Part shown: one piece after another, positions 1-38,615 of the stretch
Layout of the letters: the number at the start of each line of letters is the position of its first letter
Position numbering within the stretch: the first letter of the stretch is position 1
Source: a virus
Strand: one strand, 5' to 3'
Length of the DNA stretch: 38,615 bases
UHGV virus genome: UHGV-0210052
Made by a program: the position numbers and the translations under genes
The notes under the pieces: model-generated
What the model saw: the letters and a program-made list of their open reading frames with translations, nothing else
What the model was told of the DNA's origin: nothing
Database searches by the model: none

Positions 1-282
1 ATGAAGCTAAACATCGACCTCGGCAAATACGTTATCACCGGAACCAAACACGATCTGATTCTTAGCGAAAGAGGAATTATCAAAGAAGGCGAGAATGCAG
101 GGAAAGAAACACTAAGTCGTATCGGTTATTACAGCAAGTTTGAGCATCTGGTTAAAGAGTTATGCAACCGTGAAATCCTGTTATCTCAGGCGCAGACGCT
201 ACAGGATATTAAGCAGCATATCGAGACTTTAGGTGTGTCACTCAGCATGGCTATTGACCAGTTCGTGGAGAGTAAATCATGA
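1..282 (+). CDS. hypothetical early-left (ea) protein, 93 aa
   Basis: ORF starts at base 1 (ATG); same strand as the ea operon; stop overlaps next start (ATGA); no recognisable motif. Confidence 0.4.
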
Positions 283-443
283 GAGGACTTGCATACAATC
301 CCGGCATTCTTCCGGCAGAAATGATTATTCGCCAACGCGTAAATCCAATGCCATCGAGAGAGGAATTGCTTAAAAGAAATTCTTTTCCATCAGTGAATCA
401 AAACAAATATCTGAATGCGATGTTGCGGAGTGGGAAGAAATGA
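279..443 (+). CDS. small hypothetical protein, 54 aa
   Basis: Below track size cutoff; ATG overlaps upstream TGA (ATGA) and its stop overlaps the next ATG, a translational-coupling chain. Confidence 0.3.
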
Positions 444-829
444 AACAAATGTCACTAATTGAGATGGATGGATTTCTTAAAGGTAAATGCATCCCAAGTG
501 ATTTAAAGGTTAACGAAACAAACGCTGAATATCTGGTGCGTAAATTTGCTGAAGCGGAGGCCAAGTGCGCGGCGCTGGCGGCGGAGAATGCAAAGCTGAA
601 GGATTACCTGGCCCCTATAGGGCTGAAGGTTGAAGGGACTCCAGCCACCGACACTTTCCTGGATGAAGTCCGGGCGCAGGGCGTGGAGATGCTGGCAAAA
701 AATCATCAGAGTATCGTCAATGCACTTAAGGGAGATTCTTTATTTTCTGATGGTGAATACCGACATGCAGCTATTGTTTCCGCAGCTGTATATTTCGCTG
801 CAGAGCTTCGCAAAGGAGGCAACCAGTGA
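440..829 (+). CDS. hypothetical ea protein, 129 aa
   Basis: Intact ORF; coiled-coil-like Ala/Glu-rich middle; stop overlaps next GTG start. Confidence 0.5.
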
Positions 830-1470
830 GTAACCGTTTTTACATGATGTGCTTGCGTGAAACTGTGGGTAATAACGCCTCATTCCATTGCCATAACGGT
901 AATGGTTACAGTTCTGATATCGATCGAGCACATGTTTACACGCAGGAAGAAGCCCAAAAAGCCTGGAATTGTGGTCGAGATATCGATCAGCCTGTTTGCG
1001 CTGATAGCGTGGATGCAATGGCTGTGTGGCACGTTGATTGCCAGTACATCCCTACAGAAAGCCTGATTGAGTCAGATTGCACTGCGTATGTGGCCTACAA
1101 AAAAGGTAGCTGGAACGGCAACGATGTTTACTGGCTTCAACACGGTGGATTGCCAACAGATGACTTCAGTAAAGCGACCATCTTTAGCGTCGCCAACAAA
1201 AACGAACCAGGAATAGTTTGGTTGCCATTTTCCATTGCTGATGCAGCAAAGCGCCGGACGTTCAATATCAATAACTTTAATCGCAGAACAATGGTTCAGG
1301 GCGCAGGTTTGGTCATGCCTGACTGGTTGAAAGAGCAGAACAGAAGAAAGAAGTCGCGAAGCGGGAAGGTGCGTTGGAATTGTCCGCATTGCGGAAAAAT
1401 AACCTGGCAGTACAGCCCATATGATTTTGAAGGCTGTAGTGATTACAACTGTGAAGAATGGCGAGAATGA
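826..1470 (+). CDS. hypothetical Cys-rich protein, 214 aa
   Basis: GTG start with AAGGAGG SD 7 nt upstream; C-terminal CPHCG...C..C cluster suggests a zinc ribbon. Confidence 0.5.
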   Translation: MSNRFYMMCLRETVGNNASFHCHNGNGYSSDIDRAHVYTQEEAQKAWNCGRDIDQPVCADSVDAMAVWHVDCQYIPTESLIESDCTAYVAYKKGSWNGNDVYWLQHGGLPTDDFSKATIFSVANKNEPGIVWLPFSIADAAKRRTFNINNFNRRTMVQGAGLVMPDWLKEQNRRKKSRSGKVRWNCPHCGKITWQYSPYDFEGCSDYNCEEWRE

Positions 1471-2165
1471 AAATTGACTATCAGGCACTGCGTGAAAAGG
1501 CAGAGAAAGCAACGTGTGGTGTGTGGTCGCTCGAATATGGAAAGGGCCGATTTGATGGTGATGATGCACTAATTCATCGTGAAGTTGCTGGATATATTCC
1601 TATTTGCAGAATTGAAGGAGCGCATCCAGAAAGCGGTTTCGATGAAGATTTCCAAATGGAACAGCAGGCCAACGCTGAATTCATCGCCGCAGCCAATCCG
1701 GCTACCGTCTTGGCGCTGCTGGGCGAGCTGGAAACAGCAAAAAAGCGCATAGCAGAACTGGAAGCCGAACCTGTAAGCCAAACTTGCAAGTTGCCAGTTA
1801 ATACACCTTGCCAAGATGCGCCAGCCCATATCTGGCTGCAAACGGCTGGAGTATGGCCAGAAGATGGCGAGTTAAGCGAATTAACGTGGTGCAGCCACAA
1901 TCAGCACCATGATGACACGCTATATGTTCGAGCTGACCTTGTGAATGGCAACTCTCCGGTAACTCCGGATGGTTGGATAAGCTGTAGTGAGCGAATGCCG
2001 GATAAGTTAATTCCGGTAATGGTCATGTATGAAGACGGTGAGATGTGGTCTGCAATGTGGAATGGTAATCGCTGGGATGATGGCACCGAATATCCGGATC
2101 CGCACTCAGTTACGCACTGGCGTGAAATGCCAGCAGCACCTAAGCAGGAGGTTAACCGTGGCTAA
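1458..2165 (+). CDS. Ead/Ea22-like protein with DUF551-like C-terminal domain
   Basis: N-terminal ALREKAEKATCG...ANAEFIAAANPATVLALLGELE matches the Ea22-like family of lambdoid prophages as recalled; alternative start ATG 1467. Confidence 0.6.
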   Translation: MARMKIDYQALREKAEKATCGVWSLEYGKGRFDGDDALIHREVAGYIPICRIEGAHPESGFDEDFQMEQQANAEFIAAANPATVLALLGELETAKKRIAELEAEPVSQTCKLPVNTPCQDAPAHIWLQTAGVWPEDGELSELTWCSHNQHHDDTLYVRADLVNGNSPVTPDGWISCSERMPDKLIPVMVMYEDGEMWSAMWNGNRWDDGTEYPDPHSVTHWREMPAAPKQEVNRG

Positions 2166-2442
2166 CCTGCAACTTGCCGTTAAAGGTGAATATTTCGACC
2201 AGATGAAGTCATACGAGAAAACGGAAGAGTATCGCCTGTGTAATGATTACTGGAAAAAGCGAATTATGTTCCGGAAGTATGACCGCCTGATTATCACAAA
2301 GGGATATCCGAAGCGCGACGATTCCAGTCGCAGAATTGATGTTCCGTATGGTGGATATGAAATCAAAACAATCACACATCCGCACTTCGGTGATAAACCG
2401 GTAAAGGTGTTCGCGATAAAGGTGAATATCAGCAATGAATAA
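2158..2442 (+). CDS. hypothetical protein, 94 aa
   Basis: GTG start at 2158 with AGGAGG SD at 2146-2151; the track's 2029 start lies inside the upstream gene. Confidence 0.45.
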   Translation: MANLQLAVKGEYFDQMKSYEKTEEYRLCNDYWKKRIMFRKYDRLIITKGYPKRDDSSRRIDVPYGGYEIKTITHPHFGDKPVKVFAIKVNISNE

Positions 2443-2443
2443 C

Positions 2444-2473
2444 AATCCTCGCACTCGCGGGGATTTCTTTTAT
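2444..2473 (+). terminator. intrinsic terminator-like hairpin
   Basis: 9 bp stem (AATCCTCGC/GCGGGGATT, one G-U) with 4 nt loop followed by TCTTTTAT. Confidence 0.45.
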
Positions 2474-2501
2474 CTGAACTCGCTACGGCGAGTTTTGTTT
2501 T

Positions 2502-2813
2502 ATGGAGATGATTATGGCCTGTTCAACATTCAACCATCTAACGTTACAGAAATACCAGACAGACCCTGAAGATTTATGCTCACTGTGTGGCGGAAATCAT
2601 GGTAAAGCCGCCATGATCGAATGTAAGGACAAAATCCACATTTGCCTTAATTGCGTTGATGTCCTCGTTGATATCAAAAATGAGAGAGAAGATAAAAAGC
2701 GTAGCGAGGCTGTTCGCGCCTTAGATTCATGGATGCGGGATGGATATAGTGCCGCGCAAATTTATGACTTAGCAATATCAAAAGGAGAAATACCAGGAGT
2801 GCGCATCGAATAA
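2502..2813 (+). CDS. hypothetical Cys-rich protein, 103 aa
   Basis: Intact ORF with CxxC ... CxxC pattern; followed by a terminator. Confidence 0.45.
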   Translation: MEMIMACSTFNHLTLQKYQTDPEDLCSLCGGNHGKAAMIECKDKIHICLNCVDVLVDIKNEREDKKRSEAVRALDSWMRDGYSAAQIYDLAISKGEIPGVRIE

Positions 2814-2854
2814 GACGTAACCAACATTCGAATTGAAGAACTGAAAGAACACCA

Positions 2855-2878
2855 AGCCGCCTGATGGCGGTTTTTTAT
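2855..2878 (+). terminator. rho-independent terminator at end of ea gene block
   Basis: AGCCGCC-TGAT-GGCGGTT hairpin followed by TTTTTATTG. Confidence 0.55.
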
Positions 2879-2886
2879 TGCCTGAT

Positions 2887-2902
2887 TTGCAGGTTCGATT
2901 CC
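2887..2902 (+). other. tRNA-Arg (argW) T-arm-like fragment upstream of torI
   Basis: TTGCAGGTTCGATTCC matches the T-stem/loop of E. coli tRNA-Arg(CCU) as recalled; identity ends after CC. Confidence 0.4.
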
Positions 2903-2921
2903 CTATTCGGAGATAGCACTC

Positions 2922-3122
2922 ATGCAACACGAACTACAACCTGATTCACTGGTTGATTTGAAATTCATCATGGCTGATACTGGCTTCGGTAAAACCTTCA
3001 TCTACGACCGGATTAAGTCCGGCGACCTGCCAAAAGCCAAAGTTATCCACGGGCGAGCAAGATGGTTATATCGTGACCATTGTGAATTCAAAAATAAGCT
3101 CTTAAGCCGCGCCAATGGGTAA
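2922..3122 (+). CDS. torI: TorI-like excisionase / recombination directionality factor, 66 aa
   Basis: Protein matches, from memory, the 66 aa TorI excisionase of the KplE1/CPS-53 prophage; lies immediately upstream of attP core and int. Confidence 0.7.
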   Translation: MQHELQPDSLVDLKFIMADTGFGKTFIYDRIKSGDLPKAKVIHGRARWLYRDHCEFKNKLLSRANG

Positions 3123-3137
3123 AATAGCGGGTAAAAT
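3117..3137 (+). repeat. two direct GGGTAAAAT repeats at torI stop (putative arm-type recombinase sites)
   Basis: GGGTAAAAT at 3117-3125 and 3129-3137; same motif recurs at 3327-3371. Confidence 0.45.
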
Positions 3138-3195
3138 ATTTCTCACATCTAAAAAACACCATTCAAATCAATCCCCTGCCTCGTCAAGTAGATGT

Positions 3196-3210
3196 CTGCA
3201 GGGGACACCA
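3196..3210 (+). other. attP core: identity to 3-prime end of tRNA-Arg argW
   Basis: CTGCAGGGGACACCA equals T-stem 3-prime half, acceptor 3-prime strand, discriminator and CCA of argW as recalled; flanked by CCCCTGC/GCAGGGG inverted repeat; lies between torI and int. Confidence 0.6.
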
Positions 3211-3326
3211 TTTATCAGTTCGCTCCCATCCGTACCAGTCCGCAAAATCCCCTGAATATCAAGCCTTACGTATATTCACGGTTCGTCATGGTTCGCGTCA
3301 GATCGTTGACAGCCGCACTCCATGAC

Positions 3327-3371
3327 GGGTAAAAAGTGGATAAAATAATTTTACCCACCGGATTTTTACCC
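3327..3371. repeat. GGGTAAAA motif cluster abutting int start codon
   Basis: GGGTAAAAA at 3327-3335 direct; TTTTACCC at 3349-3356 and 3364-3371 inverted; last copy ends 1 nt before int ATG. Confidence 0.45.
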
Positions 3372-4529
3372 ATGCTCACCGTTAAGCAGATTGAAGCAGC
3401 AAAGCCGAAAGAAAAACCATACCGCCTACTCGATGGTAATGGCCTGTACCTTTATGTCCCTGTATCAGGGAAAAAGGTATGGCAGCTTCGCTACAAGATT
3501 GACGGTAAGGAGAAAATCCTGACTGTCGGAAAATATCCGCTTATGACTTTGCAGGAAGCAAGGGATAAGGCATGGACTGCGAGGAAAGACATCTCGGTTG
3601 GCATCGATCCGGTAAAGGCGAAAAAGTCTTCGTCTAGCAACAATTCATTTAGTGCGATTTACAAGGAATGGTACGAGCACAAGAAGCAAGTCTGGTCAGT
3701 AGGCTATGCAACTGAACTTGCCAAAATGTTTGATGACGACATTTTACCCATCATCGGCGGTCTTGAGATTCAGGATATTGAGCCGATGCAACTGCTGGAA
3801 GTAATCCGCAGATTTGAAGATCGCGGTGCAATGGAGCGAGCCAACAAAGCCCGCAGAAGATGCGGCGAGGTTTTTCGTTACGCTATTGTCACTGGTAGGG
3901 CTAAATATAACCCGGCACCTGACCTTGCTGACGCCATGAAGGGATACCGCAAGAAGAACTTCCCGTTTTTACCTGCCGACCAGATCCCGGCATTCAACAA
4001 AGCACTTGCAACATTTTCAGGAAGTATCGTATCGCTCATTGCGACCAAAGTTTTACGCTACACAGCCCTAAGAACGAAAGAGCTTCGTTCCATGCAATGG
4101 AAGAACGTCGATTTTGAAAACAGGATTATCACCATCGACGCCAGTGTGATGAAGGGACGCAAAATTCATGTTGTCCCGATGTCAGACCAGGTGGTTGAAC
4201 TTCTCACTACGCTAAGCTCAATCACTAAACCAGTATCAGAGTTTGTTTTTGCCGGGCGCAACGATAAGAAAAAGCCAATCTGCGAGAACGCGGTATTGCT
4301 TGTGATCAAACAAATCGGCTATGAGGGTCTGGAAAGCGGTCACGGATTCAGGCATGAATTCAGCACGATTATGAACGAGCACGAATGGCCTGCTGACGCT
4401 ATTGAAGTGCAACTTGCACATGCCAACGGCGGATCTGTGCGCGGGATTTACAACCATGCTCAGTATCTAGATAAGCGCAGAGAAATGATGCAGTGGTGGG
4501 CTGACTGGATTGATGAAAAGGTGGAGTGA
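3372..4529 (+). CDS. intS: tyrosine integrase, IntS (CPS-53/KplE1) type, 385 aa
   Basis: From MLTVKQIEAAKPKEK the protein matches K-12 IntS as recalled; C-terminal R...HGFRH...Y catalytic motifs; track GTG 3336 start rejected. Confidence 0.9.
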   Translation: MLTVKQIEAAKPKEKPYRLLDGNGLYLYVPVSGKKVWQLRYKIDGKEKILTVGKYPLMTLQEARDKAWTARKDISVGIDPVKAKKSSSSNNSFSAIYKEWYEHKKQVWSVGYATELAKMFDDDILPIIGGLEIQDIEPMQLLEVIRRFEDRGAMERANKARRRCGEVFRYAIVTGRAKYNPAPDLADAMKGYRKKNFPFLPADQIPAFNKALATFSGSIVSLIATKVLRYTALRTKELRSMQWKNVDFENRIITIDASVMKGRKIHVVPMSDQVVELLTTLSSITKPVSEFVFAGRNDKKKPICENAVLLVIKQIGYEGLESGHGFRHEFSTIMNEHEWPADAIEVQLAHANGGSVRGIYNHAQYLDKRREMMQWWADWIDEKVE

Positions 4530-4713
4530 TCGATCTTAACCACTATCGGATAGTACAAAGCTTTGTGTGCCTCGTTCATGCCTCACATTACCTGGCAATC
4601 ATCAAATTCACCAGAACGTTCATAAATCGTCTTTGTGATCTGCTTCACTGTTAGACGTAATACTTTTTGCAGTTATTTTATAATCATAGAAATGCTCATC
4701 ATGAGCAGTGAGT

Positions 4714-4744
4714 TGGTGATCTGCGCTGGTAGCCCTGCTATAAT
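4714..4744 (+). promoter_or_regulatory. candidate promoter for acyltransferase gene
   Basis: TATAAT at 4739-4744 with TTGGTG at 4714-4719 (19 bp spacer, suboptimal). Confidence 0.3.
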
Positions 4745-4762
4745 CCTTTGAAATTTTATCTC

Positions 4763-5902
4763 ATGGTGTGCATTATGATCTTTGAGGCGCAAAGTCTTTA
4801 TTTATATTTTTTGTCTCTTTTAGCCGTTGTGTTATGTATTACACTATTGACACGATATAACTATTTTTCTCACATCAACTTTGCAAGTAACAGGTATTTC
4901 TTTATAGACGGATTGCGTGGGATAGCTGCGTTCAGCGTTCTTATTAATCACGGCGCTCATACAATTATTACCAATGGAGTTCAGCCCATATTTATAGACT
5001 TCACAAAATACTCCATCACAGGGAATATGGGTAGCTTCGGTGTACAGATTTTCTTTTGCATTACAGGATTTTTGTTCTTTGATAAATTAATAAAAGGAAA
5101 TAATACATTTGACTGGAATAAATTTTATGTTGCTCGGATAAAAAGACTCGTTCCTCTATATATGCTTACTGCGCTTTTGGTGGCAATTTTAGCTATTATA
5201 TTATCCGGCAGTTCAGCAAGGCTTAACTTTGTTGATTTTTCAAGCTTCCTAAATTTTTTTGGGTTTGGATTTTTGGGCACAGAAATCTTCATTGGCTCTT
5301 TTAACGCATCAGGATTAAATGCGGTGATATGGACTCTACCGTATGAATGGAGGTTTTATTTAATTTTCCCTCTATTATCGATTGCCATCGCAAGCAAGAG
5401 ATATGGTATGTTTGCCATTTCCGCAGTAATGTTACTTGCGGCAAGAGACTTTATGACAGAATTTGTTTTGTGGCCATATTTTATAGTTGGCGCCTTAGGT
5501 GCATATATATTCAATAAATCTTATGTTAACATTGATGATAAATATTGGATATTCTCATTCATTTCTTTCATAGCTATTTTTGTTATCTTCTGCTCTTCCG
5601 CAGACAGCTATGGACGAATCAGATTTGCATGCATTTCATTACTATTTATAATGGTACTTATAACTAAACCAAAAATATTTAAAATAAAATCATTAGTTTA
5701 TTTAGGTGAGGCAAGTTATAGTCTTTATTTGCTGCATTTGCCTATCATGGCTATAGTAATGAGAACAATAAATAATTTCTATAACCTATCGAGCATGTCT
5801 ACTGTGAATTACACAATTTTGATAGCCTTTATTGCATCTCTGTGTAGCGTTATTTCCTGTATCTGTTTTAAGAATTTTGAGTGGAGATTCATTAAAAAGT
5901 AA
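4763..5902 (+). CDS. membrane acyltransferase family 3 (OafA/Oac-like), candidate O-antigen acetyltransferase
   Basis: Multi-TM protein with R...FIDGLRGIAAFSVLINHG acyltransferase_3 motif; very AT-rich versus flanks; start uncertain (track TTG 4748, ATG 4763 or 4775). Confidence 0.75.
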   Translation: MVCIMIFEAQSLYLYFLSLLAVVLCITLLTRYNYFSHINFASNRYFFIDGLRGIAAFSVLINHGAHTIITNGVQPIFIDFTKYSITGNMGSFGVQIFFCITGFLFFDKLIKGNNTFDWNKFYVARIKRLVPLYMLTALLVAILAIILSGSSARLNFVDFSSFLNFFGFGFLGTEIFIGSFNASGLNAVIWTLPYEWRFYLIFPLLSIAIASKRYGMFAISAVMLLAARDFMTEFVLWPYFIVGALGAYIFNKSYVNIDDKYWIFSFISFIAIFVIFCSSADSYGRIRFACISLLFIMVLITKPKIFKIKSLVYLGEASYSLYLLHLPIMAIVMRTINNFYNLSSMSTVNYTILIAFIASLCSVISCICFKNFEWRFIKK

Positions 5903-5906
5903 CATT

Positions 5907-5933
5907 GCGGGGCGATGGCCCCGCTTGATTTCC
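5907..5933. terminator. bidirectional terminator between acyltransferase and tailspike
   Basis: GCGGGGC-GATG-GCCCCGC 7 bp GC-rich hairpin with T-rich tracts on both sides. Confidence 0.6.
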
Positions 5934-5934
5934 G

Positions 5935-8133
5935 CTACGCTATATTAAGATTACCATATGTATTGTTTCCAAGACCATACCATGCCCAGTTTGTTCCTGA
6001 TGCAGGAGTACCTGCATTGTGAATCATATCGCCTATATTTATCAGCACTTTCCCAGGGTATGTTGTAGTAGGAGCAGTGTCTATTCCAGCAGACACATCG
6101 GCAAAACGCCAACCACAGGAAACCATATCTGCGTTATCTCTAAATTTCTTAATTGAAAACGTGTATCTGTTTCCTCTATATATCATTCCAGCAAAACTAG
6201 GCCAGTCAATAAGTTGATTTACTGGTGAGTTTAAAGTGTTACTAAACTCATTATTTTCAATAACTGGTTCATCGATACGCACACCCGAAGTTGATACTAG
6301 ATATGTAGAATCAAAGTCGTTGTCAGAAATAATTGGAGCATAACCACCAATTTCACAACCTGTATTGCCATGAACAAAATATGACTTATTCCCTCGGTAT
6401 ATAGATTTTCTCCATGTGGGCATTGTTACTTTTACGGCATCAGTTCTATCAAACTGGTTGTTTTCAATCACAAGTCCATAACAATATGCAGACATCTGAG
6501 TTTCAGCATAATCATTTATGGCATAACCACCGCCTTTAAATGTATTTTTTGTTATTTTAATTCCATTGAATGATGTTGAGTAGTCATTACTACCATTCCA
6601 GATAATTAGAATATGAGATGAAAATGTGCCATCCTCGTTCTGATCCCCAATGCTTATATTGCTATCAATAACAACATTCTGCGCTGCAACACCGTTAGAT
6701 TCACCTCCTATCTCAACGAATATTCCTTGTCCTGTTTTGATGTTATTCGATATAACTGCACCACCAGTCACCCCCCAAGGAGTAATCCTAGACTGAATAC
6801 TTATAGGGCTTATAAAGTGATTTCTTTCTGCAATTAAATATTTTGTTCTTGCTGAGCACGCAAAATCTTCACCAAAAGTATGCCATTTTCTGCCTGTTCT
6901 GTACGTTTGGCAGTCAATCATCTTAGCAATTCCATTAAGATTTTTAGTGAAAAATGTATAATTTGTTACCAAATCAGTCCTTACATTGCTAAGAGTTATA
7001 TCCTCATTTGGTATAGCACCGTCACCATCAGCATCTGCCATTACAAAGATTCTTGCAGCCAATACGTCAATATCATTAATAGATCCACTACTCCCCTCAA
7101 GTGCGAAACCAAACCAATTCTCTTGAGGGGTAAACGTGGTATCTGAAGGTCCAGTTGAAAAATTTGTGCATGACTGGTTTAACTTTATACCATTAAATTT
7201 AAAGTTTTTGCAGTTGAATAAACCAAAGCAAACACGCTCAGCCTCACCATTTCCATCTGTATTTATATTTACATCATTATCTGCGTAAACAAATAAATTA
7301 TTTTTACCATTAATTACAATTGCTGTTTTACGTATAACACCTGCAGAGTCATGATATTGCTGGCTGATTTGGTAATTAAACTTTATCTCACCGGCGCTAA
7401 AACGTATTGCTCTAACACCACCAAATTTTGATATACAAGCGTTAACCGATGCCGTTGAATCATGCACTCCGTTAATATCATGTCCAGCCCAAACTGTATG
7501 TATGCCATCGAGCACACAATTCGAACGGATCCAGCAACCAGAGCCACCACCATCACTCTCACCAGTTCCCGCAAGGAAAGCAGCGAGCTCAGCATACGAA
7601 CCATCCCACGGAACTGTGGGGCTAAATATGGTGATACCGTTGTGCTGAGATTTAGGCATGCTGGCATCCCAGTAAAACTGCCCGCCGCCAAAGTTGGTTC
7701 CTGGTACGTATCCAATTACATTTAATGTGTGATTCCCAGCAGGCTCGCTCATTAAGGTATGGATGTCAGGAACATTCTCCATTCGCTGGCTAAACTGATC
7801 GGGATCATACTTCAGCACATTGGGAAAATAGAACTGCTGCGAACCATACGCATCATATACAGCCATGGAATGGCCTTGCACAGTTACGAACTTGGCAATC
7901 TGTCCGTTATATACCGGATATCCGGCAGCGTTAATGATTATTGGTTGCGAAACAGGAACGTGAGAGCCGTCTTCGTTCTCTATATAAACCTGAATCTGGT
8001 TTTCTGAATTTACGGGGTCAGCGTCAATTTTACCGATATAAATTTTACCATTGGCAACTGCTTTAAAAGAACGCGCCATAGTGAAGAGTTGCGAAGGCAT
8101 GCTTACCACAACATTTGCGGTGATATCTGACAT
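5935..8133 (-). CDS. tailspike protein, P22-like head-binding N-terminus plus distinct receptor-binding domain, 732 aa
   Basis: [37 protein letters not shown] matches P22 gp9 N-terminal domain as recalled; GGAG SD before ATG 8133; track start 8181 rejected. Confidence 0.9.
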
Positions 8134-8254
8134 TTCATTGCTCCAGACGAATGATATGATGCAACCATGATGTGATTGCATACCGAAATGGTACTATTGA
8201 GTATTTATCCAGTAGGTTACGATGCCATTCCACCCAACTGGTGAGGCATCAAGG

Positions 8255-8515
8255 ATGTACAGCAAATACGACGAGGCGCAGTTTCACTTGAGACTTCCGC
8301 ATGAACTCCACGCGAAAATTAAGCAGCGTGCGAAGATGAATAACAGGTCGCTGAACTCAGAGATAATTGCAGCGATTGAAGAATCATTGGCTAAACAAAG
8401 CTCTGCATCTGTTTACATTGACGATGCAGAGCGTATGGCAGAACAACAATCTGATATGGTTAAGAAAATTGTCTTTGATACGCTCAAGGAGCTATATAAA
8501 AAAGACAGCAGCTAA
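8255..8515 (+). CDS. mnt: Mnt-like ribbon-helix-helix repressor, 86 aa
   Basis: FHLRLPHELHAKIKQRAKMNNRSLNSEI and C-terminal VKKIVFDTLKELYKK resemble P22 Mnt as recalled; GAGG SD 8 nt before ATG 8255. Confidence 0.75.
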   Translation: MYSKYDEAQFHLRLPHELHAKIKQRAKMNNRSLNSEIIAAIEESLAKQSSASVYIDDAERMAEQQSDMVKKIVFDTLKELYKKDSS

Positions 8516-8532
8516 CCATCCGTTGCTTTCCG

Positions 8533-10836
8533 TTACTTCTGGTTATCATCACTGTTCATCCAGTACATGATGCCTAGCCTTGATATGGTTTTCTTATCTG
8601 ATTCTGGAAGTGAGTTGTAAAACGAGCGCCAAGCAGAAGAGCGTCTTACAGTTGTATCAACGATGCTTTCTGGTGCTTGTTTTACTGCCAGCCTTGCTGC
8701 TTTCTGGAATTCTGGTGAGCTAATTAGCTTTTCTGCAGATTCAATTGATTCAGCGCCGCCCATCGCCCTGATTTTGCTGGCGACTTTTGCCCCAATTTCT
8801 GACCCAGCAACAGCACCTACTGCACTGAACGGTCCTGACACAGTTGAACCAACCGCAGTGCCAATGCGTTGGGCATGGTTAGCAACAAATTCATTTGCCG
8901 CAGTGACGCGATTAAACCGTTTGACGAACTCGTTTAGTCTTCCTGTAGTTATCTCGTAAGATTTTGCATCTTTGATAGCCTTTGCGACCTTATATACATC
9001 GTTCAGACCTGACATAGTCTCTTTTGGTAAATGTCGGGCAAGATTGCGCATCTGCCCGTTTGCTAACATGTTTTGATACCAGTCAGCAAACCCTGCAGGA
9101 TTAAAATCAGCGCCACGTTTTCCGTTCGAAAGCATATCCCGAAGACCTGTTCCCAGTAGCTCGGTTCTTAGCTTCCTGGACGGCGTGTTTTGCATCAATT
9201 CACGAAATCCTTTGGCATCGCCTTTCGACATTGCCTGTAGTGCTGTAGTTGCTTTGCGAGAAACATCACCGTTCAGCGTTCTGCCAGTTAGATTAATCAT
9301 TTGCTCTTCCATGCTTTTTCGCATCTGAACAAGCCTCTGAGCAACTTCAAAATCACGTAATGCATTTGTCTCTGACAGCGCCGCCTTTTGATCATCGGCG
9401 AGCGAACCGTAAAGCCTCGATAAAGCAGCGCGATCAGCATCTTTATATGGTCCAGAATTCTTATGAAGTGCATCACCAACAAGTCGTCGTTGCTTATTGA
9501 GATTTGCATAAGTTAATGCGCCGTTCTTGCCTGGATTAACTGCCCGAAAGACTCTCTTTTCAATAGGGTCAAGGTTTTTCATCCCGCCAAGATCTTCTGC
9601 CACCTGTTTGAGCATTGACCTTGTTGATGGTGCATCAATTTTTGCACCTGCAGGCATCGCCTTTTCAACATTGCGATAAAGCTGGTCGCTTCGTTTCATC
9701 AGCGCAGACATTCTTCCATTGACCGTATCAATAAACTTGTCGCTCATACCAAGAGCATCTTTTGCACCGGAAACGCGATCAATTATCTCCCCCGCGCCCT
9801 GTGCTAGCTGCCTGATTGCTTCATTTTCCTGCACCTGTAGAGCAGAACCCGCACGGGACTTGATTGCTTGCTCAACTGCCTTGTATTGCTCGTTCCCGGA
9901 AAAGTGTGAAGGGAGTAATGAATCAACATTAAGCCTTTCAGCAGACTCCAGAACTTCAGCCTGAGGATTGATATCTAGTTCATCAAGCGATGAAGCGAGA
10001 TTTGGCCTTTTTTGTGCTGCTACTGTGCGAACGACTTCCTCTGGGTTCCTCGTCGCAGGCGTCATTGGTACACCTTGTGCTACTCTTGCCTCTGCGGCAT
10101 GAACCGCAGGATTTGTTGCTGCAGCGGCATCACCGGAGAATGGTGATGTTTCTGTTGGCGCAGTGGTCGCTCTCTGTGCAGATGTTTTATTGCCACTAAT
10201 TATATTTGATGCACCACGAACACCACGGGTAACGCCATTTATCAGGCCATGCGTAGCAATGTTAAGTCCGGCATTAATAGCGGCATTTTCGGCAAAATCA
10301 CCCCGTTGATTCGCCGCGTCAGCGAGAGAACCAATGACCATGTTTCCAGCTACTCCTGCTCCAGGAACAAGATAACCGCCTATTGACTCTCCAGCTTGCG
10401 CATACGGATCCGTTGGCCGGTTAACTGGTCTATATACTTCATCAAGAATCTTTGGTCCATCAAAACTCTGAGATGCGGCATTAATGAGACTCGCCCCCCC
10501 CTGAAGAACGTCAAAAGGAATATTTACAAATCCTCTTACCGCCTGCTCGGCAATTTGACCTACGCTTTGCCCACCTGTTAGCCATTCTCCTGCACGCTGC
10601 ATAAGTGATTTGTCTTGCTGAATGGTATCAGGAGATTGCCCTACTTCCTGCTGTTCTGTCTGCATTGAAGGCAATGGATAGGCATCATAGAAAGCTTGCT
10701 TAGCCTGCTCTGCATTTTCTCCGGCTTGCGGTGCCACGACTTCATTGAAGTATTGCTCCTGAGCCTGCGCTTTTTGTTCTGGTGCTAACGCCTGATACTG
10801 TGGAGAGGCGATAACATCTTTCCATGCTTTAGCCAT
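8533..10836 (-). CDS. ejection/injection protein, P22 gp16-like position, 767 aa
   Basis: Last gene of the gp7-gp20-gp16 block; Gly/Ala-rich low-complexity segments. Confidence 0.6.
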
Positions 10837-12131
10837 TAATCACCCCATAGTGAAGAAAAGTTACTGCCAGTAGTAGGTTGTTGCGCTGGCGTATTCTGTA
10901 CTGGCTCCTGATAATCAAACTGTTTTTTAACAGTGCTCAACTTGCTTTCAAGCTGATTTCTAATCTTTCCGATAGAGTCACGAAAAGCCTTTTCACTCAT
11001 TTTGGGGCTTAGGGCACCAACCGCATCGGATAATTTTTTACCCTCAGCATCTGAAAGAGCGCCCATACCCTTCAGGGACTGCACCATAGGAAGGAATGTT
11101 TGAGCTTTAAAGGTGTCGAGCCTTGCTTCAAAGTTAGCCGCATCAGAGCCAGGAACTGTCGGAAACGCTGAGCGAATTCCTACTGCTTTTGAAAGGCCGG
11201 GGCTTTGCTCTATCTCGTTGAGAGAATCAAGCGCAGTGCTGAACGTATCAACTGCACCCTGAGCGGCGGCCTGCCTGTCAGCGCGGGCTATGTCAGCCTT
11301 TTGCCGAACATCTGCCTGTTTCTGTTTTAGCTCTTCAAGCTTTAACTGATTGCTTTCTCTGGCTATCTGTCTGTCCAGAGCCTTTTCTTGTAATTCTGCT
11401 CTTTGTATTTCTCGGGAAAGAGCAGCATTCTGTGCGCTGATGTTCTGTCCACGTATCTGGATGTCCTGACCTCGAGCTGTTAGTGCTTCTCCTGCCTGAT
11501 TGCTGCGGATTGTCTCTGCCAGCCTGCCTCGGTCAATTTCACGACCAGCCATCTTGTCCTGAACATTGAAGTAATCAATCGGACCAAGCGCAGCCATCCC
11601 AAGGTGATCAACAAACTCACCAAATCCTGAAGGGTTCTGCTGATACATCTGAGCAACGCTGTTAGGGTCAACACCGACGCGCGCCAGCTCATTGGCGTTG
11701 TTTTGCAGCCATGATTGCATTGCTTCTGGAGACGATGACGCAAGGCGTGCGCCAGCCGCTAAGGTGCCGATAGAATTACGCTGCTCTTCATCAATGAATC
11801 CCATGCCTTTACGAACGGATTCAATCTGGTCTGGATATTGAGTAGCCAACTGACGCAAAGCACCGCGATCACCAGACGCATAAGCATTAGCGTATGCCTG
11901 CTGAAATTCTTTCTGCCGCTGAGCCTGCTTTTCCTGCTGAAACACCCCCGCAATACCTGAAAGGCCTTGCAAAGCAGTCAGCCCAACATTGTTAGCGCCT
12001 GAACGCTCAATATCATTGTTCTGCCTGATAAGCTGAAGCGTATTGCCGATGTCATTTACGCTCGGAGCGTTTGAGTTGACACCACCGATACCAGCCAACA
12101 ATCCGCCATTTGTTCCTTGCCAAGTAGCCAT
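10836..12131 (-). CDS. ejection protein, P22 gp20-like position, 431 aa
   Basis: Synteny; Gln/Ala-rich coiled-coil-like sequence; start overlaps upstream stop. Confidence 0.6.
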
Positions 12132-12140
12132 GATTACCCC

Positions 12141-12836
12141 TTAAAACAACGATCCAAGCAGGCCAAGTCCGCCGCCAATTGCCGCACCTAATCCAGTGCC
12201 AAGTCCGGGAACAATAGAGCCAAGAGCAGCGCCAGTCATAGCCCCTGAAGCTCCACCGCTAATTGCTGTCTGAAGACCTGATGGTTTGTTGGCATTAGCA
12301 GCGGCAAGAGCTGCGCTTTGCTGTGCAATGCTGCTCATGTTGTTGGCGTACGTCTGCCCGGCGTTTGCCTGACCTTGCAGAGCACCAAGCCCAACGTTTG
12401 CCAGATTGTTGTAATTGCTCATCTGGTTTGATAACCACGACTGACCGAGAGTCGGAGCAATCGTAGCCAGTTGATTGCTTGTGGCTGTCGAACCAAGTCC
12501 GCCAGTCGCCTCCGCAGCAGCAAGACTCTGGTAACGCGCCTGACCTGCAAGGTCTTTATACTGCTGAGAGTTGTAATACTGATTAAGTGCCTGCCCCTGA
12601 CCTTCTAAACTGGAAAGATTCTGCAACTGGTTAACATACTGCTCCGCAAGCGGCGTGAACGGAGCAAGGTTTTTCATGATCGTCTGCCACTGCTGATTTT
12701 GCAGGTCTGCGGCATACTTCTGAGCTTCTGCTGCATACTTTGCGCTTTTATCAGAGCTGCCACCTTTCCCGCCTTTTTCAGGGCAATAAGGTTCCTCGCC
12801 GCGCAGTTTTCTGCCCAGCTTAAATGCATATAACAT
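12141..12836 (-). CDS. ejection protein, P22 gp7-like, 231 aa
   Basis: Size and position match gp7; C-terminal Gly-rich hydrophobic tail GLGAAIGGGLGLLGSLF. Confidence 0.6.
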   Translation of the reverse strand: MLYAFKLGRKLRGEEPYCPEKGGKGGSSDKSAKYAAEAQKYAADLQNQQWQTIMKNLAPFTPLAEQYVNQLQNLSSLEGQGQALNQYYNSQQYKDLAGQARYQSLAAAEATGGLGSTATSNQLATIAPTLGQSWLSNQMSNYNNLANVGLGALQGQANAGQTYANNMSSIAQQSAALAAANANKPSGLQTAISGGASGAMTGAALGSIVPGLGTGLGAAIGGGLGLLGSLF

Positions 12837-12838
12837 GG

Positions 12839-13297
12839 CTATCTCCCGTGATTCAGGAAGTCGATTAGTTCTTCGCGTGTGGCGCTGTAAAACGTCACGT
12901 CATCCACGCCTTTGAAGTATTTCTTGATGGTTCCTACACGCTTAAGGCCAATCATTGCGCAGTACATCTGCCCGTGGCGGAATTTGCGTGCAGCGAACGA
13001 TGTGATGCACTGAACGGTGGTGTTAGTCAGAATGTATCGCCAGAACTCCAGCCCGATTTCCTTGCTGAAGCCGCGAATCTCTGGCAGATACATGGCGTGG
13101 CAATCGAATGTCAGCGGCTGAATCTCCTGATAGTAAACAATGCCGCCGAACTGCCCGTGCACGTTCACCTCGAAGTAACGGCATTCAGGCTTGTAGTCGT
13201 ATCCATCACCGTTATTGCTTCCGGCGATAATGTCAGGGTGATTTCCGACTGCTTCGATCAGGTCGATGTTTCGCGTTGGTTTGAACTGAATCATCAC
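12839..13297 (-). CDS. P22 gp14-position protein, 152 aa
   Basis: Synteny between tail needle and gp7-like gene. Confidence 0.5.
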
Positions 13298-14142
13298 TGC
13301 TCCGCGATTATCTTGATGGTTGTGGCAGTAAACGCCGCACCATTTGACTGAATGGTTAACGTGCTGCCATTTGTGGCAAGAAATCCGTCTTTATCCACGC
13401 TGAAGAACGTAGCTAACAGGATGTTGTCGGTTGTTGTCGCCGCATTACGACTGCTAACCAGTGTGTCAGGAACAGAGCCGGAAAAGGTTAGCTGCATTGA
13501 TCTGTTAGCGGTTCCGCTGGGCCACGTCCCGACGATCGACAGCTTGAAGAACAATGTTTTGTTCTCGTTGAACACAACCATCTTGTTGTTAACGGTGTCG
13601 AAGAATGGTGCCAACGTGCCGGATGACGGCGTGAGCGTTTTCAGCAGGCTAACAAGGTTGGTCGGCGCTGTCGGGATGGTTACAGATACGCCAGAGTAAA
13701 CAACCTCTGACTTCTTGCGCGTGGTTGCATACTCCAGAGCATCAATGCGCGTTTCATGGTCTGAAACCTGCGACTCCAGCGACTGAACTCTGGTATCAAG
13801 CGACGCAATATCGCTTTCATTCTGAGCGATTCGCGTTTCATGTTCCTGAAGAGTTGATTCTGCCTGGCTGATTCGCTCCTCATGATTAACAAGCGTTGCT
13901 TCCGCAGCAGAAATTCGCTGCTCATGGTCAGCGAGAATCACATCCTGCTCATCGTTCCTGACTTGTGCATCATAAGCGCCCTGTCCGGCCTCGTTGGCCT
14001 TGTTAGCCACATTACCAACATCAGTGCCCTGTGCGATAACGTAAAGCAGATACGACTGCGAGAAGATATTGCGTGGAAGGACTGATGTATCGAGCCGCGT
14101 AGCCTGGATGATTACCGGCACATTGAGATTCGAATCCGCCAT
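13294..14142 (-). CDS. tail needle protein (gp26-like) with C-terminal knob domain, 282 aa
   Basis: Heptad coiled coil ([26 protein letters not shown]...) followed by ~130 aa globular C-terminus; position after gp10-like gene. Confidence 0.7.
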
Positions 14143-15560
14143 TACTCAATCCTTATCTGGCAGCCTGACAGAGTGACAGGTGACTTCGTGATAACGCGCA
14201 ATTTGAAGCCAACATTTTTCCTGATGCGCCCTACTCGCTTCCACAAAACACGTTTGTCGTAAACGAACGGTTCATTCTGCTCAATCATCTGCTCACGCCC
14301 GTAATTGATGCCGTCAGTGGTTGCAGAGAGAAAAAGGCGGTCAGCATACTGCGCAACGCCAGTTGAAGATTCAACTTCAAGGTCGAAAACTCTGGCGTTA
14401 TCTGCTTTGAAGAGTGGAGTAAACAGCAGGTGTTCCTGTTGCTTGTCGTACTGGCTGCTGATGTCGAATTGCAATTTCCCGGTCACGGACTCCAGCTTAT
14501 CACCGCACGTTATCCGATTGCCTTCGTAAATGAAGTCGATAGCGCGGTACACATCGTCATACAGGCCCGTTTTCAGCACACACCATTGCGGACCATTGGC
14601 GCTTGAAGATGCGTCGTACACGAGAACATGGCGCGGAAGATGGATAATCAGCAGCTCATGCGCATCAAATCGCAGAGACTCCATCACACCATCAGCCAGT
14701 TCATCAGCAGTGTAGGAGCGGAGAATTTTCTCAATGCTCGCGCTGGCGATTGGTGATACCTGACCGGAGCCGATGATGTATACAGACGGAGCACCTGTTG
14801 CCGGATTGCTGATGAACGCATACGAATCAGCAAACGGCGTTTTGCAGTAAGTTCCGGCAATGCCTTTCTGCACCATCAGTGATGGCTGTGCGACATACAA
14901 AGCGGCACCAACGGTGGTTGCCCCAGTCAGGGAAAAATATTCAATCGTCGATGAACCAAAGCAGACGATGAAGTCTCGCCATGTTCCGATGCCGAGGATA
15001 CCGTCCGGCTGCGATTCTGCGCGATATTGTGCGCTGTAGCGGTCAGGATGCGATTCGTCTTCAAGGTCAGTGATAAACCATGAATCAGTACCATCTTTTG
15101 ACCACGCATAACGCCCACGTAAGCGCGTAACGTCACGAACCGAACCTAACTCATACTGCGTGAATCCGCTGTCTGTAGGCCAGTTTGAGACTGTTTTAAC
15201 CGTGCCATCATAGCGATACTCGACCAGTTGACCATTAACGCCTACCGCCTGTGATGTCCGACCATGCGCCATTGATACGCGACCACTTCCGGCAACATCA
15301 CCAACCTCGCTTTCTCCTTTGTACAGTTTGCCACCACACACGCGATAAACAGCACTCTGCGCCATGTTGTACTCGACGCCGCGAGATACACCGTTCACAT
15401 CAGAACGTTTGGCAATGCCCGGGAATGAGCGAAGATATCCGCTGCTGTTAAGGATTTCTTTGGGTGTAGCCAACATATTCACTGGCAGATAGTCGATATA
15501 GTCGGCGTTTCTAAAGTCTTTGCCGACGCCTTTCATGAGCGGAAGTTGCTGAATCGGCAT
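14142..15560 (-). CDS. tail hub protein, P22 gp10-like, 472 aa
   Basis: Size and synteny (P22 gp10 is about this length). Confidence 0.65.
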
Positions 15561-15569
15561 TTATTCACC

Positions 15570-16031
15570 TCACGTACTCGGATCATCTTTCTCGATGTAA
15601 AACCGATTCCACGTAAACGCGCTTTTGTTACCACTACCGCGAGGCATGTCATTTCGCCGCTCAAGTGGTGGTATTTTGGTTAAAGCGATACAGATTGTTT
15701 GATATGCACTGTCAGCAGCGGTAAGGAGAGCGTCTGACGGCTGAATGACGTTATCCATGCACACTTGCACAGCGAGTTTCAAAGCGACGCCATCATTTGC
15801 CCATGTAGGGATACCTGAATCATCGTCAGGTAACGGCATGATGCCGTTTTCTGTATCAGCAAACTGATACCCAAGCTCGATACCTTTCGCCTGCCATGCT
15901 GCCATCATGTCTTCGAGGTCATTAATGGCATCTTCAATTGCCTGAGGGTCAGCATCTGTCAACGTGGCATTGGAATACAACCCGGCTTTTCGCAAAGCCT
16001 TTAGAACGAGATCACCCTTCGTTTTTGCCAT
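15570..16031 (-). CDS. head-tail adaptor, P22 gp4-like, 153 aa
   Basis: Synteny between coat-proximal genes and gp10-like gene. Confidence 0.55.
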   Translation of the reverse strand: MAKTKGDLVLKALRKAGLYSNATLTDADPQAIEDAINDLEDMMAAWQAKGIELGYQFADTENGIMPLPDDDSGIPTWANDGVALKLAVQVCMDNVIQPSDALLTAADSAYQTICIALTKIPPLERRNDMPRGSGNKSAFTWNRFYIEKDDPST

Positions 16032-16200
16032 CTTCTTCCGCCTTAGCCACTTTTTGCTTCGTTGCGGTTTCTTCAGGAGTTTTTACCCAACCTTTTTTCA
16101 GGTGAGATTTAACTTCTTCGTCATCAACAATGACGTAATCGACAGCAAACTGACCACAGGTGATCATGTTGCCAGGCTTATAGAGCATTGTTCGTGCCAT
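16012..16200 (-). CDS. small hypothetical protein, 62 aa
   Basis: ATG 16200 preceded by GGAG SD; lies just after the coat terminator; track start 16239 rejected. Confidence 0.4.
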   Translation of the reverse strand: MARTMLYKPGNMITCGQFAVDYVIVDDEEVKSHLKKGWVKTPEETATKQKVAKAEEDGKNEG

Positions 16201-16211
16201 TGTCTTCTCCC

Positions 16212-16234
16212 AATAAAAATGGGGCCGAAGCCCC
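16212..16234 (-). terminator. rho-independent terminator after coat gene
   Basis: On - strand GGGGCUUCGGCCCC hairpin followed by AUUUUUAUU. Confidence 0.6.
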
Positions 16235-16241
16235 ACCAAAA

Positions 16242-17495
16242 TTACTGCCCGGCAATAACGATGCCCGTATATTCAGGAACAAGTACAGAGCAACCGTACA
16301 GAGTGGTGAAACGAGCAGTGGTTACGCCTTTGATGTGGTCGAAGGCGTAAGACATGATCAGCGTAGCGCCCTGCTCGGTGGTTGCTGTCATTACCTGTGG
16401 ACCCTGACCAGTCGGGAACGCCAGTTTGCCGTACATCAGCTCAACAGAACCATCAGCCCAGAACAGGTTAGCCGGTGCGGCATTTTTGTTGAGAATGGTA
16501 ATTGCTGCACCATTTGCCGCGTTAGCATCAACGTTTGCATATGGTCGGCTGGCGACATCCGCGTTGTCAGGCGGCAGAATTTTCGGGGAGATAGTTACTG
16601 TCGTTCCGCTTACTGCCAGAACGCGGAATACCTGCGGCTGCCCGGTGGTATCTTTGGTGATCTGGTGTACAGAATTCACCCCTGCAATGGTAAACGCATC
16701 GCCAACCTGCAAACCTTCAGCAGATACCGTAATGGTCCCCTGTCGGTTATCCACTGGCATATCGTTAGCATCTTTCGCTTCAACCTTGTGCGCAGGTGCT
16801 GCTGCCAGCGTAATGGAAGTTGCTGTACCCTTCGGAACACGACCAGAAATATCGGTCTTGTAGCTATCGAAGGACGCAACCGGAGGGATCTGCGCTTTTT
16901 CGTATGCTGTCAGGGTTGCGCCCTGAGCATAGGCACGGTGACCAAGCTCGCCAGCAAGGTCTTTGTAGTTGAAGGGGTTCCAGAAAGAGCGACGGTTGAT
17001 ACCCTGAGGTACACCAATCGCCGTCATGGTGGCATCAATACCTGCCGCACAGTTCCACAAATCACGGCCCTGTGAACCTGTGGTTGAGTCACCCATCGTG
17101 ATCACGTTAGTAGCACGCTGCGTGACCATGGAAATCAGGTCAGAGTCAATCTGTGCAGCAAGGCGCATACCTGCGGCTCGACCAGCTTCAGTTTTATGTT
17201 CCGGGTCACGCATTTCACGCGCATCCAGAGTGTACAGAATGTTTTTCGGCTCCTTGAACACAGAAGGAACAAGGCGCTGAACCAGTGCTGTAGGCGTTTT
17301 GCCGCTGAGATCGAGGCCTTCTTCAATGTTCATGTGGTAATGCTGCGGACGATACAGAACATCACCTGCTCGCTGCATTGCGGTATCACCGGGACGGAAT
17401 TTTTTAGCGTTACGGGAAACTACGCAGGCGGCCTCAAAGCCTTCAACGTAGTTTTCGAACATGATTTCAAGGTCTTTTGCTAATTGGTTAGCCAT
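16242..17495 (-). CDS. major capsid (coat) protein, P22 gp5-like, 417 aa
   Basis: Size, position after scaffold gene, terminator immediately downstream. Confidence 0.85.
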   Translation of the reverse strand: MANQLAKDLEIMFENYVEGFEAACVVSRNAKKFRPGDTAMQRAGDVLYRPQHYHMNIEEGLDLSGKTPTALVQRLVPSVFKEPKNILYTLDAREMRDPEHKTEAGRAAGMRLAAQIDSDLISMVTQRATNVITMGDSTTGSQGRDLWNCAAGIDATMTAIGVPQGINRRSFWNPFNYKDLAGELGHRAYAQGATLTAYEKAQIPPVASFDSYKTDISGRVPKGTATSITLAAAPAHKVEAKDANDMPVDNRQGTITVSAEGLQVGDAFTIAGVNSVHQITKDTTGQPQVFRVLAVSGTTVTISPKILPPDNADVASRPYANVDANAANGAAITILNKNAAPANLFWADGSVELMYGKLAFPTGQGPQVMTATTEQGATLIMSYAFDHIKGVTTARFTTLYGCSVLVPEYTGIVIAGQ

Positions 17496-17513
17496 GCTTA
17501 ATGCTCCGATAGG

Positions 17514-18407
17514 TTATTTTTTTGCCTTTTTAGCGGCGAAATACGGCGTCCAGTCACCAGTTTCCAGCGCCTTGGCTTTCAGTTTGTCGAGGTTATTGAT
17601 TACTGCGCCGTTGCTCCCCTTAACTGTCGGGGTTGTGGCTGCCGTGGTTTTTGCTTTTGGCATGATTCTGGCCTTCGATTCGATACGTTCCAGCAGACGA
17701 CCAATTGCTACGGGGTTGGTAGCTTCTGCCAGTTGCTTGCGCAGTTCAGCGTTGCGACCGAGCGCCAGAACAACGATTTCCGGCTTCTCTGACTCAAACA
17801 GGATCGCGTTTTGTGTCTCGATGGGAATTTCCTCGAGTACGGCCTGCTCAGCTTCCTGATAGCCAGGAACTTTGAGAGCCTTAACACGTTGCTGATATTT
17901 GGATAATCGCTCTTGATAGGCAGCCTGAAGCTCCTGCTCCTTCTGCTTGCGAGCCATCTCCTGTTGCTGGTACTTGCCGTTATCCTCTGCCCACTTAGCC
18001 ATGCGTTGCTGGTAGATTTCTTCATCGAAACCGATGTCCTCATCATCCAGTTTTGGCATTCGCGGTGGGTGAGTGATTACCGGCTGCTGCTCGACGGGTT
18101 TCTGAGACTGACGCATCAGCTCTTTCAGCTCGCGGTCTTTCTCTTTAATCGTCTTGCGCAGGTGTTTTACCAGTCCATGCTCAGCGCCATCTTCGCTGGT
18201 TGGCGAATCCAGCTTTTCGTCACCAAAGTAGAATTCCTGTTCTGATTCGTCGTCATCAGTTTCAGTAGCTTCCTCTGCATCATTGCCGGAGGACTCACTG
18301 CCATCTTCTGTTTCGACTTCTTCAGCCAGTTCGACATCATCAGGAATCTGCTCTGACGCGTCGGTTTCGATTTCAACTTCTGGTGTGTTTTCTGCCATCT
18401 GGTCCAT
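17514..18407 (-). CDS. scaffolding protein, P22 gp8-like, 297 aa
   Basis: Highly acidic N-terminus, charged helical protein between portal and coat. Confidence 0.8.
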   Translation of the reverse strand: MDQMAENTPEVEIETDASEQIPDDVELAEEVETEDGSESSGNDAEEATETDDDESEQEFYFGDEKLDSPTSEDGAEHGLVKHLRKTIKEKDRELKELMRQSQKPVEQQPVITHPPRMPKLDDEDIGFDEEIYQQRMAKWAEDNGKYQQQEMARKQKEQELQAAYQERLSKYQQRVKALKVPGYQEAEQAVLEEIPIETQNAILFESEKPEIVVLALGRNAELRKQLAEATNPVAIGRLLERIESKARIMPKAKTTAATTPTVKGSNGAVINNLDKLKAKALETGDWTPYFAAKKAKK

Positions 18408-18497
18408 TTGTTACCCCTGTTTACTCGATGTTCAGCCCATCGGAAGGCAATAGGGTGCAAGGCCTCATAAAGACAGCCATTGCACGTTATGGGTTAA

Positions 18498-20696
18498 TTA
18501 CTGCTGTGGTTGTTGCTGGGTTGATTTTTGCAGGATGCTGCTGATGTCCATTCGTTGTGCATGGCCCTGTGCCTGACTTTTCAGGACAAGCTCTGCATCA
18601 GCACGGGCATTGTCTCCTTGCTGTTGCTGGAACTGTCCGAGCAGTTTCAGCGCCTCACGGATATCAGATTTTTGCTGGCTATCGGCAGATGCGAGGATTT
18701 TCACAACATTTGCCGCAGCAACCTGAGCATCCGTCTGTGCCTGGAATGCTTTAACCTGAATGGCTGCCTGTTCGTTCTGCGCTTTCTGCAATTCAGCCTG
18801 ACCAGCAAGAAGCTGACCTTGCGCTGCAACCATAGCCGGATCTGGCTGACTGGCCTGTTGTTGTTTCGCCTGTTCAACCATCTGCTGTTCTTCAGGCGTT
18901 CTCGGCTTGATAACGCCAGACAGAAGCAACTGATTGCGGTTGTATTCTTTAAGGTCGTCCATCCCTTCGCCGTCCATATTGTCGAGAATCATCGACGATA
19001 CAAGGTCGTGCTTCGGCGTTCCTGGTGGGATAAGTGCCAGCATGGAAAGTAACGACTTAACCGTTGCATCACGGCGAGTAGCGAACGACTGACCGACATC
19101 GACAGTCACTTCATAGTTACCCTGCGAAAGGTCGTTAAGCGCGATAACCTGCCCTGTCTGACGGTCAACCACTTCACCAGTCATCAGCGCCACGTCATCG
19201 CTGCCATCCTCATTAACGATACGCATCGGCGTATCACTTCCATAGACCTCACGCGCCATAGAAAGCCACACAACGCCAGCGCGACGCATGGATTTAGCCA
19301 TGTTGTCCATGTAGATATAGGACTGCGTATCCATCCGGTTAAAGATGCTATCAACGGTATCGGTGGCGACGTTGCTCGGCATGTTCTCAAGCTGAGACGC
19401 ACCTGTAATTTGCTGAATAGCCGTTCCGGTGTACTGCAATAGCCCGGCAAGAGCTGGAGGCATTTGTGTCGAAGGCGTATAACTGCTGACCTGAGCCTGC
19501 GCAGTAATATCTCCGTTTTTGTTTTTCAGACTGACCATCGGCAGGAACGCCGGGCGCTTTTTGTTGCGCTCCGCCCAATGAGTGGCGAGAGGACCAGGAA
19601 TCATGTCAACATCAACTACAGGAATGCCATCACCGCCAGCCTGAGTAGCGTTATCTGCAATCATGGAAACCATCAGGTTCTCAAGACGCTGTGCATCCAT
19701 CGCTTTTGCAGCGTGGCCTTCGATTCGCTCCTGATTATCAACAAATGAGCGACGCCCATATACCGGGATGAGAGGAATATGTTCGCCCGGAATACGCTTC
19801 GGTTCTTCCAGCCATTCAGCGCCAGACAGAAGACCGCAATAAACGCGGCGTTTCTTCACCGTTCGCTCGCCAATCAGTTCGAATGCACCATCGGTCAGCT
19901 CGTCGACAATATCTTTGATTTGCTCTTCATCATAGATTGCCGTTTCTCCGCTGACAGGGTTACGCCATGCTGTGAGCTTCACCTTCTCTATGCGGACTTC
20001 GTAGTAGCGTCCAACATAGATGGCATCAGGAGTTGACCAGTCATACTGAGTACCAGTGTCATCACGAGAAAGGCTTGCCGCGATGGAATCAGGGTATTCA
20101 GCCTCGAACGCTTTAGGCGTCATGGAGAACATTTCCATAGCCCACATAGCATCAGAGCGGTCATATTGCTTGCTGTCCTGATCAAAGAAGACGCATGTCG
20201 CCGGGTCGTAAACAGGAAGAAGGCTGATGCGTCGCTGCTCGTTACTCGGATCCATTTCATCTTCGTAATCAGCACACATGCGGAAACAACCGAATCCGCC
20301 CGTTACAGCATCATCAAATGCGTTATCACACGCTTCGCCACCGGATGTTTCCTGATAGTCAGCGCGGAATTTGCCGTTCATTTTTTCGGCTAACGCTTCC
20401 GATGCCTTGTCATCCTTCGGCCTGAATTTAACGCTGATGCGATTCTGTCGATACTCGCCAATGATGCGATCACATTCACGGGCAATCTTATTCAGTTCAA
20501 AGCGCGGATAATGCTCGAACCTGCCTTCATCAAATGAGTAACCAGCATTTGTGCTGCCTTCCCACTGTGCGCCGGACACCCTGACGAAGCGTTGAGCTTC
20601 TATAATCTGCTCACGCATATCCTTCGTTGCTGACCAGGCATTATCAAAGTTGCACAGCACCTTGCGATGCCAGTCAGTCATCTTTTTTTCTGCCAT
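18498..20696 (-). CDS. portal protein, P22 gp1-like, 732 aa
   Basis: Size, position after terminase, Gln-rich C-terminal tail ending QQQPQQ. Confidence 0.85.
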   Translation of the reverse strand: MAEKKMTDWHRKVLCNFDNAWSATKDMREQIIEAQRFVRVSGAQWEGSTNAGYSFDEGRFEHYPRFELNKIARECDRIIGEYRQNRISVKFRPKDDKASEALAEKMNGKFRADYQETSGGEACDNAFDDAVTGGFGCFRMCADYEDEMDPSNEQRRISLLPVYDPATCVFFDQDSKQYDRSDAMWAMEMFSMTPKAFEAEYPDSIAASLSRDDTGTQYDWSTPDAIYVGRYYEVRIEKVKLTAWRNPVSGETAIYDEEQIKDIVDELTDGAFELIGERTVKKRRVYCGLLSGAEWLEEPKRIPGEHIPLIPVYGRRSFVDNQERIEGHAAKAMDAQRLENLMVSMIADNATQAGGDGIPVVDVDMIPGPLATHWAERNKKRPAFLPMVSLKNKNGDITAQAQVSSYTPSTQMPPALAGLLQYTGTAIQQITGASQLENMPSNVATDTVDSIFNRMDTQSYIYMDNMAKSMRRAGVVWLSMAREVYGSDTPMRIVNEDGSDDVALMTGEVVDRQTGQVIALNDLSQGNYEVTVDVGQSFATRRDATVKSLLSMLALIPPGTPKHDLVSSMILDNMDGEGMDDLKEYNRNQLLLSGVIKPRTPEEQQMVEQAKQQQASQPDPAMVAAQGQLLAGQAELQKAQNEQAAIQVKAFQAQTDAQVAAANVVKILASADSQQKSDIREALKLLGQFQQQQGDNARADAELVLKSQAQGHAQRMDISSILQKSTQQQPQQ

Positions 20697-20697
20697 A

Positions 20698-22113
20698 TCA
20701 ACCTACACCACAAGGAATTGAGTAACTGGAATAGTCGGGTTGCGCAGCCGACTCCGGGCAATGCATACACATCATCAGCGCATCAGCCAGGTTAGGAGAT
20801 GGAATGCCGAGCTTCTGCTTCATTTCGACCTTAGTCATTAGCTCCAGCTTCCCGTTGTTATTGAATTTGCGCTGAATCTGCGTCAGTTCTGCAAACAGCT
20901 TCTCCAGCATCTTCTCGCCTATCGCTTCTTTGTCGAAACTCAGCATGTCGTCGGGGTCTGCATACTCACCGTGGACAACCGACCGATATGTCAGATAAAG
21001 CCTGTCAGCCAGCGCGTAATAGAATTGCGCTCGCTTATTGCGGAACACATCACCAATAGTGCGAACGTTGTCACCCTGTACGACTTCATCAGCCCATGCT
21101 CCGGCCTGATATGGCGCATCTTCATCGAATGGCGATTCGCTGCCCTTGAACATCGTGGCGGTGATTTTCTTGCCGGAGAACGCTTCCGTTGTCTGTCTGC
21201 GTAGCCCGGCACCAACACCATCACCATCCCACAGGTAATGGTCAGCGCCGTCTTCAATCGCCAGCGAAGTAGCCCAGTCAGCACCCTCGTTGATGTCCAT
21301 CAGCAGGCCTTCGGCAATGCGCTTAACAACCGAACCGTGACGCGATGCATAACCTTTAGCATCTGGCCCTGTATCTGATGGGTCATGCGCAGAGACAACA
21401 GCGCCTTTCGCTTTCCATCCGAGTTTCTTGTGCGCATCGGTTGCGGCTTCAAGCCATTCACGTTTGATGATTGCCATATCACTTGCGCTTACTGGCTCAC
21501 CAAGCCAGATGTGACGATACAGTGTCGGATTTCTGCGTTTGCACTCTTCCATCTCCAGACGGAGAACTTCAGGAAAGTGCGGATTGTCGGTGTAGTTCAC
21601 CGTCAGCAGGCAAATATCATCGGGAGGATTTACAACGAATCGCTGATAGGTATCGTCGAGTATGTTCTTCGGGTTAAAGCTCACCCATATTTCAGAGAAC
21701 GGCTTACGGATGGTTGGTATCAGGATATCCCATGATTCCTTCGTTACCGCTTCCGCTTCTTCCACCCAGCAGATATCAATGCCTTCGAGCGATTTAATCT
21801 TCGTCGGGTTGTTTTTGATGCCGTAGAACATGAACTCAGCATTCGTTCCGAGATGACGAATCATGGAACGCTGAATTTCAAACTCAGCCGAATACCCTTC
21901 ACGCTCGATGGTATCTTCAAGCAACCGGATTACCGAATCGCTGATACTGTTTTGCAGTTCACGAGCGCAGAGAATACGCACAGGCTGCCGACGTGCCGCC
22001 TCAACAAGCAGCCTCGCAATTGCCCATGATTTACCGCTACCTCGACCGCCTTTGGCAACTTTGTAGCGATGCGCCTCAATGAACGGTTCAAAGATAGGAT
22101 TAATCGAGGTCAT
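20698..22113 (-). CDS. terminase large subunit, 471 aa
   Basis: Walker A-like VAKGGRGSGKS near N-terminus; nuclease-type C-terminal half; overlaps terS by ATGA. Confidence 0.9.
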   Translation of the reverse strand: MTSINPIFEPFIEAHRYKVAKGGRGSGKSWAIARLLVEAARRQPVRILCARELQNSISDSVIRLLEDTIEREGYSAEFEIQRSMIRHLGTNAEFMFYGIKNNPTKIKSLEGIDICWVEEAEAVTKESWDILIPTIRKPFSEIWVSFNPKNILDDTYQRFVVNPPDDICLLTVNYTDNPHFPEVLRLEMEECKRRNPTLYRHIWLGEPVSASDMAIIKREWLEAATDAHKKLGWKAKGAVVSAHDPSDTGPDAKGYASRHGSVVKRIAEGLLMDINEGADWATSLAIEDGADHYLWDGDGVGAGLRRQTTEAFSGKKITATMFKGSESPFDEDAPYQAGAWADEVVQGDNVRTIGDVFRNKRAQFYYALADRLYLTYRSVVHGEYADPDDMLSFDKEAIGEKMLEKLFAELTQIQRKFNNNGKLELMTKVEMKQKLGIPSPNLADALMMCMHCPESAAQPDYSSYSIPCGVG

Positions 22114-22550
22114 TTTCCGAATAGAGTGCTCATCGGTGATGTTTCAATCTGAATTGCGCCGCCGTCTTTGCCTGTTAGCTCGTGATCAACCTTGTCGCGC
22201 CATTTATCCTTCTGTCGGTTCTTAAGCCAGAAGATGGCGGCGGTTGTATCAGGCGGGTAATACTTCTCAAGCGGAGTTTCGACAATTCTGTTTTCAATAA
22301 CACGAATATCGATGTCTGGAGCCACAAAGCCCATAGCGCGTTGATAAAGACGGTCACTAACTTCTGCATCAGCGACGGCCTTACCCTTTTTTATGGACTC
22401 CGAAAACTTAGGATAATCAAGCTTCCACTTGTTAATAGTTGACTCACTGACTTCAAAGAAATCAGCAAGTTCTGCATCGGTGTAGCCCAGCAAGCACAGT
22501 TTGCGTGCCTGTTCGGCATACGCCTCTTGATACTTTGTTGGGCGCGCCAT
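22110..22550 (-). CDS. terminase small subunit, 146 aa
   Basis: Immediately upstream of and coupled to terL; HTH-like N-terminus. Confidence 0.7.
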   Translation of the reverse strand: MARPTKYQEAYAEQARKLCLLGYTDAELADFFEVSESTINKWKLDYPKFSESIKKGKAVADAEVSDRLYQRAMGFVAPDIDIRVIENRIVETPLEKYYPPDTTAAIFWLKNRQKDKWRDKVDHELTGKDGGAIQIETSPMSTLFGK

Positions 22551-22552
22551 GT

Positions 22553-22795
22553 TTATGCTCCGGTAGTGAACAGGTCTAACGCTTCCTTCGATTTACGCAC
22601 TGCTTCGAATGTGCGGATCGTGATATCTGAATTAGCGCCGCCTGACTGGAAGTGAATTTTGAATAACTCAAGCTTCAGTTCGTCAGTGCCAATGAACTGA
22701 AATGCTTCCTCTGCGGCTGCGTTCTGGTTCATGACCAGTTTGTAAATCTCTAACTGGAATTTCTGTTCTTCAGTCATGGGAATAATCTCTGCCAT
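22553..22795 (-). CDS. hypothetical protein, 80 aa
   Basis: GGAG SD before ATG 22795; directly precedes terS. Confidence 0.45.
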   Translation of the reverse strand: MAEIIPMTEEQKFQLEIYKLVMNQNAAAEEAFQFIGTDELKLELFKIHFQSGGANSDITIRTFEAVRKSKEALDLFTTGA

Positions 22796-23147
22796 TGTTG
22801 GCTCCGTTTATCCGTTAAAAGGGATATCAGTTAAGTTATCCCGTGTAGGGTATAAGCCATTGTCGAGACCACTCATTGAATGGCCTCTGCAATAACCGAT
22901 GTCTTTCCATCAGTCCGCCACCACAAAGAATCTTTTTTGCCATAAGGCTGGAGGTTCATCTTTCAGTGGCTGCCAGTGTTATTTCCCCACTTACTGGCTT
23001 GGGTTGCTTCGTGGTACTGCCGTAACTGGTGGTGCACAGATTTAGTTAAATCTGTTCTCGCCTGAACTATTTTTTACATACCCGGATTGTGGGGATGTAA
23101 ATCACAGTTTCATTATCAAGCCCACCCGTAGATGGGATTTGGAATGG

Positions 23148-23666
23148 TCACTTTGGCAGTCCGGGGATCGATATTTGCGCCTGCTGCTCAAGCCTTTCGA
23201 TTCTTGCTATGAGTTGCGGTTTTTTGATCCTGCCCCAGCGGTTCAGCAAGCGTCCTGACATACTGGCAACATCCTTTTCCTTCATGAACTCCAGCATTAA
23301 CTCGTTGTGCTCTCTTTGGTATGAGTGAGCCATCTCCATCAGCCTGTCACGCATCCAATTAAATGCTTTGATAAACGCCTCTTTGATGGCGGCAGCTTTT
23401 TTGCCGGTAAACGACATGATGATGTACATCGCGCCGTCTTTGGAAATTTCATATTCAACATACTGATTACCCTTGTGTTCATAGGTAACCCGCGAAAAGT
23501 TGCTGGTTAGAAATTCATCCGAACAGTCTAGCTTTTCGATTTTCTGAATGATGTGGTGATGCTGCTTGTCGAAGTAAGCTGCTACCTTGCGGGAGGTTGT
23601 GATCACGCGATCACCAGAAACAACCACCATGTCCCGGAAATCGAGATTAGCCAATTGATGATTCAT
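23148..23666 (-). CDS. rha: Rha family phage regulatory protein, 172 aa
   Basis: VITTSRKVAAYFDKQHHHIIQKIEKL resembles the Rha N-terminal domain; same position as P22 rha; track TTG 23909 extension rejected because it spans a terminator hairpin. Confidence 0.65.
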   Translation of the reverse strand: MNHQLANLDFRDMVVVSGDRVITTSRKVAAYFDKQHHHIIQKIEKLDCSDEFLTSNFSRVTYEHKGNQYVEYEISKDGAMYIIMSFTGKKAAAIKEAFIKAFNWMRDRLMEMAHSYQREHNELMLEFMKEKDVASMSGRLLNRWGRIKKPQLIARIERLEQQAQISIPGLPK

Positions 23667-23805
23667 AGCGTCTTTACCTTTTAGAAAGTGAGCCTGTCTC
23701 ACAGAAAAGCCGCCCGAGAGAGGTCGCCACCTATAACGGCATTTCTCAGGCTCGCTTACTGAAAGGCTCTCGTTAATATGCGCGTGAGATGCGCTGTGAA
23801 ATTCA

Positions 23806-23834
23806 GATATAAAAAGCCCCGCGAATGCGAGGCT
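23806..23834 (-). terminator. terminator-like hairpin downstream of Rz
   Basis: On - strand AGCCUCGC-AUUC-GCGGGGCU (one G-U) followed by UUUUUAUAU. Confidence 0.45.
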
Positions 23835-24008
23835 AAATCCTGGTATTTGTAATGAACTGGCTCTTATCTCAACGCAGCCCCTTACCGCGCGCCAGATGCT
23901 CAACTTCAAGCATCAGCAATGAGATGTTTAATCTGGATTCACTCCAGAAGTGATCACCACCCTGTCTACAGAGCCAGATGTGAAGGATGATGAGTAAAAT
24001 TATCGCTA

Positions 24009-24446
24009 TCATCGAAGGCATTGCGTCCTGATGTATTCCTGCAAGTAGTTAACCTGCGCGGTTATCTTGTCGATTCCACTTCGGAGACGGTAATAATTGA
24101 GTTCAGCATCTGCTGTAAGTCTTGGGCTTTCTCCATCGCCCATGCCGCTGGCTCCGGTCGTTGACTTTGCACAGGTGGCGGCGACTTGCAGGCGCTTACG
24201 CCCAGCAGAAACATCAGCACGGAGACTTTCGATAGTCGCGTTAGCATCAGCAAGCTCCTTTGTGTATCTGGCGTCGAGTTCTGCTACATCACGTTGACGC
24301 TTCTGCATATCAGCGATGATGGATGTGGCTTTATCGCGCTGCTCTTTGTAGGTCATGGCGTTATCACGGTAATGATTAACAGCCCATGACAGGCAGACGA
24401 TGATGCAGATAACCAGAGCGGAGATAATCGCGGTTACTCTGCTCAT
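24009..24446 (-). CDS. Rz: Rz i-spanin, 145 aa
   Basis: N-terminal TM helix then charged coiled coil; follows lysozyme; overlaps R by ATGA. Confidence 0.85.
24062..24253 (-). CDS. Rz1: Rz1 o-spanin lipoprotein embedded in Rz
   Basis: +1 frame inside Rz; signal peptide with lipobox LLGVSAC and Pro-rich mature part. Confidence 0.75.
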
Positions 24447-24919
24447 ACCTCAATCTCTCTGACCGTTCCGCCTGCTTCTTTGAATTTTGCAATCAGGCTG
24501 TCAGCCTTATGCTCGAACTGACCATAACCAGCGCCCGGCAGTGAAGCCCAGATATTACTGCAACGGTCGATAGCCTGACGAATATCACCGCGATCAATCA
24601 TCGGTAAAGCGCCACGCTCTTTAATCTGTTGCAGTGCCACAGCGTCCTGGCTTTTCGGAGAGAAGTCTTTCAGGCCAAGCTGCTTACGATAGGCATCCCA
24701 CCAACGGGAAAGAAGCTGATAGCGCCCGGCTGCTGTTGATTTGAGTTTTGGGTTTAGCGTGACAAGTTTGCGAGGGTGATCTGAGTAATCAGTGAATAGC
24801 TCTCCGCCTACAATGACGTCATAACCATGATTTCTGGTTTTCTGTCGTCCGTTATCAGTTCCCTCTGACCACGCCAGCATATCGAGGAACGCCTTACGTT
24901 GATTATTGATTTCCACCAT
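24443..24919 (-). CDS. R: lambda R-type lytic transglycosylase (endolysin), 158 aa
   Basis: Sequence from [34 protein letters not shown] matches lambda R almost exactly as recalled. Confidence 0.9.
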
Positions 24920-25226
24920 CTTCTACTCCGGCTTTTTTAGCAGCGAAGCGTTTGATAAGCGAACCAATCGAGTCAGTACCGATGTAGCCGATAAACACGC
25001 TCGTTATATAAGCGAGATTGCTACTTAGTCCGGCGAAGTCGAGAAGGTCACGAATGAACCAGGCGATAATGGCGCACATCGTTGCGTCGATTACTGTTTT
25101 TGTAAACGCACCGCCATTATATCTGCCGCGAAGGTACGCCATTGCAAACGCAAGGATTGCCCCGATGCCTTGTTCCTTTGCCGCGAGAATGGCGGCTAAC
25201 AGGTCATGTTTTTCTGGCATCTTCAT
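24903..25226 (-). CDS. S: lambda S-type holin/antiholin, 107 aa
   Basis: [10 protein letters not shown] dual-start motif and three TM segments; matches lambda S as recalled. Confidence 0.9.
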
Positions 25227-25471
25227 GTCTTACCCCCAATAAGGGGATTTGCTCTATTTAATTAGGAATAAGGTCGATTACTGATAGAACAAATCCAGGC
25301 TACTGTGTTTAGTAATCAGATTTGTTCGTGACCGATATGCACGGGCAAAACGGCAGGAGGTTGTTAGCGCGACCTCCTGCCACCCGCTTTCACGAAGATC
25401 ATGTGTAGAAGGCAGCAGCGTAACTATCACTGATGAATTCAGGATAGCCAGTGGCTACGGCTCAGTTTGGG

Positions 25472-25598
25472 TTGTGGCGGCCGGAATCGAACCGGCTTCC
25501 ATCGGTGCGCTGCCGATTGCAGTACGCGCGGCGGTCAGCTACATGACTAGTATTTTCACTGTCGCCTATCTGCTAGCTCGCCATTGAGCTTCACCACA
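25472..25598 (-). other. tRNA-like element (T-arm plus acceptor stem) with oversized central region
   Basis: On - strand GCCGG-TTCGATT-CCGGC T-arm, 7 bp acceptor-like pairing (TGTGGTG/CGCCACA) and GCTC...GAGC D-stem, but about 127 nt total. Confidence 0.3.
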
Positions 25599-25674
25599 AC
25601 GATAAGAGCACTGCGCGGCACCTTTCACCAATTCCGCGAGGTCTGCGGGTTCAATGCTCTTACCTGTTGCACAG

Positions 25675-25737
25675 ATATAAAAAATCCCGAAACCGTTATG
25701 CAGGCTCTAACTATTACCTGCGAACTGTTTCGGGATT
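25675..25737 (-). terminator. tR' (late 6S RNA terminator)
   Basis: On - strand AATCCCGAAAC...GTTTCGGGATTTTTTAT, same as the lambda tR' hairpin as recalled. Confidence 0.7.
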
Positions 25738-25877
25738 GCATTTTGCAGACCTCTCAGCCTGCGATGGTTGGAGTTCCAGACGATACGTCGAAGTGACCAA
25801 CTAGGCGGAATCGGTAGTAAGCGCCGCCTCTTTTTATCTCACTACCACAACGAGCGAATTAACCCATCGTTGGGTCA

Positions 25878-25906
25878 AATTTACCCAACTTTATTCAAAA
25901 AGTCAA
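25878..25906 (-). promoter_or_regulatory. late promoter PR' (with qut region downstream)
   Basis: On - strand TTGACT, 17 bp spacer, TAAATT immediately after Q stop, matching lambda PR' architecture. Confidence 0.65.
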
Positions 25907-25948
25907 TATCATGCCGTTAATATGTTGCCATCCGTGGCAATCATGCTG

Positions 25949-26572
25949 CTAACGTGTGACCGCGTTCAAAATGTTGTCTGCGATTGACTCTTCCTTGTGG
26001 CATTGCACCACCAGAGCGTCATACAGCGGCTTAACAGTTCGTGACCAGGTGGGTTGGGTAAGGTTGGGGATTAGCATCGTTACAGCGCGATATGCGGCGC
26101 TTGCTGGCATCCTAGAATAGCCGACGCCTTTGCATCTTCCGCACTCTTTCTCGACAACTCTCCCCCACTGCTCTGTTTTGGCAATATCAACGGCCCGGCC
26201 AGTACCGTGGCAATCTCTGCATCTTGCGCCCGGTGTCGCGGCACTACGGCAATAATCCGCATAAGCGAATGTTGCGAGCACTTGCAGTACCTTCGCCTTA
26301 GTATTTCCTTCGAGCTTTGCCACACCACGGTATTTCCCCGATACCTTGTGTGCAAATTGCATCAGATAGTTGATAGCCTTTTGTTTGTCGTTCTGGCTGA
26401 GTTCGTGCTTACCACAGAATGCAGCCATTCCGAATCCGGCTTGTGATTGCGCCATCCCCATGGCAGCCATCACATCAGTACCGGAAAGAGAGTCAGAAGC
26501 CGTGGCCCGTGGTGAGTCGCTCATCATCGGGCTTTTTGGCGAATGAAATTTAGCTACGCTTTCGAGTCTCAT
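25949..26572 (-). CDS. Q: late antiterminator Q, lambda type, 207 aa
   Basis: Matches lambda Q as recalled, including CRDCHGTGR...CGRCKGVG zinc motif. Confidence 0.9.
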   Translation of the reverse strand: MRLESVAKFHSPKSPMMSDSPRATASDSLSGTDVMAAMGMAQSQAGFGMAAFCGKHELSQNDKQKAINYLMQFAHKVSGKYRGVAKLEGNTKAKVLQVLATFAYADYCRSAATPGARCRDCHGTGRAVDIAKTEQWGRVVEKECGRCKGVGYSRMPASAAYRAVTMLIPNLTQPTWSRTVKPLYDALVVQCHKEESIADNILNAVTR

Positions 26573-26757
26573 CGTCTCCCCCTCTTGCCCTGTTTGACCA
26601 TCAGGACGCCGTTAACTATTACGTGACGTTCGCCTTTGCTGTCTCGGTTGTACTTGAGCACCGTTCCTCTTGCGCAGGAAAGCATCCTCGCCACTTCGGT
26701 CTGATTGCCTCGTGTCTGGATAAGAAGCTCTGGTATCGTTTGAATTGTGGCGTTCAT
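26569..26757 (-). CDS. ninH: NinH-like protein, 62 aa
   Basis: GNQTEVARMLSCARGTVLKY motif resembles lambda NinH; directly upstream of Q. Confidence 0.7.
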   Translation of the reverse strand: MNATIQTIPELLIQTRGNQTEVARMLSCARGTVLKYNRDSKGERHVIVNGVLMVKQGKRGRR

Positions 26758-27116
26758 ACGTTCTCCAGTTCGGTGATTTTTATTCCAAGCCTTCCGCCTG
26801 GTACTTTCACGCCACGAATTACGCGAATGTCATCGAATTGCTCGTCGTCTTCCGCAAATCCGGCGTGGATAAGGGAGTCGAGTAAACCCTTCAGGATGTT
26901 ATCGAGGTCGCGGCGGCGGGAGTCTGGAACGTCTGCGATGACTTTGATGCGGAGTCGTGATTTGGTGAAAATATCTAACTTGAGTTGGCGGATGATTTTC
27001 TGAACGTCTTTTCTGTATTTCTGGCCTTTATCGCTGATGTAGTATTGGCTTCCCCTTCTTCGCCAGTAGGTATTCACCGACGGCGGGTATGGAAGCACAA
27101 ACTGATATTCGTTCAT
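26754..27116 (-). CDS. rusA: RusA Holliday junction resolvase, 120 aa
   Basis: N-terminal LPYPPSVNTYWRRRG and DxRRRDLDN catalytic motif. Confidence 0.85.
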   Translation of the reverse strand: MNEYQFVLPYPPSVNTYWRRRGSQYYISDKGQKYRKDVQKIIRQLKLDIFTKSRLRIKVIADVPDSRRRDLDNILKGLLDSLIHAGFAEDDEQFDDIRVIRGVKVPGGRLGIKITELENV

Positions 27117-27403
27117 GGCTTAATCTTTCCCTCCTTCAGTAGTATCACCTGCGTCCTGATCACGCCTTCGAGGTGGTAAAGTCTGGCGTCTTTGTTGTCG
27201 AGATTATGGGTGCGTCGGTCGATTTCATCGTGACACGCGCTACAAGCCCATGCGCCGATCAGGTCGTCAGGCTTCATTCCCGTTCCGCAAATTCCAGCCA
27301 TCCGGTAATGTGCCAGAACTGTAGTTTCAGGGTTGCCATTGCATACGCCGTAAATACGTACCTGACATTCTCTTCCGCGCGCTTCTTTGCGTAGGTTAGC
27401 CAT
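27113..27403 (-). CDS. YbcO-like DUF1364 protein, 96 aa
   Basis: RGRECQVRI..VCNGNPETTVLAH..CHDEIDRRTH resembles DLP12 YbcO as recalled. Confidence 0.7.
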   Translation of the reverse strand: MANLRKEARGRECQVRIYGVCNGNPETTVLAHYRMAGICGTGMKPDDLIGAWACSACHDEIDRRTHNLDNKDARLYHLEGVIRTQVILLKEGKIKP

Positions 27404-28125
27404 TAAGCAGCCTCCCCTGTTACTTTCAGCATTCCGTTATCGTGCAGCTTTCTGGTCAGCCACTGTTGACCACGCCCGGTGATTTTTGTGGTGAACGATA
27501 TCTGTATTCCGTGATTTGTGTTGACCGCTGTTTCTTTCACTGTGAAATAGCCGCGATCCATATATTCCTGCATTGGCACATTTCGCCGGGAACCTGAAGC
27601 AATAAGGATTTTGTGATCGCGCATCCACGCAAACAGTTTGTTTGGACCAATTCCAACAACCTTTGCAAAGTTTCCAATCAAAATTCCGCTGGCCTCGCCA
27701 ACGCGATCGGCAAACTCAACTTTAGGTGCGGCAATTGCGAGCTGGTTTTCCAGTTGCATTTTCTGCTCAGCAAGATCAGCAGCAAGGCGCAACGCTTCTG
27801 GTAGCGTTTTGGGGATATTAACCGCAGTTTCCTCAAGCTCTCGCCAACGGTCAACAAGACGAGCGGTGAATTCCGGCGACAACTGAGCGACGACAATAAT
27901 GCTGTCTCGCTTACCTTGTTCGCCCTCAAAAACGTAAGCCTCTACGCCACGAAGTAATCCTAAGTTATTGATTTTTTCGAAAACCACCATTGGGGGATTT
28001 CGGATCACACCTCGAGCCGCCAGTCGTTCAATAGATTGTTTCACCTTGTCATGACGACTTCCCACCAACTCAGCGATTTCAATGCTTGTCATTTTGATGG
28101 AATTGCCATTTATTAACTCATTCAT
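27403..28125 (-). CDS. putative antirepressor (Rha/AntA-like N-terminus, KilAC-like C-terminus), 240 aa
   Basis: N-terminal TSIEIAELVGSRHDKVKQSIERL DNA-binding-like segment; family assignment from motif memory. Confidence 0.6.
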   Translation of the reverse strand: MNELINGNSIKMTSIEIAELVGSRHDKVKQSIERLAARGVIRNPPMVVFEKINNLGLLRGVEAYVFEGEQGKRDSIIVVAQLSPEFTARLVDRWRELEETAVNIPKTLPEALRLAADLAEQKMQLENQLAIAAPKVEFADRVGEASGILIGNFAKVVGIGPNKLFAWMRDHKILIASGSRRNVPMQEYMDRGYFTVKETAVNTNHGIQISFTTKITGRGQQWLTRKLHDNGMLKVTGEAA

Positions 28126-28288
28126 CGTCTTCTTCCTCGTACATTGAGCTGTTCGGATCGCTCATCAGTTCTGCGCAGCAGTGCTCACACATGTGAACTT
28201 CCAGCACATGCAGCTTCTGACCGCAGTTAGCGCACGTTAAAGCTCGCTCGACGCTTTCTTGTTCGTAACTTCGATTTTGGTCAATCAC
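28118..28288 (-). CDS. ninF: NinF-like small Cys-rich protein, 56 aa
   Basis: Manual translation gives (V)[55 protein letters not shown], matching lambda NinF as recalled; GTG start overlaps ninE stop. Confidence 0.55.
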
Positions 28289-28467
28289 CTTGTTTTCCTC
28301 GCACGTTCTCTAAGCCACCGGATATCCCACAGGTGAGCCGTGTAGTTGAAGGTTTTTACGTCAGATTCTTTTGGGATTGGCTTGCGTTTATTTCTGGAGC
28401 GTTTCGTTGGAATGTATTTGCAGTTTTCGCAGATGATGTCGGTGAAACTTCGTCGCTGTCGCCTCAT
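28285..28467 (-). CDS. ninE: NinE-like protein, 60 aa
   Basis: [27 protein letters not shown]... matches lambda NinE as recalled; track start 28557 would overlap the methylase. Confidence 0.7.
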
Positions 28468-28991
28468 GCCGCCCTCCTGACGCCCTGCCCGATCGCCATC
28501 AATGCCGCTTTGGATACGGTAGTAAACATCCGTCGAGGACTGATGAACGGTCGCCAAATCAGCAGCATGGAGCCTTTGCTGTTTCCCTTCTTCTCCAGCC
28601 CTGTCGATGGTTCGATAAAATTAATCCGTCCATCAGTGATAATGCGAACTTCGTCGACACTCTCCAGAGCCTTGCTGAACCATCCGACTGACATATCCTC
28701 TGGCACAAGCATAACTACCGTCTGTCGCTGTTGTATGCACTGCTCAGCGGCTTTTTCCACCCACGGCCTGATATTGCTGTACGGTGGGTTATTCCAGATT
28801 GCACCGTGGCTTATCCACTCAGAATTTAGCGCGTCGTCGGCCTCAGTTAACCAGTGAGCGCACAGAGCATTTTTGTCGCTCGCTGCCGAATCCAGCCAGA
28901 ATCCAAACTCAATATCCAGTGCATCAAAAAGCCAAAGCGGCGTTTGCCAGCAGTCCTTGTCGTGTGCCGGCGTATTTGATTTGATAGTCAT
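28464..28991 (-). CDS. phage Dam-family N6-adenine DNA methyltransferase, 175 aa
   Basis: [10 protein letters not shown] and NPPYS motifs; ATG 28991 has GGAG SD and overlaps ninB stop (ATGA). Confidence 0.7.
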
Positions 28992-29431
28992 GCAGCCCGA
29001 TCTCCCCATCGCGCTTTCCATTCGAGAGCCAGTCGCGCTTCGTCTGACCACTTAACGCCACGCTCTGTCCCGAATGCCTGTATAAGCTCTAATAGCTCAG
29101 CAAATTCGCTTACACGCATCCTGCTGGTTGACTGGCCTATTACCACAAAGCCATTCCCGGCAAGGTTAGGAACAACATCCTGCTGCTTTAATGCTGCGGT
29201 AAACACACACTTCCAGCTTTCTGCATCCAGCCAGCGACCATGCCATTCAACCTGACGAGAGACGTCACCTAAGCAGGCCCATAGCTTCCTGTTTTGGTCT
29301 AAGCTGCGGTTGCGTTCCTGAATGGTTACTACGATTGGTTTGGTTGGGTCTGGAAGAATTTGCTGGATAGCTTGAATGGCGTTCTGCTGATGGATGGGGC
29401 TTCTTAGTTCAAACGTTAGTTTCCTCACCAT
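28988..29431 (-). CDS. ninB: NinB recombination protein, 147 aa
   Basis: Near-identical to lambda NinB as recalled (IVVTIQERNRSLDQNRKLWACLGDVSRQVEWHGRWLDAESWKC). Confidence 0.85.
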   Translation of the reverse strand: MVRKLTFELRSPIHQQNAIQAIQQILPDPTKPIVVTIQERNRSLDQNRKLWACLGDVSRQVEWHGRWLDAESWKCVFTAALKQQDVVPNLAGNGFVVIGQSTSRMRVSEFAELLELIQAFGTERGVKWSDEARLALEWKARWGDRAA

Positions 29432-29573
29432 TTACGCTCCTGTAATCGTCAAGTGCAGCTGCAATAGTCCCTATCGGGTCATGGTCTTGCCCGATAATCT
29501 CATTTACGTTTTCATCTTCTTCCACACCGAAAAAGAATCGCAGGGCTAACATGATTTCTTCGTATGCGCTCAT
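29409..29573 (-). CDS. small hypothetical protein, 54 aa
   Basis: ATG 29573 with AAGGAG SD 7 nt upstream; track start 29621 rejected. Confidence 0.45.
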   Translation of the reverse strand: MSAYEEIMLALRFFFGVEEDENVNEIIGQDHDPIGTIAAALDDYRSVNGEETNV

Positions 29574-29575
29574 AC

Positions 29576-29842
29576 TCACTCCTTCACTTTGACTCCAGCA
29601 GCGCGAATCCGTCCTTCGCATTCACTAATTGCGTCGTTATAACCAAATGTGACCCCATCCTCGAAATCGGTAGAAAATGCCTCACGCTCTCTTTTTCCAG
29701 GACACTCAATCTCGATAGCTGCTCGCGATGCCTGCCACGCTTGCCAATACATCTCAACCATATTGGCGTATATTTTATTTTTAGGATCACATCCGGTGTA
29801 ATTTTCAAACCATTCTTCAAACTGCTTTCTTGATTCGTCCAT
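29576..29842 (-). CDS. hypothetical nin-region protein, 88 aa
   Basis: Intact ORF in co-directional nin gene block. Confidence 0.5.
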   Translation of the reverse strand: MDESRKQFEEWFENYTGCDPKNKIYANMVEMYWQAWQASRAAIEIECPGKREREAFSTDFEDGVTFGYNDAISECEGRIRAAGVKVKE

Positions 29843-29853
29843 ATCAATCCCCG

Positions 29854-30054
29854 TTATGACAGGTTAATTTTCACCCAACCCTTCCCACGCACATTTGCAA
29901 CAAGCCCTTTCTTTCTCAGGTATTGCATACGGCGATCGATGGTTTCGATATACATTCCATTGCTCCGCCATTTAAGCCAGATATCAAAAACAGGTGTTGG
30001 TCTTTCACTCAGCATTGAAAGAATGTTTTGATCTAATTTTTCGTACTTGCTCAC
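29854..30054 (-). CDS. hypothetical protein, 66 aa
   Basis: Intact ORF; basic C-terminus; coupled to upstream gene. Confidence 0.5.
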   Translation of the reverse strand: MSKYEKLDQNILSMLSERPTPVFDIWLKWRSNGMYIETIDRRMQYLRKKGLVANVRGKGWVKINLS

Positions 30055-30377
30055 AAATACCCTCTCTCACTTAATCGCGCCCACGCTTCGTTAAACTCTT
30101 CTCGAGTTGCGCCGGATTTTCTTTCTTCAAACATCATGCATTCGCTGATGTCTCCCCATGACTTTGATCGCTTTTCAGCGAACAGATCATCCCATTCGAA
30201 TACCCAGCGGCCTGATTTTCGGTAGTGGTAAATGGTCAGCCATGTTGTGCTGTTCGCTGGATACCCATAGAGAACTTCGACTTTTTGATCACGGTCTTTA
30301 TGCTTTTTCAGCAGGATAAAGCCAGCAACCAGCGAAGCTCCGGCAAGAATGATGATTGGAATTTGCCAGTCAGCCAC
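30051..30377 (-). CDS. hypothetical membrane-anchored protein, 108 aa
   Basis: GTG start; N-terminal TM helix IPIIILAGASLVAGFILL. Confidence 0.5.
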   Translation of the reverse strand: MADWQIPIIILAGASLVAGFILLKKHKDRDQKVEVLYGYPANSTTWLTIYHYRKSGRWVFEWDDLFAEKRSKSWGDISECMMFEERKSGATREEFNEAWARLSERGYL

Positions 30378-30391
30378 ACTTCCCTCTCCCC

Positions 30392-30424
30392 CAAATAAAA
30401 AGGCCTGCGATTACCAGCAGGCCT
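30392..30424 (-). terminator. tR2-like terminator after helicase gene
   Basis: Perfect 8 bp stem AGGCCTGC/GCAGGCCT with 8 nt loop, followed on - strand by UUUUUAUUU. Confidence 0.55.
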
Positions 30425-30452
30425 GTTATTAGCTCAGTGATGTAGGTGGTCA

Positions 30453-31904
30453 TCAGAATCCTCCTTTCTTCTTGGACTGCGGTTCCTCGCGTTCACGGCG
30501 GCGCATTTCAGCAGACTGTTGGTCTGTGTCATAAATAGCGCCATTTGCCTGAATGCAATACACCGTGCCGGTATTGCCATGACGATTGAGACGAAGGATT
30601 AGTTCGGTTTCACCAGGCGGAACACTGTCATCAAAAGCACCTTCACGATGGATCCCCACCCAATAATCGCAATCCTGTTCAATCTGCCCTGTATCGCGCG
30701 AGTCACTTGGTAATGGGCGTTTATTGGTTCGGCTTTCCAGTGCGCGGTTAAGCTGCGTCAGAAGCACAACAACGCAATCAAGCTCTTTGGCAAGGTTCTT
30801 CAGTCCTTTGGTGATCATGCCGTAAGCAAGGTCGTTACGATCGGCTTTCTCAGCGGTCATTAGTGTCAGGTAATCGACCAGAATCATCCCAACACATCCT
30901 TTTTCTCGCTTGATTCGACGGCTTTCGCTGACGATTTGAGCCAGAGATAATCCAGGCGTGTCGTCGATGTAAAGCAGGTCGATTTCACTCAAGCGATTTG
31001 CTGTTTCGATCGCCCTGTTGAAGTCACCATCGTAATCACCCTGATAGCCGTCATCAGCGTCATTTGTCGCCGGAAGGTAAAAAATATTCGGGTTAACACC
31101 AGACTTCTGCCCTACCAGTTTTTCCAGTATCTGGTCACCTGGCATTTCAAGGCTGAACATCAGAGCTGGCTTTTTCTCATGCACTGCGCAATTGATTGCC
31201 ATCTGGCTGTATAGCGTCGTTTTCCCCATCTTAGGGCGAGCGCCAATGACAAACAGAGAGCCTTTCACCAGACCTTTCGGTGACAGCATCCTGTCCAGCG
31301 ATGGGATCCCTGTGCTCATTCCTCGTTGTTCGCCTGACGGGTCAAATCGCTTCTCAAGGTCGCTAACCCAGTCTTCCATGACCTCACCAAATAAGCGAAG
31401 GCCGCGACGCGATCCGGTTTTTGCATGGTCTGTCAGTTGCGTGAAAATCGCCTGAATAGCTTCGTACTTCTGCGTTGCAGTCATTCCGTTGCGTGAATAG
31501 AGCAATTCCGTCGCTTCAGTCATGCGGTTGATGGCGTAGCGTTCCATTGCGGTTTCACGAACCTGCATTGCATAGGCAACGATGTTTGCTGCGCTTGGCG
31601 TGTTCTTTGCGATCTCAGCGATATAAGCAAAACCGCCAACAGACGCCGTTAACGATTTGCGCTCCAGTTCATCGAAAAGCGTCAGCCCATCTACTGGCTT
31701 TTGCTCCCGGTGCATTCTGGTTATTTCTTCGAAAAGGATTTTGTGTGGCCGGCTGTAAAATGAATCAGGCTTCAGCATCGCCAGAACTTTCCGGACGCGC
31801 TCACTGCTGTCATCATCCAGAAGCAATCCACCAATAACCGCCTGCTCTGCCTCGATGCTATGGGGCGGCGCATAAAAATTATCGGTCATCGTGTTCACCC
31901 TCAC
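30453..31904 (-). CDS. replicative DNA helicase, DnaB family, 483 aa
   Basis: Walker A GARPKMGKTT and DnaB-like C-terminal RecA fold motifs; GTG start; overlaps O-like gene. Confidence 0.85.
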   Translation of the reverse strand: MRVNTMTDNFYAPPHSIEAEQAVIGGLLLDDDSSERVRKVLAMLKPDSFYSRPHKILFEEITRMHREQKPVDGLTLFDELERKSLTASVGGFAYIAEIAKNTPSAANIVAYAMQVRETAMERYAINRMTEATELLYSRNGMTATQKYEAIQAIFTQLTDHAKTGSRRGLRLFGEVMEDWVSDLEKRFDPSGEQRGMSTGIPSLDRMLSPKGLVKGSLFVIGARPKMGKTTLYSQMAINCAVHEKKPALMFSLEMPGDQILEKLVGQKSGVNPNIFYLPATNDADDGYQGDYDGDFNRAIETANRLSEIDLLYIDDTPGLSLAQIVSESRRIKREKGCVGMILVDYLTLMTAEKADRNDLAYGMITKGLKNLAKELDCVVVLLTQLNRALESRTNKRPLPSDSRDTGQIEQDCDYWVGIHREGAFDDSVPPGETELILRLNRHGNTGTVYCIQANGAIYDTDQQSAEMRRREREEPQSKKKGGF

Positions 31905-32769
31905 GAACTTTCAGGTAGGTATTGTCGTTAAGCAGGAAATCAAATCCCTTTTTGTGCCAGACGGTTCCGCGTTGATGGTTTGGGCGTTCTTCGAACATCC
32001 ATCGGCAATTTTCGCCTACGTAGCTCAAATAATTTCTCCAGTCCTGCATCGTGAACCCATGCCCGTCAAGCTGGCGGGTTATCACTCCGGCTTTGCGCCA
32101 GAACGTTCGGATCTGGTTTTTACGCTTGTCATTCAGTGCGCGGATTCTTGGCGCTTCAGGAAGGATTTCGTGGTAAGCATCGACAACATCCTGACAGCTA
32201 ACGGAAGGTTTTTTCTTGTCAGACTTTTTGTCTGCTGTGGCACTCTCTAATACGTCAGTATTAGAGATATTATTTATATTATTGTTTATGGACAACCGTT
32301 GGACAACCGTTGGACAATCTCCGCTGAGAGCCGCGCCATTACTGGGGTTTGCGTTGGACAACCGTTGGACAACCGTTGGACAATTTTTTGCCTGAAAATC
32401 GTCATATTTAACGATTGTAAACAGGCTAAATTTCTTCCCCATCGAGCAAATATTAAGCATCCCTTTCGACTCAAAAGTCCGTAATAAGCTCCGAACTTTG
32501 TTGTCGGGGATGAATGTTTCTCTGACCAGCGACGGGCGTCCAGTTATCATCTGACCGCGATCAACAGTTATCGGACCGATATCCGTATTGACGACAGTAG
32601 ATTCGTGATTAGCCTTGAGGATTAAGTGAAGCCAAAGATGTACTGCCTGAGAGTCCTTATAGAGCCTGCTGTCCATAAACTGGCGGTGTATAGAGACATA
32701 CCCCATACTGGATGCCTCCTGATGTTGTACAGGGTTATGCCTGTAATCAGCTAACTTAACGACGCCCAT
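31879..32769 (-). CDS. replication initiation protein (lambda O-like role) containing origin iterons, 296 aa
   Basis: Position upstream of helicase; internal CPTVVQRLS peptide repeats encoded by DNA iterons. Confidence 0.75.
   Translation of the reverse strand: MGVVKLADYRHNPVQHQEASSMGYVSIHRQFMDSRLYKDSQAVHLWLHLILKANHESTVVNTDIGPITVDRGQMITGRPSLVRETFIPDNKVRSLLRTFESKGMLNICSMGKKFSLFTIVKYDDFQAKNCPTVVQRLSNANPSNGAALSGDCPTVVQRLSINNNINNISNTDVLESATADKKSDKKKPSVSCQDVVDAYHEILPEAPRIRALNDKRKNQIRTFWRKAGVITRQLDGHGFTMQDWRNYLSYVGENCRWMFEERPNHQRGTVWHKKGFDFLLNDNTYLKVREGEHDDR
32288..32386. repeat. origin iterons: two clusters of three 11 bp GGACAACCGTT repeats
   Basis: Tandem copies at 32290-32320 and 32356-32386, followed on the - strand by an AT-rich tract. 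Confidence 0.7.
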
Positions 32770-32917
32770 GTTTCACTCCTGCTTTTGCTAGTCTGTAAAC
32801 ACCAACAAGGCGCTCTGCGAACGCCCTGTTATTTGCTGCGGCTACCACTAATCCCTCAGGTGAATCAGGGTGTCGAATCTCTTCTTTTTCCTGGTATTTC
32901 TTACGACGTTTTGTCAT
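32756..32917 (-). CDS. small basic hypothetical protein, 53 aa
   Basis: ATG 32917 with AGGAG SD; stop overlaps start of O-like gene; below track cutoff. Confidence 0.35.
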   Translation of the reverse strand: MTKRRKKYQEKEEIRHPDSPEGLVVAAANNRAFAERLVGVYRLAKAGVKHGRR

Positions 32918-32926
32918 AATTACTCC

Positions 32927-32995
32927 TGTGGATTGATCCAGTCTTTCTACATCAGGCCTCGAAGAATTCGCCGTTCTTCGGGGCTTTTTCTTTTG
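32927..32995 (+). ncRNA. OOP-like antisense RNA opposite the cII 3-prime end
   Basis: Strong + strand terminator (10 bp stem CCTCGAAGAA/TTCTTCGGGG then TTTTTCTTTT) inside the cII 3-prime end; CATAAT -10-like box at 32915-32920. Confidence 0.4.
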
Positions 32996-33230
32996 TCAGC
33001 ATTCTGGCTACTTTCTTAGCCAGTTCCGCCAACTCCTCGTCTTCAACACCCCACTCCAGTACAGCCAGAAGCATGGCCATCTTTGGGATAAAGCTGTCTT
33101 TCCATCGCGAAATTTGCGATTCATTGATCCCTAATGCGTCGGCCACCTTTCGCTGACCACGTACAGCAATTCGATTCAGGATGTTGCTTGTAATTGCATT
33201 CGCTTTCTTGCGAGTACTTGTAAGTTGCAT
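32952..33230 (-). CDS. cII: CII transcriptional activator, 92 aa
   Basis: SQISRWKDSFIPKMAMLLAVLEWGV matches lambda CII core as recalled. Confidence 0.85.
   Translation of the reverse strand: MQLTSTRKKANAITSNILNRIAVRGQRKVADALGINESQISRWKDSFIPKMAMLLAVLEWGVEDEELAELAKKVARMLTKEKAPKNGEFFEA
33184..33197 (+). promoter_or_regulatory. CII binding site TTGC-N6-TTGC (PRE -35 region)
   Basis: TTGCTTGTAATTGC on + strand inside the cII 5-prime coding region, oriented toward cI. Confidence 0.5.
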
Positions 33231-33288
33231 ATGTAAGTATTTCCTTAACTAATAAGAAGTTATGCGCATCAACTTATGCGCGTTGTAT

Positions 33289-33332
33289 TCCCGCATTTCG
33301 GCGGGAATGAGGACCATGACTGTTAAAGAGCG
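33289..33332 (-). promoter_or_regulatory. nutR (boxA CGCTCTTTAACA, boxB hairpin)
   Basis: On - strand boxA-like CGCTCTTTAACA after cro stop, then UCCCGCCGAAAUGCGGGA stem-loop; same elements recur at nutL. Confidence 0.6.
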
Positions 33333-33338
33333 GTGTTA

Positions 33339-33539
33339 CTATTTGTTTTTCTTGTTGCTTGGGAAAGGACGAACTTCCTCTCCAATCACACTGCCATCAG
33401 GCTTTACCGTAACCATGATGTTACGGCCTGCCAGAATGGCCTTGCTGATAGCGCACTGGATTACACCAAAGTCACTGGCTGCTTTAGCCTGTCCATGGAT
33501 TTTGGCGTAATCGGCAAGTGTCATTCGAATCATATGCAC
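33339..33539 (-). CDS. cro: Cro repressor, 66 aa
   Basis: [49 protein letters not shown] closely resembles lambda Cro as recalled; GTG start. Confidence 0.85.
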
Positions 33540-33562
33540 TCTCCGTTATTAACCATGAACAA

Positions 33563-33591
33563 AGAATACTACAGGTATTCAAAGCAATCAA
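33563..33591 (-). promoter_or_regulatory. PR promoter
   Basis: On - strand TTGATT, 17 bp spacer, TATTCT; overlaps OR1/OR2. Confidence 0.5.
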
Positions 33592-33628
33592 TACTCAGGG
33601 TATTTTTAGTTTAAGTACCTTAGCTATT
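33565..33628. promoter_or_regulatory. OR operator array (three 15 bp AATAC-N5-GTATT sites)
   Basis: AATACTACAGGTATT 33565-33579, AATACTCAGGGTATT 33590-33604, degenerate AGTACCTTAGCTATT 33614-33628. Confidence 0.6.
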
Positions 33629-33633
33629 AGAAT
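33605..33633 (+). promoter_or_regulatory. PRM promoter (leaderless cI transcript)
   Basis: TAGAAT at 33628-33633, 7 nt before cI ATG with no SD; weak -35 TTTAGT. Confidence 0.4.
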
Positions 33634-33639
33634 TAAGCT

Positions 33640-34356
33640 ATGGAAAATAAAAAATCACTGACGACAGAACAGCTCGAAGACGCTAAGCGGCTTAAGGCTT
33701 TGTATGAGTCAAAAAAGAAAGAATTGGGAATAACCCAATACTCAATCGCTGATGAACTGGGTATCACCCAAGGAGCGGTAGGGCATTATCTTAATGGCAG
33801 AAACGCGCTAAACGTTGAGGTTGCATCTGGTTTTGCACGATTGTTGCAAGTCTCAATTGCTGATTTTAGCCAGTCAATTGCTGCCAAGGTTGCAGAACAG
33901 GCAGAAAGCCTTAAGAGCGATGCCAACGTAAGGTATGCAGGGGAATACAGAGCAGGAAAGAGGTATCCGGTGTTAAGCAGTATCCAGGCTGGCTCGTGGT
34001 GTGAAGCATGCGAACCATACACCATTAAAGACATAGATGTTTGGCTTGAGTCTGACGCGCATATTCAAGGTAATGCGTTTTGGCTTAAAGTGGAAGGTGA
34101 TTCAATGACGGCACCGGTTGGGTTAAGCATTCCAGAGGGAACATTCGTTCTTTTCGATACCGGAAGGGAGGCGATCAACGGCAGCTTGGTCATAGCAAAA
34201 CTTTCTGACTCTAACGAAGCAACATTCAAGAAGCTGATAATCGACGGCGGAAATAAATACCTCAAGGGACTTAATCCTGCATGGCCTCTCGTGCCAATCA
34301 ATGGAAACTGCAAGATTATAGGCGTTGCAATTGAGACAAAACTAAGGCTGGTTTGA
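33640..34356 (+). CDS. cI: CI repressor (HTH N-terminus, LexA-like S24 C-terminus), 238 aa
   Basis: LTTEQLEDAKRLKALYESKKKELG, Ser/Lys dyad context (EGDSM ... FKKL); resembles lambda CI as recalled. Confidence 0.9.
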   Translation: MENKKSLTTEQLEDAKRLKALYESKKKELGITQYSIADELGITQGAVGHYLNGRNALNVEVASGFARLLQVSIADFSQSIAAKVAEQAESLKSDANVRYAGEYRAGKRYPVLSSIQAGSWCEACEPYTIKDIDVWLESDAHIQGNAFWLKVEGDSMTAPVGLSIPEGTFVLFDTGREAINGSLVIAKLSDSNEATFKKLIIDGGNKYLKGLNPAWPLVPINGNCKIIGVAIETKLRLV

Positions 34357-34373
34357 TCACGCAAGGGGCGATT

Positions 34374-34742
34374 ATGGTTGGAACCGCTATAGCAAGCTTT
34401 TTTGGGATGTTGGCAATCTCGACAATTTACGGCTTAGCGCATGCTTTTATTGCGAAATCTCTATCAGAAAAAATAAGCCAGGCTTGGGCGCATAGATCAG
34501 CTCGTTTCATGATTCTTGTGATCATAGCAATACAAGGGATATCTGCATTTATCCTCTATGGATCAAGCTTATACCTATTGTATCAAGGCGCGACATTTAC
34601 GCCTTACACCAGTGATTACGGAACTCTATACGATGGTAGTGAAGACATCACTGTGGCTTGGATCGTCTTTGGTTTATCTATGGCCGTGTCTGTTGTAGCA
34701 GACATCATTAAGGTAATTCTCGTCTTAACCTTCGCTGACTAA
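34374..34742 (+). CDS. small multi-TM membrane protein co-transcribed with cI, 122 aa
   Basis: ATG 34374 with AAGGGG SD; starts 18 nt after cI stop; three predicted TM helices; no motif recognised. Confidence 0.5.
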   Translation: MVGTAIASFFGMLAISTIYGLAHAFIAKSLSEKISQAWAHRSARFMILVIIAIQGISAFILYGSSLYLLYQGATFTPYTSDYGTLYDGSEDITVAWIVFGLSMAVSVVADIIKVILVLTFAD

Positions 34743-34828
34743 CCCATAATCCCGACAGCAATAGCTATCGGGATCCACTTCACATATCCCGCATAAAAAT
34801 CACTGAACAAGCAGACAGCGAAAAAATA

Positions 34829-34913
34829 AATATCCTTTGTATTCATTTGTTTATCATTATTTCATCAAAAATAAATACCTTGGGTATTTACACAATAAAA
34901 TACCTACAGTATT
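34829..34913. promoter_or_regulatory. OL operator array
   Basis: AATATCCTTTGTATT 34829-34843, AATACCTTGGGTATT 34874-34888, AATACCTACAGTATT 34899-34913; same consensus as OR. Confidence 0.55.
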
Positions 34914-34915
34914 CT
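34887..34915 (+). promoter_or_regulatory. PL promoter
   Basis: TTTACA, 17 bp spacer, TATTCT; overlaps OL sites; about 195 nt upstream of N. Confidence 0.5.
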
Positions 34916-34961
34916 TTAGCCATCAGCAGGACGCTGGAAGCCAAACGGAACAGATTGGCAG

Positions 34962-35002
34962 GCTCTTTAACATTGATGGGATTGTCCCGCCGAAATGCGG
35001 GA
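34962..35002 (+). promoter_or_regulatory. nutL (boxA GCTCTTTAACA, boxB hairpin)
   Basis: boxA 34962-34972; boxB TCCCGCCGAAATGCGGGA 34985-35002, identical to the nutR boxB. Confidence 0.6.
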
Positions 35003-35109
35003 ACCAAAGAGTAGTTGGCTTTGGGGTGGCGTGAAGTGCAGCTGCACGACGGCAACCGGAAGATAAGCACCCGGCGCGTCACCGCCAAAGTCAATCATCG
35101 GAGGTCAAC

Positions 35110-35382
35110 ATGACAGTAGTCATTACATATCTGGCTGACGATAACGCCAGAAATCGCCGCAGAGCACGCAGACAGGCTCAACGTGAACAGGCAATGCAAG
35201 AGCAGCGACTGGCACGAAAAATTGCGCTAAAGCTCTCTGGTTGCGTCAGAGCAGATAAAGCAGCATCACTCGGAAGCCTTCGCTGCAAGAAGGCAGATGA
35301 ATGCAGTGGAAGTATTTGCCTGCCAAACGTAGCCATTTACGCGGCAGGCTACCGGAAATCAAAACAACTGACAGCGAGGTAA
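35110..35382 (+). CDS. N: N antiterminator, P22 gp24 type, 90 aa
   Basis: Arg-rich N-terminus NARNRRRARRQAQREQ; C-terminus AIYAAGYRKSKQLTAR resembles P22 gene 24 protein as recalled; GGAGG SD. Confidence 0.8.
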   Translation: MTVVITYLADDNARNRRRARRQAQREQAMQEQRLARKIALKLSGCVRADKAASLGSLRCKKADECSGSICLPNVAIYAAGYRKSKQLTAR

Positions 35383-35610
35383 GTGGTGAATCAGACATAC
35401 ATTCCATCATGCTTGAGAAATCTGCCAAAGCAGAAAGCAAAGCCCCGCAAGCAAGCCATAAAGGACGCTAAGGCAGAGGTTATTGATCAAGCAATACAAT
35501 TGCTCAGGGAGGAGTTAAGAAGTGGCAAGCTCGAAGGAATGATGATGCCCTATCAGCGCGGATATCTATCGGCGATTAGTAAGTTGGAAGTATTGAAGAG
35601 TGAATTATGA
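35383..35610 (+). CDS. hypothetical protein, 75 aa
   Basis: GTG start directly after N stop; basic N-terminus, helical C-terminus. Confidence 0.4.
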   Translation: MVNQTYIPSCLRNLPKQKAKPRKQAIKDAKAEVIDQAIQLLREELRSGKLEGMMMPYQRGYLSAISKLEVLKSEL

Positions 35611-35665
35611 ACTATCTGGAATTTCCGGATGGTTCATTGTTTTGGCAGCAAGCATAGAGGTGAAT

Positions 35666-35962
35666 ATGGAATTCAAAGGTACTAAAGGTAAGTGGGAAAT
35701 AATGATGGATGGCGATGAGATTAAAATCATCCAGGCAGACTCACTTGAAAATGGCGCAGGCTGGCGTTCGTATATTGCAATCTGTGAGGAAGTTCAATGC
35801 ATTGAAGATGCCAATCTAATAGCGGCAGCACCTGACCTTCTCGAAGCACTTCAGTTATTACTTAAGCAAGCCAAAAATAGAACAACGACAACATATCCAG
35901 AATGGTATGGAGCTGTTAATAAGGCTCTCGAAGCTATCAAAAAAGCTATAGGTGATGAATAA
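35666..35962 (+). CDS. hypothetical protein, 98 aa (alternative start 35600)
   Basis: ATG 35666 preceded by GAGGTG SD; AT-rich; stop shares a base with next ATG. Confidence 0.4.
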   Translation: MEFKGTKGKWEIMMDGDEIKIIQADSLENGAGWRSYIAICEEVQCIEDANLIAAAPDLLEALQLLLKQAKNRTTTTYPEWYGAVNKALEAIKKAIGDE

Positions 35963-36150
35963 TGAAAGTAAAAATAACTGCTTCTAATACCAGTTTTGTT
36001 AGTGTTGGTGATATTACAGAAGTAATAACAAACCATGATGGAACACAAGTTATGTGGTCTGATTTCTGTAAAAGATATGAGCGAGTTAGTTGGTGTAAAC
36101 TCGTATGGGGCGTCGAATACGAAGAATTACCTGAAATGCATGACGAATAA
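35962..36150 (+). CDS. hypothetical protein, 62 aa
   Basis: ATG overlapping upstream TAA; AT-rich; followed by inverted repeat and terminator. Confidence 0.45.
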   Translation: MKVKITASNTSFVSVGDITEVITNHDGTQVMWSDFCKRYERVSWCKLVWGVEYEELPEMHDE

Positions 36151-36245
36151 GCACTGTGTATTCATTCCAACGAGTGAATACACGGAGCAATGTCGCTCGT
36201 AACTAAACAGGAGCCGACTTGTTCTGATTATTGGAAATCTTCTTT

Positions 36246-36271
36246 GCCCTCCAATGTGAGGGCCTTTTTAT
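36246..36271 (+). terminator. rho-independent terminator inside the PL operon (tL-like)
   Basis: GCCCTC-CAATGT-GAGGGC hairpin followed by CTTTTTAT. Confidence 0.6.
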
Positions 36272-36335
36272 ATGCATACCAATAACGCTTCACGAGAGGC
36301 GTTTTCGTTATGCAATCAAACAGAAGGAGCATCCT

Positions 36336-36506
36336 ATGCAACAGTTCGCTATTGCAGGGGCGGCATCGGTTCGCCCTTTCAACCCGATTTTATCGGTACA
36401 GCATTCACGAAAAAATATTTTAACCGGAGCAGACTTTAAACAACCAAGAATGAAAAGTTTGCTCGAAAAGCTTTGGGATATTTTGAAACAACAAGGCCGT
36501 CCATGA
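36336..36506 (+). CDS. cIII: CIII-like protein (FtsH inhibitor), 56 aa
   Basis: MQQFAIAG ... KSLLEKLWDILKQQGRP parallels lambda CIII MQYAIAG ... RLIDILNQPG as recalled; AAGGAG SD; track start 36231 rejected (spans terminator). Confidence 0.7.
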   Translation: MQQFAIAGAASVRPFNPILSVQHSRKNILTGADFKQPRMKSLLEKLWDILKQQGRP

Positions 36507-36610
36507 GTTTTACAGATAACTGGTCAGACGAAGAATTCATTCGTCAGATGAACAAAATGCTCAATCAGCACAAAGAACAGGAGAAAGATGATGATTCTGA
36601 CTCTGAATGA
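36503..36610 (+). CDS. small acidic hypothetical peptide, 35 aa
   Basis: ATG overlaps cIII stop (ATGA); overlaps next gene in another frame. Confidence 0.3.
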   Translation: MSFTDNWSDEEFIRQMNKMLNQHKEQEKDDDSDSE

Positions 36611-36899
36611 TAAGCGTGAAATATCGCAAATAATCGCAAGTTTTACTGATGAAGATTACGAACGAATCAACAGTGAAGTTGATCGCCTCTGCAAACGTTG
36701 CGACCCAATAAGCGAAATGCTTCGCTCATATAAACCAGATGAACACACTAAGGACGCTATCGACTGGCTGGAAGATGATGACTGTAACTATCAGGAAAAA
36801 GCCGCTGAATGGTTCTGGGATGCAATAACCGAAAGAGTTAAGGCTGAATATGCCTTCGCAATATTCAAACGCAGACACATTTTTGGAGAAGCAGCATGA
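36588..36899 (+). CDS. hypothetical protein, 103 aa
   Basis: AGGAG SD before ATG 36588; directly upstream of recT. Confidence 0.5.
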   Translation: MMILTLNDKREISQIIASFTDEDYERINSEVDRLCKRCDPISEMLRSYKPDEHTKDAIDWLEDDDCNYQEKAAEWFWDAITERVKAEYAFAIFKRRHIFGEAA

Positions 36900-37807
36900 G
36901 CAATATCGTTGAATTCGTTAAACAGCAGGAGCAGTTATTCTGCGGAGCATTGACTGAACAGACGGTGACATGGGCTAAGGAAAGCCAGTTTGCAATTCAG
37001 TATTTCCAGAAAAACGATTACCTGGCTAAAACGGCACTGGCAAATCCGACCAGCGCACAGAACGCTATCATCAACGTTGCGGCGATCGGCATCACCTTAA
37101 ACCCGGCCAGCAAACTGGCTTATCTAGTTCCGCGCGACGGCATGGTTTGCCTTGATATCAGCTATATGGGATTGCTCCATATTGCAATGGAGTCTGGTGT
37201 TATCTCATGGGGTCAGGCAAAACTTGTTCATGCTAACGATACCTATGAGTCAAACGGGCTTGATAAAGCACCAACCCATAAATACAACGCCTTCGGTGAT
37301 CGTGGTGATATCGTTGGCGTTTACTGCACAGTTAAGACGCCAGCAGGTGATTATCTAACGGAAGAGATGAGTCTGGCTGAAATTGAGGCTGTAAGGAAAA
37401 CAAGCAAGGCGGCATTCAGCGATAAAGGACCATGGGTAAATCACTGGAATGAGATGGCGCGAAAGACGGTCGTAAAGCGTGCAAGCAAGTATTGGCCTAA
37501 GGCATCACGTCTTGATAGTGCTATTCACGTACTAAACGAAGAAGAAGGTGTATGGACTGAACCAGTTATGCCGCACAAATCAGAGGAAGATATCCGCGAA
37601 GATGAACGGAAACGCCAGCAGGAAATTATGGAAAAAGCACAACTTCTTTGTGATGAAATGGCTCAGGCAGAAAACATGGATGATTTGAAGCGATATTTTG
37701 CAGAAGCATATCGCCTGACATCTGGAATGAAATTGCAGCAGAACGTACAAGCCATTTACGCAGAATGCAAAGCGAAACTGGAGGTTGCCAGTGAGCAAAC
37801 TATATGA
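36896..37807 (+). CDS. recT: RecT-family single-strand annealing recombinase, 303 aa
   Basis: GPWVNHWNEMARKTVVKRASKYWP matches the Rac RecT motif GPWVTHWEEMAKKTAIRRLFKYLP as recalled. Confidence 0.85.
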   Translation: MSNIVEFVKQQEQLFCGALTEQTVTWAKESQFAIQYFQKNDYLAKTALANPTSAQNAIINVAAIGITLNPASKLAYLVPRDGMVCLDISYMGLLHIAMESGVISWGQAKLVHANDTYESNGLDKAPTHKYNAFGDRGDIVGVYCTVKTPAGDYLTEEMSLAEIEAVRKTSKAAFSDKGPWVNHWNEMARKTVVKRASKYWPKASRLDSAIHVLNEEEGVWTEPVMPHKSEEDIREDERKRQQEIMEKAQLLCDEMAQAENMDDLKRYFAEAYRLTSGMKLQQNVQAIYAECKAKLEVASEQTI

Positions 37808-38273
37808 AATTGCCAATGAATACGCAAAATTGATGGATTCAGATTTAGAACCAGAGATGATTGCTGACACAATAGAAGGCATGGAAGGAGAGTTTACCGA
37901 TAAAATAGAGCAACTTCTTGCCATTATTAAAAATGAATCTGGTTATGCTGAACGCCTCAAGGACGAGGCAAAGTCACTGAATGAACGAGCAGCAGTAATT
38001 CAAAATAAGATTGATAGCATTATGGCATATATAGCCTCATCGCTTGAAATGGTTGGCAAGAAAAAGATTAGAGCAGGTATTCACCAGGTAACAATCCGCA
38101 AACCGTCAGAAACTGTAGAAATCATCGACTCAAGCGCCCTTCCTCCTGAATACGTTGAGTTTGAAACGACAATTAAAGCCGACAAGTTGGCAATCAAGCA
38201 CCAACTAAAAGCAGGAATAAATATCCCAGGCGCTCAACTCAAGGTTGGGAAACCTTCACTTCTTATCAAATAA
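37791..38273 (+). CDS. Gp157-like protein (Siphovirus Gp157 family), 160 aa
   Basis: GTG 37791 with GGAGG SD; KLYEIANEY ... VEIIDSSALPPEY pattern typical of Gp157-family proteins next to RecT/Sak recombinases. Confidence 0.55.
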   Translation: MSKLYEIANEYAKLMDSDLEPEMIADTIEGMEGEFTDKIEQLLAIIKNESGYAERLKDEAKSLNERAAVIQNKIDSIMAYIASSLEMVGKKKIRAGIHQVTIRKPSETVEIIDSSALPPEYVEFETTIKADKLAIKHQLKAGINIPGAQLKVGKPSLLIK

Positions 38274-38284
38274 CGGTATCGCCT

Positions 38285-38599
38285 ATGAAAAAGACTCCAT
38301 GGGAGAAATGGGAAGTCGATTTCTTGCGCGAAGTGGCGGCGACAATGCCAGTTGAAGTTATCGCTGAAAAACTGGAAAGGACTGAAAAAGCAGTAATGGC
38401 GAAAGCAACAAGGATTGGAGCTGACATTGTTAGCCGACTTCGTGGAAGACGATGGACAAGAGCCGAAGTATCACTTTTCGGTAAGTTCTCCGCAGAAGAA
38501 ATAGCAATTGCAACCTGCCGCTCAATTTATTCAGTAAGGGCTATGCGATACAAGCTAAAAAAACTCGATGAAGAAAGAGCAGGCATACGAATAAATTAA
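38285..38599 (+). CDS. hypothetical protein, 104 aa
   Basis: Intact ORF; continues the early-left operon toward window end. Confidence 0.45.
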   Translation: MKKTPWEKWEVDFLREVAATMPVEVIAEKLERTEKAVMAKATRIGADIVSRLRGRRWTRAEVSLFGKFSAEEIAIATCRSIYSVRAMRYKLKKLDEERAGIRIN

Positions 38600-38615
38600 C
38601 ATGGAATAATTAACA

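Follow-up and report, generated by a model that had tools for sequence, protein, structure and literature searches.

The 38,615-bp record UHGV-0210052, analysed over its whole length and referred to below as the window, very probably (about 90%) represents one full-length genome of a temperate P22-like podovirus (Lederbergvirus-type) of E. coli/Shigella in the unintegrated attP configuration, with the circle opened in the early-left operon at the ATG of the DUF5405 gene, as judged from sequence comparison. Its configuration, completeness, mosaic ancestry and natural end join were observed directly; the gene functions (Table 1) are predictions, as are the packaging mode, the viability and the host. 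The phage is an ordinary one, a new shuffle of already known modules and not a new kind of element. The original prediction of a whole mosaic phage genome instead of an integrated prophage is borne out by the attP structure, the seamless end join and the lack of host DNA.

Table 1. Features of the window with their predicted products
Feature	Position	Strand	Remarks
First ORF, 93 aa, DUF5405	1-282	+	Sf6 gene 24 homologue, 96% aa; ATG is base 1
Hypervariable 'ea' part of early-left operon	279-2813	+	DUF2737 (279-443), 440-829, 826-1470, Ead/Ea22+DUF551 (1467-2165), 2158-2442, 2514-2813
16-mer TTGCAGGTTCGATTCC	2887-2902	+	identical to argW nt 46-61 (T-arm)
torI / excisionase (recombination directionality factor), 66 aa	2922-3122	+	100% aa to Sf6 gp18 and HK620 HkaC
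attP core CTGCAGGGGACACCAT, 16 nt	3196-3211	+	single copy in window
intS tyrosine integrase, 385 aa	3372-4529	+	Arm-DNA-bind_3, Phage_int_M, Phage_integrase domains
Acyl_transf_3 membrane acyltransferase	4775-5902	+	33% G+C; candidate O-antigen-modifying lysogenic-conversion gene
Tailspike, 732 aa	5935-8133	-	N-terminal P22 head-binding domain; 100% aa to W-like argW prophage protein
Mnt/Arc-family repressor	8255-8515	+	sole immI-region gene present
Ejection and tail-completion genes	8533-15560	-	gp16 (8533-10836), gp20 (10836-12131), gp7 (12141-12836), gp14 (12839-13297), gp26 (13294-14142), gp10 (14142-15560)
CUS-3-type head/packaging genes	15570-22550	-	gp4 (15570-16031), small ORF (16012-16200), coat (16242-17495), scaffold (17514-18407), portal (18498-20696), TerL (20698-22113), TerS (22110-22550)
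DUF2560 protein	22553-22795	-	
Rha/ORF11CD3 regulator-like protein	23148-23909	-	
Lysis cassette	23869-25226	-	Rz (24009-24446), embedded Rz1 (24062-24247), endolysin R (24443-24919), holin S (24903-25226), 50-aa ORF (23869-24021)
pR'-qut-6S RNA-tR' leader	25651-25948	-	~97% nt to lambda 44498-44808, handful of mismatches
Q	25949-26572	-	100% aa to lambda Q
nin region	26569-30377	-	NinH, RusA, HNH/DUF1364, Roi/KilAC antirepressor-like, NinF, NinE, Dam methyltransferase, NinB, small ORFs
Replication genes	30453-32917	-	DnaB-like helicase (30453-31889), O-like initiator (31879-32769), small ORF (32756-32917)
11-bp iterons inside O-like gene	32289-32384		
HK620-type immunity region	32952-35382	mixed	99.2% nt; cII (32952-33230, -), cro (33339-33533, -), cI (33640-34356, +), hkaS-like membrane ORF (34374-34742, +), N (35110-35382, +)
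Remaining early-left operon	35383-38599	+	small ORFs, cIII-like ORF (36336-36506), 36588-36899, RecT (36896-37807), Gp157 (37785-38273), 104-aa ORF (38285-38599)
Intergenic spacer, 16 nt, abutting base 1	38600-38615	+	end-to-start join natural

The virion genes were found on the minus strand, each once, reading from 22550 to 5935 in the order TerS-TerL-portal-scaffold-coat-gp4-gp10-gp26-gp14-gp7-gp20-gp16-(immI)-tailspike, and since both the full set and its order are present the genome can be assigned to the P22-like (Lederbergvirus-type) phages. The Pfam families P22_CoatProtein, Head_binding and Phage_tail_NK matched window proteins, while products of equal length at the loci of relatives carry annotations of P22_portal, P22_Tail-4, P22_gp7 and Phage_P22_gp16, the gp16 product being the exact sequence. 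The gp26 needle has an Sf6-type knob, and ant and arc are absent from the immI region of the window. A lambdoid early/regulatory layout (cI-cro-cII, N, O/P, nin, Q, S-R-Rz) is placed between the integration and packaging modules. The best megablast matches of the window were all Lederbergvirus records; 44-46% of its bases are identical to each of Sf6, HK620, CUS-3 and Sf101, and 16% to P22.

The integration module showed torI, the att core and intS contiguous, as had been claimed for an attP form, in the context ea genes-torI-core-intS-acyltransferase-tailspike. Bases 3196-3210 are the final 15 nt (3' end) of the tRNA-Arg gene argW, and the core CTGCAGGGGACACCAT is the annotated attP core of both Sf6 and HK620 as well as the published core of KplE1 (PMC2951348). 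IntS is 98-99% identical in amino acid sequence to the integrases of Sf6, HK620 and CUS-3, and the TorI proteins of Sf6 and HK620 were reported to be 100% identical to KplE1 TorI (PMC3509656). The 16-nt core, the TorI and IntS identities and the order torI-core-intS agree with the argW/KplE1 type proposed earlier for this module. Three-way alignment with an argW prophage identified the left arm of the window's att site as the phage arm of attR and its right arm as the phage arm of attL. Because a single core carries both phage arms and phage genes flank it on both sides, the site is attP, neither attL nor attR. The exact 47-nt arm-core-arm sequence occurred in nine IMG/VR phage contigs, most of which measure ~37-41 kb, and was absent from the GTDB species representatives. 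An earlier, longer reading of the intS ORF starts at a GTG at 3336, upstream of 3372.

The suggestion that the window was opened inside the early-left operon was confirmed by the last ORF, ending at 38599, and by the ATG ORF starting at base 1, with a natural join between them. When the end was joined to the start, a check that had been suggested, there was no gap. One BLAST piece was colinear across the join in 143 E. coli genomes; the exact 60-mer spanning 38615/1 lay inside eight IMG/VR contigs, alignments of those loci crossing the join; and the Logan contig SRR7892487_104 corresponded to window 38309..38615+1..4390, ungapped and with 2 mismatches (99.96%), crossing both the join and attP. 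The record appears to have been rotated deliberately so as to begin with a gene.

Every P22-like module is present, each once, no repeats of at least 30 nt were found in the window other than the ori iterons, and the length falls within the 38.0-46.1 kb span of related records. The claim that host-like genes are lacking held: neither tRNA genes nor host genes were found in the window, 97.4% of its bases align to phage or prophage references, and the ORFs outside this portion matched PHROG or Pfam phage families.

An integrated prophage with trimmed flanks, or a rearranged portion of such a prophage, is hardly tenable as an explanation of the window, even if most relatives in bacterial genomes sit at argW. 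Integration necessarily divides the genome at the core, leaving an intS-proximal and a torI-proximal end, and integrated relatives always read argW-intS...torI-host genes as opposed to the torI-core-intS order of the window. No second att core and no hybrid attL/attR pair were found in the window, which has one core with both arms, and its ends stop mid-operon and rejoin perfectly with no host sequence; an integrated prophage was rejected on these grounds. Another reading is that a tandem (polylysogen or concatemer-like) array of prophages in a bacterial chromosome supplied the window, cut as precisely one repeat unit, which would then be integrated in spite of its internal attP. Such a head-to-tail duplication, with torI-att-intS internal, exists in the chromosome of E. 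coli GPEC60-33-648 (H71), torI-att-intS is contiguous in 17 E. coli records, and one unit taken out of such a tandem prophage or concatemer assembly would look no different from the window. However, this reading needs a cut of exactly one unit with zero overlap and a start at an ATG, no duplicated sequence was found at the window ends, and among the E. coli records in attP form several are stand-alone circles of ~39 kb, not arrays; we consider it very unlikely. Virion DNA, a circle excised in a lysogen culture and a tandem-array unit would each be compatible with the same sequence.

There is likewise only a slim chance that the mosaic is in part an assembly chimera, in which contigs of at least two co-occurring P22-like phages were joined at shared conserved segments to give a combination absent in nature. 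In favour of it, none of the genomes searched has more than about 60% of the window in common. Among the loci compared, no single reference bridged eight short intervals, most of them in the ea region, and the arrangement at 300-2700 recurs in no complete E. coli genome, the best single-genome cover being at most 66%. However, mosaicism is the norm for the group, each reference phage compared being itself a different module mix, and the core genes are all full-length. The major module joints at 8524, 10656, 13921 and 22198 were bridged by independent genomes, and single HSPs from such genomes, with identities of 90% or more, span 95% of window positions; the Q-S interval was 99.9% identical in one piece elsewhere. 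The most unusual stretch, 1-4390 with the end join, is the one recovered without change in the independent Logan assembly; a local chimera in the ea region retains a small residual probability, though 1-4390 is reproduced exactly by that contig. A complete genome in the attP configuration remains the preferred reading.

Comparison with P22, Sf6, HK620, CUS-3 and lambda gave different donors for different modules, as expected of the mosaic originally proposed, and some donor attributions had to be revised. The virion module is P22-like in gene order and Pfam families; in sequence, the head genes from TerS to gp4 are of CUS-3/Sf101 type (99% aa), the P22 counterparts reaching only 29% for coat and 35% for portal, and P22 TerL and scaffold gave no match to window proteins. 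The needle and gp20 are of Sf6 type, gp16 is of Sf101 type, and the tailspike matches an E. coli W-like prophage. N, also described as P22-like, shares conserved termini with P22 gp24, but overall it is 36% identical to it and 98% to HK620 N, and its arginine-rich motif differs from that of gp24. The likeness of Rz to lambda extends over the first ~250 nt only, the protein being 59% identical to lambda Rz, 97% to that of Sf6 and 90% to P22 gp15. The other lambda attributions proved correct (Q 100%, S 99%, R 99%, NinB 95% and the late leader), and the lambda-type Q occurs together with its cognate pR'-qut-6S-tR' leader.

Among known systems, Sf101 (NC_027398) and CUS-3 (CP000711) both share TerL, portal, scaffold, coat and gp4 (94-100% aa), have about 45-46% of window bases identical, and differ from the window in tailspike, cargo gene, immunity and early-left genes. 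CUS-3 also shares TerS (99%; TerL 100%) and the intS/argW module (99%), whereas it has an endosialidase tailspike, another immunity region, a phage-21-type Q and Erf in place of RecT; Sf101 shares gp16 (96%), but its integrase is 21% identical and torI is lacking. HK620 (NC_002730) has in common cII-cro-cI-hkaS-N, Q, nin genes (roi, rusA, ninH), the helicase and torI-attP-intS with the identical core; in contrast, its head genes are of Sf6 type, its needle, gp20, gp16 and tailspike are different, its cargo gene is O-antigen polymerase-like, its recombination genes are of Sak4 type, and its O initiator is only 66% identical. Sf6 (NC_005344) shares, at 96-100% aa, gp20, the gp26 knob needle, gp7/gp14/gp10, O and P with the iterons, several nin ORFs, Rz/Rz1, torI-attP-intS and the first ORF of the window; it differs in its coat/scaffold/portal type (portal 56%, scaffold 33%, coat no match), phage-21-type Q with tRNAs, 434-type immunity, Erf recombination, tailspike, and an oac acetylase 22% identical to the window acyltransferase.

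The E. coli W-like argW prophage (NZ_CP026085) matches window 3196-8524 (core, intS, acyltransferase, tailspike, mnt) at 99.3% nt, and the PM7 prophage (NZ_CP073996) aligns to 61% of the window at 96%; unlike the window, both are integrated, argW-intS marking one end and torI-host the other, and they differ in the head genes (W-like) or in immunity and early-left genes. Lambda (NC_001416) shares Q, the late leader, S, R, NinB and NinF (95-100%), amounting to 8.6% of the window, and no virion, immunity, replication or integration genes. P22 (NC_002371) resembles the window in virion gene order and protein families, in gp10, gp14 and gp7 (84-93%), gene 23 (98%) and gp15 (90%), but aligns to only 19.5% of it at 84% identity and has its own integrase and att site, immunity, Erf/Abc genes, full immI region, gtrABC genes and a late leader shorter than the lambda-type one.

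By analogy with these close homologues, the HK620-type cI/cro/cII/N switch would decide between lysis and lysogeny, and IntS would recombine the core with the 3' end of argW to give a prophage with intS as its first gene and torI as its last, excised again by TorI and IntS. Replication would start from the iterons within the O gene through the O-like and DnaB-like proteins, and the lambda-type Q would turn on the late operon at its pR'/qut leader. The head would be built and filled by the CUS-3-type terminase, portal, scaffold and coat, presumably by headful packaging, and completed by the gp4/gp10/gp26 tail, the gp7/gp20/gp16 ejection proteins and the tailspike, before S, R and Rz/Rz1 lyse the cell. 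The low-GC acyltransferase gene adjoining that of the tailspike probably serves in lysogenic conversion by modifying the O antigen.

In the attP region the final 30 nt of argW are split into the T-arm 16-mer and the acceptor-end 15-mer, the functional core, with 293 bp, including torI and the P arm, between them. This arrangement is kept in Sf6, HK620, argW prophages and IMG/VR contigs; the 16-mer falls, upstream of torI, within the region annotated in HK620 as pI/cII site, and the CUS-3 GenBank record uses it as 'att core'. It is tempting to speculate, although we regard it as rather doubtful, that either insertion of the torI/P-arm segment interrupted a longer ancestral block of tRNA identity, or the T-arm copy (cII-dependent pI promoter region) is functional today, for example as a second integrase or regulatory site or an alternative crossover point. 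Crossover at the T-arm might explain prophage remnants and the boundaries of the CUS-3 record.

UHGV-0210052 should be handled as the complete and probably viable genome of a temperate P22-like phage rather than as a piece of a prophage or a stretch of host DNA. Beyond correct annotation this has little importance; it adds one more example of how Sf6-, HK620-, CUS-3-, Sf101- and lambda-type modules are exchanged. The tailspike and acyltransferase cassette, 99.3% identical to that of the E. coli W-like prophage, moves as a unit between different phage backbones, and it predicts host O-antigen specificity and serotype conversion.

The window was found to be an ordinary, complete and temperate P22-like phage genome, the novelty of which lies in a new mosaic combination of modules that are themselves known. 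Megablast comparison of both halves with 50,697 phage records returned solely P22-like (Lederbergvirus) and lambdoid phages; the best matches (Sf101, HK620, Kapi1, CUS-3 and Sf6) were patchy, with 94-97% identity, and no record covered at least 80% of either half. The same pattern of partial matches was observed in complete E. coli genomes and PLSDB plasmids. Neither megablast of the halves nor exact patterns located a record of the window itself in INPHARED, PLSDB, complete E. coli genomes, IMG/VR, GTDB representatives or JGI metagenomes. By local blastn, Sf6, HK620, CUS-3 and Sf101 each aligned to about 48% of the window at 91-95% identity, P22 to 19.5% at 84% identity and lambda to 8.6%; the aligned fraction was 51% for the W-like argW prophage of NZ_CP026085.1 and 61% for the argW prophage PM7 (NZ_CP073996). 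Alignment against P22, Sf6, HK620, CUS-3 and lambda showed the mosaic ancestry module by module, and the main interpretation of the original prediction, a whole mosaic phage genome in the attP form, was borne out once the donors of N, Rz and the head genes had been corrected.

The attachment region showed the organization of an unintegrated phage. The core CTGCAGGGGACACCAT is the one annotated as attP in Sf6 and HK620 and is identical to the 16-nt core published as bordering KplE1 (PMC2951348); its nucleotides 1-15 (3196-3210) correspond to the 3' end of the tRNA-Arg gene argW. It occurs once in the window, even with two mismatches allowed. In the alignment with the full P22-like prophage at argW in NZ_CP026085.1, the left flank of the core corresponded to the phage arm of attR and its right flank to the phage arm of attL. 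On the basis of this sequence comparison the site is attP, as had been proposed from the torI-core-intS order, and its structure led to rejection of an integrated or rearranged prophage. The exact 47-nt arm-core-arm string was present in nine IMG/VR contigs, mostly of about 37-41 kb, and was absent from all 185,579 GTDB species representatives. The TorI protein of KplE1 is likewise reported to be identical to Sf6 gp18 and HK620 HkaC (PMC3509656), and the arm-binding, central and catalytic domains to be expected were identified in the intS product; the ORF first assigned to it begins further upstream, with a GTG at 3336. A 46-aa ORF starts in the region of the torI stop codon and its reading frame crosses the attP core; it is intact in the unintegrated form only.

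Features of the window, with coordinates
Feature	Position	Strand	Description
T-arm 16-mer TTGCAGGTTCGATTCC	2887-2902		argW nt 46-61, upstream of torI
torI	2922-3122	+	protein 100% identical to Sf6 gp18 and HK620 HkaC
46-aa ORF	3115-3255	+	homologue of hkaB / Sf6 gene 17; 44 of 46 residues as in Sf6
attP core CTGCAGGGGACACCAT	3196-3211		between torI and intS
intS	3372-4529		98-99% identical to Sf6, HK620 and CUS-3 integrases
immI region	8222-8533		one gene, Mnt/Arc-family repressor
Rha + ORF11CD3 gene	23148-23909		after the lysis genes
Rz	24198-24446		segment of the gene at the mosaic breakpoint
Late leader	25651-25948		aligns to lambda 44498-44808
Roi/KilAC gene	27403-28125		in the nin region
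Replication iterons	32289-32384		

A second portion of argW was found upstream of torI. The 16-mer TTGCAGGTTCGATTCC lies in the annotated pI/cII-site region, 293 bp from the acceptor-end 15-mer (argW nt 61-75) that constitutes the attP core. The phage thus has the final 30 nt of argW, in two pieces on either side of torI. Only one copy of the 16-mer is present in the window; it was matched in 0 of 100 shuffles and is conserved in Sf6, HK620, argW prophages and the attP contigs of IMG/VR. In the CUS-3 record (CP000711, 1-16 and 40192-40207) it is TTGCAGGTTCGATTCC that is annotated as the attL/attR core, rather than CTGCAGGGGACACCAT, the core of Sf6, HK620 and KplE1. As a consequence the record ends just before torI, and tblastn found no torI in CP000711.

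The genome appears neither truncated nor accompanied by bacterial DNA. A single copy was found of each P22-like module: packaging and head, tail completion, ejection, tailspike, lysis, Q, nin, replication, immunity, N, recombination (RecT/Gp157) and xis/int. For every gene, an annotated homologue of near-identical sequence exists. The absence of host-like genes, noted originally, was confirmed: a tRNA scan of the window gave no gene, 97.4% of the bases aligned to a small phage/prophage reference set, and the ORFs in the unaligned patches matched PHROG or Pfam phage families. In integrated relatives, yfdC-argW borders the intS end of the prophage, and csc or dsd genes lie beyond the torI end; no yfdC, csc or dsd gene occurs in the window. 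No Rfam family reached gathering score, no repeats of at least 30 nt were found besides the iterons, and PADLOC gave nothing credible for ten unassigned early-left and cargo ORFs.

No terminal direct repeat or assembly overlap was present at the window ends. The last ORF stops at 38599 and is followed by 16 nt and then base 1, which is the ATG of a 93-aa DUF5405 ORF, 96% identical to Sf6 gene 24. When the last 700 nt were fused to the first 700 nt, 143 E. coli genomes matched across the join in a single continuous BLAST piece, the genes being ordered Gp157 / 104-aa ORF / DUF5405 / DUF2737. The exact join-spanning 60-mer was contained in eight IMG/VR contigs, the alignments of which to the doubled window continue straight across the join. 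Moreover, a search for the exact protein encoded by the unusual ORF 440-829 retrieved the Logan contig SRR7892487_104 (4,697 nt). It corresponds to window 38309..38615 continued by 1..4390, ungapped, at 99.96% identity and with two mismatches; an independent assembly therefore carries both the end join and torI-attP-intS on one molecule. The early-left operon is continuous from window end to start, as predicted. Since a random cut would hardly place an ORF exactly at base 1, it is probable that the record had been rotated so as to begin with a gene. Headful packaging, expected from the terminase family, would lead to true circular permutation of the virion DNA.

The window may derive from virion DNA, from an excised circle or from one unit of a tandem array. 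In public data, P22-like genomes in the attP form are found both as circular 'plasmid' records of about 39 kb in E. coli assemblies and as internal units of chromosomal tandem arrays; among the records examined (NZ_CM142764.1, NZ_CP081786.1 / NZ_CP081778.1), a P22-like prophage is duplicated head to tail in one chromosome assembly, where attP lies internally, and several 'plasmid' records are phage genomes of the attP form. A mosaic of this type could also arise by chimeric assembly, and the ea region, the hypervariable part of the early-left operon, is indeed a unique combination between 300 and 2700, at most 66% covered elsewhere. However, at 95% of positions, the major module joints included, a single HSP from an independent genome, with at least 90% identity, spanned the position (±100 nt), and the Q-S interval was found in one piece, 99.9% identical, in another E. 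coli prophage. The Logan contig also reproduces 1-4390 exactly, unique ea region included; a chimeric assembly is therefore unlikely.

The donors differ from module to module. The cII-cro-cI-hkaS-N segment is of HK620 type (99.2% nt). N, first regarded as P22-like, is 98% identical to HK620 N and 36% overall to P22 gp24, with which it shares the N- and C-terminal ends only, the arginine-rich motif being different. The helicase and O-like initiator are of Sf6 type, and the HK620 likeness of the initiator ends at 32289, precisely the position of the first ori iteron. The proposed lambda origin held for Q (100%), S (99%), R (99%) and NinB (95%), with NinF in addition, and for the late leader, which aligns to lambda pR', qut, 6S RNA and tR' with a handful of mismatches and is much longer than that of P22. 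It did not hold for Rz, which is lambda-like for its first ~250 nt and P22/Sf6-like thereafter; Rz as a whole is 97% identical to Sf6, 90% to P22 gp15 and 59% to lambda Rz. Two mosaic breakpoints, in the initiator and in Rz, are therefore intragenic. Two separate Rha/antirepressor-like genes are present; the exact Rha/ORF11CD3 protein was not on record in a 153-billion-gene index.

The virion module was complete with respect to the P22-like set, and gp10, gp14 and gp7 are conserved across all relatives compared; from TerS to gp4, on the other hand, it is of CUS-3/Sf101 rather than P22 type. TerS is 99% identical to CUS-3 and the other proteins 94-100% to both phages, compared with 29% (coat) and 35% (portal) for P22, with no P22 match for TerL or scaffold. 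The knob-bearing needle gp26 and gp20 are of Sf6 type (98%) and gp16 of Sf101 type (96%). The exact 767-aa gp16 also occurs in prophages at two chromosomal sites, beside argW/yfdC and beside ybhB-bioA; these prophages differ in cargo (gtrA/gtrB-like, acyltransferases) and tailspikes. The immI region is reduced to its repressor gene: ant and arc are absent, and the interval from gp16 to the tailspike contains no sieA-like gene.

The W-like prophage is complete, lies at argW beside the csc sucrose genes, and belongs to a record labelled E. coli DH5alpha (NZ_CP026085.1); the match statistics equal those of E. coli W records, so the label looks doubtful. The block 3196-8524, comprising the core, intS, an Acyl_transf_3 gene (33% GC), the tailspike and mnt, is 99.3% identical to this prophage, the head genes of which differ from those of the window. 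The acyltransferase shares only 22-30% identity with the O-acetylases of Sf6 and Sf101, and the receptor-binding part of the tailspike has 39% GC against 47% genome-wide. The cassette for receptor specificity and surface modification appears to travel as a unit.

Follow-up and report, generated by a model that had tools for sequence, protein, structure and literature searches.

What is the role of a T-arm fragment of the host tRNA gene argW that lies ahead of an excisionase gene, when the adjoining piece of the same tRNA gene, lying behind it, is the crossover core? The question is raised by UHGV-0210052, the stretch of 38,615 nt analysed here (the window), on the whole of which coordinates are given. 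Region 2854-4529 is very probably the known module by which KplE1/HK620/Sf6-type phages recombine specifically at argW; the features of this module are collected in Table 1. DNA identity of the region to Sf6, IME10, N7 and HK620 is about 97%. TorI gives a full-length match to PDB 1Z4H, 'Tor inhibition protein', and is 100% identical to the HK620 and Sf6 proteins. IntS is 97-99% identical to the proteins of Sf6, the HK620 group (HK633) and VT2phi_272, and has the Pfam domains Arm-DNA-bind_3 (PF13356), Phage_int_M (PF22022) and Phage_integrase (PF00589).

Table 1. Coordinates of the features of the torI-attP-intS module in the window
Feature	Position	Strand	Description and basis
Intrinsic terminator	2854..2879	+	stem AAGCCGCC/GGCGGTTT plus T run; terminator scan
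T-arm fragment TTGCAGGTTCGATTCC	2887..2902	+	argW nt 46-61, the bacterial B side of attB
Shine-Dalgarno GGAG of torI	2910..2913	+	within conserved leader GGAGATA; alignment
torI (hkaC, Sf6 gene 18)	2922..3122	+	66-aa winged-helix excisionase (recombination directionality factor, RDF)
P arm	3098..3195	+	phage part of attR, sufficient in published in vitro excision
P-arm IntS arm-type sites GGGTAAAA	3117-3124, 3129-3136	+	predicted; direct pair overlapping torI stop codon
attP core CTGCAGGGGACACCAT	3196..3211	+	argW nt 61-75 plus one T; strand-exchange identity block
TorI sites, first block	about 3216-3243	+	CAGTTCGC, CAGTCCGC
TorI sites, second block	about 3279-3306	+	CGGTTCGT, TGGTTCGC, CAGATCGT; ends beside -35
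PintS	3306..3335	+	-35 TTGACA 3306-3311; -10 TAAAAA 3330-3335; hexamers quoted in PMC2951348
Arm-type site P'1, GGGTAAAA	3327-3334	+	predicted; contains PintS -10
Degenerate arm-type copy GGATAAAA	3338-3345	+	one mismatch; absent from the original prediction
P'-arm arm-type sites GGGTAAAA	3349-3356, 3364-3371	-	predicted; last adjoins intS ATG at 3372
intS	3372..4529	+	P4-family tyrosine integrase, 385 aa, N-terminal arm-DNA-binding domain

The order torI, crossover core, intS, as given in the original prediction, is correct and already published. KplE1 (CPS-53), HK620 and Sf6 have the same torI-attP-intS order, with TorI 100%, IntS about 98% and DNA about 97% identical, and share the core CTGCAGGGGACACCAT, the GGGTAAAA repeats on both arms, the five TorI sites and PintS overlapping P'1; there is no difference at the level of the module. 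Their argW module is reportedly described in the work of Panis, Mejean, Ansaldi and co-workers, by Clark et al. 2001 and by Casjens et al. 2004. Since it is the KplE1/HK620/Sf6 paradigm of integrase autoregulation, meeting it once more is nothing unusual. The module itself is already known, and the window is another mosaic P22-like phage that carries it. The GenBank records of HK620 and Sf6 already annotate the attP core and promoters in it.

From left to right, the terminator is followed by the torI leader, torI and a P arm with two predicted IntS arm sites, then by the 16-nt core and a P' arm, and intS closes the module; the P' arm would hold five TorI sites as well as three to four IntS arm sites overlapping PintS. 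Strand exchange would be confined to the core. On integration, argW would be restored at attL and torI would end up at the far prophage end, next to attR. The near-identity to studied modules and the E. coli prophage junctions lead us to infer that this phage would integrate at argW and depend on TorI for excision in its host. The left edge of the module is equally recognizable. The terminator closes the early-left gene block just ahead of the conserved module, similarity to 933W/Stx phages stops at 2879, and similarity to K-12 KplE1 starts at about 2872. At least three different upstream contexts can be found in E. coli prophages, each ending in a terminator-like hairpin at this edge.

Comparison with the prophage junctions of K-12 can be used to locate the crossover. 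The left arm of the window is 94% identical to K-12 attR and the right arm 94% identical to K-12 attL, and the switch between attR-like and attL-like arms falls exactly at CTGCAGGGGACACCAT. It occurs there alone, which bears out the proposal that only the second argW fragment is the crossover core. The same block was reported as the 16-nt core of KplE1 (PMC2951348), and the HK620 and Sf6 records label it as the attP core. Primer attR-IHF2, CTCTTAAGCCGCGCCAATGG (PMC3509656), maps to window 3098-3117, and in vitro excision in that study worked with an attR that is without the upstream T-arm fragment. The P arm holds TCCCCTGC (3172-3179), an inverted copy of the core's GCAGGGGA, and the C-side sequence adjoining the core is GTAGATGTC here and TTCGATGTA in most other lineages. 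Every related xis-attP-int module found targets argW (TGCAGGGGAC-type cores), and the gene arrangement differs in more distant P4-family modules (F116 group, P4).

Exact copies of the GGGTAAAA repeat number 8 in the window, where 0.8 would be expected, and 0/100 shuffles reached this count. Five copies bracket the core and reach the intS ATG at the positions originally predicted; a sixth, at 3742-3749(-) within intS, had been overlooked. Conservation in related phages was found as well, the P-arm pair being kept as GGGTAAA-N4-6-GGTAAA in nearly all related modules. The HK620 record annotates these repeats as attP repeats and, judged by sequence, they are IntS arm-type sites. The TAAAAA hexamer of PintS starts 18 nt after TTGACA, inside the site at 3327-3334, and the Sf6 record has 'pX, putative int promoter' at the equivalent place. 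In KplE1, P'1 overlaps the PintS -10 and intS is repressed by both IntS and TorI (PMC2951348). Of the original suggestion of recombinase or RDF arm sites overlapping the int promoter, the first half stands, with integrase arm sites of which P'1 overlaps the -10; the RDF sites are a different motif. TorI sites have the sequence GTTCG, GATCG or GTCCG and lie in five copies, in two blocks, between the core and the PintS -35 (PMC2951348). The window has the order GTTCG, GTCCG, GTTCG, GTTCG, GATCG at the published spacing (3216-3306), the positions being those given by transferring the published geometry by offset from the intS ATG. The same P'-arm layout is found in Klebsiella, Erwinia and metagenomic relatives.

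The module can be compared with better-known systems. Like lambda, it relies on a heterobivalent tyrosine integrase that recognizes arm- and core-type sites, on a winged-helix RDF and on intasomes assisted by IHF, and strands are exchanged within a short identity block. However, its RDF sites are on the P' arm (attL) rather than the P arm, its xis and int genes flank attP and so end up at opposite prophage ends, its int has an autoregulated promoter within attP, and it integrates at a tRNA gene 3' end; lambda is also without a bacterial B-arm copy upstream of xis. With other P4-family integrases it shares the Arm-DNA-bind_3 (DUF4102) N-terminal domain, an identity block from the T-stem 3' strand to CCA, and a tRNA gene that is rebuilt at attL. 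Integrases at tRNA gene 3' ends have reportedly been classified by sublocation (Williams 2002). Displaced tRNA fragments near P4-family elements would normally be expected to be 3' ends at the distal junction, whereas here a 5'-side T-arm piece lies inside the phage, with the RDF gene between this piece and the core.

The two argW pieces themselves were aligned to argW from an E. coli chromosome (L004 541-615), GTCCTCTTAGTTAAATGGATATAACGAGCCCCTCCTAAGGGCTAATTGCAGGTTCGATTCCTGCAGGGGACACCA. TTGCAGGTTCGATTCC matches exactly over 16 nt, and CTGCAGGGGACACCA (3196-3210) is an exact match to nt 61-75; the two overlap by C61 and jointly tile the last 30 nt of argW. They lie on the same strand, 293 nt apart, with torI between them, so that the coordinates, sequence and identity of two adjacent argW pieces flanking torI were all confirmed. 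In a dinucleotide-Markov resampling of the window (n=300), the longest exact argW match never exceeded 14 nt, against 16 observed, and a chance origin of the T-arm fragment was rejected for this reason. Only nt 46-75 of argW are present, in two pieces; the complete cloverleaf is absent, ARAGORN found no intact tRNA gene in the window, and there was no Rfam match at the gathering threshold. A second exact GGTTCGATTCC at 25483-25493(-) belongs to an unrelated tRNA-like remnant and was discarded as a further operator. The T-arm fragment starts with two nucleotides of the variable loop, continues through the T-stem 5' strand and the T-loop, and takes in the first two nucleotides of the T-stem 3' strand; the overlap region would follow directly. 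It is also present in KplE1, HK620 and Sf6.

Could the fragment be a crossover site in its own right? This was rejected, given that the K-12 attL/attR junctions switch only at the core and that an attR without the fragment is competent for excision. No lysogen junction fell at the fragment among the junctions compared. A prophage remnant of the form argW::torI was likewise rejected: the 5' part of argW joined to the fragment and torI was found in 0/5,426 complete E. coli genomes. The sequence after GATTCC is CTATTCGGAG and not TGCAGGGGAC. As the overlap region and the inverted partner half-site are both missing, the fragment can be a half-site or an operator at most, and no att site.

Comparison across genera reveals which part of the fragment is kept. 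Its conserved core is CAGGTTCGATTCC (2890-2902), located in the torI leader with GTTCG beginning 29 nt before the ATG. The element CAGGTTCGATT(T)CC is found upstream of the RDF gene in modules of Escherichia, Citrobacter, Enterobacter, Serratia, Pantoea, Edwardsiella, Erwinia and Salmonella, and also in IMG/VR contigs, in Erwinia phages Midgardsormr38 and phiEt88 and in Salmonella phage Emek. It occurs across genera and with variable flanks in 16/37 distinct RDF peptide groups, an estimate of conservation that is partly conditioned on the motif having been found and that comes from lineages which are not independent, and it is kept even before RDFs 39-52% identical to TorI. In 16 representative lineages, the distance from GTTCG to the ATG is 26-35 nt, usually 28-29. 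Third-codon positions of torI in these lineages are 45-73% identical to the window, the leader is 68-88% identical, and the next 46 nt upstream 35-65%. Where the RDF is divergent, leader and coding identity are 88% versus 64-66% in Emek and 71-74% versus 58-61% in phiEt88. Tandem copies of the element occur in some lineages (L112-L114, L243, L116).

The match to argW itself is less uniform. The full 16-nt identity is restricted to the E. coli lineage, and elsewhere three to four nucleotides at the 5' side vary. In Serratia and Pantoea the tRNA identity extends two more nucleotides into the overlap (CAGGTTCGATTCCTG), and a large clade has an extra T (GATTTCC) that shifts the register relative to B. 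The element is absent from the Klebsiella Chronis group, in which xis and the gene before it overlap, and from Dryocola, Tatumella, the Proteus/Arsenophonus group and Erwinia phage EhrS_49; as many of the modules lacking it look functional, it must be dispensable. Nevertheless, a core of 12-13 nt conserved at a near-fixed distance between unrelated flanks argues for purifying selection, and the fragment is probably a selected cis element, neither a crossover site nor a neutral relic. In the part of the literature covered, no description of the fragment as a tRNA-derived or conserved element was found, and a text search of its sequence returned nothing; the HK620 record labels it only as a putative 'pI' promoter and cII site. 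This conserved T-arm copy before torI is the only feature of the module not found already described, and it probably has a function. A 12/15 similarity can also be seen between 2881-2895 and 2940-2954, which by estimate is at chance level.

Several other explanations of the fragment must be weighed. One is that it is a neutral scar of an old recombination, either a longer attP block split by torI or a capture of argW, which would persist merely through its place in a short leader linked to torI. The exact tiling of argW by the two fragments fits this, as do the TTCGAT retained on the attP C side, consistent with a formerly longer identity block, and the dispensability of the element in several lineages and in the attR used for in vitro excision. 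The original prediction had proposed a relic of a longer att site or of module exchange, and what holds of it is the position: the fragment is next to a mosaic junction, close to where the conserved module begins on the left. The part that fails is the relic itself, since the core is conserved across genera. An intact 12-13-mer is not expected where torI third-codon positions have fallen to 45-73% identity and the directly preceding DNA is unrelated; the distance to the ATG stays within its narrow range, the leader is better conserved than the coding sequence in Emek and phiEt88, and the complete E. coli genomes searched contain no intermediate. A relic is therefore improbable. The annotated alternative, a cII-activated 'pI' promoter making integrase during lysogenisation, with the TTGC of the fragment as the second half of TTGCCTGATTTGC, can be given very little credence. 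In HK620, the features 'promoter: phage integration' and 'protein_bind: cII protein' do span window 2877-2915, and the Sf6 record has the same annotation by homology. However, the spacing is TTGC-N5-TTGC rather than the canonical N6, and N5 matches occur at chance (4 found, 3.8 expected). The second TTGC is not kept in other genera (TTCC, TGAC, TTAC) although the block 3' of it is conserved, and a promoter scan of the interval of roughly 40 nt from the terminator to the Shine-Dalgarno called nothing resembling a sigma-70 site. A promoter at this place would also yield excisionase along with integrase. The annotation is older than the identification of hkaC as an RDF, and intS has a mapped promoter of its own (PMC2951348).

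The remaining alternatives are regulatory. TorI might bind its own leader and limit its own synthesis, a reading suggested by the GTTCG in the element, the pentamer of the published TorI sites. It is the exact pentamer whose mutation abolishes TorI action at I1, I3 and I4 (PMC2951348). Variants that break the tRNA sequence, CAGTTCG (L133/L158) and AAGTTCG (Emek), still fit the P'-arm (C/T)AGTTCG, and the tandem copies of some lineages would also suit an operator. Self-regulation is, moreover, common among RDFs. Yet with a weight matrix made from 25 P'-arm sites, located by motif and not by footprint coordinates, the element scores -2.8 bits and ranks 3134 of 77,206 positions. The base 3' of GTTCG is C or T in 25/25 sites, whereas all copies of the element have A there, and nothing in TorI sites corresponds to the conserved ATT(T)CC tail. 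TorI binds its five phased sites with high cooperativity (PMC3509656), whereas the element offers one site, or two at the out-of-phase spacing of 13 or 17 nt. Likewise, phiEt88 retains the element though its P' arm has CCGATGTAAC repeats instead of GTTCG, a single data point because 0/6 of its relatives in IMG/VR carry the element. In the accessible literature, the five TorI sites do not include the T-arm sequence of attL, which is identical to the element, and on balance TorI is an improbable ligand. A leader function without IntS or TorI, such as a host or phage factor acting on the 13-mer or an RNA effect on torI translation or termination, is unlikely too, if less remote. For instance, UUCC could pair with the GGAG Shine-Dalgarno, or termination could be affected just past the terminator. 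In length, the conserved CAGGTTCGATTCC exceeds both the TorI pentamer and the TTCGAT that it has in common with the C site, and the element is transcribed in the torI leader, directly 3' of an intrinsic terminator. CAGG can pair with a nearby CCTG, which lies upstream in Citrobacter-type and downstream in Edwardsiella-type leaders, but such a change of side between lineages counts against a common structure. RNAalifold gave essentially no consensus structure for the leaders (-0.03 kcal/mol) and no compensatory pairs. An RNA mimic of the T-arm, or a conserved hairpin, was rejected because ACAGG/CCTGT can form in Edwardsiella-type leaders and not in those of E. coli, Citrobacter and others. As for a DNA-binding protein, we know of no bacterial factor for T-arm DNA.

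The best explanation of the whole, to which we give slightly less than an even chance, is the known module with the T-arm fragment as a conserved cis element of its own within the torI leader. The fragment would be an operator that ties torI expression to the recombination machinery. Its most likely binder, although clearly at less than an even chance, would be IntS. It would bind through its core-type specificity, the B half-site being the T-arm DNA that the catalytic/core-binding domain of IntS must contact on the chromosome. The element equals the B side of attB over 11-16 nt, and in most lineages the C side has the consensus aaTTCGATGTa beside TGCAGG, with TTCGAT common to B and aligned identically. 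On the other side, C sites lack an equivalent of the conserved CAG 5' of GTTCG, and in the lambda paradigm lone core-type half-sites are weak integrase targets. Bound IntS could possibly form a bridge with P1/P2, the arm sites that lie about 220 bp further downstream, which would place torI inside a loop, and the effect would be a roadblock or a translational block just past the terminator and about 8 nt ahead of the Shine-Dalgarno. Such an element may have originated when the argW B arm was joined to the region upstream of torI, for instance through integrase action at a secondary site.

Taken further, the T-arm copy might be an unrecognised regulatory site, a decoy of the attB half-site that the integrase senses to set the level of excisionase, though this we regard as doubtful. 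With such a decoy, the decision between integration and excision would be coupled to integrase occupancy, possibly with looping to P1/P2 around torI, and the bacterial target sequence would be reused as an operator. The fragment may also mark a point of module exchange between phages. The torI promoter and its leader were termed 'non-characterized' (PMC2951348), and the conserved 12-13-nt element found there has the same sequence as the half-site of the integrase's chromosomal target. If IntS or another factor binds it, the element would supply a control point so far missing from the expression of excisionase, which is said to determine whether prophages of this family excise, and it would be an unusual case of an operator that mimics attB. 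It is also suggested that the 'pI/cII' annotation in the HK620 and Sf6 records be revisited.

Two fragments of the argW tRNA gene do flank the excisionase gene torI, as the original prediction described. Compared with argW from the E. coli chromosome (L004 541-615), TTGCAGGTTCGATTCC at 2887-2902 is identical to argW nt 46-61 and CTGCAGGGGACACCA at 3196-3210 to nt 61-75, with C61 common to both, so that between them they cover the final 30 nt of the gene without a gap. The longest exact argW match is 16 nt, against no more than 14 nt in any of 300 sequences resampled from the window under a dinucleotide Markov model. The five copies of the repeat GGGTAAAA predicted around the core were likewise found in place (8 copies in the window, 0.8 expected), to which can be added a sixth exact copy at 3742-3749 (-), within the intS coding region at a place annotated as an attP repeat in HK620, and a one-mismatch copy at 3338-3345.

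Layout of the integration module, with gene order taken from the sequence of 2400-4800 and the ORF list
Feature	Position or extent	Strand	Place in module
Intrinsic terminator	2854-2879	+	first in module order
torI leader	42 nt	+	between terminator and torI
torI	2922-3122	+	after leader
Non-coding stretch	249 nt	+	torI to intS
intS	3372 (ATG) to 4529	+	

The genome is that of a mosaic P22-like (Lederbergvirus-type) phage, for which the best phage record spans at most 57% of the first 25 kb; over 2800-3450, identity is 97-98% with Sf6, IME10, N7, HK620 and HK633. TorI matches the solved structure 1Z4H ('Tor inhibition protein') over its full length, and the integrase IntS has Arm-DNA-bind_3, Phage_int_M and Phage_integrase domains. 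A 16-nt core, CTGCAGGGGACACCAT, is present in duplicate at the borders of the prophage KplE1, whose attL carries five TorI sites in two blocks, with motifs GTTCG, GATCG and GTCCG (PMC2951348). In the same work, the IntS arm-type P' sites have TAAA in common, P'1 overlaps the -10 (TAaAAa) of PintS, whose -35 is TTGACA, IntS and TorI each repress intS, and HK620, Sf6 and CUS-3 share the conserved module (PMC2951348). Core, TorI sites, arm-type sites and PintS can all be recognized in the window sequence. GenBank records also annotate the attP core and attP repeats in HK620 (one repeat inside int), and the core and int promoter in Sf6. Most of the earlier interpretation is therefore already in the literature on the KplE1/HK620/Sf6 module. 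That the second fragment alone is the crossover core is borne out by comparison with prophage junctions, since identity switches exactly there from K-12 attR (L003; 94% left of the core) to an attL (L004; 94% right of it). The repeats had been read as recombinase or excisionase arm sites overlapping the int promoter; integrase arm sites and promoter overlap hold, but the sites of the excisionase, the recombination directionality factor (RDF), are a different motif.

Several smaller repeats surround the core. Each arm has a copy of AATCCCCTG, at 3170-3178 and 3246-3254, and the core's GCAGGGGA (3198-3205) is matched perfectly in inverted orientation by TCCCCTGC (3172-3179), 18 nt away. The left copy (CCCCTGC) is kept in almost all related modules. 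ACACCATT, the core's 3' end, recurs at 3156-3163. These repeats may be core-type or accessory sites. A 46-aa ORF (3115-3255, +), homologous to HK620 hkaB and Sf6 gene 17, spans the P arm and attP core and would be cut in two on integration. It matches no Pfam family and probably does not represent a real gene.

A testable lead within this known system is that the upstream T-arm fragment, in the torI leader, mimics attB. The fragment is not specific to the window phage: it also precedes torI in K-12 KplE1, HK620 and 80 IMG/VR contigs encoding identical TorI. At least three different upstream contexts precede it in these contigs, each ending in a terminator-like hairpin. The left edge of the conserved module lies ~7-15 nt left of the fragment; 933W-type similarity ends at 2879 and KplE1 similarity begins at ~2872.

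Conservation of the element can be followed well beyond E. coli. Using RDF homologues from species-representative genomes, IMG/VR (four different queries) and annotated phages, the block CAGGTTCGATT(T)CC was found before the RDF start codon in Enterobacter, Citrobacter, Serratia, Pantoea and Edwardsiella modules, as well as in Erwinia phages Midgardsormr38 and phiEt88 and Salmonella phage Emek. In 16 representative lineages the GTTCG-to-ATG distance is 26-35 nt, usually 28-29, and torI third-codon positions have 45-73% identity to the window. The element's 5' 3-4 nt vary, with TTGC in the E. coli lineage only and TTCC, TGAC, TTAC or CGCC elsewhere. In a motif-blind count, GTTCGAT lay within 75 nt upstream in 16 of 37 distinct RDF peptide groups; groups without it mostly have no intergenic leader, as where xis of the Klebsiella Chronis group runs into the gene before it. 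In Dryocola the module seems to have lost the DNA between two CTGG repeats. Across lineages that are not independent, and in an alignment partly anchored on the motif, leader identity is 68-88%, while the next 46 nt upstream reach 35-65%, about that of a global alignment of unrelated DNA. Conservation is higher in the leader than in the gene for the two RDFs that diverge most (Emek, RDF 52% identical: 88% versus 64-66% coding; phiEt88, RDF 39% identical: 71-74% versus 58-61%). Even with those limits, a neutral scar does not readily account for this pattern. The suggestion that the upstream fragment is a relic is probably too weak, because it behaves as a conserved leader element across genera.

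What the element does can be approached by weighing several readings. As a crossover site it fails, given that the attR/attL switch maps to the core and not to the fragment. In vitro excisive recombination used a 135-bp attR starting at primer CTCTTAAGCCGCGCCAATGG (PMC3509656), which maps to 3098-3117, ~200 bp downstream, and so did not need the fragment. Nor is it a conserved RNA structure. In the HK620 record the region bears the label 'promoter, phage integration' and TTGCCTGATTTGC is marked as a 'cII protein' site; the spacing of that site is N5, not N6, the window has no more N5 sites than chance would give, and the second TTGC is not conserved elsewhere. Despite its GTTCG, the fragment is also a poor TorI site, scoring -2.8 bits (rank 3134/77,206) with a weight matrix that combines 25 P'-arm sites drawn from five lineages; every copy of the element has A following GTTCG, and none of those sites does. 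phiEt88, moreover, has retained AGGTTCGATTCCC intact, likewise at a distance of 29 nt, with P'-arm repeats of CCGATGTAAC type rather than GTTCG, which counts against a TorI site.

The likeness to attB points elsewhere. The fragment equals B, the bacterial left half of attB, being the argW DNA directly left of the overlap region. C, the phage left half of attP, has the consensus aaTTCGATGTa adjoining TGCAGG in the same register (39 distinct variants; GTAGATGTC in the E. coli lineage), and TTCGAT is common to C and B (ggTTCGATTCc). In Serratia and Pantoea the tRNA identity runs two nt further into the overlap (…GATTCCTG), which looks like B plus the first overlap bases joined to foreign DNA. The element would then originate from the B arm of argW, possibly through the integrase acting on a secondary site that lay upstream of torI. 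We infer that it may have been kept as a half-site operator for the integrase core-binding domain. It follows the terminator directly, ~8 nt ahead of the Shine-Dalgarno sequence, with the P1/P2 arm sites ~220 bp downstream at torI's other end. Against such an operator stand an extra T in a large clade and the unexplained conservation of CAG. Isolated core-type half-sites are, in addition, weak integrase targets in the lambda paradigm.

Other observations concern related modules. Tandem T-arm-like elements occur in Midgardsormr38 (L243, ~830-900) and L112-L114 (CAGGTTCGATTCCC twice, 17-nt period) and in L116 (GTTCGATTCC/GTTCGATTACC, 13-nt period). The argW modules of phiEt88 (L242) and Emek (L241) carry the arm-type repeat GCGGGCATA instead of GGGTAAAA between xis and int; the presumed RDF sites of phiEt88 (CCGATGTAAC) also differ. 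Both modules keep the core and the leader element, and so illustrate arm-binding and RDF specificities swapped around a constant core. In Emek (JQ806763.1) the annotation of an excisionase-like CDS, 835-1098, takes the GTG at 835 as start codon; judging by the conserved leader, AAGTTCGATTCCCAAACCGGAGATAAAACCT, and an ATG at 895, translation probably begins 60 nt further downstream. Contigs L011 and L028, labelled as Actinomycetes and Parachlamydiaceae MAGs, hold enterobacterial-type torI modules (85-92% identity) and look like contamination or mis-binning.

Elsewhere in the window, a tRNA-like remnant at 25469-25527 (-) has a perfect T-arm (GCCGG TTCGATT CCGGC) followed by CGCCACAACCC. It gives a sub-threshold Rfam tmRNA match (20.2 bits, E 3.4e-6) in which only the tRNA-like domain aligns; ARAGORN calls nothing there, and no ORF of at least 80 aa overlaps 25300-25700. 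HK75 and several further phages of lambdoid or P22-like type carry the 241-nt remnant region, 98% conserved, and in one Salmonella phage record a partial match coincides with an annotated tRNA-Ser. Between intS and the tailspike gene (5935-8181, -; P22-type head-binding domain) lies a 384-aa Acyl_transf_3 membrane acyltransferase gene (4748-5902, +), a likely serotype-converting moron whose position is held in Sf6 by the O-antigen acetylase gene.

Follow-up and report, generated by a model that had tools for sequence, protein, structure and literature searches.

O-antigen modification by temperate phages

When temperate phages alter the O-antigen that serves as their own receptor, they influence how diverse serotypes are, which epitopes vaccines meet and which hosts therapeutic phages can infect. 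A closely similar arrangement is that of the Shigella phage Sf6, in which an integrase gene on a P22-like backbone is followed by the O-antigen O-acetyltransferase gene oac (group 6 antigen) with its own promoter, a hairpin terminator and a convergent tailspike gene. The modification blocks the phage's own tailspike both in Sf6 and in BTP1 (PMC9558356). OacB of the Shigella phage Sf101, which carries out 3/4-O-acetylation of RhaIII, is encoded by a gene that likewise adjoins and converges on a tail protein gene. A third case is phiV10, a Uetakevirus of E. coli O157, in which a lysis cassette, an acyltransferase gene and a convergent tail spike gene follow one another; its record annotates oac as acetylating the host O-antigen with a role in superinfection immunity, and phiV10 is reported to be unable to infect once the LPS has been O-acetylated (PMC11854483). 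P22-like and other temperate phages may instead carry a GtrABC cassette, a set of three genes that glucosylate by way of Und-P-Glc.

Sf6 Oac and OacB belong to the AT3 family, whose defining motifs are R-X10-H and RXXR (PMC9833829) and which includes AT3-SGNH O-antigen acetyltransferases of the OafB and GtrC(BTP1) type. The family is broad and also covers WecH (enterobacterial common antigen), MdoC/OpgC (osmoregulated periplasmic glucans), OatA (peptidoglycan) and IcaC (PIA) (PMC9558356, PMC9833829).

Here we consider a stand-alone AT3 gene in the genome of the virus UHGV-0210052, a P22-like phage of E. coli, the whole 38,615-nucleotide stretch of which is called the window below. The initial annotation had put the gene forward as a candidate for O-antigen modification and lysogenic conversion, and this proposal is now backed by its motifs, the selection acting on it, its slot, its linkage to a receptor-binding domain (RBD), the replacement of the module in related loci and the O6 serotype of the hosts. 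Judged from these sequence comparisons, we place a probability of roughly 0.78 on the reading that the gene is an O-acyltransferase moron that acetylates the E. coli O6 O-antigen and so excludes phages with the tailspike RBD encoded next to it. The strategy is familiar and the pairing is new.

The acyltransferase locus

The features of the locus are as follows.

3196-3210, + strand: attP core, identical to the final 15 nt of tRNA-Arg (argW)
3336-4529, + strand: int, IntS-type tyrosine integrase (Pfam PF00589, PF22022, PF13356)
4624-7713: block common to phiV10-like (Uetakevirus-type) prophages, comprising promoter, AT3 gene, terminator and RBD (blastn)
4736-4744, + strand: putative extended -10 promoter element TGcTATAAT (consensus match)
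4775-5902, + strand: AT3-only membrane acyltransferase of 375 aa, candidate O6 O-antigen O-acetyltransferase (PF01757, phrog_3333)
5907-5924, both strands: predicted bidirectional intrinsic terminator hairpin GCGGGGC-GATG-GCCCCGC, between the convergent genes
5935-8133, - strand: P22-type tailspike, convergent with the acyltransferase gene (PF09008 Head_binding)
5935-7782, - strand: receptor-binding part of the tailspike, aa 118-732, right-handed beta-helix
7795-8133, - strand: P22-type head-binding (particle-attachment) domain of the tailspike, aa 1-113 (PF09008)

E. coli W, a strain of serotype O6, carries a prophage at argW to which the region is 100% identical; in the W derivatives LY180 and KO11FL the argW site is empty. 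The match to this prophage begins at 3196, where CTGCAGGGGACACCA forms the 3′ end of the tRNA, and in E. coli W tRNA-Arg lies directly upstream of intS. The attP core, with int just downstream, shows that the window follows the phage (attP) order. The integrase DNA is 95–97% identical to the integrases of Sf6, HK620 and CUS-3, and the conserved integrase module extends to about 4569, its last 35 bp (4535-4569) being found after remnants of intS in some 95 genomes of E. coli. The order attP, int, AT3 gene and convergent tailspike repeats that of Sf6, and gtrABC occupies the equivalent slot elsewhere, which bears out the suggestion that the gene sits where P22-like phages keep their O-antigen conversion genes.

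The acyltransferase gene had been described as more AT-rich than its neighbors. This is true with respect to int (33.2% versus 47.1% GC), and the head-binding part of the tailspike (43.1%) and the remaining window (48.5%) are also richer in GC, but the description fails for the tailspike RBD (5935-7713), with a GC content of 38.7% and a GC3 of 28.5%. The low-GC island therefore spans about 4600-7400, and it coincides with the block at 4624-7713 that is common to phiV10-like prophages. Among phage genome records, those with matches to int and to the head-binding part had none to the region in between, and a search for repeats flanking the cassette, as a mark of transposition or integration, returned short chance-level matches only. 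No known RNA family reached its gathering score anywhere in the window. With a putative promoter and terminator of its own, a GC content of 33% against 47–48% for the backbone and a patchy presence among similar phages, the gene has the features of a moron.

The putative promoter was recognized by its match to the consensus. TGcTATAAT is invariant in the window and in two homologous loci, L003 and L008, while the sequence upstream diverges, and a third, L022, has TGaTAcAAT at the same place. The terminator hairpin, a sequence match with seven G-C pairs, was detected on both strands, and when the alignment is read by eye a GC-rich hairpin stands at the equivalent site in all six aligned loci, its sequence differing in L008, L022, E423 and Sf6. 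Phase variation of the Dam/OxyR type, as in the Salmonella gtr operons, was considered on account of two GATC sites upstream of the gene (at about 4637 and 4717) and rejected because the sites are not conserved: the first is missing in L003 and both are missing in L008.

An intact AT3 acyltransferase under purifying selection

The initial observation of an acyltransferase_3 gene lying between integrase and tailspike is confirmed, and the gene is intact. Its product matches the Pfam model PF01757 (Acyl_transf_3; E = 6.4e-33, 114.6 bits against a cut-off of 31) over residues 52-370 of a 384-aa open reading frame, and it matches phrog_3333, ‘O-acetyltransferase’ (E = 8e-44). The reading frame has possible starts at 4748, 4763 and 4775, with its stop side at 5902; the ATG at 4775 is the likelier start, since it is the RefSeq choice and is conserved in four of four close homologues, and L022 lacks a counterpart of the ATG at 4763. 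R48-X10-H59 (DGLRGIAAFSVLINH) is invariant in alignments of 10 and of 41 sequences, and in the larger of these so are both arginines of the RXXR motif (R121-I-K-R124), the FFCITGFLFFDK motif, Y195 and E369. R-X10-H is located in the first core transmembrane helix and corresponds to Arg14/His25 of OafB (PMC9833829); RXXR lies at the cytoplasmic end of TMH3, where its equivalents are Arg71/Arg74 of OafB, R73/R76 of Oac and R116/R119 of OacB.

Among characterized proteins the closest relative is OacB, with 27–30% identity over 97% of the length, and in the phage genome collection OacB was the only protein to match the acyltransferase. The two are of similar length and have three motifs in common. 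Of the seven OacB residues found to be essential by mutagenesis, five (R47, H58, F98, R116 and R119) are kept here as R48, H59, F101, R121 and R124, and two located in periplasmic loops (W71 and S146) have no conserved counterpart. AT3 proteins have a core of ten transmembrane helices that forms a pore. The AlphaFold model (pLDDT 89.6, pTM 0.89) is confident and all-helical with 13 helical segments of at least nine residues, which we read as about 11 membrane spans, ten plus one N-terminal helix as in OacB; the published 11-segment topology of OacB would fit this predicted fold. Sf6 Oac is also a stand-alone AT3 protein with both defining motifs, but it is only 22% identical to the window protein, which exceeds it by 42 residues and begins with an additional helix at the N-terminus. 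The AT3-SGNH type has the AT3 domain and its motifs in common with the window protein (27% identity over that domain), which in turn lacks the SGNH domain and the additional linking helix. GtrABC proteins are unrelated, and phiV10 Oac has no significant similarity (E = 1.8). [quoted passage not shown] Neither the acyltransferase nor the tailspike had a match in NCBIfam; a sequence search of the PDB with the acyltransferase gave no match, and the best that Foldseek returned for its model were weak similarities to the related GWT1 and HGSNAT (E = 0.06–0.5), so that the substrate could not be assigned from structure.

The gene is under purifying selection, as judged from a dN/dS of 0.11 at a dS of 0.53 relative to L003. 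Such a value is difficult to reconcile with the idea of a passenger gene, silent or in decay, that hitch-hikes with the low-GC RBD and has no phenotype in the lysogen. One might be led to this idea by VE-F10, where a frameshift splits the acyltransferase gene that adjoins a related tailspike, and by the insertion sequences that adjoin the gene in L006 and L007. Yet the reading frame is full-length (375 aa) in every close homologue, the catalytic motifs are all intact and the extended -10 element is kept where the flanking sequence is not, and we regard a mere passenger as very improbable.

The tailspike and its probable O6 receptor

The tailspike follows the P22-like (Lederbergvirus) plan of an N-terminal head-binding domain followed by a right-handed beta-helix that serves as receptor-binding and probably as depolymerase domain. 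The conservation of the head-binding domain was correctly noted: PF09008 matches residues 1-113 with E = 7e-66 and is the sole Pfam match in the protein, and a sequence search of the PDB hits the N-terminal parts of the tailspikes of Sf6 and P22. The initial annotation held the receptor-binding part to be unrecognizable, and here it has to be corrected, as the same or related RBDs were found in other loci. The RBD of Sf6 is unrelated, being an endorhamnosidase for the S. flexneri O-antigen, and the E. coli O6 antigen, the host antigen here, is not known to contain rhamnose. The receptor-binding protein and host O-antigen of Sf101 likewise differ from those of the window, and the antigen of phiV10 is O157, not O6.

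Several observations connect the RBD with O6. The O6 cluster is intact in E. coli W, and all complete E. coli genomes that match the tailspike beyond its head-binding domain (12/12) are O6, against a baseline of 154/5426 genomes (2.8%). A distant relative of the RBD, with 38% identity, is carried by the tail fiber of phiEB49, a phage that requires the O6 antigen, wzy and waaL but not the K2 capsule (PMC12488582). Residues 118-732 are probably an O6 O-antigen depolymerase. In the literature searched, no report was found of an O-acetylated O6 antigen or of the LPS chemistry of E. coli W.

It may be argued that the acyltransferase modifies another glycan, such as enterobacterial common antigen, the LPS core, colanic acid or osmoregulated periplasmic glucans, and that the tailspike targets the same glycan or that the gene has a purpose unrelated to the tailspike receptor. 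The AT3 family acts on many glycans (PMC9558356, PMC9833829), and identity to the characterized O-antigen acetylases does not exceed 30%. Furthermore, phrog_8280, which is labeled as a tail spike for colonic/colanic acid degradation, matches residues 1-562 of the tailspike, although this label is an unverified annotation and the score is probably owed largely to the head-binding domain. Colanic acid and enterobacterial common antigen occur in nearly all E. coli, however, and yet the RBD is confined to O6 hosts; the dependence of phiEB49 on wzy, waaL and the O6 antigen and the alternation of the slot with gtrABC, a cassette dedicated to the O-antigen, beside the same RBD also speak against a different glycan, which we consider unlikely.

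Linkage of the receptor-binding domain to modification genes

The two genes converge as initially described, and a homology search reveals that they also keep company elsewhere. Where the AT3 homologue is 89%, 75% or 70% identical, the RBD of the tailspike it faces is 96%, 90% or 60% identical, respectively, and a homologue at 41% faces an unrelated RBD, such that AT3 identity tracks RBD identity across four loci. The closest AT3 homologues occur with the same RBD in both P22-like and phiV10-like prophages. The loci with the 89% and 75% homologues (L003–L010) have the architecture of phiV10, and two homologue loci are phiV10-like prophages in which the tailspike N-termini are unrelated. L003 and the window form one continuous blastn alignment of 3090 bp at 94% identity, but the two halves of the alignment differ: identity is about 88% over the AT3 gene and about 98.9% over the RBD, with dS values of 0.53 and 0.03. 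Given this difference of about 18-fold, we reject the idea that the AT3 gene and the RBD arrived together in one recent transfer; the pairing has been maintained or re-assembled.

The slot is also used by other modules. In E423 and in prophages of C. freundii and Salmonella, the sequence homologous to the window begins at the tailspike stop codon and gtrC replaces the AT3 gene, so that gtrABC stands in exactly the same slot beside RBDs with 98% (E423), 90% (C. freundii) and 72% and 42% (Salmonella) identity; GtrC co-diverges with the RBD. Since the RBD functions beside gtrABC in E423, the AT3 gene is not obligatory. In three further loci, the O6 E. coli strain 2017-02-2CC, Salmonella and C. 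freundii, a gene for a 653-aa AT3-SGNH protein is convergent to the same or a related RBD. Overall, a modification module was present in the slot in 13 of the 13 loci inspected.

These data bear on the possibility that the O-antigen is indeed acetylated but that the benefit is serotype conversion of the host, which may thereby escape immunity or grazers or be shielded from unrelated phages specific for O6; the acetylated form may then be tolerated, or even preferred, by the tailspike of the phage itself. The RBD was exchanged recently whereas the AT3 allele is far older, and a functional match between them is therefore not required; also, the circulation of several different modification modules in O6 strains suggests a broader arms race. 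Set against this, it is the phage's own tailspike that is blocked in Sf6, in BTP1 (PMC9558356) and, going by its record and PMC11854483, in phiV10, and AT3 identity follows RBD identity in the four loci. A benefit of this kind alone appears improbable, and exclusion of phages with the adjoining RBD is the reading we prefer.

A model for receptor masking and its implications

The O-antigen conversion reading is supported by comparison rather than by experiment. Acetylation of the O-antigen by the gene is inferred, as are the source of the acyl group, the sugar that receives it, the activity of the gene in the lysogen and the exclusion of superinfecting phage, and the process may be pictured as follows. 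In the lysogen, the extended -10 element of the gene would drive its transcription without any need for the phage late genes, and transcription would end at the hairpin common to the opposing tailspike gene. The acyl group, most likely acetyl from acetyl-CoA, would be taken at the cytoplasmic face by way of R-X10-H and RXXR and passed through the transmembrane pore of the acyltransferase, and a sugar hydroxyl of the O6 O-antigen would be esterified on the periplasmic side, before ligation to lipid A-core. The acetylated O6 chain would then be neither bound nor cut by the beta-helix tailspike of the adjoining gene, so that phages with this RBD would adsorb poorly to the lysogen regardless of whether their chassis is P22-like, phiV10-like or that of a siphophage, and progeny would be spared loss on lysogen debris.

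A broader interpretation, which we offer tentatively and at somewhat less than even odds, is that the RBD and a receptor-masking gene form a co-selected pair of specificity and immunity that is maintained or re-assembled across Lederbergvirus, Uetakevirus and siphophages, with AT3-only, AT3-SGNH and GtrABC modules acting as interchangeable masks of O6. The widely used E. coli W would then represent an undescribed, prophage-acetylated O6 subtype that was lost in LY180 and KO11FL. The comparison across genera offers a clean example of a tailspike domain that travels with, and swaps, its cognate receptor-modification gene.

Among uropathogenic as well as commensal E. coli, O6 is a frequent serogroup, and it includes CFT073, 536, ATCC 25922 and W. 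If the gene does acetylate O6, it would define a phage-resistance and serological subtype of this serogroup, one that would be relevant to phage cocktails against O6 strains and to O6 glycoconjugate vaccines. It would also follow that E. coli W differs in surface chemistry from its cured industrial descendants; the prophage has been lost from the W derivatives LY180 and KO11FL.

Phage and gene layout

The window is a P22-like temperate phage (Lederbergvirus, Sf6/HK620-type) written in attP order.

Features of the integrase-tailspike region
3196-3210: last 15 nt of tRNA-Arg (argW), attP core
3336-4529, + strand: IntS-type integrase
4775-5902, + strand: acyltransferase (AT3) gene, between integrase and tailspike
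5935-8133, - strand: tailspike, convergent to the acyltransferase
8222-8515: Mnt-type repressor, 97 aa, between tailspike and gp16-like gene, immI-like region

The repressor is assigned as Mnt-type on its two domains, an Arc-like ribbon-helix-helix and the Mnt C-terminal one. Positions 4530-7800 match the argW prophage of E. coli W at 100% identity, in which the RefSeq start of the acyltransferase corresponds to ATG 4775. The two prophages share the int-AT3-tailspike-mnt end and differ over the remainder (8525-38615): beyond 3196-8524 they show 94% identity or no match, with just 94% across 11445-15566 and, in the W stretch compared, no match for 8525-10655, which takes in most of the gp16-like gene (8533-10836). 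It follows that the window and the W prophage are mosaic siblings rather than copies. The 35 bp directly past the integrase stop codon (4535-4569) recur at 100% identity in about 95 E. coli genomes and, in strain M18, the single genome examined, sit 3′ of an intS remnant at argW; they mark the end of the integrase module, shortly before the cassette junction at 4624.

The acyltransferase gene and its product

The initial annotation held the acyltransferase gene to be far more AT-rich than its neighbours, which is true relative to the backbone (33% versus 47-48% GC) but not to the adjoining receptor-binding part of the tailspike, itself low in GC (38.7%; GC3 28.5%), so that the low-GC island covers about 4600-7400. 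Upstream lies an extended -10 element (TGcTATAAT, 4736-4744), kept in four loci despite diverged flanks, and a GC-rich hairpin separates the convergent AT3 and tailspike genes (5907-5924), with a counterpart at the matching position in every locus of the comparative alignment. Its base composition, its signals and its presence in only some phages mark the gene as a moron. That it is a silent passenger is very improbable, given these conserved signals and the purifying selection measured against L003, a phiV10-like prophage (dN/dS = 0.11 at dS = 0.53).

The protein matches PF01757 (Pfam, E = 6e-33) and carries R48-X10-H59 and R121-xx-R124, corresponding to the R-X10-H and RXXR motifs that define AT3 proteins (PMC9833829), together with the OacB-type motif FFCITGFLFFDK, Y195 and E369. 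None of these varies across 41 aligned homologues, and by sequence the protein has the full set of AT3-defining features; an SGNH domain is absent from it. AlphaFold predicts an entirely helical fold with confidence (pLDDT 89.6), which we interpret as about 11 membrane spans, the number published for OacB; no solved AT3 structure was found for comparison, and matches to GWT1 and HGSNAT were weak only. The clade is uncharacterised, with no more than 30% identity to OacB of Sf101. Distant homologues (37-42% identity; L029 6001-7179 and L027/L028) were found in three settings: at the terminal position of an O-antigen-type gene cluster in Pseudomonas (37%), in Leclercia, adjoining an IS element, and on a metagenomic contig that has a PF18668-type tailspike about 2 kb away. 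Members of the clade move between prophages and chromosomal O-antigen loci.

Pairing with the tailspike receptor-binding domain

Only the N-terminal head-binding domain of the tailspike is recognised by Pfam. The homology search of the acyltransferase and the tailspike C-terminal part that was suggested at first reading was carried out, and the nearest AT3 homologues, with the receptor-binding domains (RBDs) facing them, were the most informative on the role of the acyltransferase.

Identity to the window of AT3 homologues and the facing RBDs
L003-L007: phiV10-like (lysis cassette, AT3, convergent 811-aa spike); AT3 89%; RBD 96%
L008-L010: phiV10-like; AT3 75%; RBD 90%
L022: P22-like; AT3 70%; RBD 60%
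L023: P22-like; AT3 41%; unrelated RBD

Tailspike N-termini of the phiV10-like loci are unrelated to that of the window, and the C-terminal 615 residues alone are in common. Window and L003 share one unbroken DNA block (4624-7713), from 150 bp 5′ of the AT3 start codon to tailspike residue 140, which is nonetheless mosaic, with dS of 0.53 in the acyltransferase half versus 0.03 in the RBD half. These values rule out one recent joint transfer of the two; the pairing has therefore been maintained or re-formed over time.

The region is a hotspot for insertion-sequence landings. Some phiV10-like prophages carry a DDE_Tnp_1 element between the AT3 gene and the tailspike (L006/L007 7202-8477), and in E. 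coli E423 (L002 8187-9161) ISApl1 separates the main tailspike ORF from a short fragment annotated as the tailspike gene start, so the gene appears interrupted near its 5′ end.

A conversion slot beside the tailspike

The proposal that the gene occupies a conversion-gene position is borne out by Sf6, whose order (int, oac, convergent tailspike) is identical, and by Sf101 oacB and phiV10 oac, which likewise adjoin receptor-binding protein genes. Beside the same RBD lineage, gtrABC replaces the acyltransferase in E. coli E423 (RBD 98% identity), a siphophage-type prophage of C. freundii (90%) and P22-like prophages of Salmonella (72% and 42%); homology to the window starts precisely at the tailspike stop codon in these loci, and GtrC too co-diverges with the RBD. 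A 653-aa AT3-SGNH gene takes the slot in further relatives, and an O-antigen modification module lies directly past the tailspike in all 13 loci inspected. Judged by gene content, this is a conversion slot.

Remnants of P22-like prophages in the O6 strains VE-F10 and 2017-02-2CC encode tailspikes that share 47-48% identity with that of the window; one remnant has gtrBC and a frameshifted acyltransferase, the other a 653-aa AT3-SGNH gene. Several modification systems seem to compete on the O6 antigen.

Association with the O6 antigen

O6 wzx/wzy occur in 154 of 5426 complete genomes (2.8%), and all 12 complete genomes whose tailspike matches the window past the head-binding domain are O6, including the independent strain E423. 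In E. coli W the O6 gene cluster is intact, both in our genome check and as published (PMC3032704). Remoter RBD relatives (35-39% identity) belong to Kagunavirus siphophages whose isolation hosts were CFT073, 536 and ATCC 25922, the latter two confirmed as O6 by the wzx/wzy survey, and phiEB49 infection requires the O6 antigen, not the K2 capsule (PMC12488582). The acyltransferase might act on some other glycan, which we consider improbable given the restriction of the RBD to O6 hosts and the alternation of gtrABC with the AT3 gene in the slot.

Proposed function

With a probability of about 78%, the gene encodes an O-acetyltransferase that modifies the O6 O-antigen, giving superinfection exclusion and serotype conversion. 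A stand-alone AT3 enzyme, produced in the lysogen under its own promoter, would acetylate the O6 O-antigen in the periplasm; tailspikes of this RBD lineage would then fail to bind or cleave the acetylated form, and exclusion and conversion would follow. Sf6 and BTP1 offer parallels for exclusion by O-antigen modification (PMC9558356); for phiV10, LPS O-acetylation is reported to prevent infection (PMC11854483), and the phiV10 sequence record annotates oac as acetylating the host O-antigen, with a role in superinfection immunity. Acetylation selected chiefly for host benefit, leaving the phage's own spike unaffected, is an alternative to which we give little weight. Three points are modestly new: the specific combination of an O6-associated RBD with an AT3 clade that is uncharacterised, the promoter-AT3-terminator-RBD block documented as shared by two phage genera, and interchangeable masks for one receptor lineage.

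In E. coli LY180, an engineered W derivative (NC_022364.1 2548000-2572000), the csc sucrose genes come immediately after argW, which points to precise excision of the prophage; with its argW site cleanly empty, this strain is a natural isogenic control for LPS and adsorption work. KO11FL, SL112, HBUT-L and AQ15 keep the exact O6 allele of W and the O6 cluster, lack the cassette, and look like W-lineage strains.

Follow-up and report, generated by a model that had tools for sequence, protein, structure and literature searches.

The lambdoid genes rha and roi of an HK620/P22-like phage and a candidate self-operator inside each of them

The window analyzed here, a stretch of 38,615 nucleotides from the virus genome UHGV-0210052, belongs to an HK620/P22-like podophage. 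The initial annotation placed in it two antirepressor-type genes, a Rha-family gene between Rz and the terminase genes and a second antirepressor-like gene between ninF and a YbcO-like gene. Both places were confirmed (Table 1), and the two genes are almost certainly the known lambdoid genes rha, on the lysis side, and roi, in the nin region. They are conserved genes rather than chance ORFs; the 5.9-kb segment holding both recurs, with coverage of at least 80%, in 60/5426 complete E. coli genomes.

Table 1. Genes and predicted elements in the window
Feature	Position	Strand	Description
Mnt-like repressor gene (orphan)	8222..8515	+	Arc and Repressor_Mnt domains; 49% identical to P22 Mnt
Large terminase	20698..22113		beyond the small terminase
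Small terminase	22110..22550		beyond the DUF2560/orf80 homologue from rha
DUF2560/orf80 homologue	22553..22795		between small terminase and rha
rha	23148..23666	-	172 aa; pRha winged-HTH aa 23-106, ORF11CD3 aa 115-168
IHF-consensus-like site in rha	23456..23468	-	AATCAGTATGTTG, fits WATCARNNNNTTR; predicted
Imperfect dyad in rha (nt 158-181)	23486..23509	-	TAACCAGCAA-CTTT-TCGCGGGTTA; candidate Rha self-operator
Terminator-like hairpin	23815..23834	-	AGCCTCGCATTCGCGGGGCT then TTTTATAT; in the 343-bp Rz-rha gap
Rz	24009..24446		neighbor of rha on the Rz side
YbcO gene	27113..27403		neighbor of roi on the side away from ninF
roi	27403..28125	-	240 aa; pRha-like winged-HTH aa 12-99, linker helix, KilAC/ANT aa 126-228
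IHF consensus in roi	27961..27973	-	AATCAATAACTTA; starts 17 nt 3' of the dyad center; predicted
Dyad in roi, 25 bp (nt 124-148)	27978..28002	-	CGAAATCCCCCA-A-TGGTGGTTTTCG; candidate Roi self-operator
Roi recognition-helix codons (aa 25-38)	28012..28053	-	helix 25-38 in AlphaFold model
ninF	28118..28288		neighbor of roi

Pfam searches found Phage_pRha and ORF11CD3 in the rha product, each with an E value of 2e-23, in agreement with a Rha-family gene at this position. The pRha match scored 83.1 bits (cutoff of PF09669, 29.9), NCBIfam TIGR02681 gave 76 bits (cutoff, 45.95), and the best PHROG was 518, 'Rha-like'; no KilAC domain was found in Rha by Pfam. The protein is 100% identical to Rha of phage Gally and 45% identical to that of P22. 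The existence and the place of rha therefore stood, and its start did not: we corrected it from 23909 to 23666, because the family profiles begin at residue 81-82 of the 253-aa ORF that extends to 23909 and because Gally annotates the identical 172-aa protein. The longer frame, a mechanical TTG ORF only, was rejected as rha; the terminator-like hairpin falls inside its 5' extension, which also speaks against the upstream start. Ahead of rha, whose leader fold gave a z score of -2.6, the search for a sigma-70-like promoter was negative. The gene lies in the late-gene region, after the lysis genes.

For the roi product, the ANT/KilAC match was clear (E = 8e-33), as is in keeping with an antirepressor-like label, and the N-terminal Phage_pRha match reached 27.8 bits, slightly under the Pfam cutoff of 29.9. 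The domain searches that the initial annotation had proposed thus found Phage_pRha in Rha and KilAC in Roi, with the pRha match of Roi staying below threshold. The listed Roi homologues all carry precomputed PF09669 or PF03374, most of them both, and an alignment of P22 Rha with the N domain of Roi has an E value of 1.5e-4. Judged from these similarities in sequence, the N-terminal pRha winged-helix domains of Rha and Roi are homologous, whereas the C-terminal module is ORF11CD3 in the former and KilAC in the latter. The AlphaFold model of Roi has a mean pLDDT of 76.9. With its HK022 counterpart Roi shares 89% identity over 240 aa, and with that of HK620 90%; the gene order ninF-roi-ybcO-rusA-ninH-Q is common to the window, HK022, and HK620. 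Because the first 8 nt of roi are also the last 8 of ninF, and the last nucleotide of roi is the first of ybcO, there is no room for a private promoter, and roi appears to be a translationally coupled member of the early-right operon. Roi is also annotated in HK97, HK620, CUS-3, and Stx phages, and Stx phages with an IS629-disrupted roi exist.

Two further statements of the initial annotation concerned the regulators around this pair, and both were borne out. The orphan Mnt-like gene is present; it lies divergent to the tailspike gene and forms context outside the rha/roi system. The canonical immI ant is absent: tblastn with P22 Ant, Arc, and SieA as queries gave no match in the window. An Rfam search of the window found no RNA family. 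The set of rha, roi, and an orphan mnt has already been published for phage Gally, whose listed regulators are mnt, c2, c1, roi, and rha.

Rha-type and Roi-type genes alike contain a dyad-symmetric element within the coding sequence, with its center 87 to 96 nt past the point where HTH helix 2 begins. Among 55 Roi protein types, a palindrome scoring at least 5/6 lies at the fixed offset, or shifted by one codon, in 89%, and palindromes at other offsets occur in a mean of 0.8%. Over 22 sequence types, the arm positions were complementary in 84.8% of cases versus 54% in shuffles, and the covariation score of the dyad was 0.71 versus 0.18 in shuffles and 0.06-0.17 in slid registers, so that the arms change in a compensatory way across alleles. 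For most types, synonymous recoding of the same peptides was seldom as symmetric as observed (P roughly 0.005-0.07); the type of the window roi dyad, single copy in the window, is the exception and taken alone was not distinguishable from this null (P = 0.27). The Rha-type genes behave similarly. Their best palindrome is centered at +87 to +96 in 33/40 types, the arm positions are 92.5% complementary versus 69% in shuffles, and the two weakly paired arm positions are identical in the Rha and Roi sets. In the window, the rha dyad is weak (8/10 arm pairs complementary), but it is unique, no palindrome within 300 nt past HTH helix 2 is better, and its center is at the family position (+88).

Three bases of the dyad half-site follow three residues of the Roi recognition helix. 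Residue 27 tracks base 3 (N-T, S-A, K-C, D-G; 21/21 rows), residue 30 tracks base 4 (R/Q-C, I/V-G, T-T), and residue 34 tracks base 5 (R-C, T/S/M-A), with a permutation p of ≤2e-4 for each pair. All three residues fall within the helix predicted by AlphaFold at aa 25-38, and allele differences in roi cluster in aa 21-62; the specificity-type residues of the window allele are K27, Q30, and R34. The pairings look chemically sensible: Asn goes with A of the opposite strand, Asp with C, and both Lys and Arg with G. In the Rha set, the residue equivalent to Roi residue 27 tracks the equivalent base in the same manner (N-T, D-G; p<3e-4). Since the helix codons and the dyad lie within ~60 nt of each other, co-inheritance could give part of the correlation; the three residue-base pairs recombine freely from one background to another, which argues against it, albeit over few independent lineages. 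This covariation suggests that the window Roi binds DNA in its own gene, with the dyad as candidate site, and from it we infer an operator.

The same compensatory changes in both arms are, however, the classic signature of an RNA stem, and a stable mRNA hairpin acting on stability, processing, or translation pausing would explain them equally well, the residue-base correlation then being a by-product of linkage. Some Rha-type dyads would indeed give 11-bp stems, and the few G-T pairs present would be acceptable as G-U in RNA. We nevertheless consider this explanation unlikely. The innermost pair of the Roi dyad flanks a single central base and is complementary in 22/22 types, with three A-T to G-C swaps; because a one-base loop cannot form in RNA, this pair would not be selected as part of an RNA stem. 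Nor does an RNA stem explain why bases 3, 4, and 5 are tracked by helix residues 27, 30, and 34, and HK022 Roi has reportedly been shown to bind DNA within its own gene.

The predicted IHF sites have equally fixed positions. The window contains just two exact WATCAANNNNTTR matches, of which the roi site is one, and in a first survey the consensus was kept in 84/84 roi alleles. An IHF consensus is present in ~45% of the sequence types and never strays from one or two fixed positions: it starts +104 nt from helix 2 in 24/55 Roi types and 17/41 Rha types, and in both sets it is restricted to +104 or +117. The site in the window rha, at +117 and ~29 nt 3' of the dyad, fits the looser consensus only. 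HK022 Roi is said to bind DNA inside its own gene beside an IHF site, with IHF stabilizing the complex. Both Rha and Roi have been tied to IHF mutants, in which, according to titles and citing text, their products inhibit phage growth; a citing passage in a later paper credits 1996 work with showing that Roi is a DNA-binding protein.

The dyads and IHF sites suggest self-binding and IHF-assisted autoregulation. The pRha domain would act as a sequence-specific DNA binder whose cognate site may be the dyad in its own gene, centered ~87 nt beyond the first codon of HTH helix 2 and falling in the codons immediately 3' of those for the recognition helix. IHF, at putative sites that are consensus matches only, may bind ~17 nt (roi) or ~29 nt (window rha) 3' of the dyad. 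A dimer plus IHF inside the transcribed gene would limit synthesis of the protein, probably by blocking the elongating RNA polymerase, a roadblock that we purely infer, and it may dampen the genes downstream as well, which are Q in the case of roi and the packaging genes in that of rha. When IHF is missing, control would fail, and surplus protein may be harmful through its C-terminal module, which would fit the inhibition of phage growth by Rha and Roi in IHF mutants. That the intragenic dyads are self-operators used for autoregulation seems to us, from the covariation, somewhat probable, and the explanation as a whole, gene identity and self-operator autoregulation blended, we hold to be fairly probable.

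The C-terminal module of Roi may have a further target in the host. AriS-like proteins combine a constant C-terminal KilAC with an AntA/AntB, Bro-N, or pRha N domain, and the KilAC domain alone, like that of two further homologues, blocks SOS induction. With its pRha plus KilAC architecture, Roi could damp RecA/SOS through KilAC as Listeria AriS does while its N domain regulates phage genes; it would then be a dual-function regulator that sets how readily every SOS-dependent prophage of the cell is induced. Such an activity would add to self-operator autoregulation and not exclude it. We regard it as improbable for Roi: the AriS evidence comes from Firmicutes and required overexpression, SOS damping by an enterobacterial Roi would be an extension by analogy, and the Stx phages with an IS629-disrupted roi suggest that roi may be dispensable to the phage.

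The initial annotation had proposed that either protein could mediate induction cross-talk. That one or both are true antirepressors, inactivating a CI/C2-type repressor of their own or of a co-resident prophage and so leading to induction or cross-talk, is in our view very unlikely. As family labels the terms are sound: databases call both families 'antirepressor', Rha belongs to the Rha family, and the C-terminal KilAC part of Roi is 52% identical to the C-terminal part of the P7/P1 antirepressor Ant1/Ant2, residues 154-343 of Ant1; according to its database record, Ant1 antagonizes C1 through complex formation. In Stx phages, moreover, an Ant gene adjoining roi is described as a lytic induction enhancer. 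Antirepressor function, however, gained no support from the sequence. The window repressor is a P22 C2-type LexA-like protein, unlike the P1/P7 C1 that Ant1 is annotated as antagonizing, and the AriS KilAC inhibits the SOS response, not a repressor, the exact function of such domains being called unclear by the authors. There is no space for a promoter of its own at roi, and rha comes after the lysis genes without a promoter-like site before it. If the operon layout matches that of P22, both genes stay silent until the repressor is gone, and neither could then trigger the prophage that carries it. In LF82, Gally roi and rha were unresponsive in a condition in which mnt rose 40-fold. Control by the Mnt-like repressor, also suggested initially, fared no better: of the 16-mers in the mnt-tailspike intergenic region, none recurs upstream of rha or roi with ≤3 mismatches, a negative result that is no disproof. 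The two products do not belong to the P22 Ant family, since Pfam finds neither P22_AR_N nor P22_AR_C in them and P22 Ant has both. Nor does the sequence suggest a LexA-controlled antirepressor of the Gifsy type, since no LexA box (CTGT-N8-ACAG or a relaxed match) occurs anywhere in the window. Nothing found here points to action in trans on a co-resident prophage. Rha and Roi have the look of regulators that bind DNA sequence-specifically, not of proven antirepressors.

Among known systems, C.Kpn2I resembles the proposed autoregulation in mechanism only: it is reported to be a small regulator that affects transcription of its own gene as an elongation roadblock, but it belongs to a restriction-modification system and has no evident link to Rha or Roi. 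Listeria AriS shares with Roi a regulatory N domain followed by a C-terminal KilAC, and pRha plus KilAC variants exist among AriS-like proteins; its own N domain is AntA/AntB, and SOS inhibition is a feature of AriS that for Roi is an analogy only. With P22 Ant, the likeness is limited to the loose 'antirepressor' label and to a place in the domain-swapping network of Bro-type phage proteins; P22 Ant consists of P22_AR_N and P22_AR_C and is controlled by Mnt, Arc, and sar RNA, whereas the window has neither arc nor ant. P1/P7 Ant1/Ant2 share KilAC/ANT, with Roi 60-234 aligned to the Ant1 segment mentioned above, but Roi lacks an equivalent of Ant1 residues 1-153, and a search of Ant1 gave no pRha match; the P1/P7 genes lie in a c4-icd-ant operon under C1 and antisense RNA control, while roi lies in the nin region. 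Closest to the window Rha are the Rha proteins of P22 (orf201) and phi80, the figures given referring to P22 Rha only. P22 Rha has the same pRha plus ORF11CD3 architecture, the same slot between Rz and orf80/DUF2560, and a dyad that is placed alike within the gene; the divergence at 45% identity is mostly in the N domain, the ORF11CD3 part being far better conserved, and P22 rha has the strict IHF consensus AATCAATAACTTA directly after the dyad, where the looser match of the window rha lies 13 nt further. HK022 Roi is like the window Roi in full-length sequence, in gene position, in its pRha-like plus KilAC architecture, and in an intragenic IHF consensus at nt 153. The two differ in the helix/wing allele at aa 21-62, KVKQSIERL in the window and NVKVSIDRL in HK022, and in the dyad half-site, CCCCCA in the window and CCTGCA in HK022.

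Both genes singled out as antirepressor-type in the initial annotation were confirmed (table), while the antirepressor interpretation itself is only partly supported. The gene between Rz and the terminase genes is rha. Its product matches Phage_pRha, ORF11CD3, and TIGR02681, and it has 45% identity to P22 rha, with which it shares both domains and the slot (gene 15 (Rz) to orf80); the ORF11CD3 C-terminal part is far better conserved between the two proteins than the N domain. Mechanical ORF calling gives 253 aa. We place the true start at the ATG at 23666, with a product of 172 aa, because the profile matches start only at residue 81-82 of the longer ORF, an identical 172-aa protein exists in phage Gally, and a terminator-like hairpin lies within the extension. 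Weak P22 Rha matches occur elsewhere in the window at 632-775 and 34715-34927, the latter outside any clean ORF. The second gene, placed between ninF and the YbcO-like gene, was borne out by a KilAC/ANT match and is roi, with 89% identity to HK022 Roi, 90% to HK620 Roi, and the order ninF-roi-ybcO-rusA-ninH-Q kept. Its N-terminal region aligns with P22 Rha (E=1.5e-4), and most Roi homologues among the matches listed carry a precomputed pRha assignment. A PDB sequence search found no solved structures of relatives for Rha or Roi.

Coordinates of the features discussed (positions in the window unless another locus is named)
Feature	Coordinates	Strand	Remarks
rha	23148..23666	-	Phage_pRha E=2e-23, ORF11CD3 E=2e-23, TIGR02681 76 bits
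rha dyad	23509..23486		weak, 8/10
roi	27403..28125	-	nin region; KilAC/ANT E=8e-33; N-terminal pRha match just under threshold
roi dyad	28002..27978		within roi
Rz-DUF2560 slot	22796-24008; locus L002, 2095-2846; locus L003, 1138-1866
mnt	8222-8515	+	orphan Mnt-like gene
Tailspike gene	5935-8181	-	faces mnt; no arc or ant between
23-bp near-palindrome ATGCAACCATGATGTGATTGCAT	8159-8181		overlaps tailspike start codon

The minus strand carries, over ~18-32 kb, genes for helicase, the nin region, Q, holin, lysozyme, Rz, rha, DUF2560, terminase, and portal. The closest phages to the window are the HK620-like Lederbergvirus members Kapi1, E212, CUS-3, and HK620 (95-97% identity over 50-63% of the query), and phage Gally is nearest to the 5.9-kb rha-roi stretch (96.5% identity over 90%). 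Of 5426 complete E. coli genomes, 60 contain the whole 5.9-kb segment and 182 the rha cassette. The combination of rha, roi, and mnt is not unusual; Gally carries all three, which the Gally paper counts among five regulators, and Roi and Rha homologues occur together in one Stx2a phage record. Stx2a phage sequence types with roi interrupted by IS629 are also known. Neither gene is new, and near-identical forms of both have been annotated before. The LF82/Gally paper describes macrophage-specific antisense transcripts that start at Q and reach up to roi; on the Q-to-roi stretch of the window (25949-28125), the reported transcript end lies near the proposed Roi dyad and IHF site. At 5001-7000, the G+C content is 0.34-0.36, versus ~0.50 elsewhere, across the distal tailspike gene and an ORF at 4748-5902, as expected of a swapped host-range module.

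Bro-network proteins replace one another in the post-lysis slot, which Rz and DUF2560 bound. In viral contigs with roi, its occupant is this rha, a KilA-N gene, a 42-48% rha allele, or other content; the window and P22 have pRha plus ORF11CD3 there, HK620 has KilA-N plus ORF11CD3, and HK022 has KilA-N plus P63C. The rha 5' leader (23660-23870, minus strand) contains a terminator-like hairpin followed by a long stem in which AAAGG, just before the rha start codon, pairs with GCCUUU further upstream (folding z = -2.6); an Rfam search of the window returned no RNA family. A 50-aa ORF with a hydrophobic N terminus (23869-24021, minus strand) overlaps the Rz end, had no Pfam match, and is annotated as hypothetical in Gally and E. 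coli genomes. A second inverted repeat near the rha 5' end (23592-23628) has 9-nt arms 19 nt apart with two GATC sites in the spacer, and a similar repeat occupies the corresponding position in P22 rha. A Dam-type methylase is encoded at 28464-29051.

The sole real antirepressor link is the Roi C-terminal part, which is 52% identical to residues 154-343 of P7 Ant1; domain searches found P22_AR_N and P22_AR_C, the two domains of P22 Ant, in neither protein. The canonical immI ant is indeed absent, with no counterpart of P22 Ant, Arc, or SieA in the window, and an orphan Mnt homologue (49% identity) stands alone beside the tailspike gene. Control of rha or roi by this repressor, raised as a possibility in the initial annotation, found no support, as 16-mers of the mnt-tailspike intergenic region do not recur near either gene. 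A possible Mnt operator is the near-palindrome at the tailspike start; tailspike expression would then be the only target of Mnt. The genomic context argues against a trigger role for Rha and Roi, since there is no LexA box in the whole window, no intergenic 16-mer near the genes, and no promoter-like site ahead of rha, and roi overlaps both of its neighbours. For the KilAC domain, the Listeria AriS work showed an ability to inhibit the SOS response, and its authors call the exact domain function unclear. The "antirepressor" label for these genes is a database habit, not a demonstrated function, and the finding as initially put is of minor weight, concerning routine lambdoid-phage accessory genes that had been annotated before. 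What deserves follow-up, on comparative evidence, is a dyad inside each coding sequence and an apparent recognition code linking it to the encoded protein.

Roi alleles form discrete types that differ almost only within aa 21-62. All 84 alleles keep a 13-nt IHF consensus at roi nt 153, for which the window has just one other exact match. Centred 17 nt upstream of this IHF site is a palindrome that varies in sequence by type yet stays symmetric. We extended the survey to ~240 further loci, including divergent relatives from Acinetobacter, Klebsiella, and phiP27-like phages. A palindrome of at least 5/6 was found at the fixed offset or at a one-codon shift in 89% of 55 Roi protein types, compared with an average of 0.8% at other offsets. 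The element spans ~25 bp (12 + 1 + 12). Across 22 types, the share of complementary arm positions is 84.8%, versus 54% in shuffles; all 12 pairs have changed on both sides, and slid registers fall to background. Synonymous recoding of the same peptide seldom matches the observed symmetry (P about 0.005-0.07 for most types), with the window's own type as the exception (P = 0.27). This covariation of the arms would also be accounted for by an mRNA hairpin, the main alternative to a protein-binding DNA dyad.

Neither the roi nor the rha dyad has a second copy in the window. A few near-copies in other phages were a site in a putative replication gene and an apparent terminator-type hairpin. In two related viral contigs (L012, ~6379; L015, ~5443), a gene of the early region located 3.7-4.7 kb upstream of roi contains a perfect Roi-type palindrome of the window's specificity class, CCCCCAATGGGGG, a site that the window lacks. 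Our guess from sequence is that this is a replication gene, and the site could be a second Roi target.

The dyad bases track residues of the protein (Roi numbering; bases counted in the half-site). Residue 27 corresponds one-to-one to base 3 in 21/21 rows (N-T, S-A, K-C, D-G), residue 30 to base 4 (R/Q-C, I/V-G, T-T), and residue 34 to base 5 (R-C, T/S/M-A), with a permutation p of ≤2e-4 for each. The three pairings combine freely (N,R,T = TCA; N,R,R = TCC; S,R,T = ACA; S,R,R = ACC), and simple linkage explains this poorly because helix codons and dyad bases are interleaved in distance. An mRNA hairpin leaves this code unexplained, nor does it explain why the innermost pair, which flanks one central base, is conserved. 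An AlphaFold model from a shallow alignment (all sequences >91% identical) was discarded (mean pLDDT 39.5); with a diverse homologue alignment, the mean for Roi rose to 76.9, with 85-91 over most of the N domain. In this model residues 25-38 form one helix followed by a beta-hairpin, which puts residues 27, 30, and 34 in the putative recognition helix.

The same element is found in a Rha-type gene set from enterobacteria and Pseudomonas. Counted from the start of helix 2, 33 of 40 Rha types have the best palindrome of the following 300 nt centred between +87 and +96, and the Roi dyad is likewise centred at +87, so the position is equal in both subfamilies. In ten Rha types, 92.5% of arm positions are complementary versus 69% in shuffles, and pairing is weak at pairs 5 and 6, precisely the pattern of the Roi set. 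The counterpart of Roi residue 27 again follows the corresponding base (N-T, D-G). In these segments the IHF consensus occurs only at +104 (24/55 Roi types, 17/41 Rha types) or +117 (2 Rha types, the window's included), and P22 rha has AATCAATAACTTA right after its dyad, identical to the roi IHF consensus. Divergent rha alleles lack the looser IHF match of the window's rha, which we retained because the consensus is confined to two fixed positions across the family.

The simplest account of these patterns is that the dyad is a candidate self-operator. The pRha domain would bind it, so that each gene would carry its own operator, and IHF would assist the complex, which would sit inside the transcribed gene and hold down production of the protein. 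Without IHF, the protein would then be overproduced and become toxic. This fits the titles of two papers, according to which Rha and Roi are harmful to phage growth when the host is an IHF mutant (Henthorn & Friedman 1995; Clerget & Boccard 1996), a ~30-year-old observation that the self-operator account would explain and supply with a mechanism. We give even chances to the broader proposal that pRha-domain genes of both the Rha and Roi types are self-targeting specificity cassettes, with a ~25-bp dyad and a simple code between residues 27/30/34 and bases 3/4/5, to which enterobacterial phages would add an IHF site at fixed spacing that completes an autoregulatory complex. With the candidate dyad placed right behind the codons of the recognition helix, protein and site would be inherited and diversify together, a clean natural case of a DNA-binding helix and its site coevolving within ~60 bp. 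A limited literature search, with the 1996 Roi paper outside its scope, found no paper describing this family-wide pattern. The family spans thousands of phage and prophage sequences, and if the dyads are own operators, a large and routinely mislabelled group would gain a concrete, testable mode of action. On the broader proposal, a tunable roadblock would also stand shortly before Q in the case of roi and before the packaging genes in the case of rha. The self-operator account also agrees with HK022 Roi, which is reported to bind within its own gene, beside an IHF site, and C.Kpn2I is described as a regulator that likewise acts as a roadblock within the gene encoding it.

Follow-up and report, generated by a model that had tools for sequence, protein, structure and literature searches.

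Why should a phage closely resembling lambda carry, between its antiterminator and its holin, an RNA that looks like a tRNA in its T arm and acceptor stem yet is far too long to be one? The window analysed here (the whole stretch of 38,615 nt from UHGV virus genome UHGV-0210052) contains such an element on its minus strand, at 25598-25472, where it occupies 127 nt inside the late-gene leader of a lambda-like prophage. A reading of the sequence alone had proposed that it might be a degenerate or insertion-disrupted tRNA, or else a tRNA-derived structured RNA. Here the fold, its conservation, its relatives and its genomic settings are examined, and the explanations that they allow are weighed.

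Results

A tRNA-like body with one additional arm in a lambda-type leader

The setting of the element is that of lambda. Intact open reading frames are present for Q (25949-26572) and for S, R and Rz (24903-25226 and leftwards), and the frames that overlap the element itself are short and unsupported. The sequence-only reading had taken the flanks to be those of the lambda late leader, and alignment bears this out, with pR', tR' and S almost base-for-base identical to lambda. Near-identity extends from the end of Q through the tR' stretch and returns from 25478 to the start of S, with about 174 nt differing in between. Its placement of the element between tR' and the holin is likewise confirmed by the open reading frames and the alignment. 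The names pR' and tR' for the promoter and terminator in Table 1 are assigned by analogy with lambda; annotation in the record is limited to Q, orf-64, S and R, and the terminator scan did not list the tR'-type hairpin.

Within the element, the three pairings first picked out by eye are all present on the minus strand. The acceptor-like stem joins TGTGGTG (25598-25592) to CGCCACA (25479-25473) with one G.U pair, the D-stem-like arm reads GCTC (25589-25586) / AATGGC / GAGC (25579-25576), and the T arm reads GCCGG (25496-25492) / TTCGATT / CCGGC (25484-25480). To these can be added three features absent from that reading: an anticodon-like arm, a discrete 57-nt arm and a 13-bp upstream helix, here termed P-1. 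The excess length that had been remarked upon (about 127 nt) resides entirely in the 57-nt arm, the remainder having canonical tRNA dimensions. This arm is inserted exactly between tRNA positions 26 and 27, at the hinge between the D and anticodon arms, and comprises a 5-bp basal stem, an internal loop AUA / GCGCGUA, an upper stem of about 9 bp and a 20-nt apical loop. The D loop retains G18-G19, and the anticodon-like loop presents GCG as its 'anticodon', flanked by A33 and C37. P-1 is built from 11 Watson-Crick and 2 G.U pairs (25664-25652 with 25613-25601). Two extra acceptor pairs, at 25600 and 25599, are formed here and in most variants and are broken in the types from loci L037, L023 and L033, which leaves 7 bp, the length found in tRNA, as the universal acceptor stem. 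Position 25472 would be the discriminator base, and the sequence CCAAAC after the acceptor 3' strand means that there is no conserved encoded CCA end.

Table 1. Features of the late leader and of the tRNA-like element, in positions of the window
Feature	Position	Strand	Basis or remark
pR'-type late promoter (TTGACT-17-TAAATT), start of the element's transcript	25878..25906	minus	promoter scan; near-identical to lambda
tR'-type terminator hairpin and U-run, which Q-modified polymerase must read through	25679..25737	minus	identical to lambda in alignment
Upstream helix P-1, 5' strand GGUAAGAGCAUUG	25652..25664	minus	pairs with 25613-25601
P-1 apical region, variable (38 nt, against 28-150 nt in other phages)	25614..25651	minus	
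P-1 3' strand CAGUGCUCUUAUC, contiguous with the acceptor stem	25601..25613	minus	
Acceptor 5' strand; core UGUGGUG (25598-25592) universal	25592..25600	minus	sequence, covariation, RNAalifold
A8-A9, D arm GCUC / AAUGGC / GAGC, U26	25575..25591	minus	near-invariant in all copies
Extra 57-nt arm	25518..25574	minus	both stems covary
Self-complementary hexamer ACUAGU in the apical loop; proposed kissing-loop dimerisation site	25546..25551	minus	
Anticodon-like arm AUCGG / CAGCGCA / CCGAU, 5 bp / 7 nt	25501..25517	minus	stem invariant
4-nt variable loop GGAA and T arm GCCGG / UUCGAUU / CCGGC	25480..25500	minus	T stem covaries
Acceptor 3' strand, CGCCACA core plus AC	25471..25479	minus	

Conservation and covariation of the fold

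The fold model comprises an acceptor stem of 9 bp, a D stem of 4, the basal and upper stems of the extra arm (5 and 9), the anticodon-like hairpin (5), the T stem (5) and the three pairs of a palindrome in the apical loop. Across 34 diverse copies, standard pairs fill 92.3% of pair cells, against 32-47% when partners are slid, and compensatory change is seen in 20 of the 40 tested pairs; none of 500 shuffles reached the observed values. The compensatory pairs include five in the acceptor stem, three of five in the basal stem of the arm, seven of nine in its upper stem and three of five in the T stem, which is paired in 100% of its cells. Without guidance, RNAalifold recovers the same helices except for some pairs in the middle of the upper stem. 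For P-1, covariation was counted on strands excerpted by hand and joined by an artificial linker; on that basis 91% of cells are paired across 14 sequence types, against 38-51% when slid, 7 of the 13 pairs are compensatory, and four very different versions of the sequence retain the pairing. Folding of 205 nt gives z = -2.8, none of 200 shuffles reaching equal stability, and the minimum-free-energy structure contains P-1.

While the stems vary, the unpaired segments are near-invariant, namely the D loop, the T loop, the internal loop AUA/GCGCGUA, the anticodon-like loop CAGCGCA and the variable loop GGAA. No variant base occurs at loop positions '35' or '36' in IMG/VR, and no arm-less version is present among its 2.9 million viral contigs. 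Because the pattern used to retrieve most copies specifies the anticodon-like hairpin, including positions 33 and 35-38 of its loop, the invariance of that stem is partly a product of ascertainment and is independently backed only by a small BLAST-derived set, which agrees. A pseudoknot between CAGCGCA and GCGCGUA, both of which contain GCGC, finds no covariation among the few variants (G to U in the hairpin loop; G to A and U to C in the internal loop). Taken across the copies compared, the pattern of change establishes that the fold is real and is kept by selection.

Likeness to tRNA and performance of standard detectors

The element has the 7-bp acceptor stem of a tRNA, a 5-bp T stem with a GTTCRANYC-type loop and a D loop with GG. 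Instead of a four-arm cloverleaf of 72-95 nt it has five arms and 127-131 nt, and the length of the recurring unit as a whole ranges from 127 to 135 nt over its relatives. The anticodon-like loop reads C-A-G-C-G-C-A, and every aligned copy has A at position 8. These bases stand in place of the U33, purine 37 and U8 that are near-universal in tRNAs. Its sequence offers no Levitt-type 15-48 pair, and neither a CCA end nor a discriminator base is conserved across the aligned copies.

Standard detectors pass the element by. ARAGORN reports no tRNA genes in the window and Rfam 15 gives no match at gathering level for the element; at E<=10 the tmRNA model is the single one to align, covering the T arm and the 3' side of the acceptor with 20.2 bits against a gathering score of 47. 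The sequence-only reading had held that the lack of a covariance-model hit would tell against a tRNA-like identity. Formally Rfam and ARAGORN return that result, yet it is a poor test for this element. With the extra arm taken out in silico, ARAGORN on default settings reports tRNA-Arg(GCG) in the window sequence and also in one diverged homologue, the two representing different sequence classes. PGAP gives the label tRNA-Arg to the identical 127 nt of one RefSeq E. coli chromosome, where it lies between genes for a Q-family antiterminator and a holin. Both calls support a derivation from tRNA, and of the options that had been raised it is a tRNA-derived structured RNA that the evidence as a whole favours. 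Current annotations of the stretch are otherwise inconsistent, ranging from 'tRNA-Arg' and a 58-nt 'tRNA-Ser' to 'polyubiquitin-A' and hypothetical proteins. Two further ways of fitting the element to a tRNA were rejected. A class-II reading, in which the long arm is the anticodon arm and the hairpin the variable arm, yields nothing in ARAGORN with the hairpin deleted and also fails because the candidate anticodon positions of the long arm are a covarying stem or variable positions. An intron reading gives only inconsistent, low-threshold calls in ARAGORN intron mode.

A covarying palindrome in the apical loop

The apical loop of the extra arm contains at its centre a hexamer that is self-complementary in all 128 copies listed. 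It occurs there in six versions: ACUAGU (70 copies), UCUAGA (21), UCUGGA (18), UCGCGA (13), GCUAGC (5) and ACCGGU (1). The outer pair is A-U, U-A or G-C and the central pair U-A, G-C, C-G or U.G; in the 34 diverse copies 100% of the cells are paired and two of the three pairs show compensatory change. The U.G pair in UCUGGA points to pairing at the level of RNA rather than DNA. As an alternative partner for the CUAG of the loop, the invariant junction GAGCUAG was considered and rejected, as it is unchanged where the loop reads CGCG or CCGG, and no other segment of the aligned copies covaries with the hexamer. Since the hexamer is unable to fold on itself and has no covarying partner, a kissing-loop homodimer is the simplest reading, and it is this arrangement that the palindrome suggests. 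Nearest-neighbour energies of the self-duplex run from -5.8 kcal/mol for the window type, which is weak as a simple duplex, to -13.4 kcal/mol.

Distribution and genomic contexts

A 141-nt query matches 92 phage records, each at least 80% covered and with 73-100% identity. The element is carried by 175 of 5426 complete E. coli genomes, always on the chromosome and at full length, and is found in 3 plasmids as well. In IMG/VR, a pattern scan yields at least 57 distinct variants among at least 128 viral or prophage copies, all full length, and at least 34 flank contexts were distinguished across at least 133 instances. In a scan of one genome per species the element is confined to Enterobacteriaceae (Klebsiella, Enterobacter, Superficieibacter). 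The same scan produced one contig of a metagenome-assembled genome that is identical to the lambda-like sequence of the window and is probably contamination, together with one chance match.

The element occurs in lambdoid leaders between Q and the lysis genes, between nutL and N in P22-like and lambda-like phages, in Pantoea phage PdC23, and in virulent siphophages of Salmonella, namely Skatevirus, Akiravirus and relatives; in these it is encoded on the strand opposite the neighbouring genes, with real tRNAs alongside. In these virulent phages it is flanked by a promoter-like site on one side and by tRNA-Met with a terminator on the other, or it stands ahead of tRNA-Ile and tRNA-Arg(UCU). Orientation with the downstream genes is constant in lambdoid operon leaders only, the Skatevirus-type phages having the opposite arrangement. 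That the interval is a niche for tRNA genes, as the sequence-only reading supposed, is supported by related phages that bear real tRNAs in the slot of the element. The genomic contexts are mutually unrelated, and on comparison of these flanks the conservation of the element is beyond what chance would give.

A reusable frame with exchangeable cargo

The late leader of lambda has the same P-1 helix and spacer as the window. The stem that follows, GUUGUGCUG...CAGCACAAC, differs from the acceptor stem of the window by one compensatory pair and encloses an unrelated 67-nt interior; a covariance model of the element finds no homology in the lambda interiors at E<=10. A second correspondence is found at the pL leader hairpin of lambda (nutL-N), whose basal stem is common to the N-leader copies of the element. 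In one locus (L010) pL, nutL and N are those of lambda and the interior of the hairpin alone is replaced by the tRNA-like body. In lambda the nutL-N hairpin is the site at which RNase III lifts the repression that N exerts on its own translation.

The frame can be described as the P-1 helix and a closing stem GTTGTGGTG...CACCACAAC, that is, a helix of 13-15 bp abutting a stem of 7-9 bp, and the window conforms to this description. Scanning IMG/VR for the P-1 5' strand alone (ACAACAGGTAAGAGCATT) and pooling the matches with loci already collected gives at least 160 instances in at least 68 clusters that differ in downstream sequence. In most of the clusters listed, the closing stem surrounds a cargo of 40-390 nt. 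Cargoes include the present element, the interior of lambda, genuine tRNAs (Arg-UCU, Gly-CCC), a 125-nt RNA with an insert, which scores above the Rfam tRNA threshold and, frequently, an RNA whose D-like loop GCUGAU is complementary to its T-like loop AUCAGC. In one relative a true tRNA-Arg(UCU) fills the identical frame. Tandem cassettes also occur, and one phage combines an N-leader copy of the element with another cargo in a late-leader frame whose sequence equals that of the window up to GTTGTGGTGAA. The GUUGUG strand has alternative partners, either the upstream CACAAC, which gives a longer helix, or the 3' CACAAC of the acceptor stem. Comparison of these loci demonstrates that the element sits in a reusable frame shared with dozens of unrelated cargoes.

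Discussion

Proposed function and mechanism

The reading that we prefer, plausible but held tentatively, is that the element is an intact and selectively maintained tRNA-derived RNA, produced in dependence on Q, excised and dimerising, which acts in trans as a mimic of tRNA rather than as a decoder. From the fold, its conservation across phages, the self-complementary hexamer and the position in the frame, each of which is shown above, we infer the following steps. The element would have no promoter of its own in this prophage and would be made only upon Q read-through of tR', and hence as a lytic-phase RNA. Its tRNA 'top half', a 12-bp acceptor/T stack with a D/T elbow, may allow host tRNA enzymes to excise it from the late transcript, with RNase P acting at the 5' end, trimming at the 3' end and possibly RNase III cutting P-1. 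That it would be a substrate of RNase P and RNase III is suggested by this 12-bp stack and by the homology of the class-2 basal stem to the lambda N-leader hairpin. A counter-point to excision is that P-1 takes up the whole of the 5' leader in pairing, as far as the acceptor stem, whereas substrates of RNase P seldom have such a leader. Excision would leave a stabilised species of about 130 nt, two copies of which could join through the palindromic loop into a symmetric dimer. Acting in trans, the element may be a tRNA mimic or a decoy, aimed at a factor that would read an anticodon stem-loop of the tRNA-Arg type, and as a side effect of excision the leader would be severed from the lysis-gene mRNA.

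The element might instead work in cis, with the fold and P-1 forming a processing, folding or insulation signal and the released RNA having no function. It would then cut the nut/qut-proximal leader from the downstream mRNA, or set the 5' end and stability of that mRNA. Much in the genomic arrangement is in keeping with such a role. In many phages the tRNA-like body replaces exactly the interior of the lambda N-leader hairpin, itself an RNase III site, 15-45 nt ahead of the N ribosome-binding site and with the basal stem GCUUUGG.GGUGUG.../...CACACC.A.CCAAAGC retained. The window copy similarly replaces the interior of the lambda late-leader hairpin on the same stem, with compensatory changes, and the frame tolerates dozens of unrelated cargoes. 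We nevertheless regard a purely cis-acting element as rather unlikely, because a processing signal requires the acceptor/T stack alone and leaves the near-invariant D, internal and anticodon-like loops and the palindrome unexplained, kept as they are among copies of 73-100% identity, and because the virulent Salmonella phages have an RNA-only unit beside tRNAs, on the opposite strand, without a downstream mRNA to regulate. Exchange at the level of DNA, with the inverted repeats serving as recombination 'boundary sequences' or as homing-endonuclease targets, would account for the frame, as cargo swaps occur precisely at GTTGTGGTGAA / CACCACAAC, the CUS-3 record annotates a 'boundary sequence' in this interval and HNH/homing endonuclease genes lie near several loci. 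It does not account for the internal covariation of five helices, for G.U-compatible changes (UCUGGA, T.G pairs) that are sensible only in RNA, or for the orientation with transcription that is constant in lambdoid loci, and as the whole explanation it is very improbable.

The remaining alternatives take the resemblance to tRNA more literally. A functional decoding tRNA-Arg(GCG), with the arm tolerated like an oversized class-II variable arm or removed by splicing or cleavage-ligation, would fit the tRNA-Arg calls by ARAGORN (arm deleted) and PGAP, the invariance of C35 and G36 in IMG/VR, and the presence of a true tRNA-Arg(UCU) as an allele in the same slot, with real tRNAs adjoining. Against this stand A33, C37, A8 and the missing 15-48 pair, all departures from near-universal tRNA features, as well as the lack of a conserved CCA or discriminator base. 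A GCG anticodon would read CGC/CGU, abundant codons already well served by the host, so an extra supply is unneeded, and phages usually carry tRNAs for rare codons. The palindrome of the arm has no role in decoding, and we know of no bacterial mechanism that excises an insert at position 26/27; a decoding role is therefore improbable. A decaying pseudo-tRNA broken by random insertion would explain why standard tRNA finders fail and why the anticodon loop is non-canonical, but here the insertion is itself conserved and covarying, loops and junctions are near-invariant, IMG/VR holds no uninterrupted version, and across many unrelated genomes every copy retains its full length. The 'degenerate or insertion-disrupted' option of the sequence-only reading is accordingly set aside: comparison among copies excludes a degenerate element or decayed pseudogene, and we give this explanation next to no weight. 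Equally little can be said for a miniature tmRNA-like molecule whose apical loop encodes a short tag frame, such as GUG AAA AUA CUA GUC AUG UAG. The best Rfam match is indeed the tRNA-like domain of tmRNA, and several loop types hold a frame of 6 codons that ends at an in-frame stop. That match is confined to the T arm and acceptor and falls well below gathering, ARAGORN in tmRNA mode finds nothing, and pair 3:70 is U-A, where charging with alanine calls for G.U. The tag frame is also broken in the types from loci L093 and L023, and the changes that preserve the palindrome are non-conservative in the peptide.

The frame around the element invites a broader reading, possible but more doubtful. 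Enterobacterial phages may carry modular RNA cassettes in which P-1 and the acceptor-like stem of repeated CACAAC/GUUGUG form a tRNA 'top-half' scaffold that provides processing and stability to diverse exchangeable payloads, sometimes in tandem, in leaders under antitermination control. The payload in the window would be a kissing-loop dimer that mimics tRNA-Arg, and it could, for instance, be a decoy that counters a host defence or toxin directed at tRNA.

Relation to known systems

The leaders of lambda are among the best-studied RNAs, yet its close relatives swap a tRNA-shaped RNA into the hairpin that controls N and into the late leader. No description of the element or of the cassette family was found in the searchable literature, as queried with sequence strings of the element and frame and with keywords, or in Rfam 15, which contains no corresponding model. 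One prediction is that RNase P takes over from RNase III in the processing of these leaders. The covarying palindrome points towards a small tRNA mimic that dimerises in nature, and the frame with its many cargoes suggests that phages express varied small RNAs from tRNA scaffolds, which would bear upon phage-host conflict over tRNAs, genome annotation and RNA engineering.

Among known systems, the N-leader hairpin of lambda is related by position, with homologues of the element occupying its basal stem between nutL and N and the window copy lying in the analogous late-leader stem. The interior is unrelated, and the tRNA-like body would predict dependence on RNase P rather than RNase III. The tRNA-like domain of tmRNA likewise sets an acceptor/T-arm 'top half' on a body that is not a tRNA; unlike tmRNA, the element has no G3.U70, no pseudoknots and no credible tag frame, and scores below gathering. 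In the bacterial Y-RNA-like YrlA and in viral or cellular fusions with a tRNA-like part, such as the TMERs of MHV68 and the mascRNA of MALAT1, a tRNA mimic module serves processing or stability and another module is functional. The design of mimic and payload is similar here, as a natural counterpart of the engineered 'tRNA scaffold'. The element differs from these RNAs in having no sequence or Rfam relationship to them, in that its payload branches at the hinge and in that its ends form a true acceptor stem, and no Ro/Rsr context was seen around it. As in the HIV-1 DIS, the 6-nt palindrome of the loop varies yet remains self-complementary, being maintained through compensatory change; the loop of the element is 20 nt, not 9.

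Genuine tRNA genes lie between Q/tR' and the lysis genes of several lambdoid phages, such as ileZ-argN-argO in 933W and those for Asn, Leu and Thr in L and Sf6 (PMC8022706). The element has their genomic niche and their acceptor/D/T architecture in common, and unlike them possesses a conserved 57-nt arm at 26/27 with A8, A33 and C37, and escapes ARAGORN and the Rfam tRNA model. No P-1 motif or frame is present in the stretch of the 933W tRNA region that was read, and argN bears no resemblance by eye. The interval between Q and holin is also a hotspot for the prophage sRNAs Pas, AgvB, AsxR and STnc100 (10.64898/2026.05.13.724894), which are terminator-type Hfq sRNAs and of another kind than the element. 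ROOL and GOLLD are self-assembling phage-associated RNAs (PMC12286853) and, like the element, are borne by phages and adjoin tRNA genes; they measure 500-800 nt against its approximately 130 nt, and oligomerisation of the element is a proposal drawn from its palindrome. Set beside these systems, the element is a tRNA-like RNA of a general kind that was previously known, and the cassette system is the more novel possibility.

Frame and cargoes

Among the loci recovered from IMG/VR (L136-L240), the layout ACAACAGGTAAGAGCATT...CAGTGCTCTTTCC-GTTGTGGTG[cargo]CACCACAAC, in which the P-1 helix precedes a closing acceptor-like stem around an exchangeable interior, holds at least 60 different cargoes. 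Some loci (L146, L236 and L240) carry frames in tandem arrays, and T-arm-like hairpins such as GCAGAG TTCGATT CTCTGC are frequent within the variable region of P-1. A common cargo type, GAAUGCGCAGGCUGAUGCGC...GCCGGAGAUCAGCACCGGC (L151, L157, L186, L211, L217, L190 and others), combines a hypervariable middle domain with D-like and T-like hairpins whose loops are mutually complementary and appear to covary, with GUCGAU facing UUCGAC in L190. This cargo type has no match in Rfam. The 125-nt cargo of L237 is a further non-canonical tRNA-like RNA within the same kind of frame, as it incorporates an insert of ~57 nt and a 4-nt 'anticodon' loop despite its tRNA-level Rfam score.

Features of the element, its frame and neighbouring RNAs
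Feature	Location	Strand	Remarks
Cargo, 125 nt	L237 3972-4096		above Rfam tRNA gathering score, 44.5 bits
6-codon frame ending in stop, GUG AAA AUA CUA GUC AUG UAG	window 25539-25559	-	apical loop
P-1 helix with variable apical insert	window 25601-25664	-	covarying, 13-15 bp
GUUGUG/CACAAC segments	window 25665-25670; acceptor strands 25595-25600 / 25471-25476		also at frame loci
isrJ sRNA	L194 2710-2786	-	Rfam, 60 bits; immediately upstream of frame motif
Small RNA unit headed by element	L003 2734-2892; L008 2733-2809		virulent Salmonella phages
Second terminator-like hairpin, GGCAGGAGG...CCUCCUGCC then GUUUU	window 25347-25381	-	between element and S

Alternative structures

P-1 lies between tR', which it directly follows, and the adjoining acceptor-like stem of the element. 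The 5' strand of this stem, GUUGUG, has two possible partners, the upstream CACAAC and the 3' CACAAC, and choice of the upstream segment would give P-1 a length of about 20 bp and leave one A bulged. The leader GCUUUGG of the N-leader copies can likewise pair in two ways, with an upstream CCAAAG or with the trailer. These alternative pairings may act as a switch or chaperone in folding, or may be a footprint left by recombination. Within the element, the 20-nt apical loop can be read as the 6-codon frame here and in several other loop types, though not in all. The GUGAA and (A)GUAG at the two flanks of this sequence could instead constitute a loop-E or sarcin-ricin-like motif.

Neighbouring RNAs and public records

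At L194, isrJ sits directly upstream of the frame motif and may therefore be the short leader RNA that this prophage makes from pR' to tR'. Downstream of the element, virulent Salmonella phages carry either tRNA-Ile (aat as called) and tRNA-Arg (tct), or tRNA-Met, and the Akira RNA unit has a promoter-like site at 2222-2250 and a bidirectional terminator at 2815-2835. Most public records leave the element without any annotation. Its treatment is inconsistent among ON470589/ON470594, PQ186186, OP745621 and NZ_CP060061, with labels that include 'polyubiquitin-A', a 58-nt 'tRNA-Ser' spanning the 3' half only, and hypothetical proteins. A 9.7-kb contig from a Cellvibrionaceae MAG (L130, JAUVQU010000080.1) is identical in sequence to the lambda-like leader and element of the window, and probably reflects contamination of the bin by E. 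coli phage or vector.

Comparison with phage lambda

P-1 is also found in phage lambda itself (L134 ~645-720), where to our knowledge the helix has no assigned function, and the second terminator-like hairpin of the window is identical in lambda. Some phages of the lambda-like and P22-like kinds have the tRNA-like body of the element in place of the interior of the lambda N-leader hairpin, between nutL and N, with flanks that are identical when lambda 35000-35800 (L135) is compared with L010 and L006. The presence of a tRNA-like body within this hairpin predicts that N translation in the replacement phages would be under the control of RNase P instead of RNase III.

Follow-up and report, generated by a model that had tools for sequence, protein, structure and literature searches.

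The closest described relative of the gene analysed here is M.EcoVT2Dam of prophage VT2-Sa, whose target is given as known, 5'-GATC-3', after Radlinska & Bujnicki 2001 in one source (PMC6602927), and Dam-like GATC methylation by VT-2 is reported as demonstrated in another, from Radlinska's group (PMC7139368). The GATC specificity of M.EcoVT2Dam is taken throughout from these papers, which cite the 2001 study. The enzymes of phages HP1 and T1 are likewise cited as Dam methyltransferases, and the lactococcal M.Phi93DAM was assigned the modification Gm6ATC by SMRT sequencing, with DpnI/DpnII digests in which the DNA was protected from DpnII (PMC4190342). Homology to cellular Dam is stated to be confined to the enzymes of T2 and T4 (PMC7139368). 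Among lambdoid phages, the copy in Phi24B has already been named 'dam' (PMC3342100), and 4-nt overlaps between genes have long been recognised as a general trait of the nin regions of lambdoid phages (PMC8022706).

The window, meaning the whole 38,615-nt stretch of DNA analysed here (UHGV virus genome UHGV-0210052), is a P22-like/HK620-like lambdoid mosaic, and carries a gene of this kind on its minus strand, between ninB and ninE. The gene is already known, is extremely common, and its specificity is known; both the literature and standard annotation pipelines already cover the gene itself, the family to which it belongs, its status as an orphan, its location within the nin region and the GATC target.

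Reading frame and conserved motifs

An initial annotation, made from the sequence, had placed an orphan phage Dam-family adenine methyltransferase gene within the nin region. The interval it had assigned corresponds exactly to a real open reading frame on the minus strand that encodes 175 aa (Table 1), with an ATG start codon at 28991-28989 and a TGA stop codon at 28466-28464. The start is preceded, at a distance of 10 nt, by a Shine-Dalgarno-like GGGGAG that lies within the 3' end of ninB. A longer reading of 195 aa, from a GTG at 29051, was dropped, as the family profiles and the homologues start at the ATG at 28991, and this ATG has a Shine-Dalgarno sequence of its own. A GATC site at 28999-29002 overlaps the GGGGAG element, which is probably a coincidence.

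Both motifs that had been named for the methylase are present, one at residues 13-22 and the other, NPPYS, at residues 68-72. The protein was aligned with about 22 enterobacterial homologues (identity 60-98%), and separately with the VT2-Sakai, T1, HP1 and phi93 enzymes. Across the enterobacterial set, T17/P18, L33/D34 and NPPY are invariant and D13/W15 nearly so, and D13, W15, T17 and P18 are identical in the window, VT2-Sakai, T1, HP1 and phi93 enzymes. Disruption of the catalytic motifs was looked for on alignment, as the initial annotation had suggested, and NPPY (motif IV), DxWxTP and LD were all found intact. The NPPY of dam is the sole (D/N/S)PP(Y/F/W) motif among the long open reading frames of the window. 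By its position, the motif-I-like segment LDSAAS is a putative AdoMet-binding loop; the AlphaFold model has low confidence at this putative cofactor loop (pLDDT < 50, residues 34-40). The product is a compact single-domain methyltransferase fold, of a length within the family range of about 140-240 aa, with a catalytic core that spans nearly the entire chain and with no separate target-recognition domain.

Table 1. Coordinates of features discussed in the text, in the window unless VT2-Sakai is named.
Feature	Position	Strand	Basis or remark
dam, 175-aa orphan N6-adenine DNA methyltransferase	28464..28991 (stop codon included)	-	ORF and translation
DxWxTP motif, N-terminal (DCWQTP, residues 13-18)	28938..28955	-	alignments
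LDSAAS, motif-I-like (residues 33-38)	28878..28895	-	L33 and D34 invariant in both alignments
NPPY, catalytic motif IV (residues 68-71)	28779..28790	-	invariant in all alignments
Shine-Dalgarno-like GGGGAG of dam	29002..29007	-	sequence context
ninB (orf-family recombination mediator)	28988..29431	-	PF05772, E 2.4e-54; phrog_72
ninE	28285..28467	-	PF05322, E 8.9e-42
AGGAGG Shine-Dalgarno of ninE, 5 nt before ATG, within dam 3' end	28473-28478	-	sequence context
tR2-like intrinsic terminator, between P and nin genes	30393..30424	-	terminator scan
int	3336-4529	+	
Acyl_transf_3 gene (O-antigen-modification type)	4748-5902	+	
VT2-Sakai nin146 (ninB)	15892-16437		
VT2-Sakai orf32	16434-16961		
VT2-Sakai nin60 (ninE)	16958-17140		

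Operon context and transcription

On the minus strand the genes run in the order cII, O, helicase P, a hairpin, four small open reading frames, ninB, dam, ninE and ninF, followed by a Roi/Ant-like protein, YbcO, RusA, NinH and Q. The stop codon of ninB (TGA, 28990-28988) and the ATG of dam overlap in GCTGCATGACT, and the stop codon of dam and the ATG of ninE (28467-28465) overlap in GGCGGCATGAGG, so that the two overlaps described in the initial annotation were both seen, each a 4-nt ATGA. Its description of the gene as tightly coupled holds as far as these overlaps go, but not as a special link to ninB or ninE, since 7 of the 13 gene junctions inspected between P and Q are 4-nt ATGA/GTGA overlaps; being generic to the nin operon, the coupling tells nothing specific about dam and ninB. 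Co-expression with recombination genes, also proposed there, agrees with the operon context, in which dam is co-transcribed with ninB/orf and rusA. A GATC site inside dam (28491-28494) precedes the Shine-Dalgarno sequence of ninE by about 13 nt and the ninE ATG by about 24 nt, again probably by coincidence.

The hairpin between P and the nin genes is G+C-rich (30424-30401) and is followed by a T-run. The segment around it (window 30454-30378) shares 97.4% identity with lambda 40566-40642, the ren-ninB spacer, in which the tR2 terminator of lambda lies. Since dam lies downstream of this tR2-like terminator, it is placed among the N-dependent delayed-early genes and is probably a delayed-early lytic gene. 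A crude consensus scan found no sigma-70-like promoter inside the nin region. The four small open reading frames between the tR2-like terminator and ninB (108, 66, 88 and 70 aa; 29409-30377, minus strand) occupy the position of lambda ren/ninA, and no Pfam or PADLOC family was found for any of them.

Family assignment and orphan status

A profile search, which the initial annotation had recommended for assigning the subfamily, placed the product in PF05869, 'DNA N-6-adenine-methyltransferase (Dam)' (E 8.3e-65; 218 bits, with the cut-off at 28.1; aligned over positions 1-167 of the 169 in the profile), and in the NCBIfam equivalog TIGR01712, 'phage N-6-adenine-methyltransferase' (264.2 bits against a cut-off of 97.05, positions 1-165 of 165), in both cases far over the curated cut-offs. 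The product also matches phrog_111, 'DNA methyltransferase' (E 8.6e-88). Its best PADLOC matches are to 'orphan methyltransferase' models (E 4.8e-19 and 4.5e-17), and PADLOC type II methyltransferase models gave weak partial matches only. A sequence search of the PDB returned no solved homologue, the best hits (E 0.18 and 0.72) being spurious.

The absence of an adjacent restriction endonuclease was borne out, the flanking reading frames being NinB (PF05772) and NinE (PF05322), and with these neighbours and the profile matches the description of the gene as an orphan phage N6-adenine methyltransferase stands. No restriction-endonuclease-like gene was found among 29 window reading frames searched against Pfam and 10 searched against PADLOC, and no partner endonuclease or defence gene was found with Pfam and PADLOC among the unannotated small reading frames near dam. 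The dam locus has no endonuclease partner and is not a type II restriction-modification system. Annotations of E. coli genomes and of phages show dam with the same neighbours, NinB and NinE.

In five database proteins (P0001, P0005, P0011, P0013 and P0023; 209-240 aa), the Dam domain is fused to NinE, CII, RusA or NinB. These fusions are most likely not genuine, and come from draft assemblies in which a frameshift or a wrongly called start has joined two genes at an ATGA overlap.

Near-identity to M.EcoVT2Dam and the target site

The window protein is identical to the product of VT2-Sakai orf32 at 174 of 175 residues (99.4%), with one conservative change, I60V, and an open reading frame of phage Nil2 encodes a protein 100% identical to that of the window. 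VT2-Sakai orf32 is of the same length as the window gene, and also lies between ninB and ninE with 4-nt overlaps on either side (Table 1). In the 60.9-kb VT2-Sakai genome it is the sole methylase-like annotation, and a genome-wide scan found it to be the sole reading frame of useful length with a (D/N/S)PP(Y/F/W) motif. As the sole methylase-like reading frame in VT2-Sakai, orf32 was equated by elimination with the REBASE entry M.EcoVT2Dam. M.EcoVT2Dam sits in an Stx phage, whereas the window is a mosaic of a different type; orthologues are found under other names, such as 'dam' of Phi24B and gp62 of HK97.

The target sequence had been called unknown in the initial annotation, a statement that is incorrect, since the product is nearly identical to M.EcoVT2Dam, an enzyme reported to produce Gm6ATC in the sources cited above, and since GATC is reported across the family. 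By this near-identity, the window enzyme is predicted with high confidence to methylate the GATC adenine at N6, with AdoMet as the methyl donor; for the exact allele of the window, GATC activity is likewise expected from sequence.

Comparison with other GATC methylases

T1 Dam, HP1 orf13 and M.Phi93DAM all matched PF05869 in the profile search and are 32-36% identical to the window protein. The four enzymes have in common D13, W15, T17, P18, L33, D34, N41 and NPPY (numbered as in the window protein), and those of T1, HP1 and phi93 are orphans, as is the window enzyme, all three being reported as Dam or GATC enzymes. Compared with the window enzyme, T1 Dam is longer by 48 aa at the N terminus and contains an internal insertion, and the phi93 enzyme lacks the C-terminal 40 aa of the window protein. 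Gene context also differs, the T1 gene being in a replication module, the HP1 gene at the end of the early operon and the phi93 gene in a packaging module.

The relationship to cellular Dam is of another kind. The window product had no match to PF02086 (MethyltransfD12) at E <= 0.01, and thus falls outside classical Dam; by structural alignment it is 5-9% identical to E. coli Dam, T4 Dam and DpnM (PF02086, alpha class), and it is far smaller than these and has no separate target-recognition domain. Since it does not match PF02086, the window enzyme is regarded as an analogue, not a homologue, of E. coli Dam. The label 'Dam-family' is therefore apt in the sense of PF05869, which Pfam names 'Dam', but not in the sense of the E. 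coli/T4 Dam family, with which there is no sequence-level match.

Exchange with lambda ninC-ninD and distribution

The region was compared with lambda over window positions 28123-29422 and lambda positions 40650-42434. Over ninB (lambda 40650-41084) DNA identity is 94.3%, and over ninE (lambda 42097 onward) it is 95.9%. Homology stops at the ninB stop codon (window 28988, lambda 41084) and restarts 7 nt into ninE (window 28460, lambda 42097). Because homology breaks at the gene boundaries, dam is taken to be an alternative cassette to lambda ninC-ninD, which fill the same slot, exactly the ninB-ninE interval. The content of the lambda slot is unrelated, consisting of Nin290 and Nin57, with no methyltransferase. 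The swap of dam for ninC/ninD illustrates cleanly how mosaic exchange takes place at gene borders.

Of 5426 complete E. coli genomes, 1566 contain the 528-bp dam gene at >= 95% identity, and at least 1540 contain it intact at that identity. In the E. coli records listed, dam is annotated as 'phage N-6-adenine-methyltransferase', with NinB and NinE on either side. A protein search gave 244 phage records with a copy >= 95% identical and 1901 records with a homologue, and the gene is present in hundreds of lambdoid phages. Conservation on this scale is taken as a sign of selection on the gene. The locus matches those of HK140, HK97 (gp61-gp64), 434, Sf6, SfI, the mEp phages and many Stx phages. 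Many temperate enterobacterial phages carry a second, non-homologous GATC methylase, though their hosts have Dam.

Proposed function and alternatives

The intact gene, its family, its conserved motifs, its near-identity to M.EcoVT2Dam and its operon context were observed directly in this analysis, and very probably have a joint explanation, namely that dam is an orphan GATC methylase of the M.EcoVT2Dam type, carried in an N-dependent nin cassette, that probably boosts the GATC methylation of phage DNA. In the proposed mechanism, dam would be transcribed from pR after N-mediated read-through of the tR2-like terminator, and would be translated, as its neighbours are, by termination-reinitiation coupling. 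The enzyme would act with AdoMet on adenine within GATC, which is also the site of host Dam. Methylation by host Dam is incomplete in the virion DNA of P22, lambda and L, with replication possibly faster than modification (PMC8022706); rapidly replicating phage DNA may likewise be left partly methylated by host Dam, and the phage enzyme would complete it. Fully methylated progeny genomes would be protected from methylation-sensitive GATC cutters of the MboI/DpnII type, and completed methylation would shorten the hemimethylated state recognised by MutH and SeqA.

The biological role is accordingly proposed, in terms of this mechanism, as raising the GATC methylation of replicating phage DNA, and protection of progeny from restriction is suggested by analogy with the lactococcal homologue and DpnII. 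As a candidate role, the anti-restriction or epigenetic function put forward in the initial annotation is plausible. In Dam+ hosts the activity of the phage enzyme is indistinguishable from that of host Dam (PMC6602927), and dam may therefore be redundant.

A distinctly less probable reading is that the enzyme is mainly an epigenetic regulator in the lysogen, where it would supplement host Dam and so keep lysogeny stable or regulate genes of the prophage or the host. The orthologue in Phi24B (CDS 17559-18086), whose protein is 100% identical to that of VT2-Sakai, came up when lysogen cultures were screened for phage products, and the authors of the screen propose that it supplements host Dam, on which stable lysogeny of 933W depends (PMC3342100). 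The O-antigen-type acyltransferase gene of the window, moreover, is preceded by a GATC cluster and could be Dam-regulated. Spontaneously induced cells always occur in lysogen cultures, however, and expression of the Phi24B dam shifted significantly upon induction (PMC3342100). In addition, host Dam already covers about 99.9% of chromosomal GATC sites (PMC6602927). The window gene lies beyond the tR2-like terminator in the pR operon, with no promoter-like site in the nin region, and should therefore be cI-repressed in a stable lysogen; a lysogeny role of the Phi24B type fits poorly with this operon position, and we regard it as unlikely.

Specificity that is other than strictly GATC, or relaxed, as in some small prophage adenine methyltransferases, is very improbable. 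At 175 aa and with no recognisable target-recognition domain, the enzyme would be a candidate for such behaviour, and non-specific E. coli prophage adenine methyltransferases do exist, for example M.EcoGII (PMC5778455), with M.EcoGI/GII entered as 'nonspecific' elsewhere (PMC6602927). Against this, the window protein shares 99.4% identity with an enzyme whose reported specificity is GATC, and the T1, HP1 and phi93 enzymes, at 32-36% identity, are all reported as Dam/GATC, the phi93 target having been established by SMRT sequencing and DpnI/DpnII digests; the named non-specific enzymes, in turn, are not reported as members of the PF05869 family. That dam is a decaying, non-functional prophage passenger, or methylates a substrate other than DNA, is hardly credible: host Dam makes the gene redundant in E. 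coli, lambda can grow without its nin-region genes (PMC8022706) and the window appears to be an E. coli W prophage, but the frame is intact and full-length, all family-invariant residues are kept, including NPPY, the start has a Shine-Dalgarno sequence, >= 95% identity is kept in about 1500 genomes and in the active phages HK97, 434, Sf6 and Stx phages, and a homologue, M.Phi93DAM, is demonstrably active on DNA (PMC4190342).

GATC sites and the wider prophage

GATC is under-represented in the window, with 94 sites and an observed/expected ratio of 0.63 when the expectation is taken from base composition and of 0.47 under a Markov model, a depletion that would leave less need for methylation-based protection. 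Site density is 2.43 per kb in the window, 2.76 in VT2-Sakai, 2.23 in HP1 and 4.81 in T1. P22 is not known to carry a phage dam gene of the PF05869 type. Phage L has 73 GATC sites and P22 has 62 (PMC8022706), about 1.5-1.8 per kb. Across the window, VT2-Sakai, HP1, T1, L and P22, no clear relation was found between GATC depletion and the presence of a phage dam gene.

Five GATC sites (4528, 4532, 4637, 4718 and 4777) cluster between int and the start of the acyltransferase gene, two of them in the common context GTGATCTGC, and the cluster is followed by a 1.9-kb stretch with no GATC. The arrangement is reminiscent of the Dam/OxyR phase-variable control region of P22 gtrABC, the likeness being drawn from the GATC sites. 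The acyltransferase cassette (4570-5950, between int and the tailspike gene) had no close counterpart among 50,697 phage records and was found in only 5 of 5426 complete E. coli genomes, 100% identical in each; of these carriers, two are E. coli W records, two bear the label DH5alpha and one is strain B-766. From this distribution the window is probably a P22-like prophage of E. coli W.

Exclusion or defence genes are frequent in lambdoid prophages at the site after cI. In the window, a 129-aa open reading frame (34353-34742, plus strand) lies directly downstream of cI (33640-34356) and overlaps its end. It had no Pfam or PADLOC family, and it contains four GATC sites in about 170 bp (34495-34661).

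Follow-up and report, generated by a model that had tools for sequence, protein, structure and literature searches.

For decades, pO-oop-tO and PRE have been familiar elements of lambdoid phages. In lambda, the duplex of OOP RNA and cII mRNA is reportedly cut by RNase III, which lowers cII expression (an observation credited to Krinke and Wulff), and Ho et al. are said to have demonstrated in 1992, for lambda CII and P22 C1, that the protein binds and that transcription depends on it. LexA regulation of lambda pO belongs to the same body of knowledge and is not relied on here. Lambda CII binds TTGCN6TTGC sequences flanking the -35 region of PRE, PI and PaQ (PMC4651098), and the accepted target of both lambda CII and P22 C1 is TTGCN6TTGC/T (PMC2629481). 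For the antisense RNA, Hayes et al. have published a 33-bp consensus spanning pO and the 5' part of oop in lambdoid phages, and replacing ATTAT in the -10 element of lambda pO abolished both oop expression and the OOP antisense phenotype (PMC3349717). A 63-nt RNA, P22C-oop, has been sequenced from infected Salmonella at 14,024-14,086 and is abundant in P22-infected cells (PMC13397905), and RNA-seq has led to the annotation of an OOP(BTP1) RNA that lies antisense to the 3' end of cII (PMC7067206).

Here these systems are compared with the immunity region of the virus genome UHGV-0210052; the whole stretch of 38,615 nt that was analysed is referred to as the window. It is the genome of a P22-like (Lederbergvirus-type) E. 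coli phage whose early region is mosaic. The top matches of positions 14000-38615 are Kapi1, phiv205-1, E212, CUS-3 and HK620, with about 96% identity over 50-63% of the query, and over positions 32700-33700 identity is 98.6% to mEpX2 and, in the shared parts, 99.0-99.5% to HK620 and HZ41. The orientation of the immunity region is reversed (Table 1). The gene assigned to cII carries the same annotation in the HK620, Sf6 and mEpX2 records, and the 53-aa ORF that follows it had no match in a Pfam search. From sequences, geometry, homology, covariation and conservation across relatives, we read the region as the usual lambdoid module for lysis/lysogeny control, belonging to a P22-like E. coli phage and lying in reverse orientation, with a probability of roughly 0.87.

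Table 1. Coordinates of the genes, promoters, binding sites and RNA features of the window.
Feature	Position	Strand	Details
int (tyrosine integrase)	3336-4529	+	
Q	25949-26572	-	Pfam Antiterm, E = 1.3e-57
Putative PaQ-like CII-dependent promoter	26272-26304	+	Within Q, antisense; TTGCGAGCACTTGC, 13 nt, TAGTAT
DnaB-type helicase	30453-31904	-	
O	31879-32769	-	
53-aa ORF	32756-32917	-	HK97 gp53 / HK022 gp53 type, between cII and O
Conserved 33-bp lambdoid block	32910-32942	+	pO -10 region and first 15 nt of oop
Predicted pO promoter, extended -10	32912-32920	+	TGtCATAAT; same TGn-CATAAT in lambda and P22
Predicted OOP antisense RNA	32928-32994	+	About 64-67 nt; covariance model 101.9 bits
Small 5' hairpin of OOP RNA	32928-32950	+	5-pair outer stem
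Intrinsic terminator tO	32954-32996	+	14-pair stem 32954-32986, 5-nt loop, then U-rich tail
cII (P22 c1-type)	32952-33230	-	92 aa; Pfam Phage_CII PF05269, E = 3.8e-42
Distal perfect repeat TTGC-N6-TTGC	33184-33197	+	cII codons 12-16; would sit at -63 to -50
Proximal CII box TTGC-N6-TTGT	33208-33221	+	Flanks the PRE -35; geometry as in lambda PRE, PI and PaQ
PRE -10	33235-33240	+	AAGTAT; annotated as -10 in CL707
cro	33339-33539	-	Pfam Cro, E = 3.6e-26; PRE transcript would cross it antisense
cI repressor	33640-34356	+	Pfam HTH_3 and Peptidase_S24; predicted target of PRE transcription
N	35110-35382		Pfam N_peptide
Putative cIII ORF	36231-36506	+	'putative cIII' in mEpX1, 'CIII' in several RefSeq relatives

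The reverse complement of the published consensus has a single exact match in the window (0 expected by chance), and on the other strand this block, a feature by which a lambdoid OOP is recognised, reads ACTGGATCaATCcACAGGAGTaATTATGaCAAA. Within it lies the predicted pO promoter, an extended -10 with no recognisable -35. The sequence upstream of the TG varies between mosaics, and TGnCATAAT is kept. A consensus promoter scan missed both pO and PRE, the former because it is an extended -10 promoter with a poor, non-conserved -35; for the latter the result is expected, since PRE is activator-dependent. The hits which the same scan gave at 32289-32384 are iteron repeats in O, where two clusters of tandem TTGGACAACCG-type iterons (32291-32386) map to the replication origin annotated in HK620 and Sf6. 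In the first-pass annotation a -10-like CATAAT box had been placed about 40 nt upstream of the terminator; the box is indeed present (32915-32920), at a distance of 33 nt before the stem.

Many phages, among them HK022, HK629, Stx phages and YYZ-2008, match the 33-bp block with 100% identity and match nowhere else in a query of 32900-33260. In the HK629 record the adjoining stretch is annotated as 'similar to coliphage lambda oop RNA', while in the Sf6 record the block corresponds to the 'bsq5 boundary sequence' (a mosaic boundary). The opposite strand of the block contains the Shine-Dalgarno sequence and the ATG of the 53-aa ORF, the ATG being the complement of CAT in CATAAT. These observations fit a role of the block as a mosaic recombination joint, besides its likely functions as promoter and ribosome-binding site. 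Conservation of the block by itself is no proof of promoter function, because the block marks a mosaic boundary and provides the next gene with its ribosome-binding site and start codon.

One could go further and regard both the hairpin and the block as by-products of a mosaic boundary, of the translation start of the next gene and of a generic insulating terminator, with no functional antisense regulation. The boundary annotation, which is the only one given to the block in Sf6, and the Shine-Dalgarno sequence and ATG on its opposite strand agree with such an explanation, as does the report ascribed to Krinke et al. (1991), according to which loss of OOP in lambda leads only to mild phenotypes. 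It is contradicted by the abundance of oop RNA in P22-infected cells and its detection in BTP1, by the -10 mutation of lambda pO that abolishes the OOP antisense phenotype, and by two features of the terminator described below, namely its compensatory changes and the strand of its U-tract. We regard this explanation as very improbable.

The preferred reading, a functional pO-oop-tO unit, predicts an RNA whose 5' end is G32928 by homology with lambda, or G32931 by the 5' end seen in P22 sRNA-seq, and whose 3' end falls in the U-tract at about 32990-32996. This RNA would start in the spacer between cII and the next gene, and it is antisense to the 3' end of cII, which it overlaps. An intrinsic terminator on the + strand at 32955-32995, in the last cII codons, had been noticed previously, and the present analysis bears it out: the 14-pair hairpin at 32954-32986, followed by TTTCTTTTGT, covers the cII stop codon and the last 11 codons. 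The 72-nt segment 32925-32996 folds with -27.9 kcal/mol, whereas shuffled versions average -15.2 (z = -5.1), and none of 200 shuffled sequences folded as well. The U-tract accompanies the hairpin on the + strand only, and PR transcription into the replication genes should therefore not be stopped by it.

No curated Rfam family covers OOP at threshold, and the Rfam scan of 32300-33800 (E up to 10) yielded nothing above threshold; the sub-threshold matches to ctRNA_p42d (19 bits) and sX13 (18 bits) were discarded as chance hits. The covariance model used here was built from the window-type oop sequence. It matches the lambda, P22, BTP1, ST64T, SEN22, mEp213, Erwinia, Klebsiella, Cronobacter, HK022 and HK629-type loci; weak reverse-strand hairpin hits (12.8 bits) from the first search were removed by a tighter E-value. 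The match in P22 (AF217253, 14089-14023) coincides with the sequenced P22C-oop. Covariation was assessed in a model-based alignment of 21 distinct sequences, which was used instead of a plain MAFFT alignment of oop variants that had put the 3' stem arm of the P22 type one column off.

In this alignment, which is fitted to the model structure and thus biases the counts toward pairing, 10 of the 14 pairs of the terminator helix have two-sided compensatory changes and 96.6% of cells are paired. Over the whole OOP structure, 94.6% of cells are paired, as compared with 31-54% when the partner column is slid, and the covariation score was reached by none of 500 shuffles. The evidence for the small 5' hairpin is weak: 89.5% of cells are paired, with a two-sided change at one pair and one-sided changes at two. 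A comparison of the window and P22 stems by eye likewise revealed five compensatory pairs that differ. At the protein level, the window and BTP1 share the CII tail KEKAPKNGEFFEA, P22 has KEKPQDCGNSFEA, the Erwinia phage KEKAPSCANSFEA and the Cronobacter phage KDKAPSAGTLEA. The tail varies while the hairpin is kept, and selection is therefore directed at the structure of the RNA or of the terminator.

The last 48 nt of cII, including the oop terminator, are the same in the window, which has a P22 c1-type gene, and in the BTP1 type (BTP1, ST64T, SEN22), whereas the N-terminal parts of the genes differ; this distribution points to a recombination joint within cII. Over the oop gene itself, 66 of 67 nt are identical between the BTP1 locus and the window. 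P22 oop resembles that of the window in architecture, length and c1/cII family, the first 30 nt being identical, while the five compensatory changes fall in the upper terminator stem, and the loop and the CII tail also differ.

Compared with lambda, the predicted unit occupies the same position and strand, starting just past cII and ending inside the cII 3' end, with an intrinsic terminator within the cII coding sequence and with CAT of the -10 complementary to the ATG of the next gene. On the leftward strand, lambda has tttgtCATAATgactcctGttgatagatccagt and the window tttgtCATAATtactcctGtggattgatccagt; one nucleotide just downstream of the TGtCATAAT region is different, and the first 15 nt of oop are near-identical. 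The OOP RNA of lambda is longer (77 nt versus about 64-67 nt in the window) and overlaps cII by 55 nt rather than about 43 nt; the two terminators are unrelated in sequence, the next gene is O in lambda and the 53-aa ORF in the window, and the -35 regions are also different. Homology with lambda pO-oop-tO is thus supported for the predicted promoter -10, RNA 5' end, terminator and antisense position, and the predicted oop gene of the window is unannotated but canonical. The earlier suggestion of an OOP-like antisense RNA is upheld by the exact 33-bp block, the model match and the P22 and BTP1 homologues.

The second element of the module is the CII-activated promoter PRE. The three lambda promoters PRE, PI and PaQ all have TTGC-N6-TTGC followed at 13 nt by the -10, which is AAGTAT, TGTACT and TAGTAT, respectively. 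In the window, the proximal box has the same arrangement (TTGCGAGTACTTGT, 13 nt, AAGTAT at 33235-33240, then TTCCTTA), and lambda has exactly the same sequence over CATATGTAAGTATTTCCTTA, a stretch that runs from the cII ATG complement past the -10 as far as the predicted start. The hexamer between the repeats, GAGTAC, is a poor -35. We take the lambda PRE start to be 38343, and alignment with it gives a presumed start at about A33247 in the window, so that the proximal box lies at -39 to -26.

As in lambda and P22, TTGC-N6-TTG(C/T) at -39 to -26 is followed by 13 nt and the -10, and the direction is from cro to cI; the second repeat is TTGT in the window and P22 and TTGC in lambda. The putative promoter lies on the + strand, and its transcript would run antisense through cro and then into cI; a scan of 33247-33640 for a terminator-like site on the + strand found none. 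An earlier proposal of a CII-activated PRE reading through cro toward cI was therefore right about the kind and direction of the promoter, while the box favoured here lies 24 nt downstream of the one then chosen, and the CII-dependent start, which had been expected near 33215, is displaced downstream by about 32 nt by lambda geometry.

Conservation was followed in 256 cII/PRE loci, comprising the lambda, window/HK620, P22, BTP1/ST64T, HK022, HK629(HK97), Erwinia, Klebsiella and Cronobacter types; two of these, HK022 and HK629, were inspected by eye, and a script listed the others. A scan of viral contigs with the CII of the window gave only relatives of 97-100% identity, and the diversity of the set comes from scans with P22 C1 and lambda CII and from nine phage records. 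In every type compared, 6 nt separate the end of a TTGC-N6-TTG(C/T) sequence from the cII ATG complement (9 nt for the BTP1 type), and this conserved box always has, at 13 nt, a hexamer with A in position 2 and T in position 6.

The motif alone is weak evidence. TTGC-N6-TTGC is found 10 times in the window as against 3.8 times expected, and with TTGY as the second repeat the figures are 13 and 6.1. Among these 13 sites only those at 33208 (AAGTAT) and 26272 (TAGTAT) combine the lambda spacing and an nAGTAT -10 on the expected strand.

One of the remaining sites is the perfect repeat pair 24 nt upstream of the proximal box, which P22 and lambda do not have. The first-pass annotation had singled it out, and the motif is there. 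Public records conflict at this point: the mEpX2 record (GenBank JQ182726, 28208-28221; note 'TTGCnnnnnnTTGC') marks the distal repeat 33184-33197, while HK620, Sf6 and CL707 mark the proximal TTGC-N6-TTGT. In these three records the CII site and PRE map to 33207/33208-33221/33230, and the -10 to 33235-33240. The choice made in mEpX2 evidently comes from a pattern search.

If the distal repeat were the CII site of PRE, the CII-dependent transcript would start near 33215. In its favour the repeat matches the textbook consensus perfectly, is called a 'putative lambda cII binding site' in the mEpX2 record, and is intact in all close relatives of the window cII allele and in the Cronobacter phage. 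Yet the hexamer at 13 nt from it is CGAGTA, and that at 14 nt is GAGTAC, neither of which ends in the T that a -10 requires. P22 has CTGC-N6-TTGC in its place, and the lambda, BTP1, HK022, HK629, Erwinia and Klebsiella types lack the repeat; all of these keep the proximal box. Moreover, motifs of this type are common in the window, as counted above, the sequence is dictated by the cII codons A-I-T-S-N, and the three records that place the CII site at 33208-33221 were curated independently. The distal repeat is thus probably not the activator site of PRE, and a start governed by it would be most surprising; the evidence favours taking 33208-33221 as the functional CII site.

A milder version would have CII bind both boxes, the distal repeat being an auxiliary or decoy site that tunes PRE in the allele group of the window. 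The presence of two TTGC-N6-TTGY sequences 24 nt apart in a 38-nt stretch, when about six are expected in 77 kb of both strands, speaks for it, and more than 130 loci of this allele group contain no variant that breaks the distal repeats; these loci are, however, 95-100% identical overall, so that little can be concluded from their uniformity. With an offset of 24 bp the two sites face different sides of the helix, and neither P22 nor any other CII type conserves the distal one. As far as we are aware, a second site is not known from any of the three lambda CII promoters that have been characterised, which also counts against binding to both boxes. It is improbable that the distal repeat acts as a real second CII site making PRE activation cooperative or buffered in this allele group; if it did, the establishment switch at this locus would be a variant whose activator sites are arranged in tandem.

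Apart from PRE, activated in our reading through the proximal box, the window has a site within Q that closely resembles lambda PaQ. Aligned with lambda 44186-44154, it has an identical box and -10 and a 13-nt spacer that differs by one nucleotide, with no other notable differences. By this likeness we consider it a putative anti-Q promoter dependent on CII, which would add another element to the establishment circuit. In the region 2400-3400 upstream of int, no PI-like CII box (at most one mismatch, -10 at 13 nt) was found, and any CII control of int would thus differ from that in lambda.

For cIII, the candidate (ORF 36336-36506) had no Pfam match, and a tblastn search with a lambda CIII sequence gave no match; the assignment, which follows the annotation of relatives only, is kept as putative. 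A further sequence with the geometry of a CII box and -10 (TTGCGATTATTTGC, 13 nt, TATCAT) is located at 36626-36639 on the - strand, within 36588-36899, a hypothetical ORF that lies just upstream of recT, and is directed antisense into the early-left operon. It could be a chance occurrence or an unrecognised CII-dependent antisense promoter.

The idea of a complete lambda-style establishment circuit is mostly borne out: cI, cro, cII, putative cIII, N, PRE, PaQ and oop are all present, at least as sequence-level candidates, and the missing piece is a PI-like box near int.

For the working of the module, we infer from experiments in lambda, P22 and BTP1 that transcription takes place, that CII is required and that RNase III plays its part. 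The constitutive extended -10 promoter pO (32912-32920) would start a + strand RNA at about 32928-32931, which would end at the terminator (32954-32986 and the U-tract) with a length of about 64-67 nt. This OOP RNA would pair with the PR message over the final 13 codons of cII and on into the spacer, up to the ribosome-binding site of the ORF that follows, and, by analogy with lambda, the duplex would be cut by RNase III, so that CII would be lowered and the decision shifted toward lysis.

A CII tetramer would bind TTGC (33208-33211) and TTGT (33218-33221) on either side of the poor -35 and recruit RNA polymerase to AAGTAT at 33235-33240, giving a transcript from about 33247. This transcript would cross the nutR/tR1 region, then cro in antisense and then cI in sense, thereby establishing repression. 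CII that escapes the effect of OOP would thus activate both PRE (cI synthesis and anti-cro transcription) and PaQ (anti-Q transcription).

The system is already known, and the finding is real and ordinary. Since oop RNAs of the same sequence type have already been seen in P22 and BTP1, its value as a discovery is little. Its value lies in annotation: a plain search for TTGCN6TTGC picks the wrong site, as happened both in the first-pass annotation and in the mEpX2 record, while the 13-nt geometry between box and -10, together with conservation across phage families, identifies the likely true CII box, whose second repeat is TTGT.
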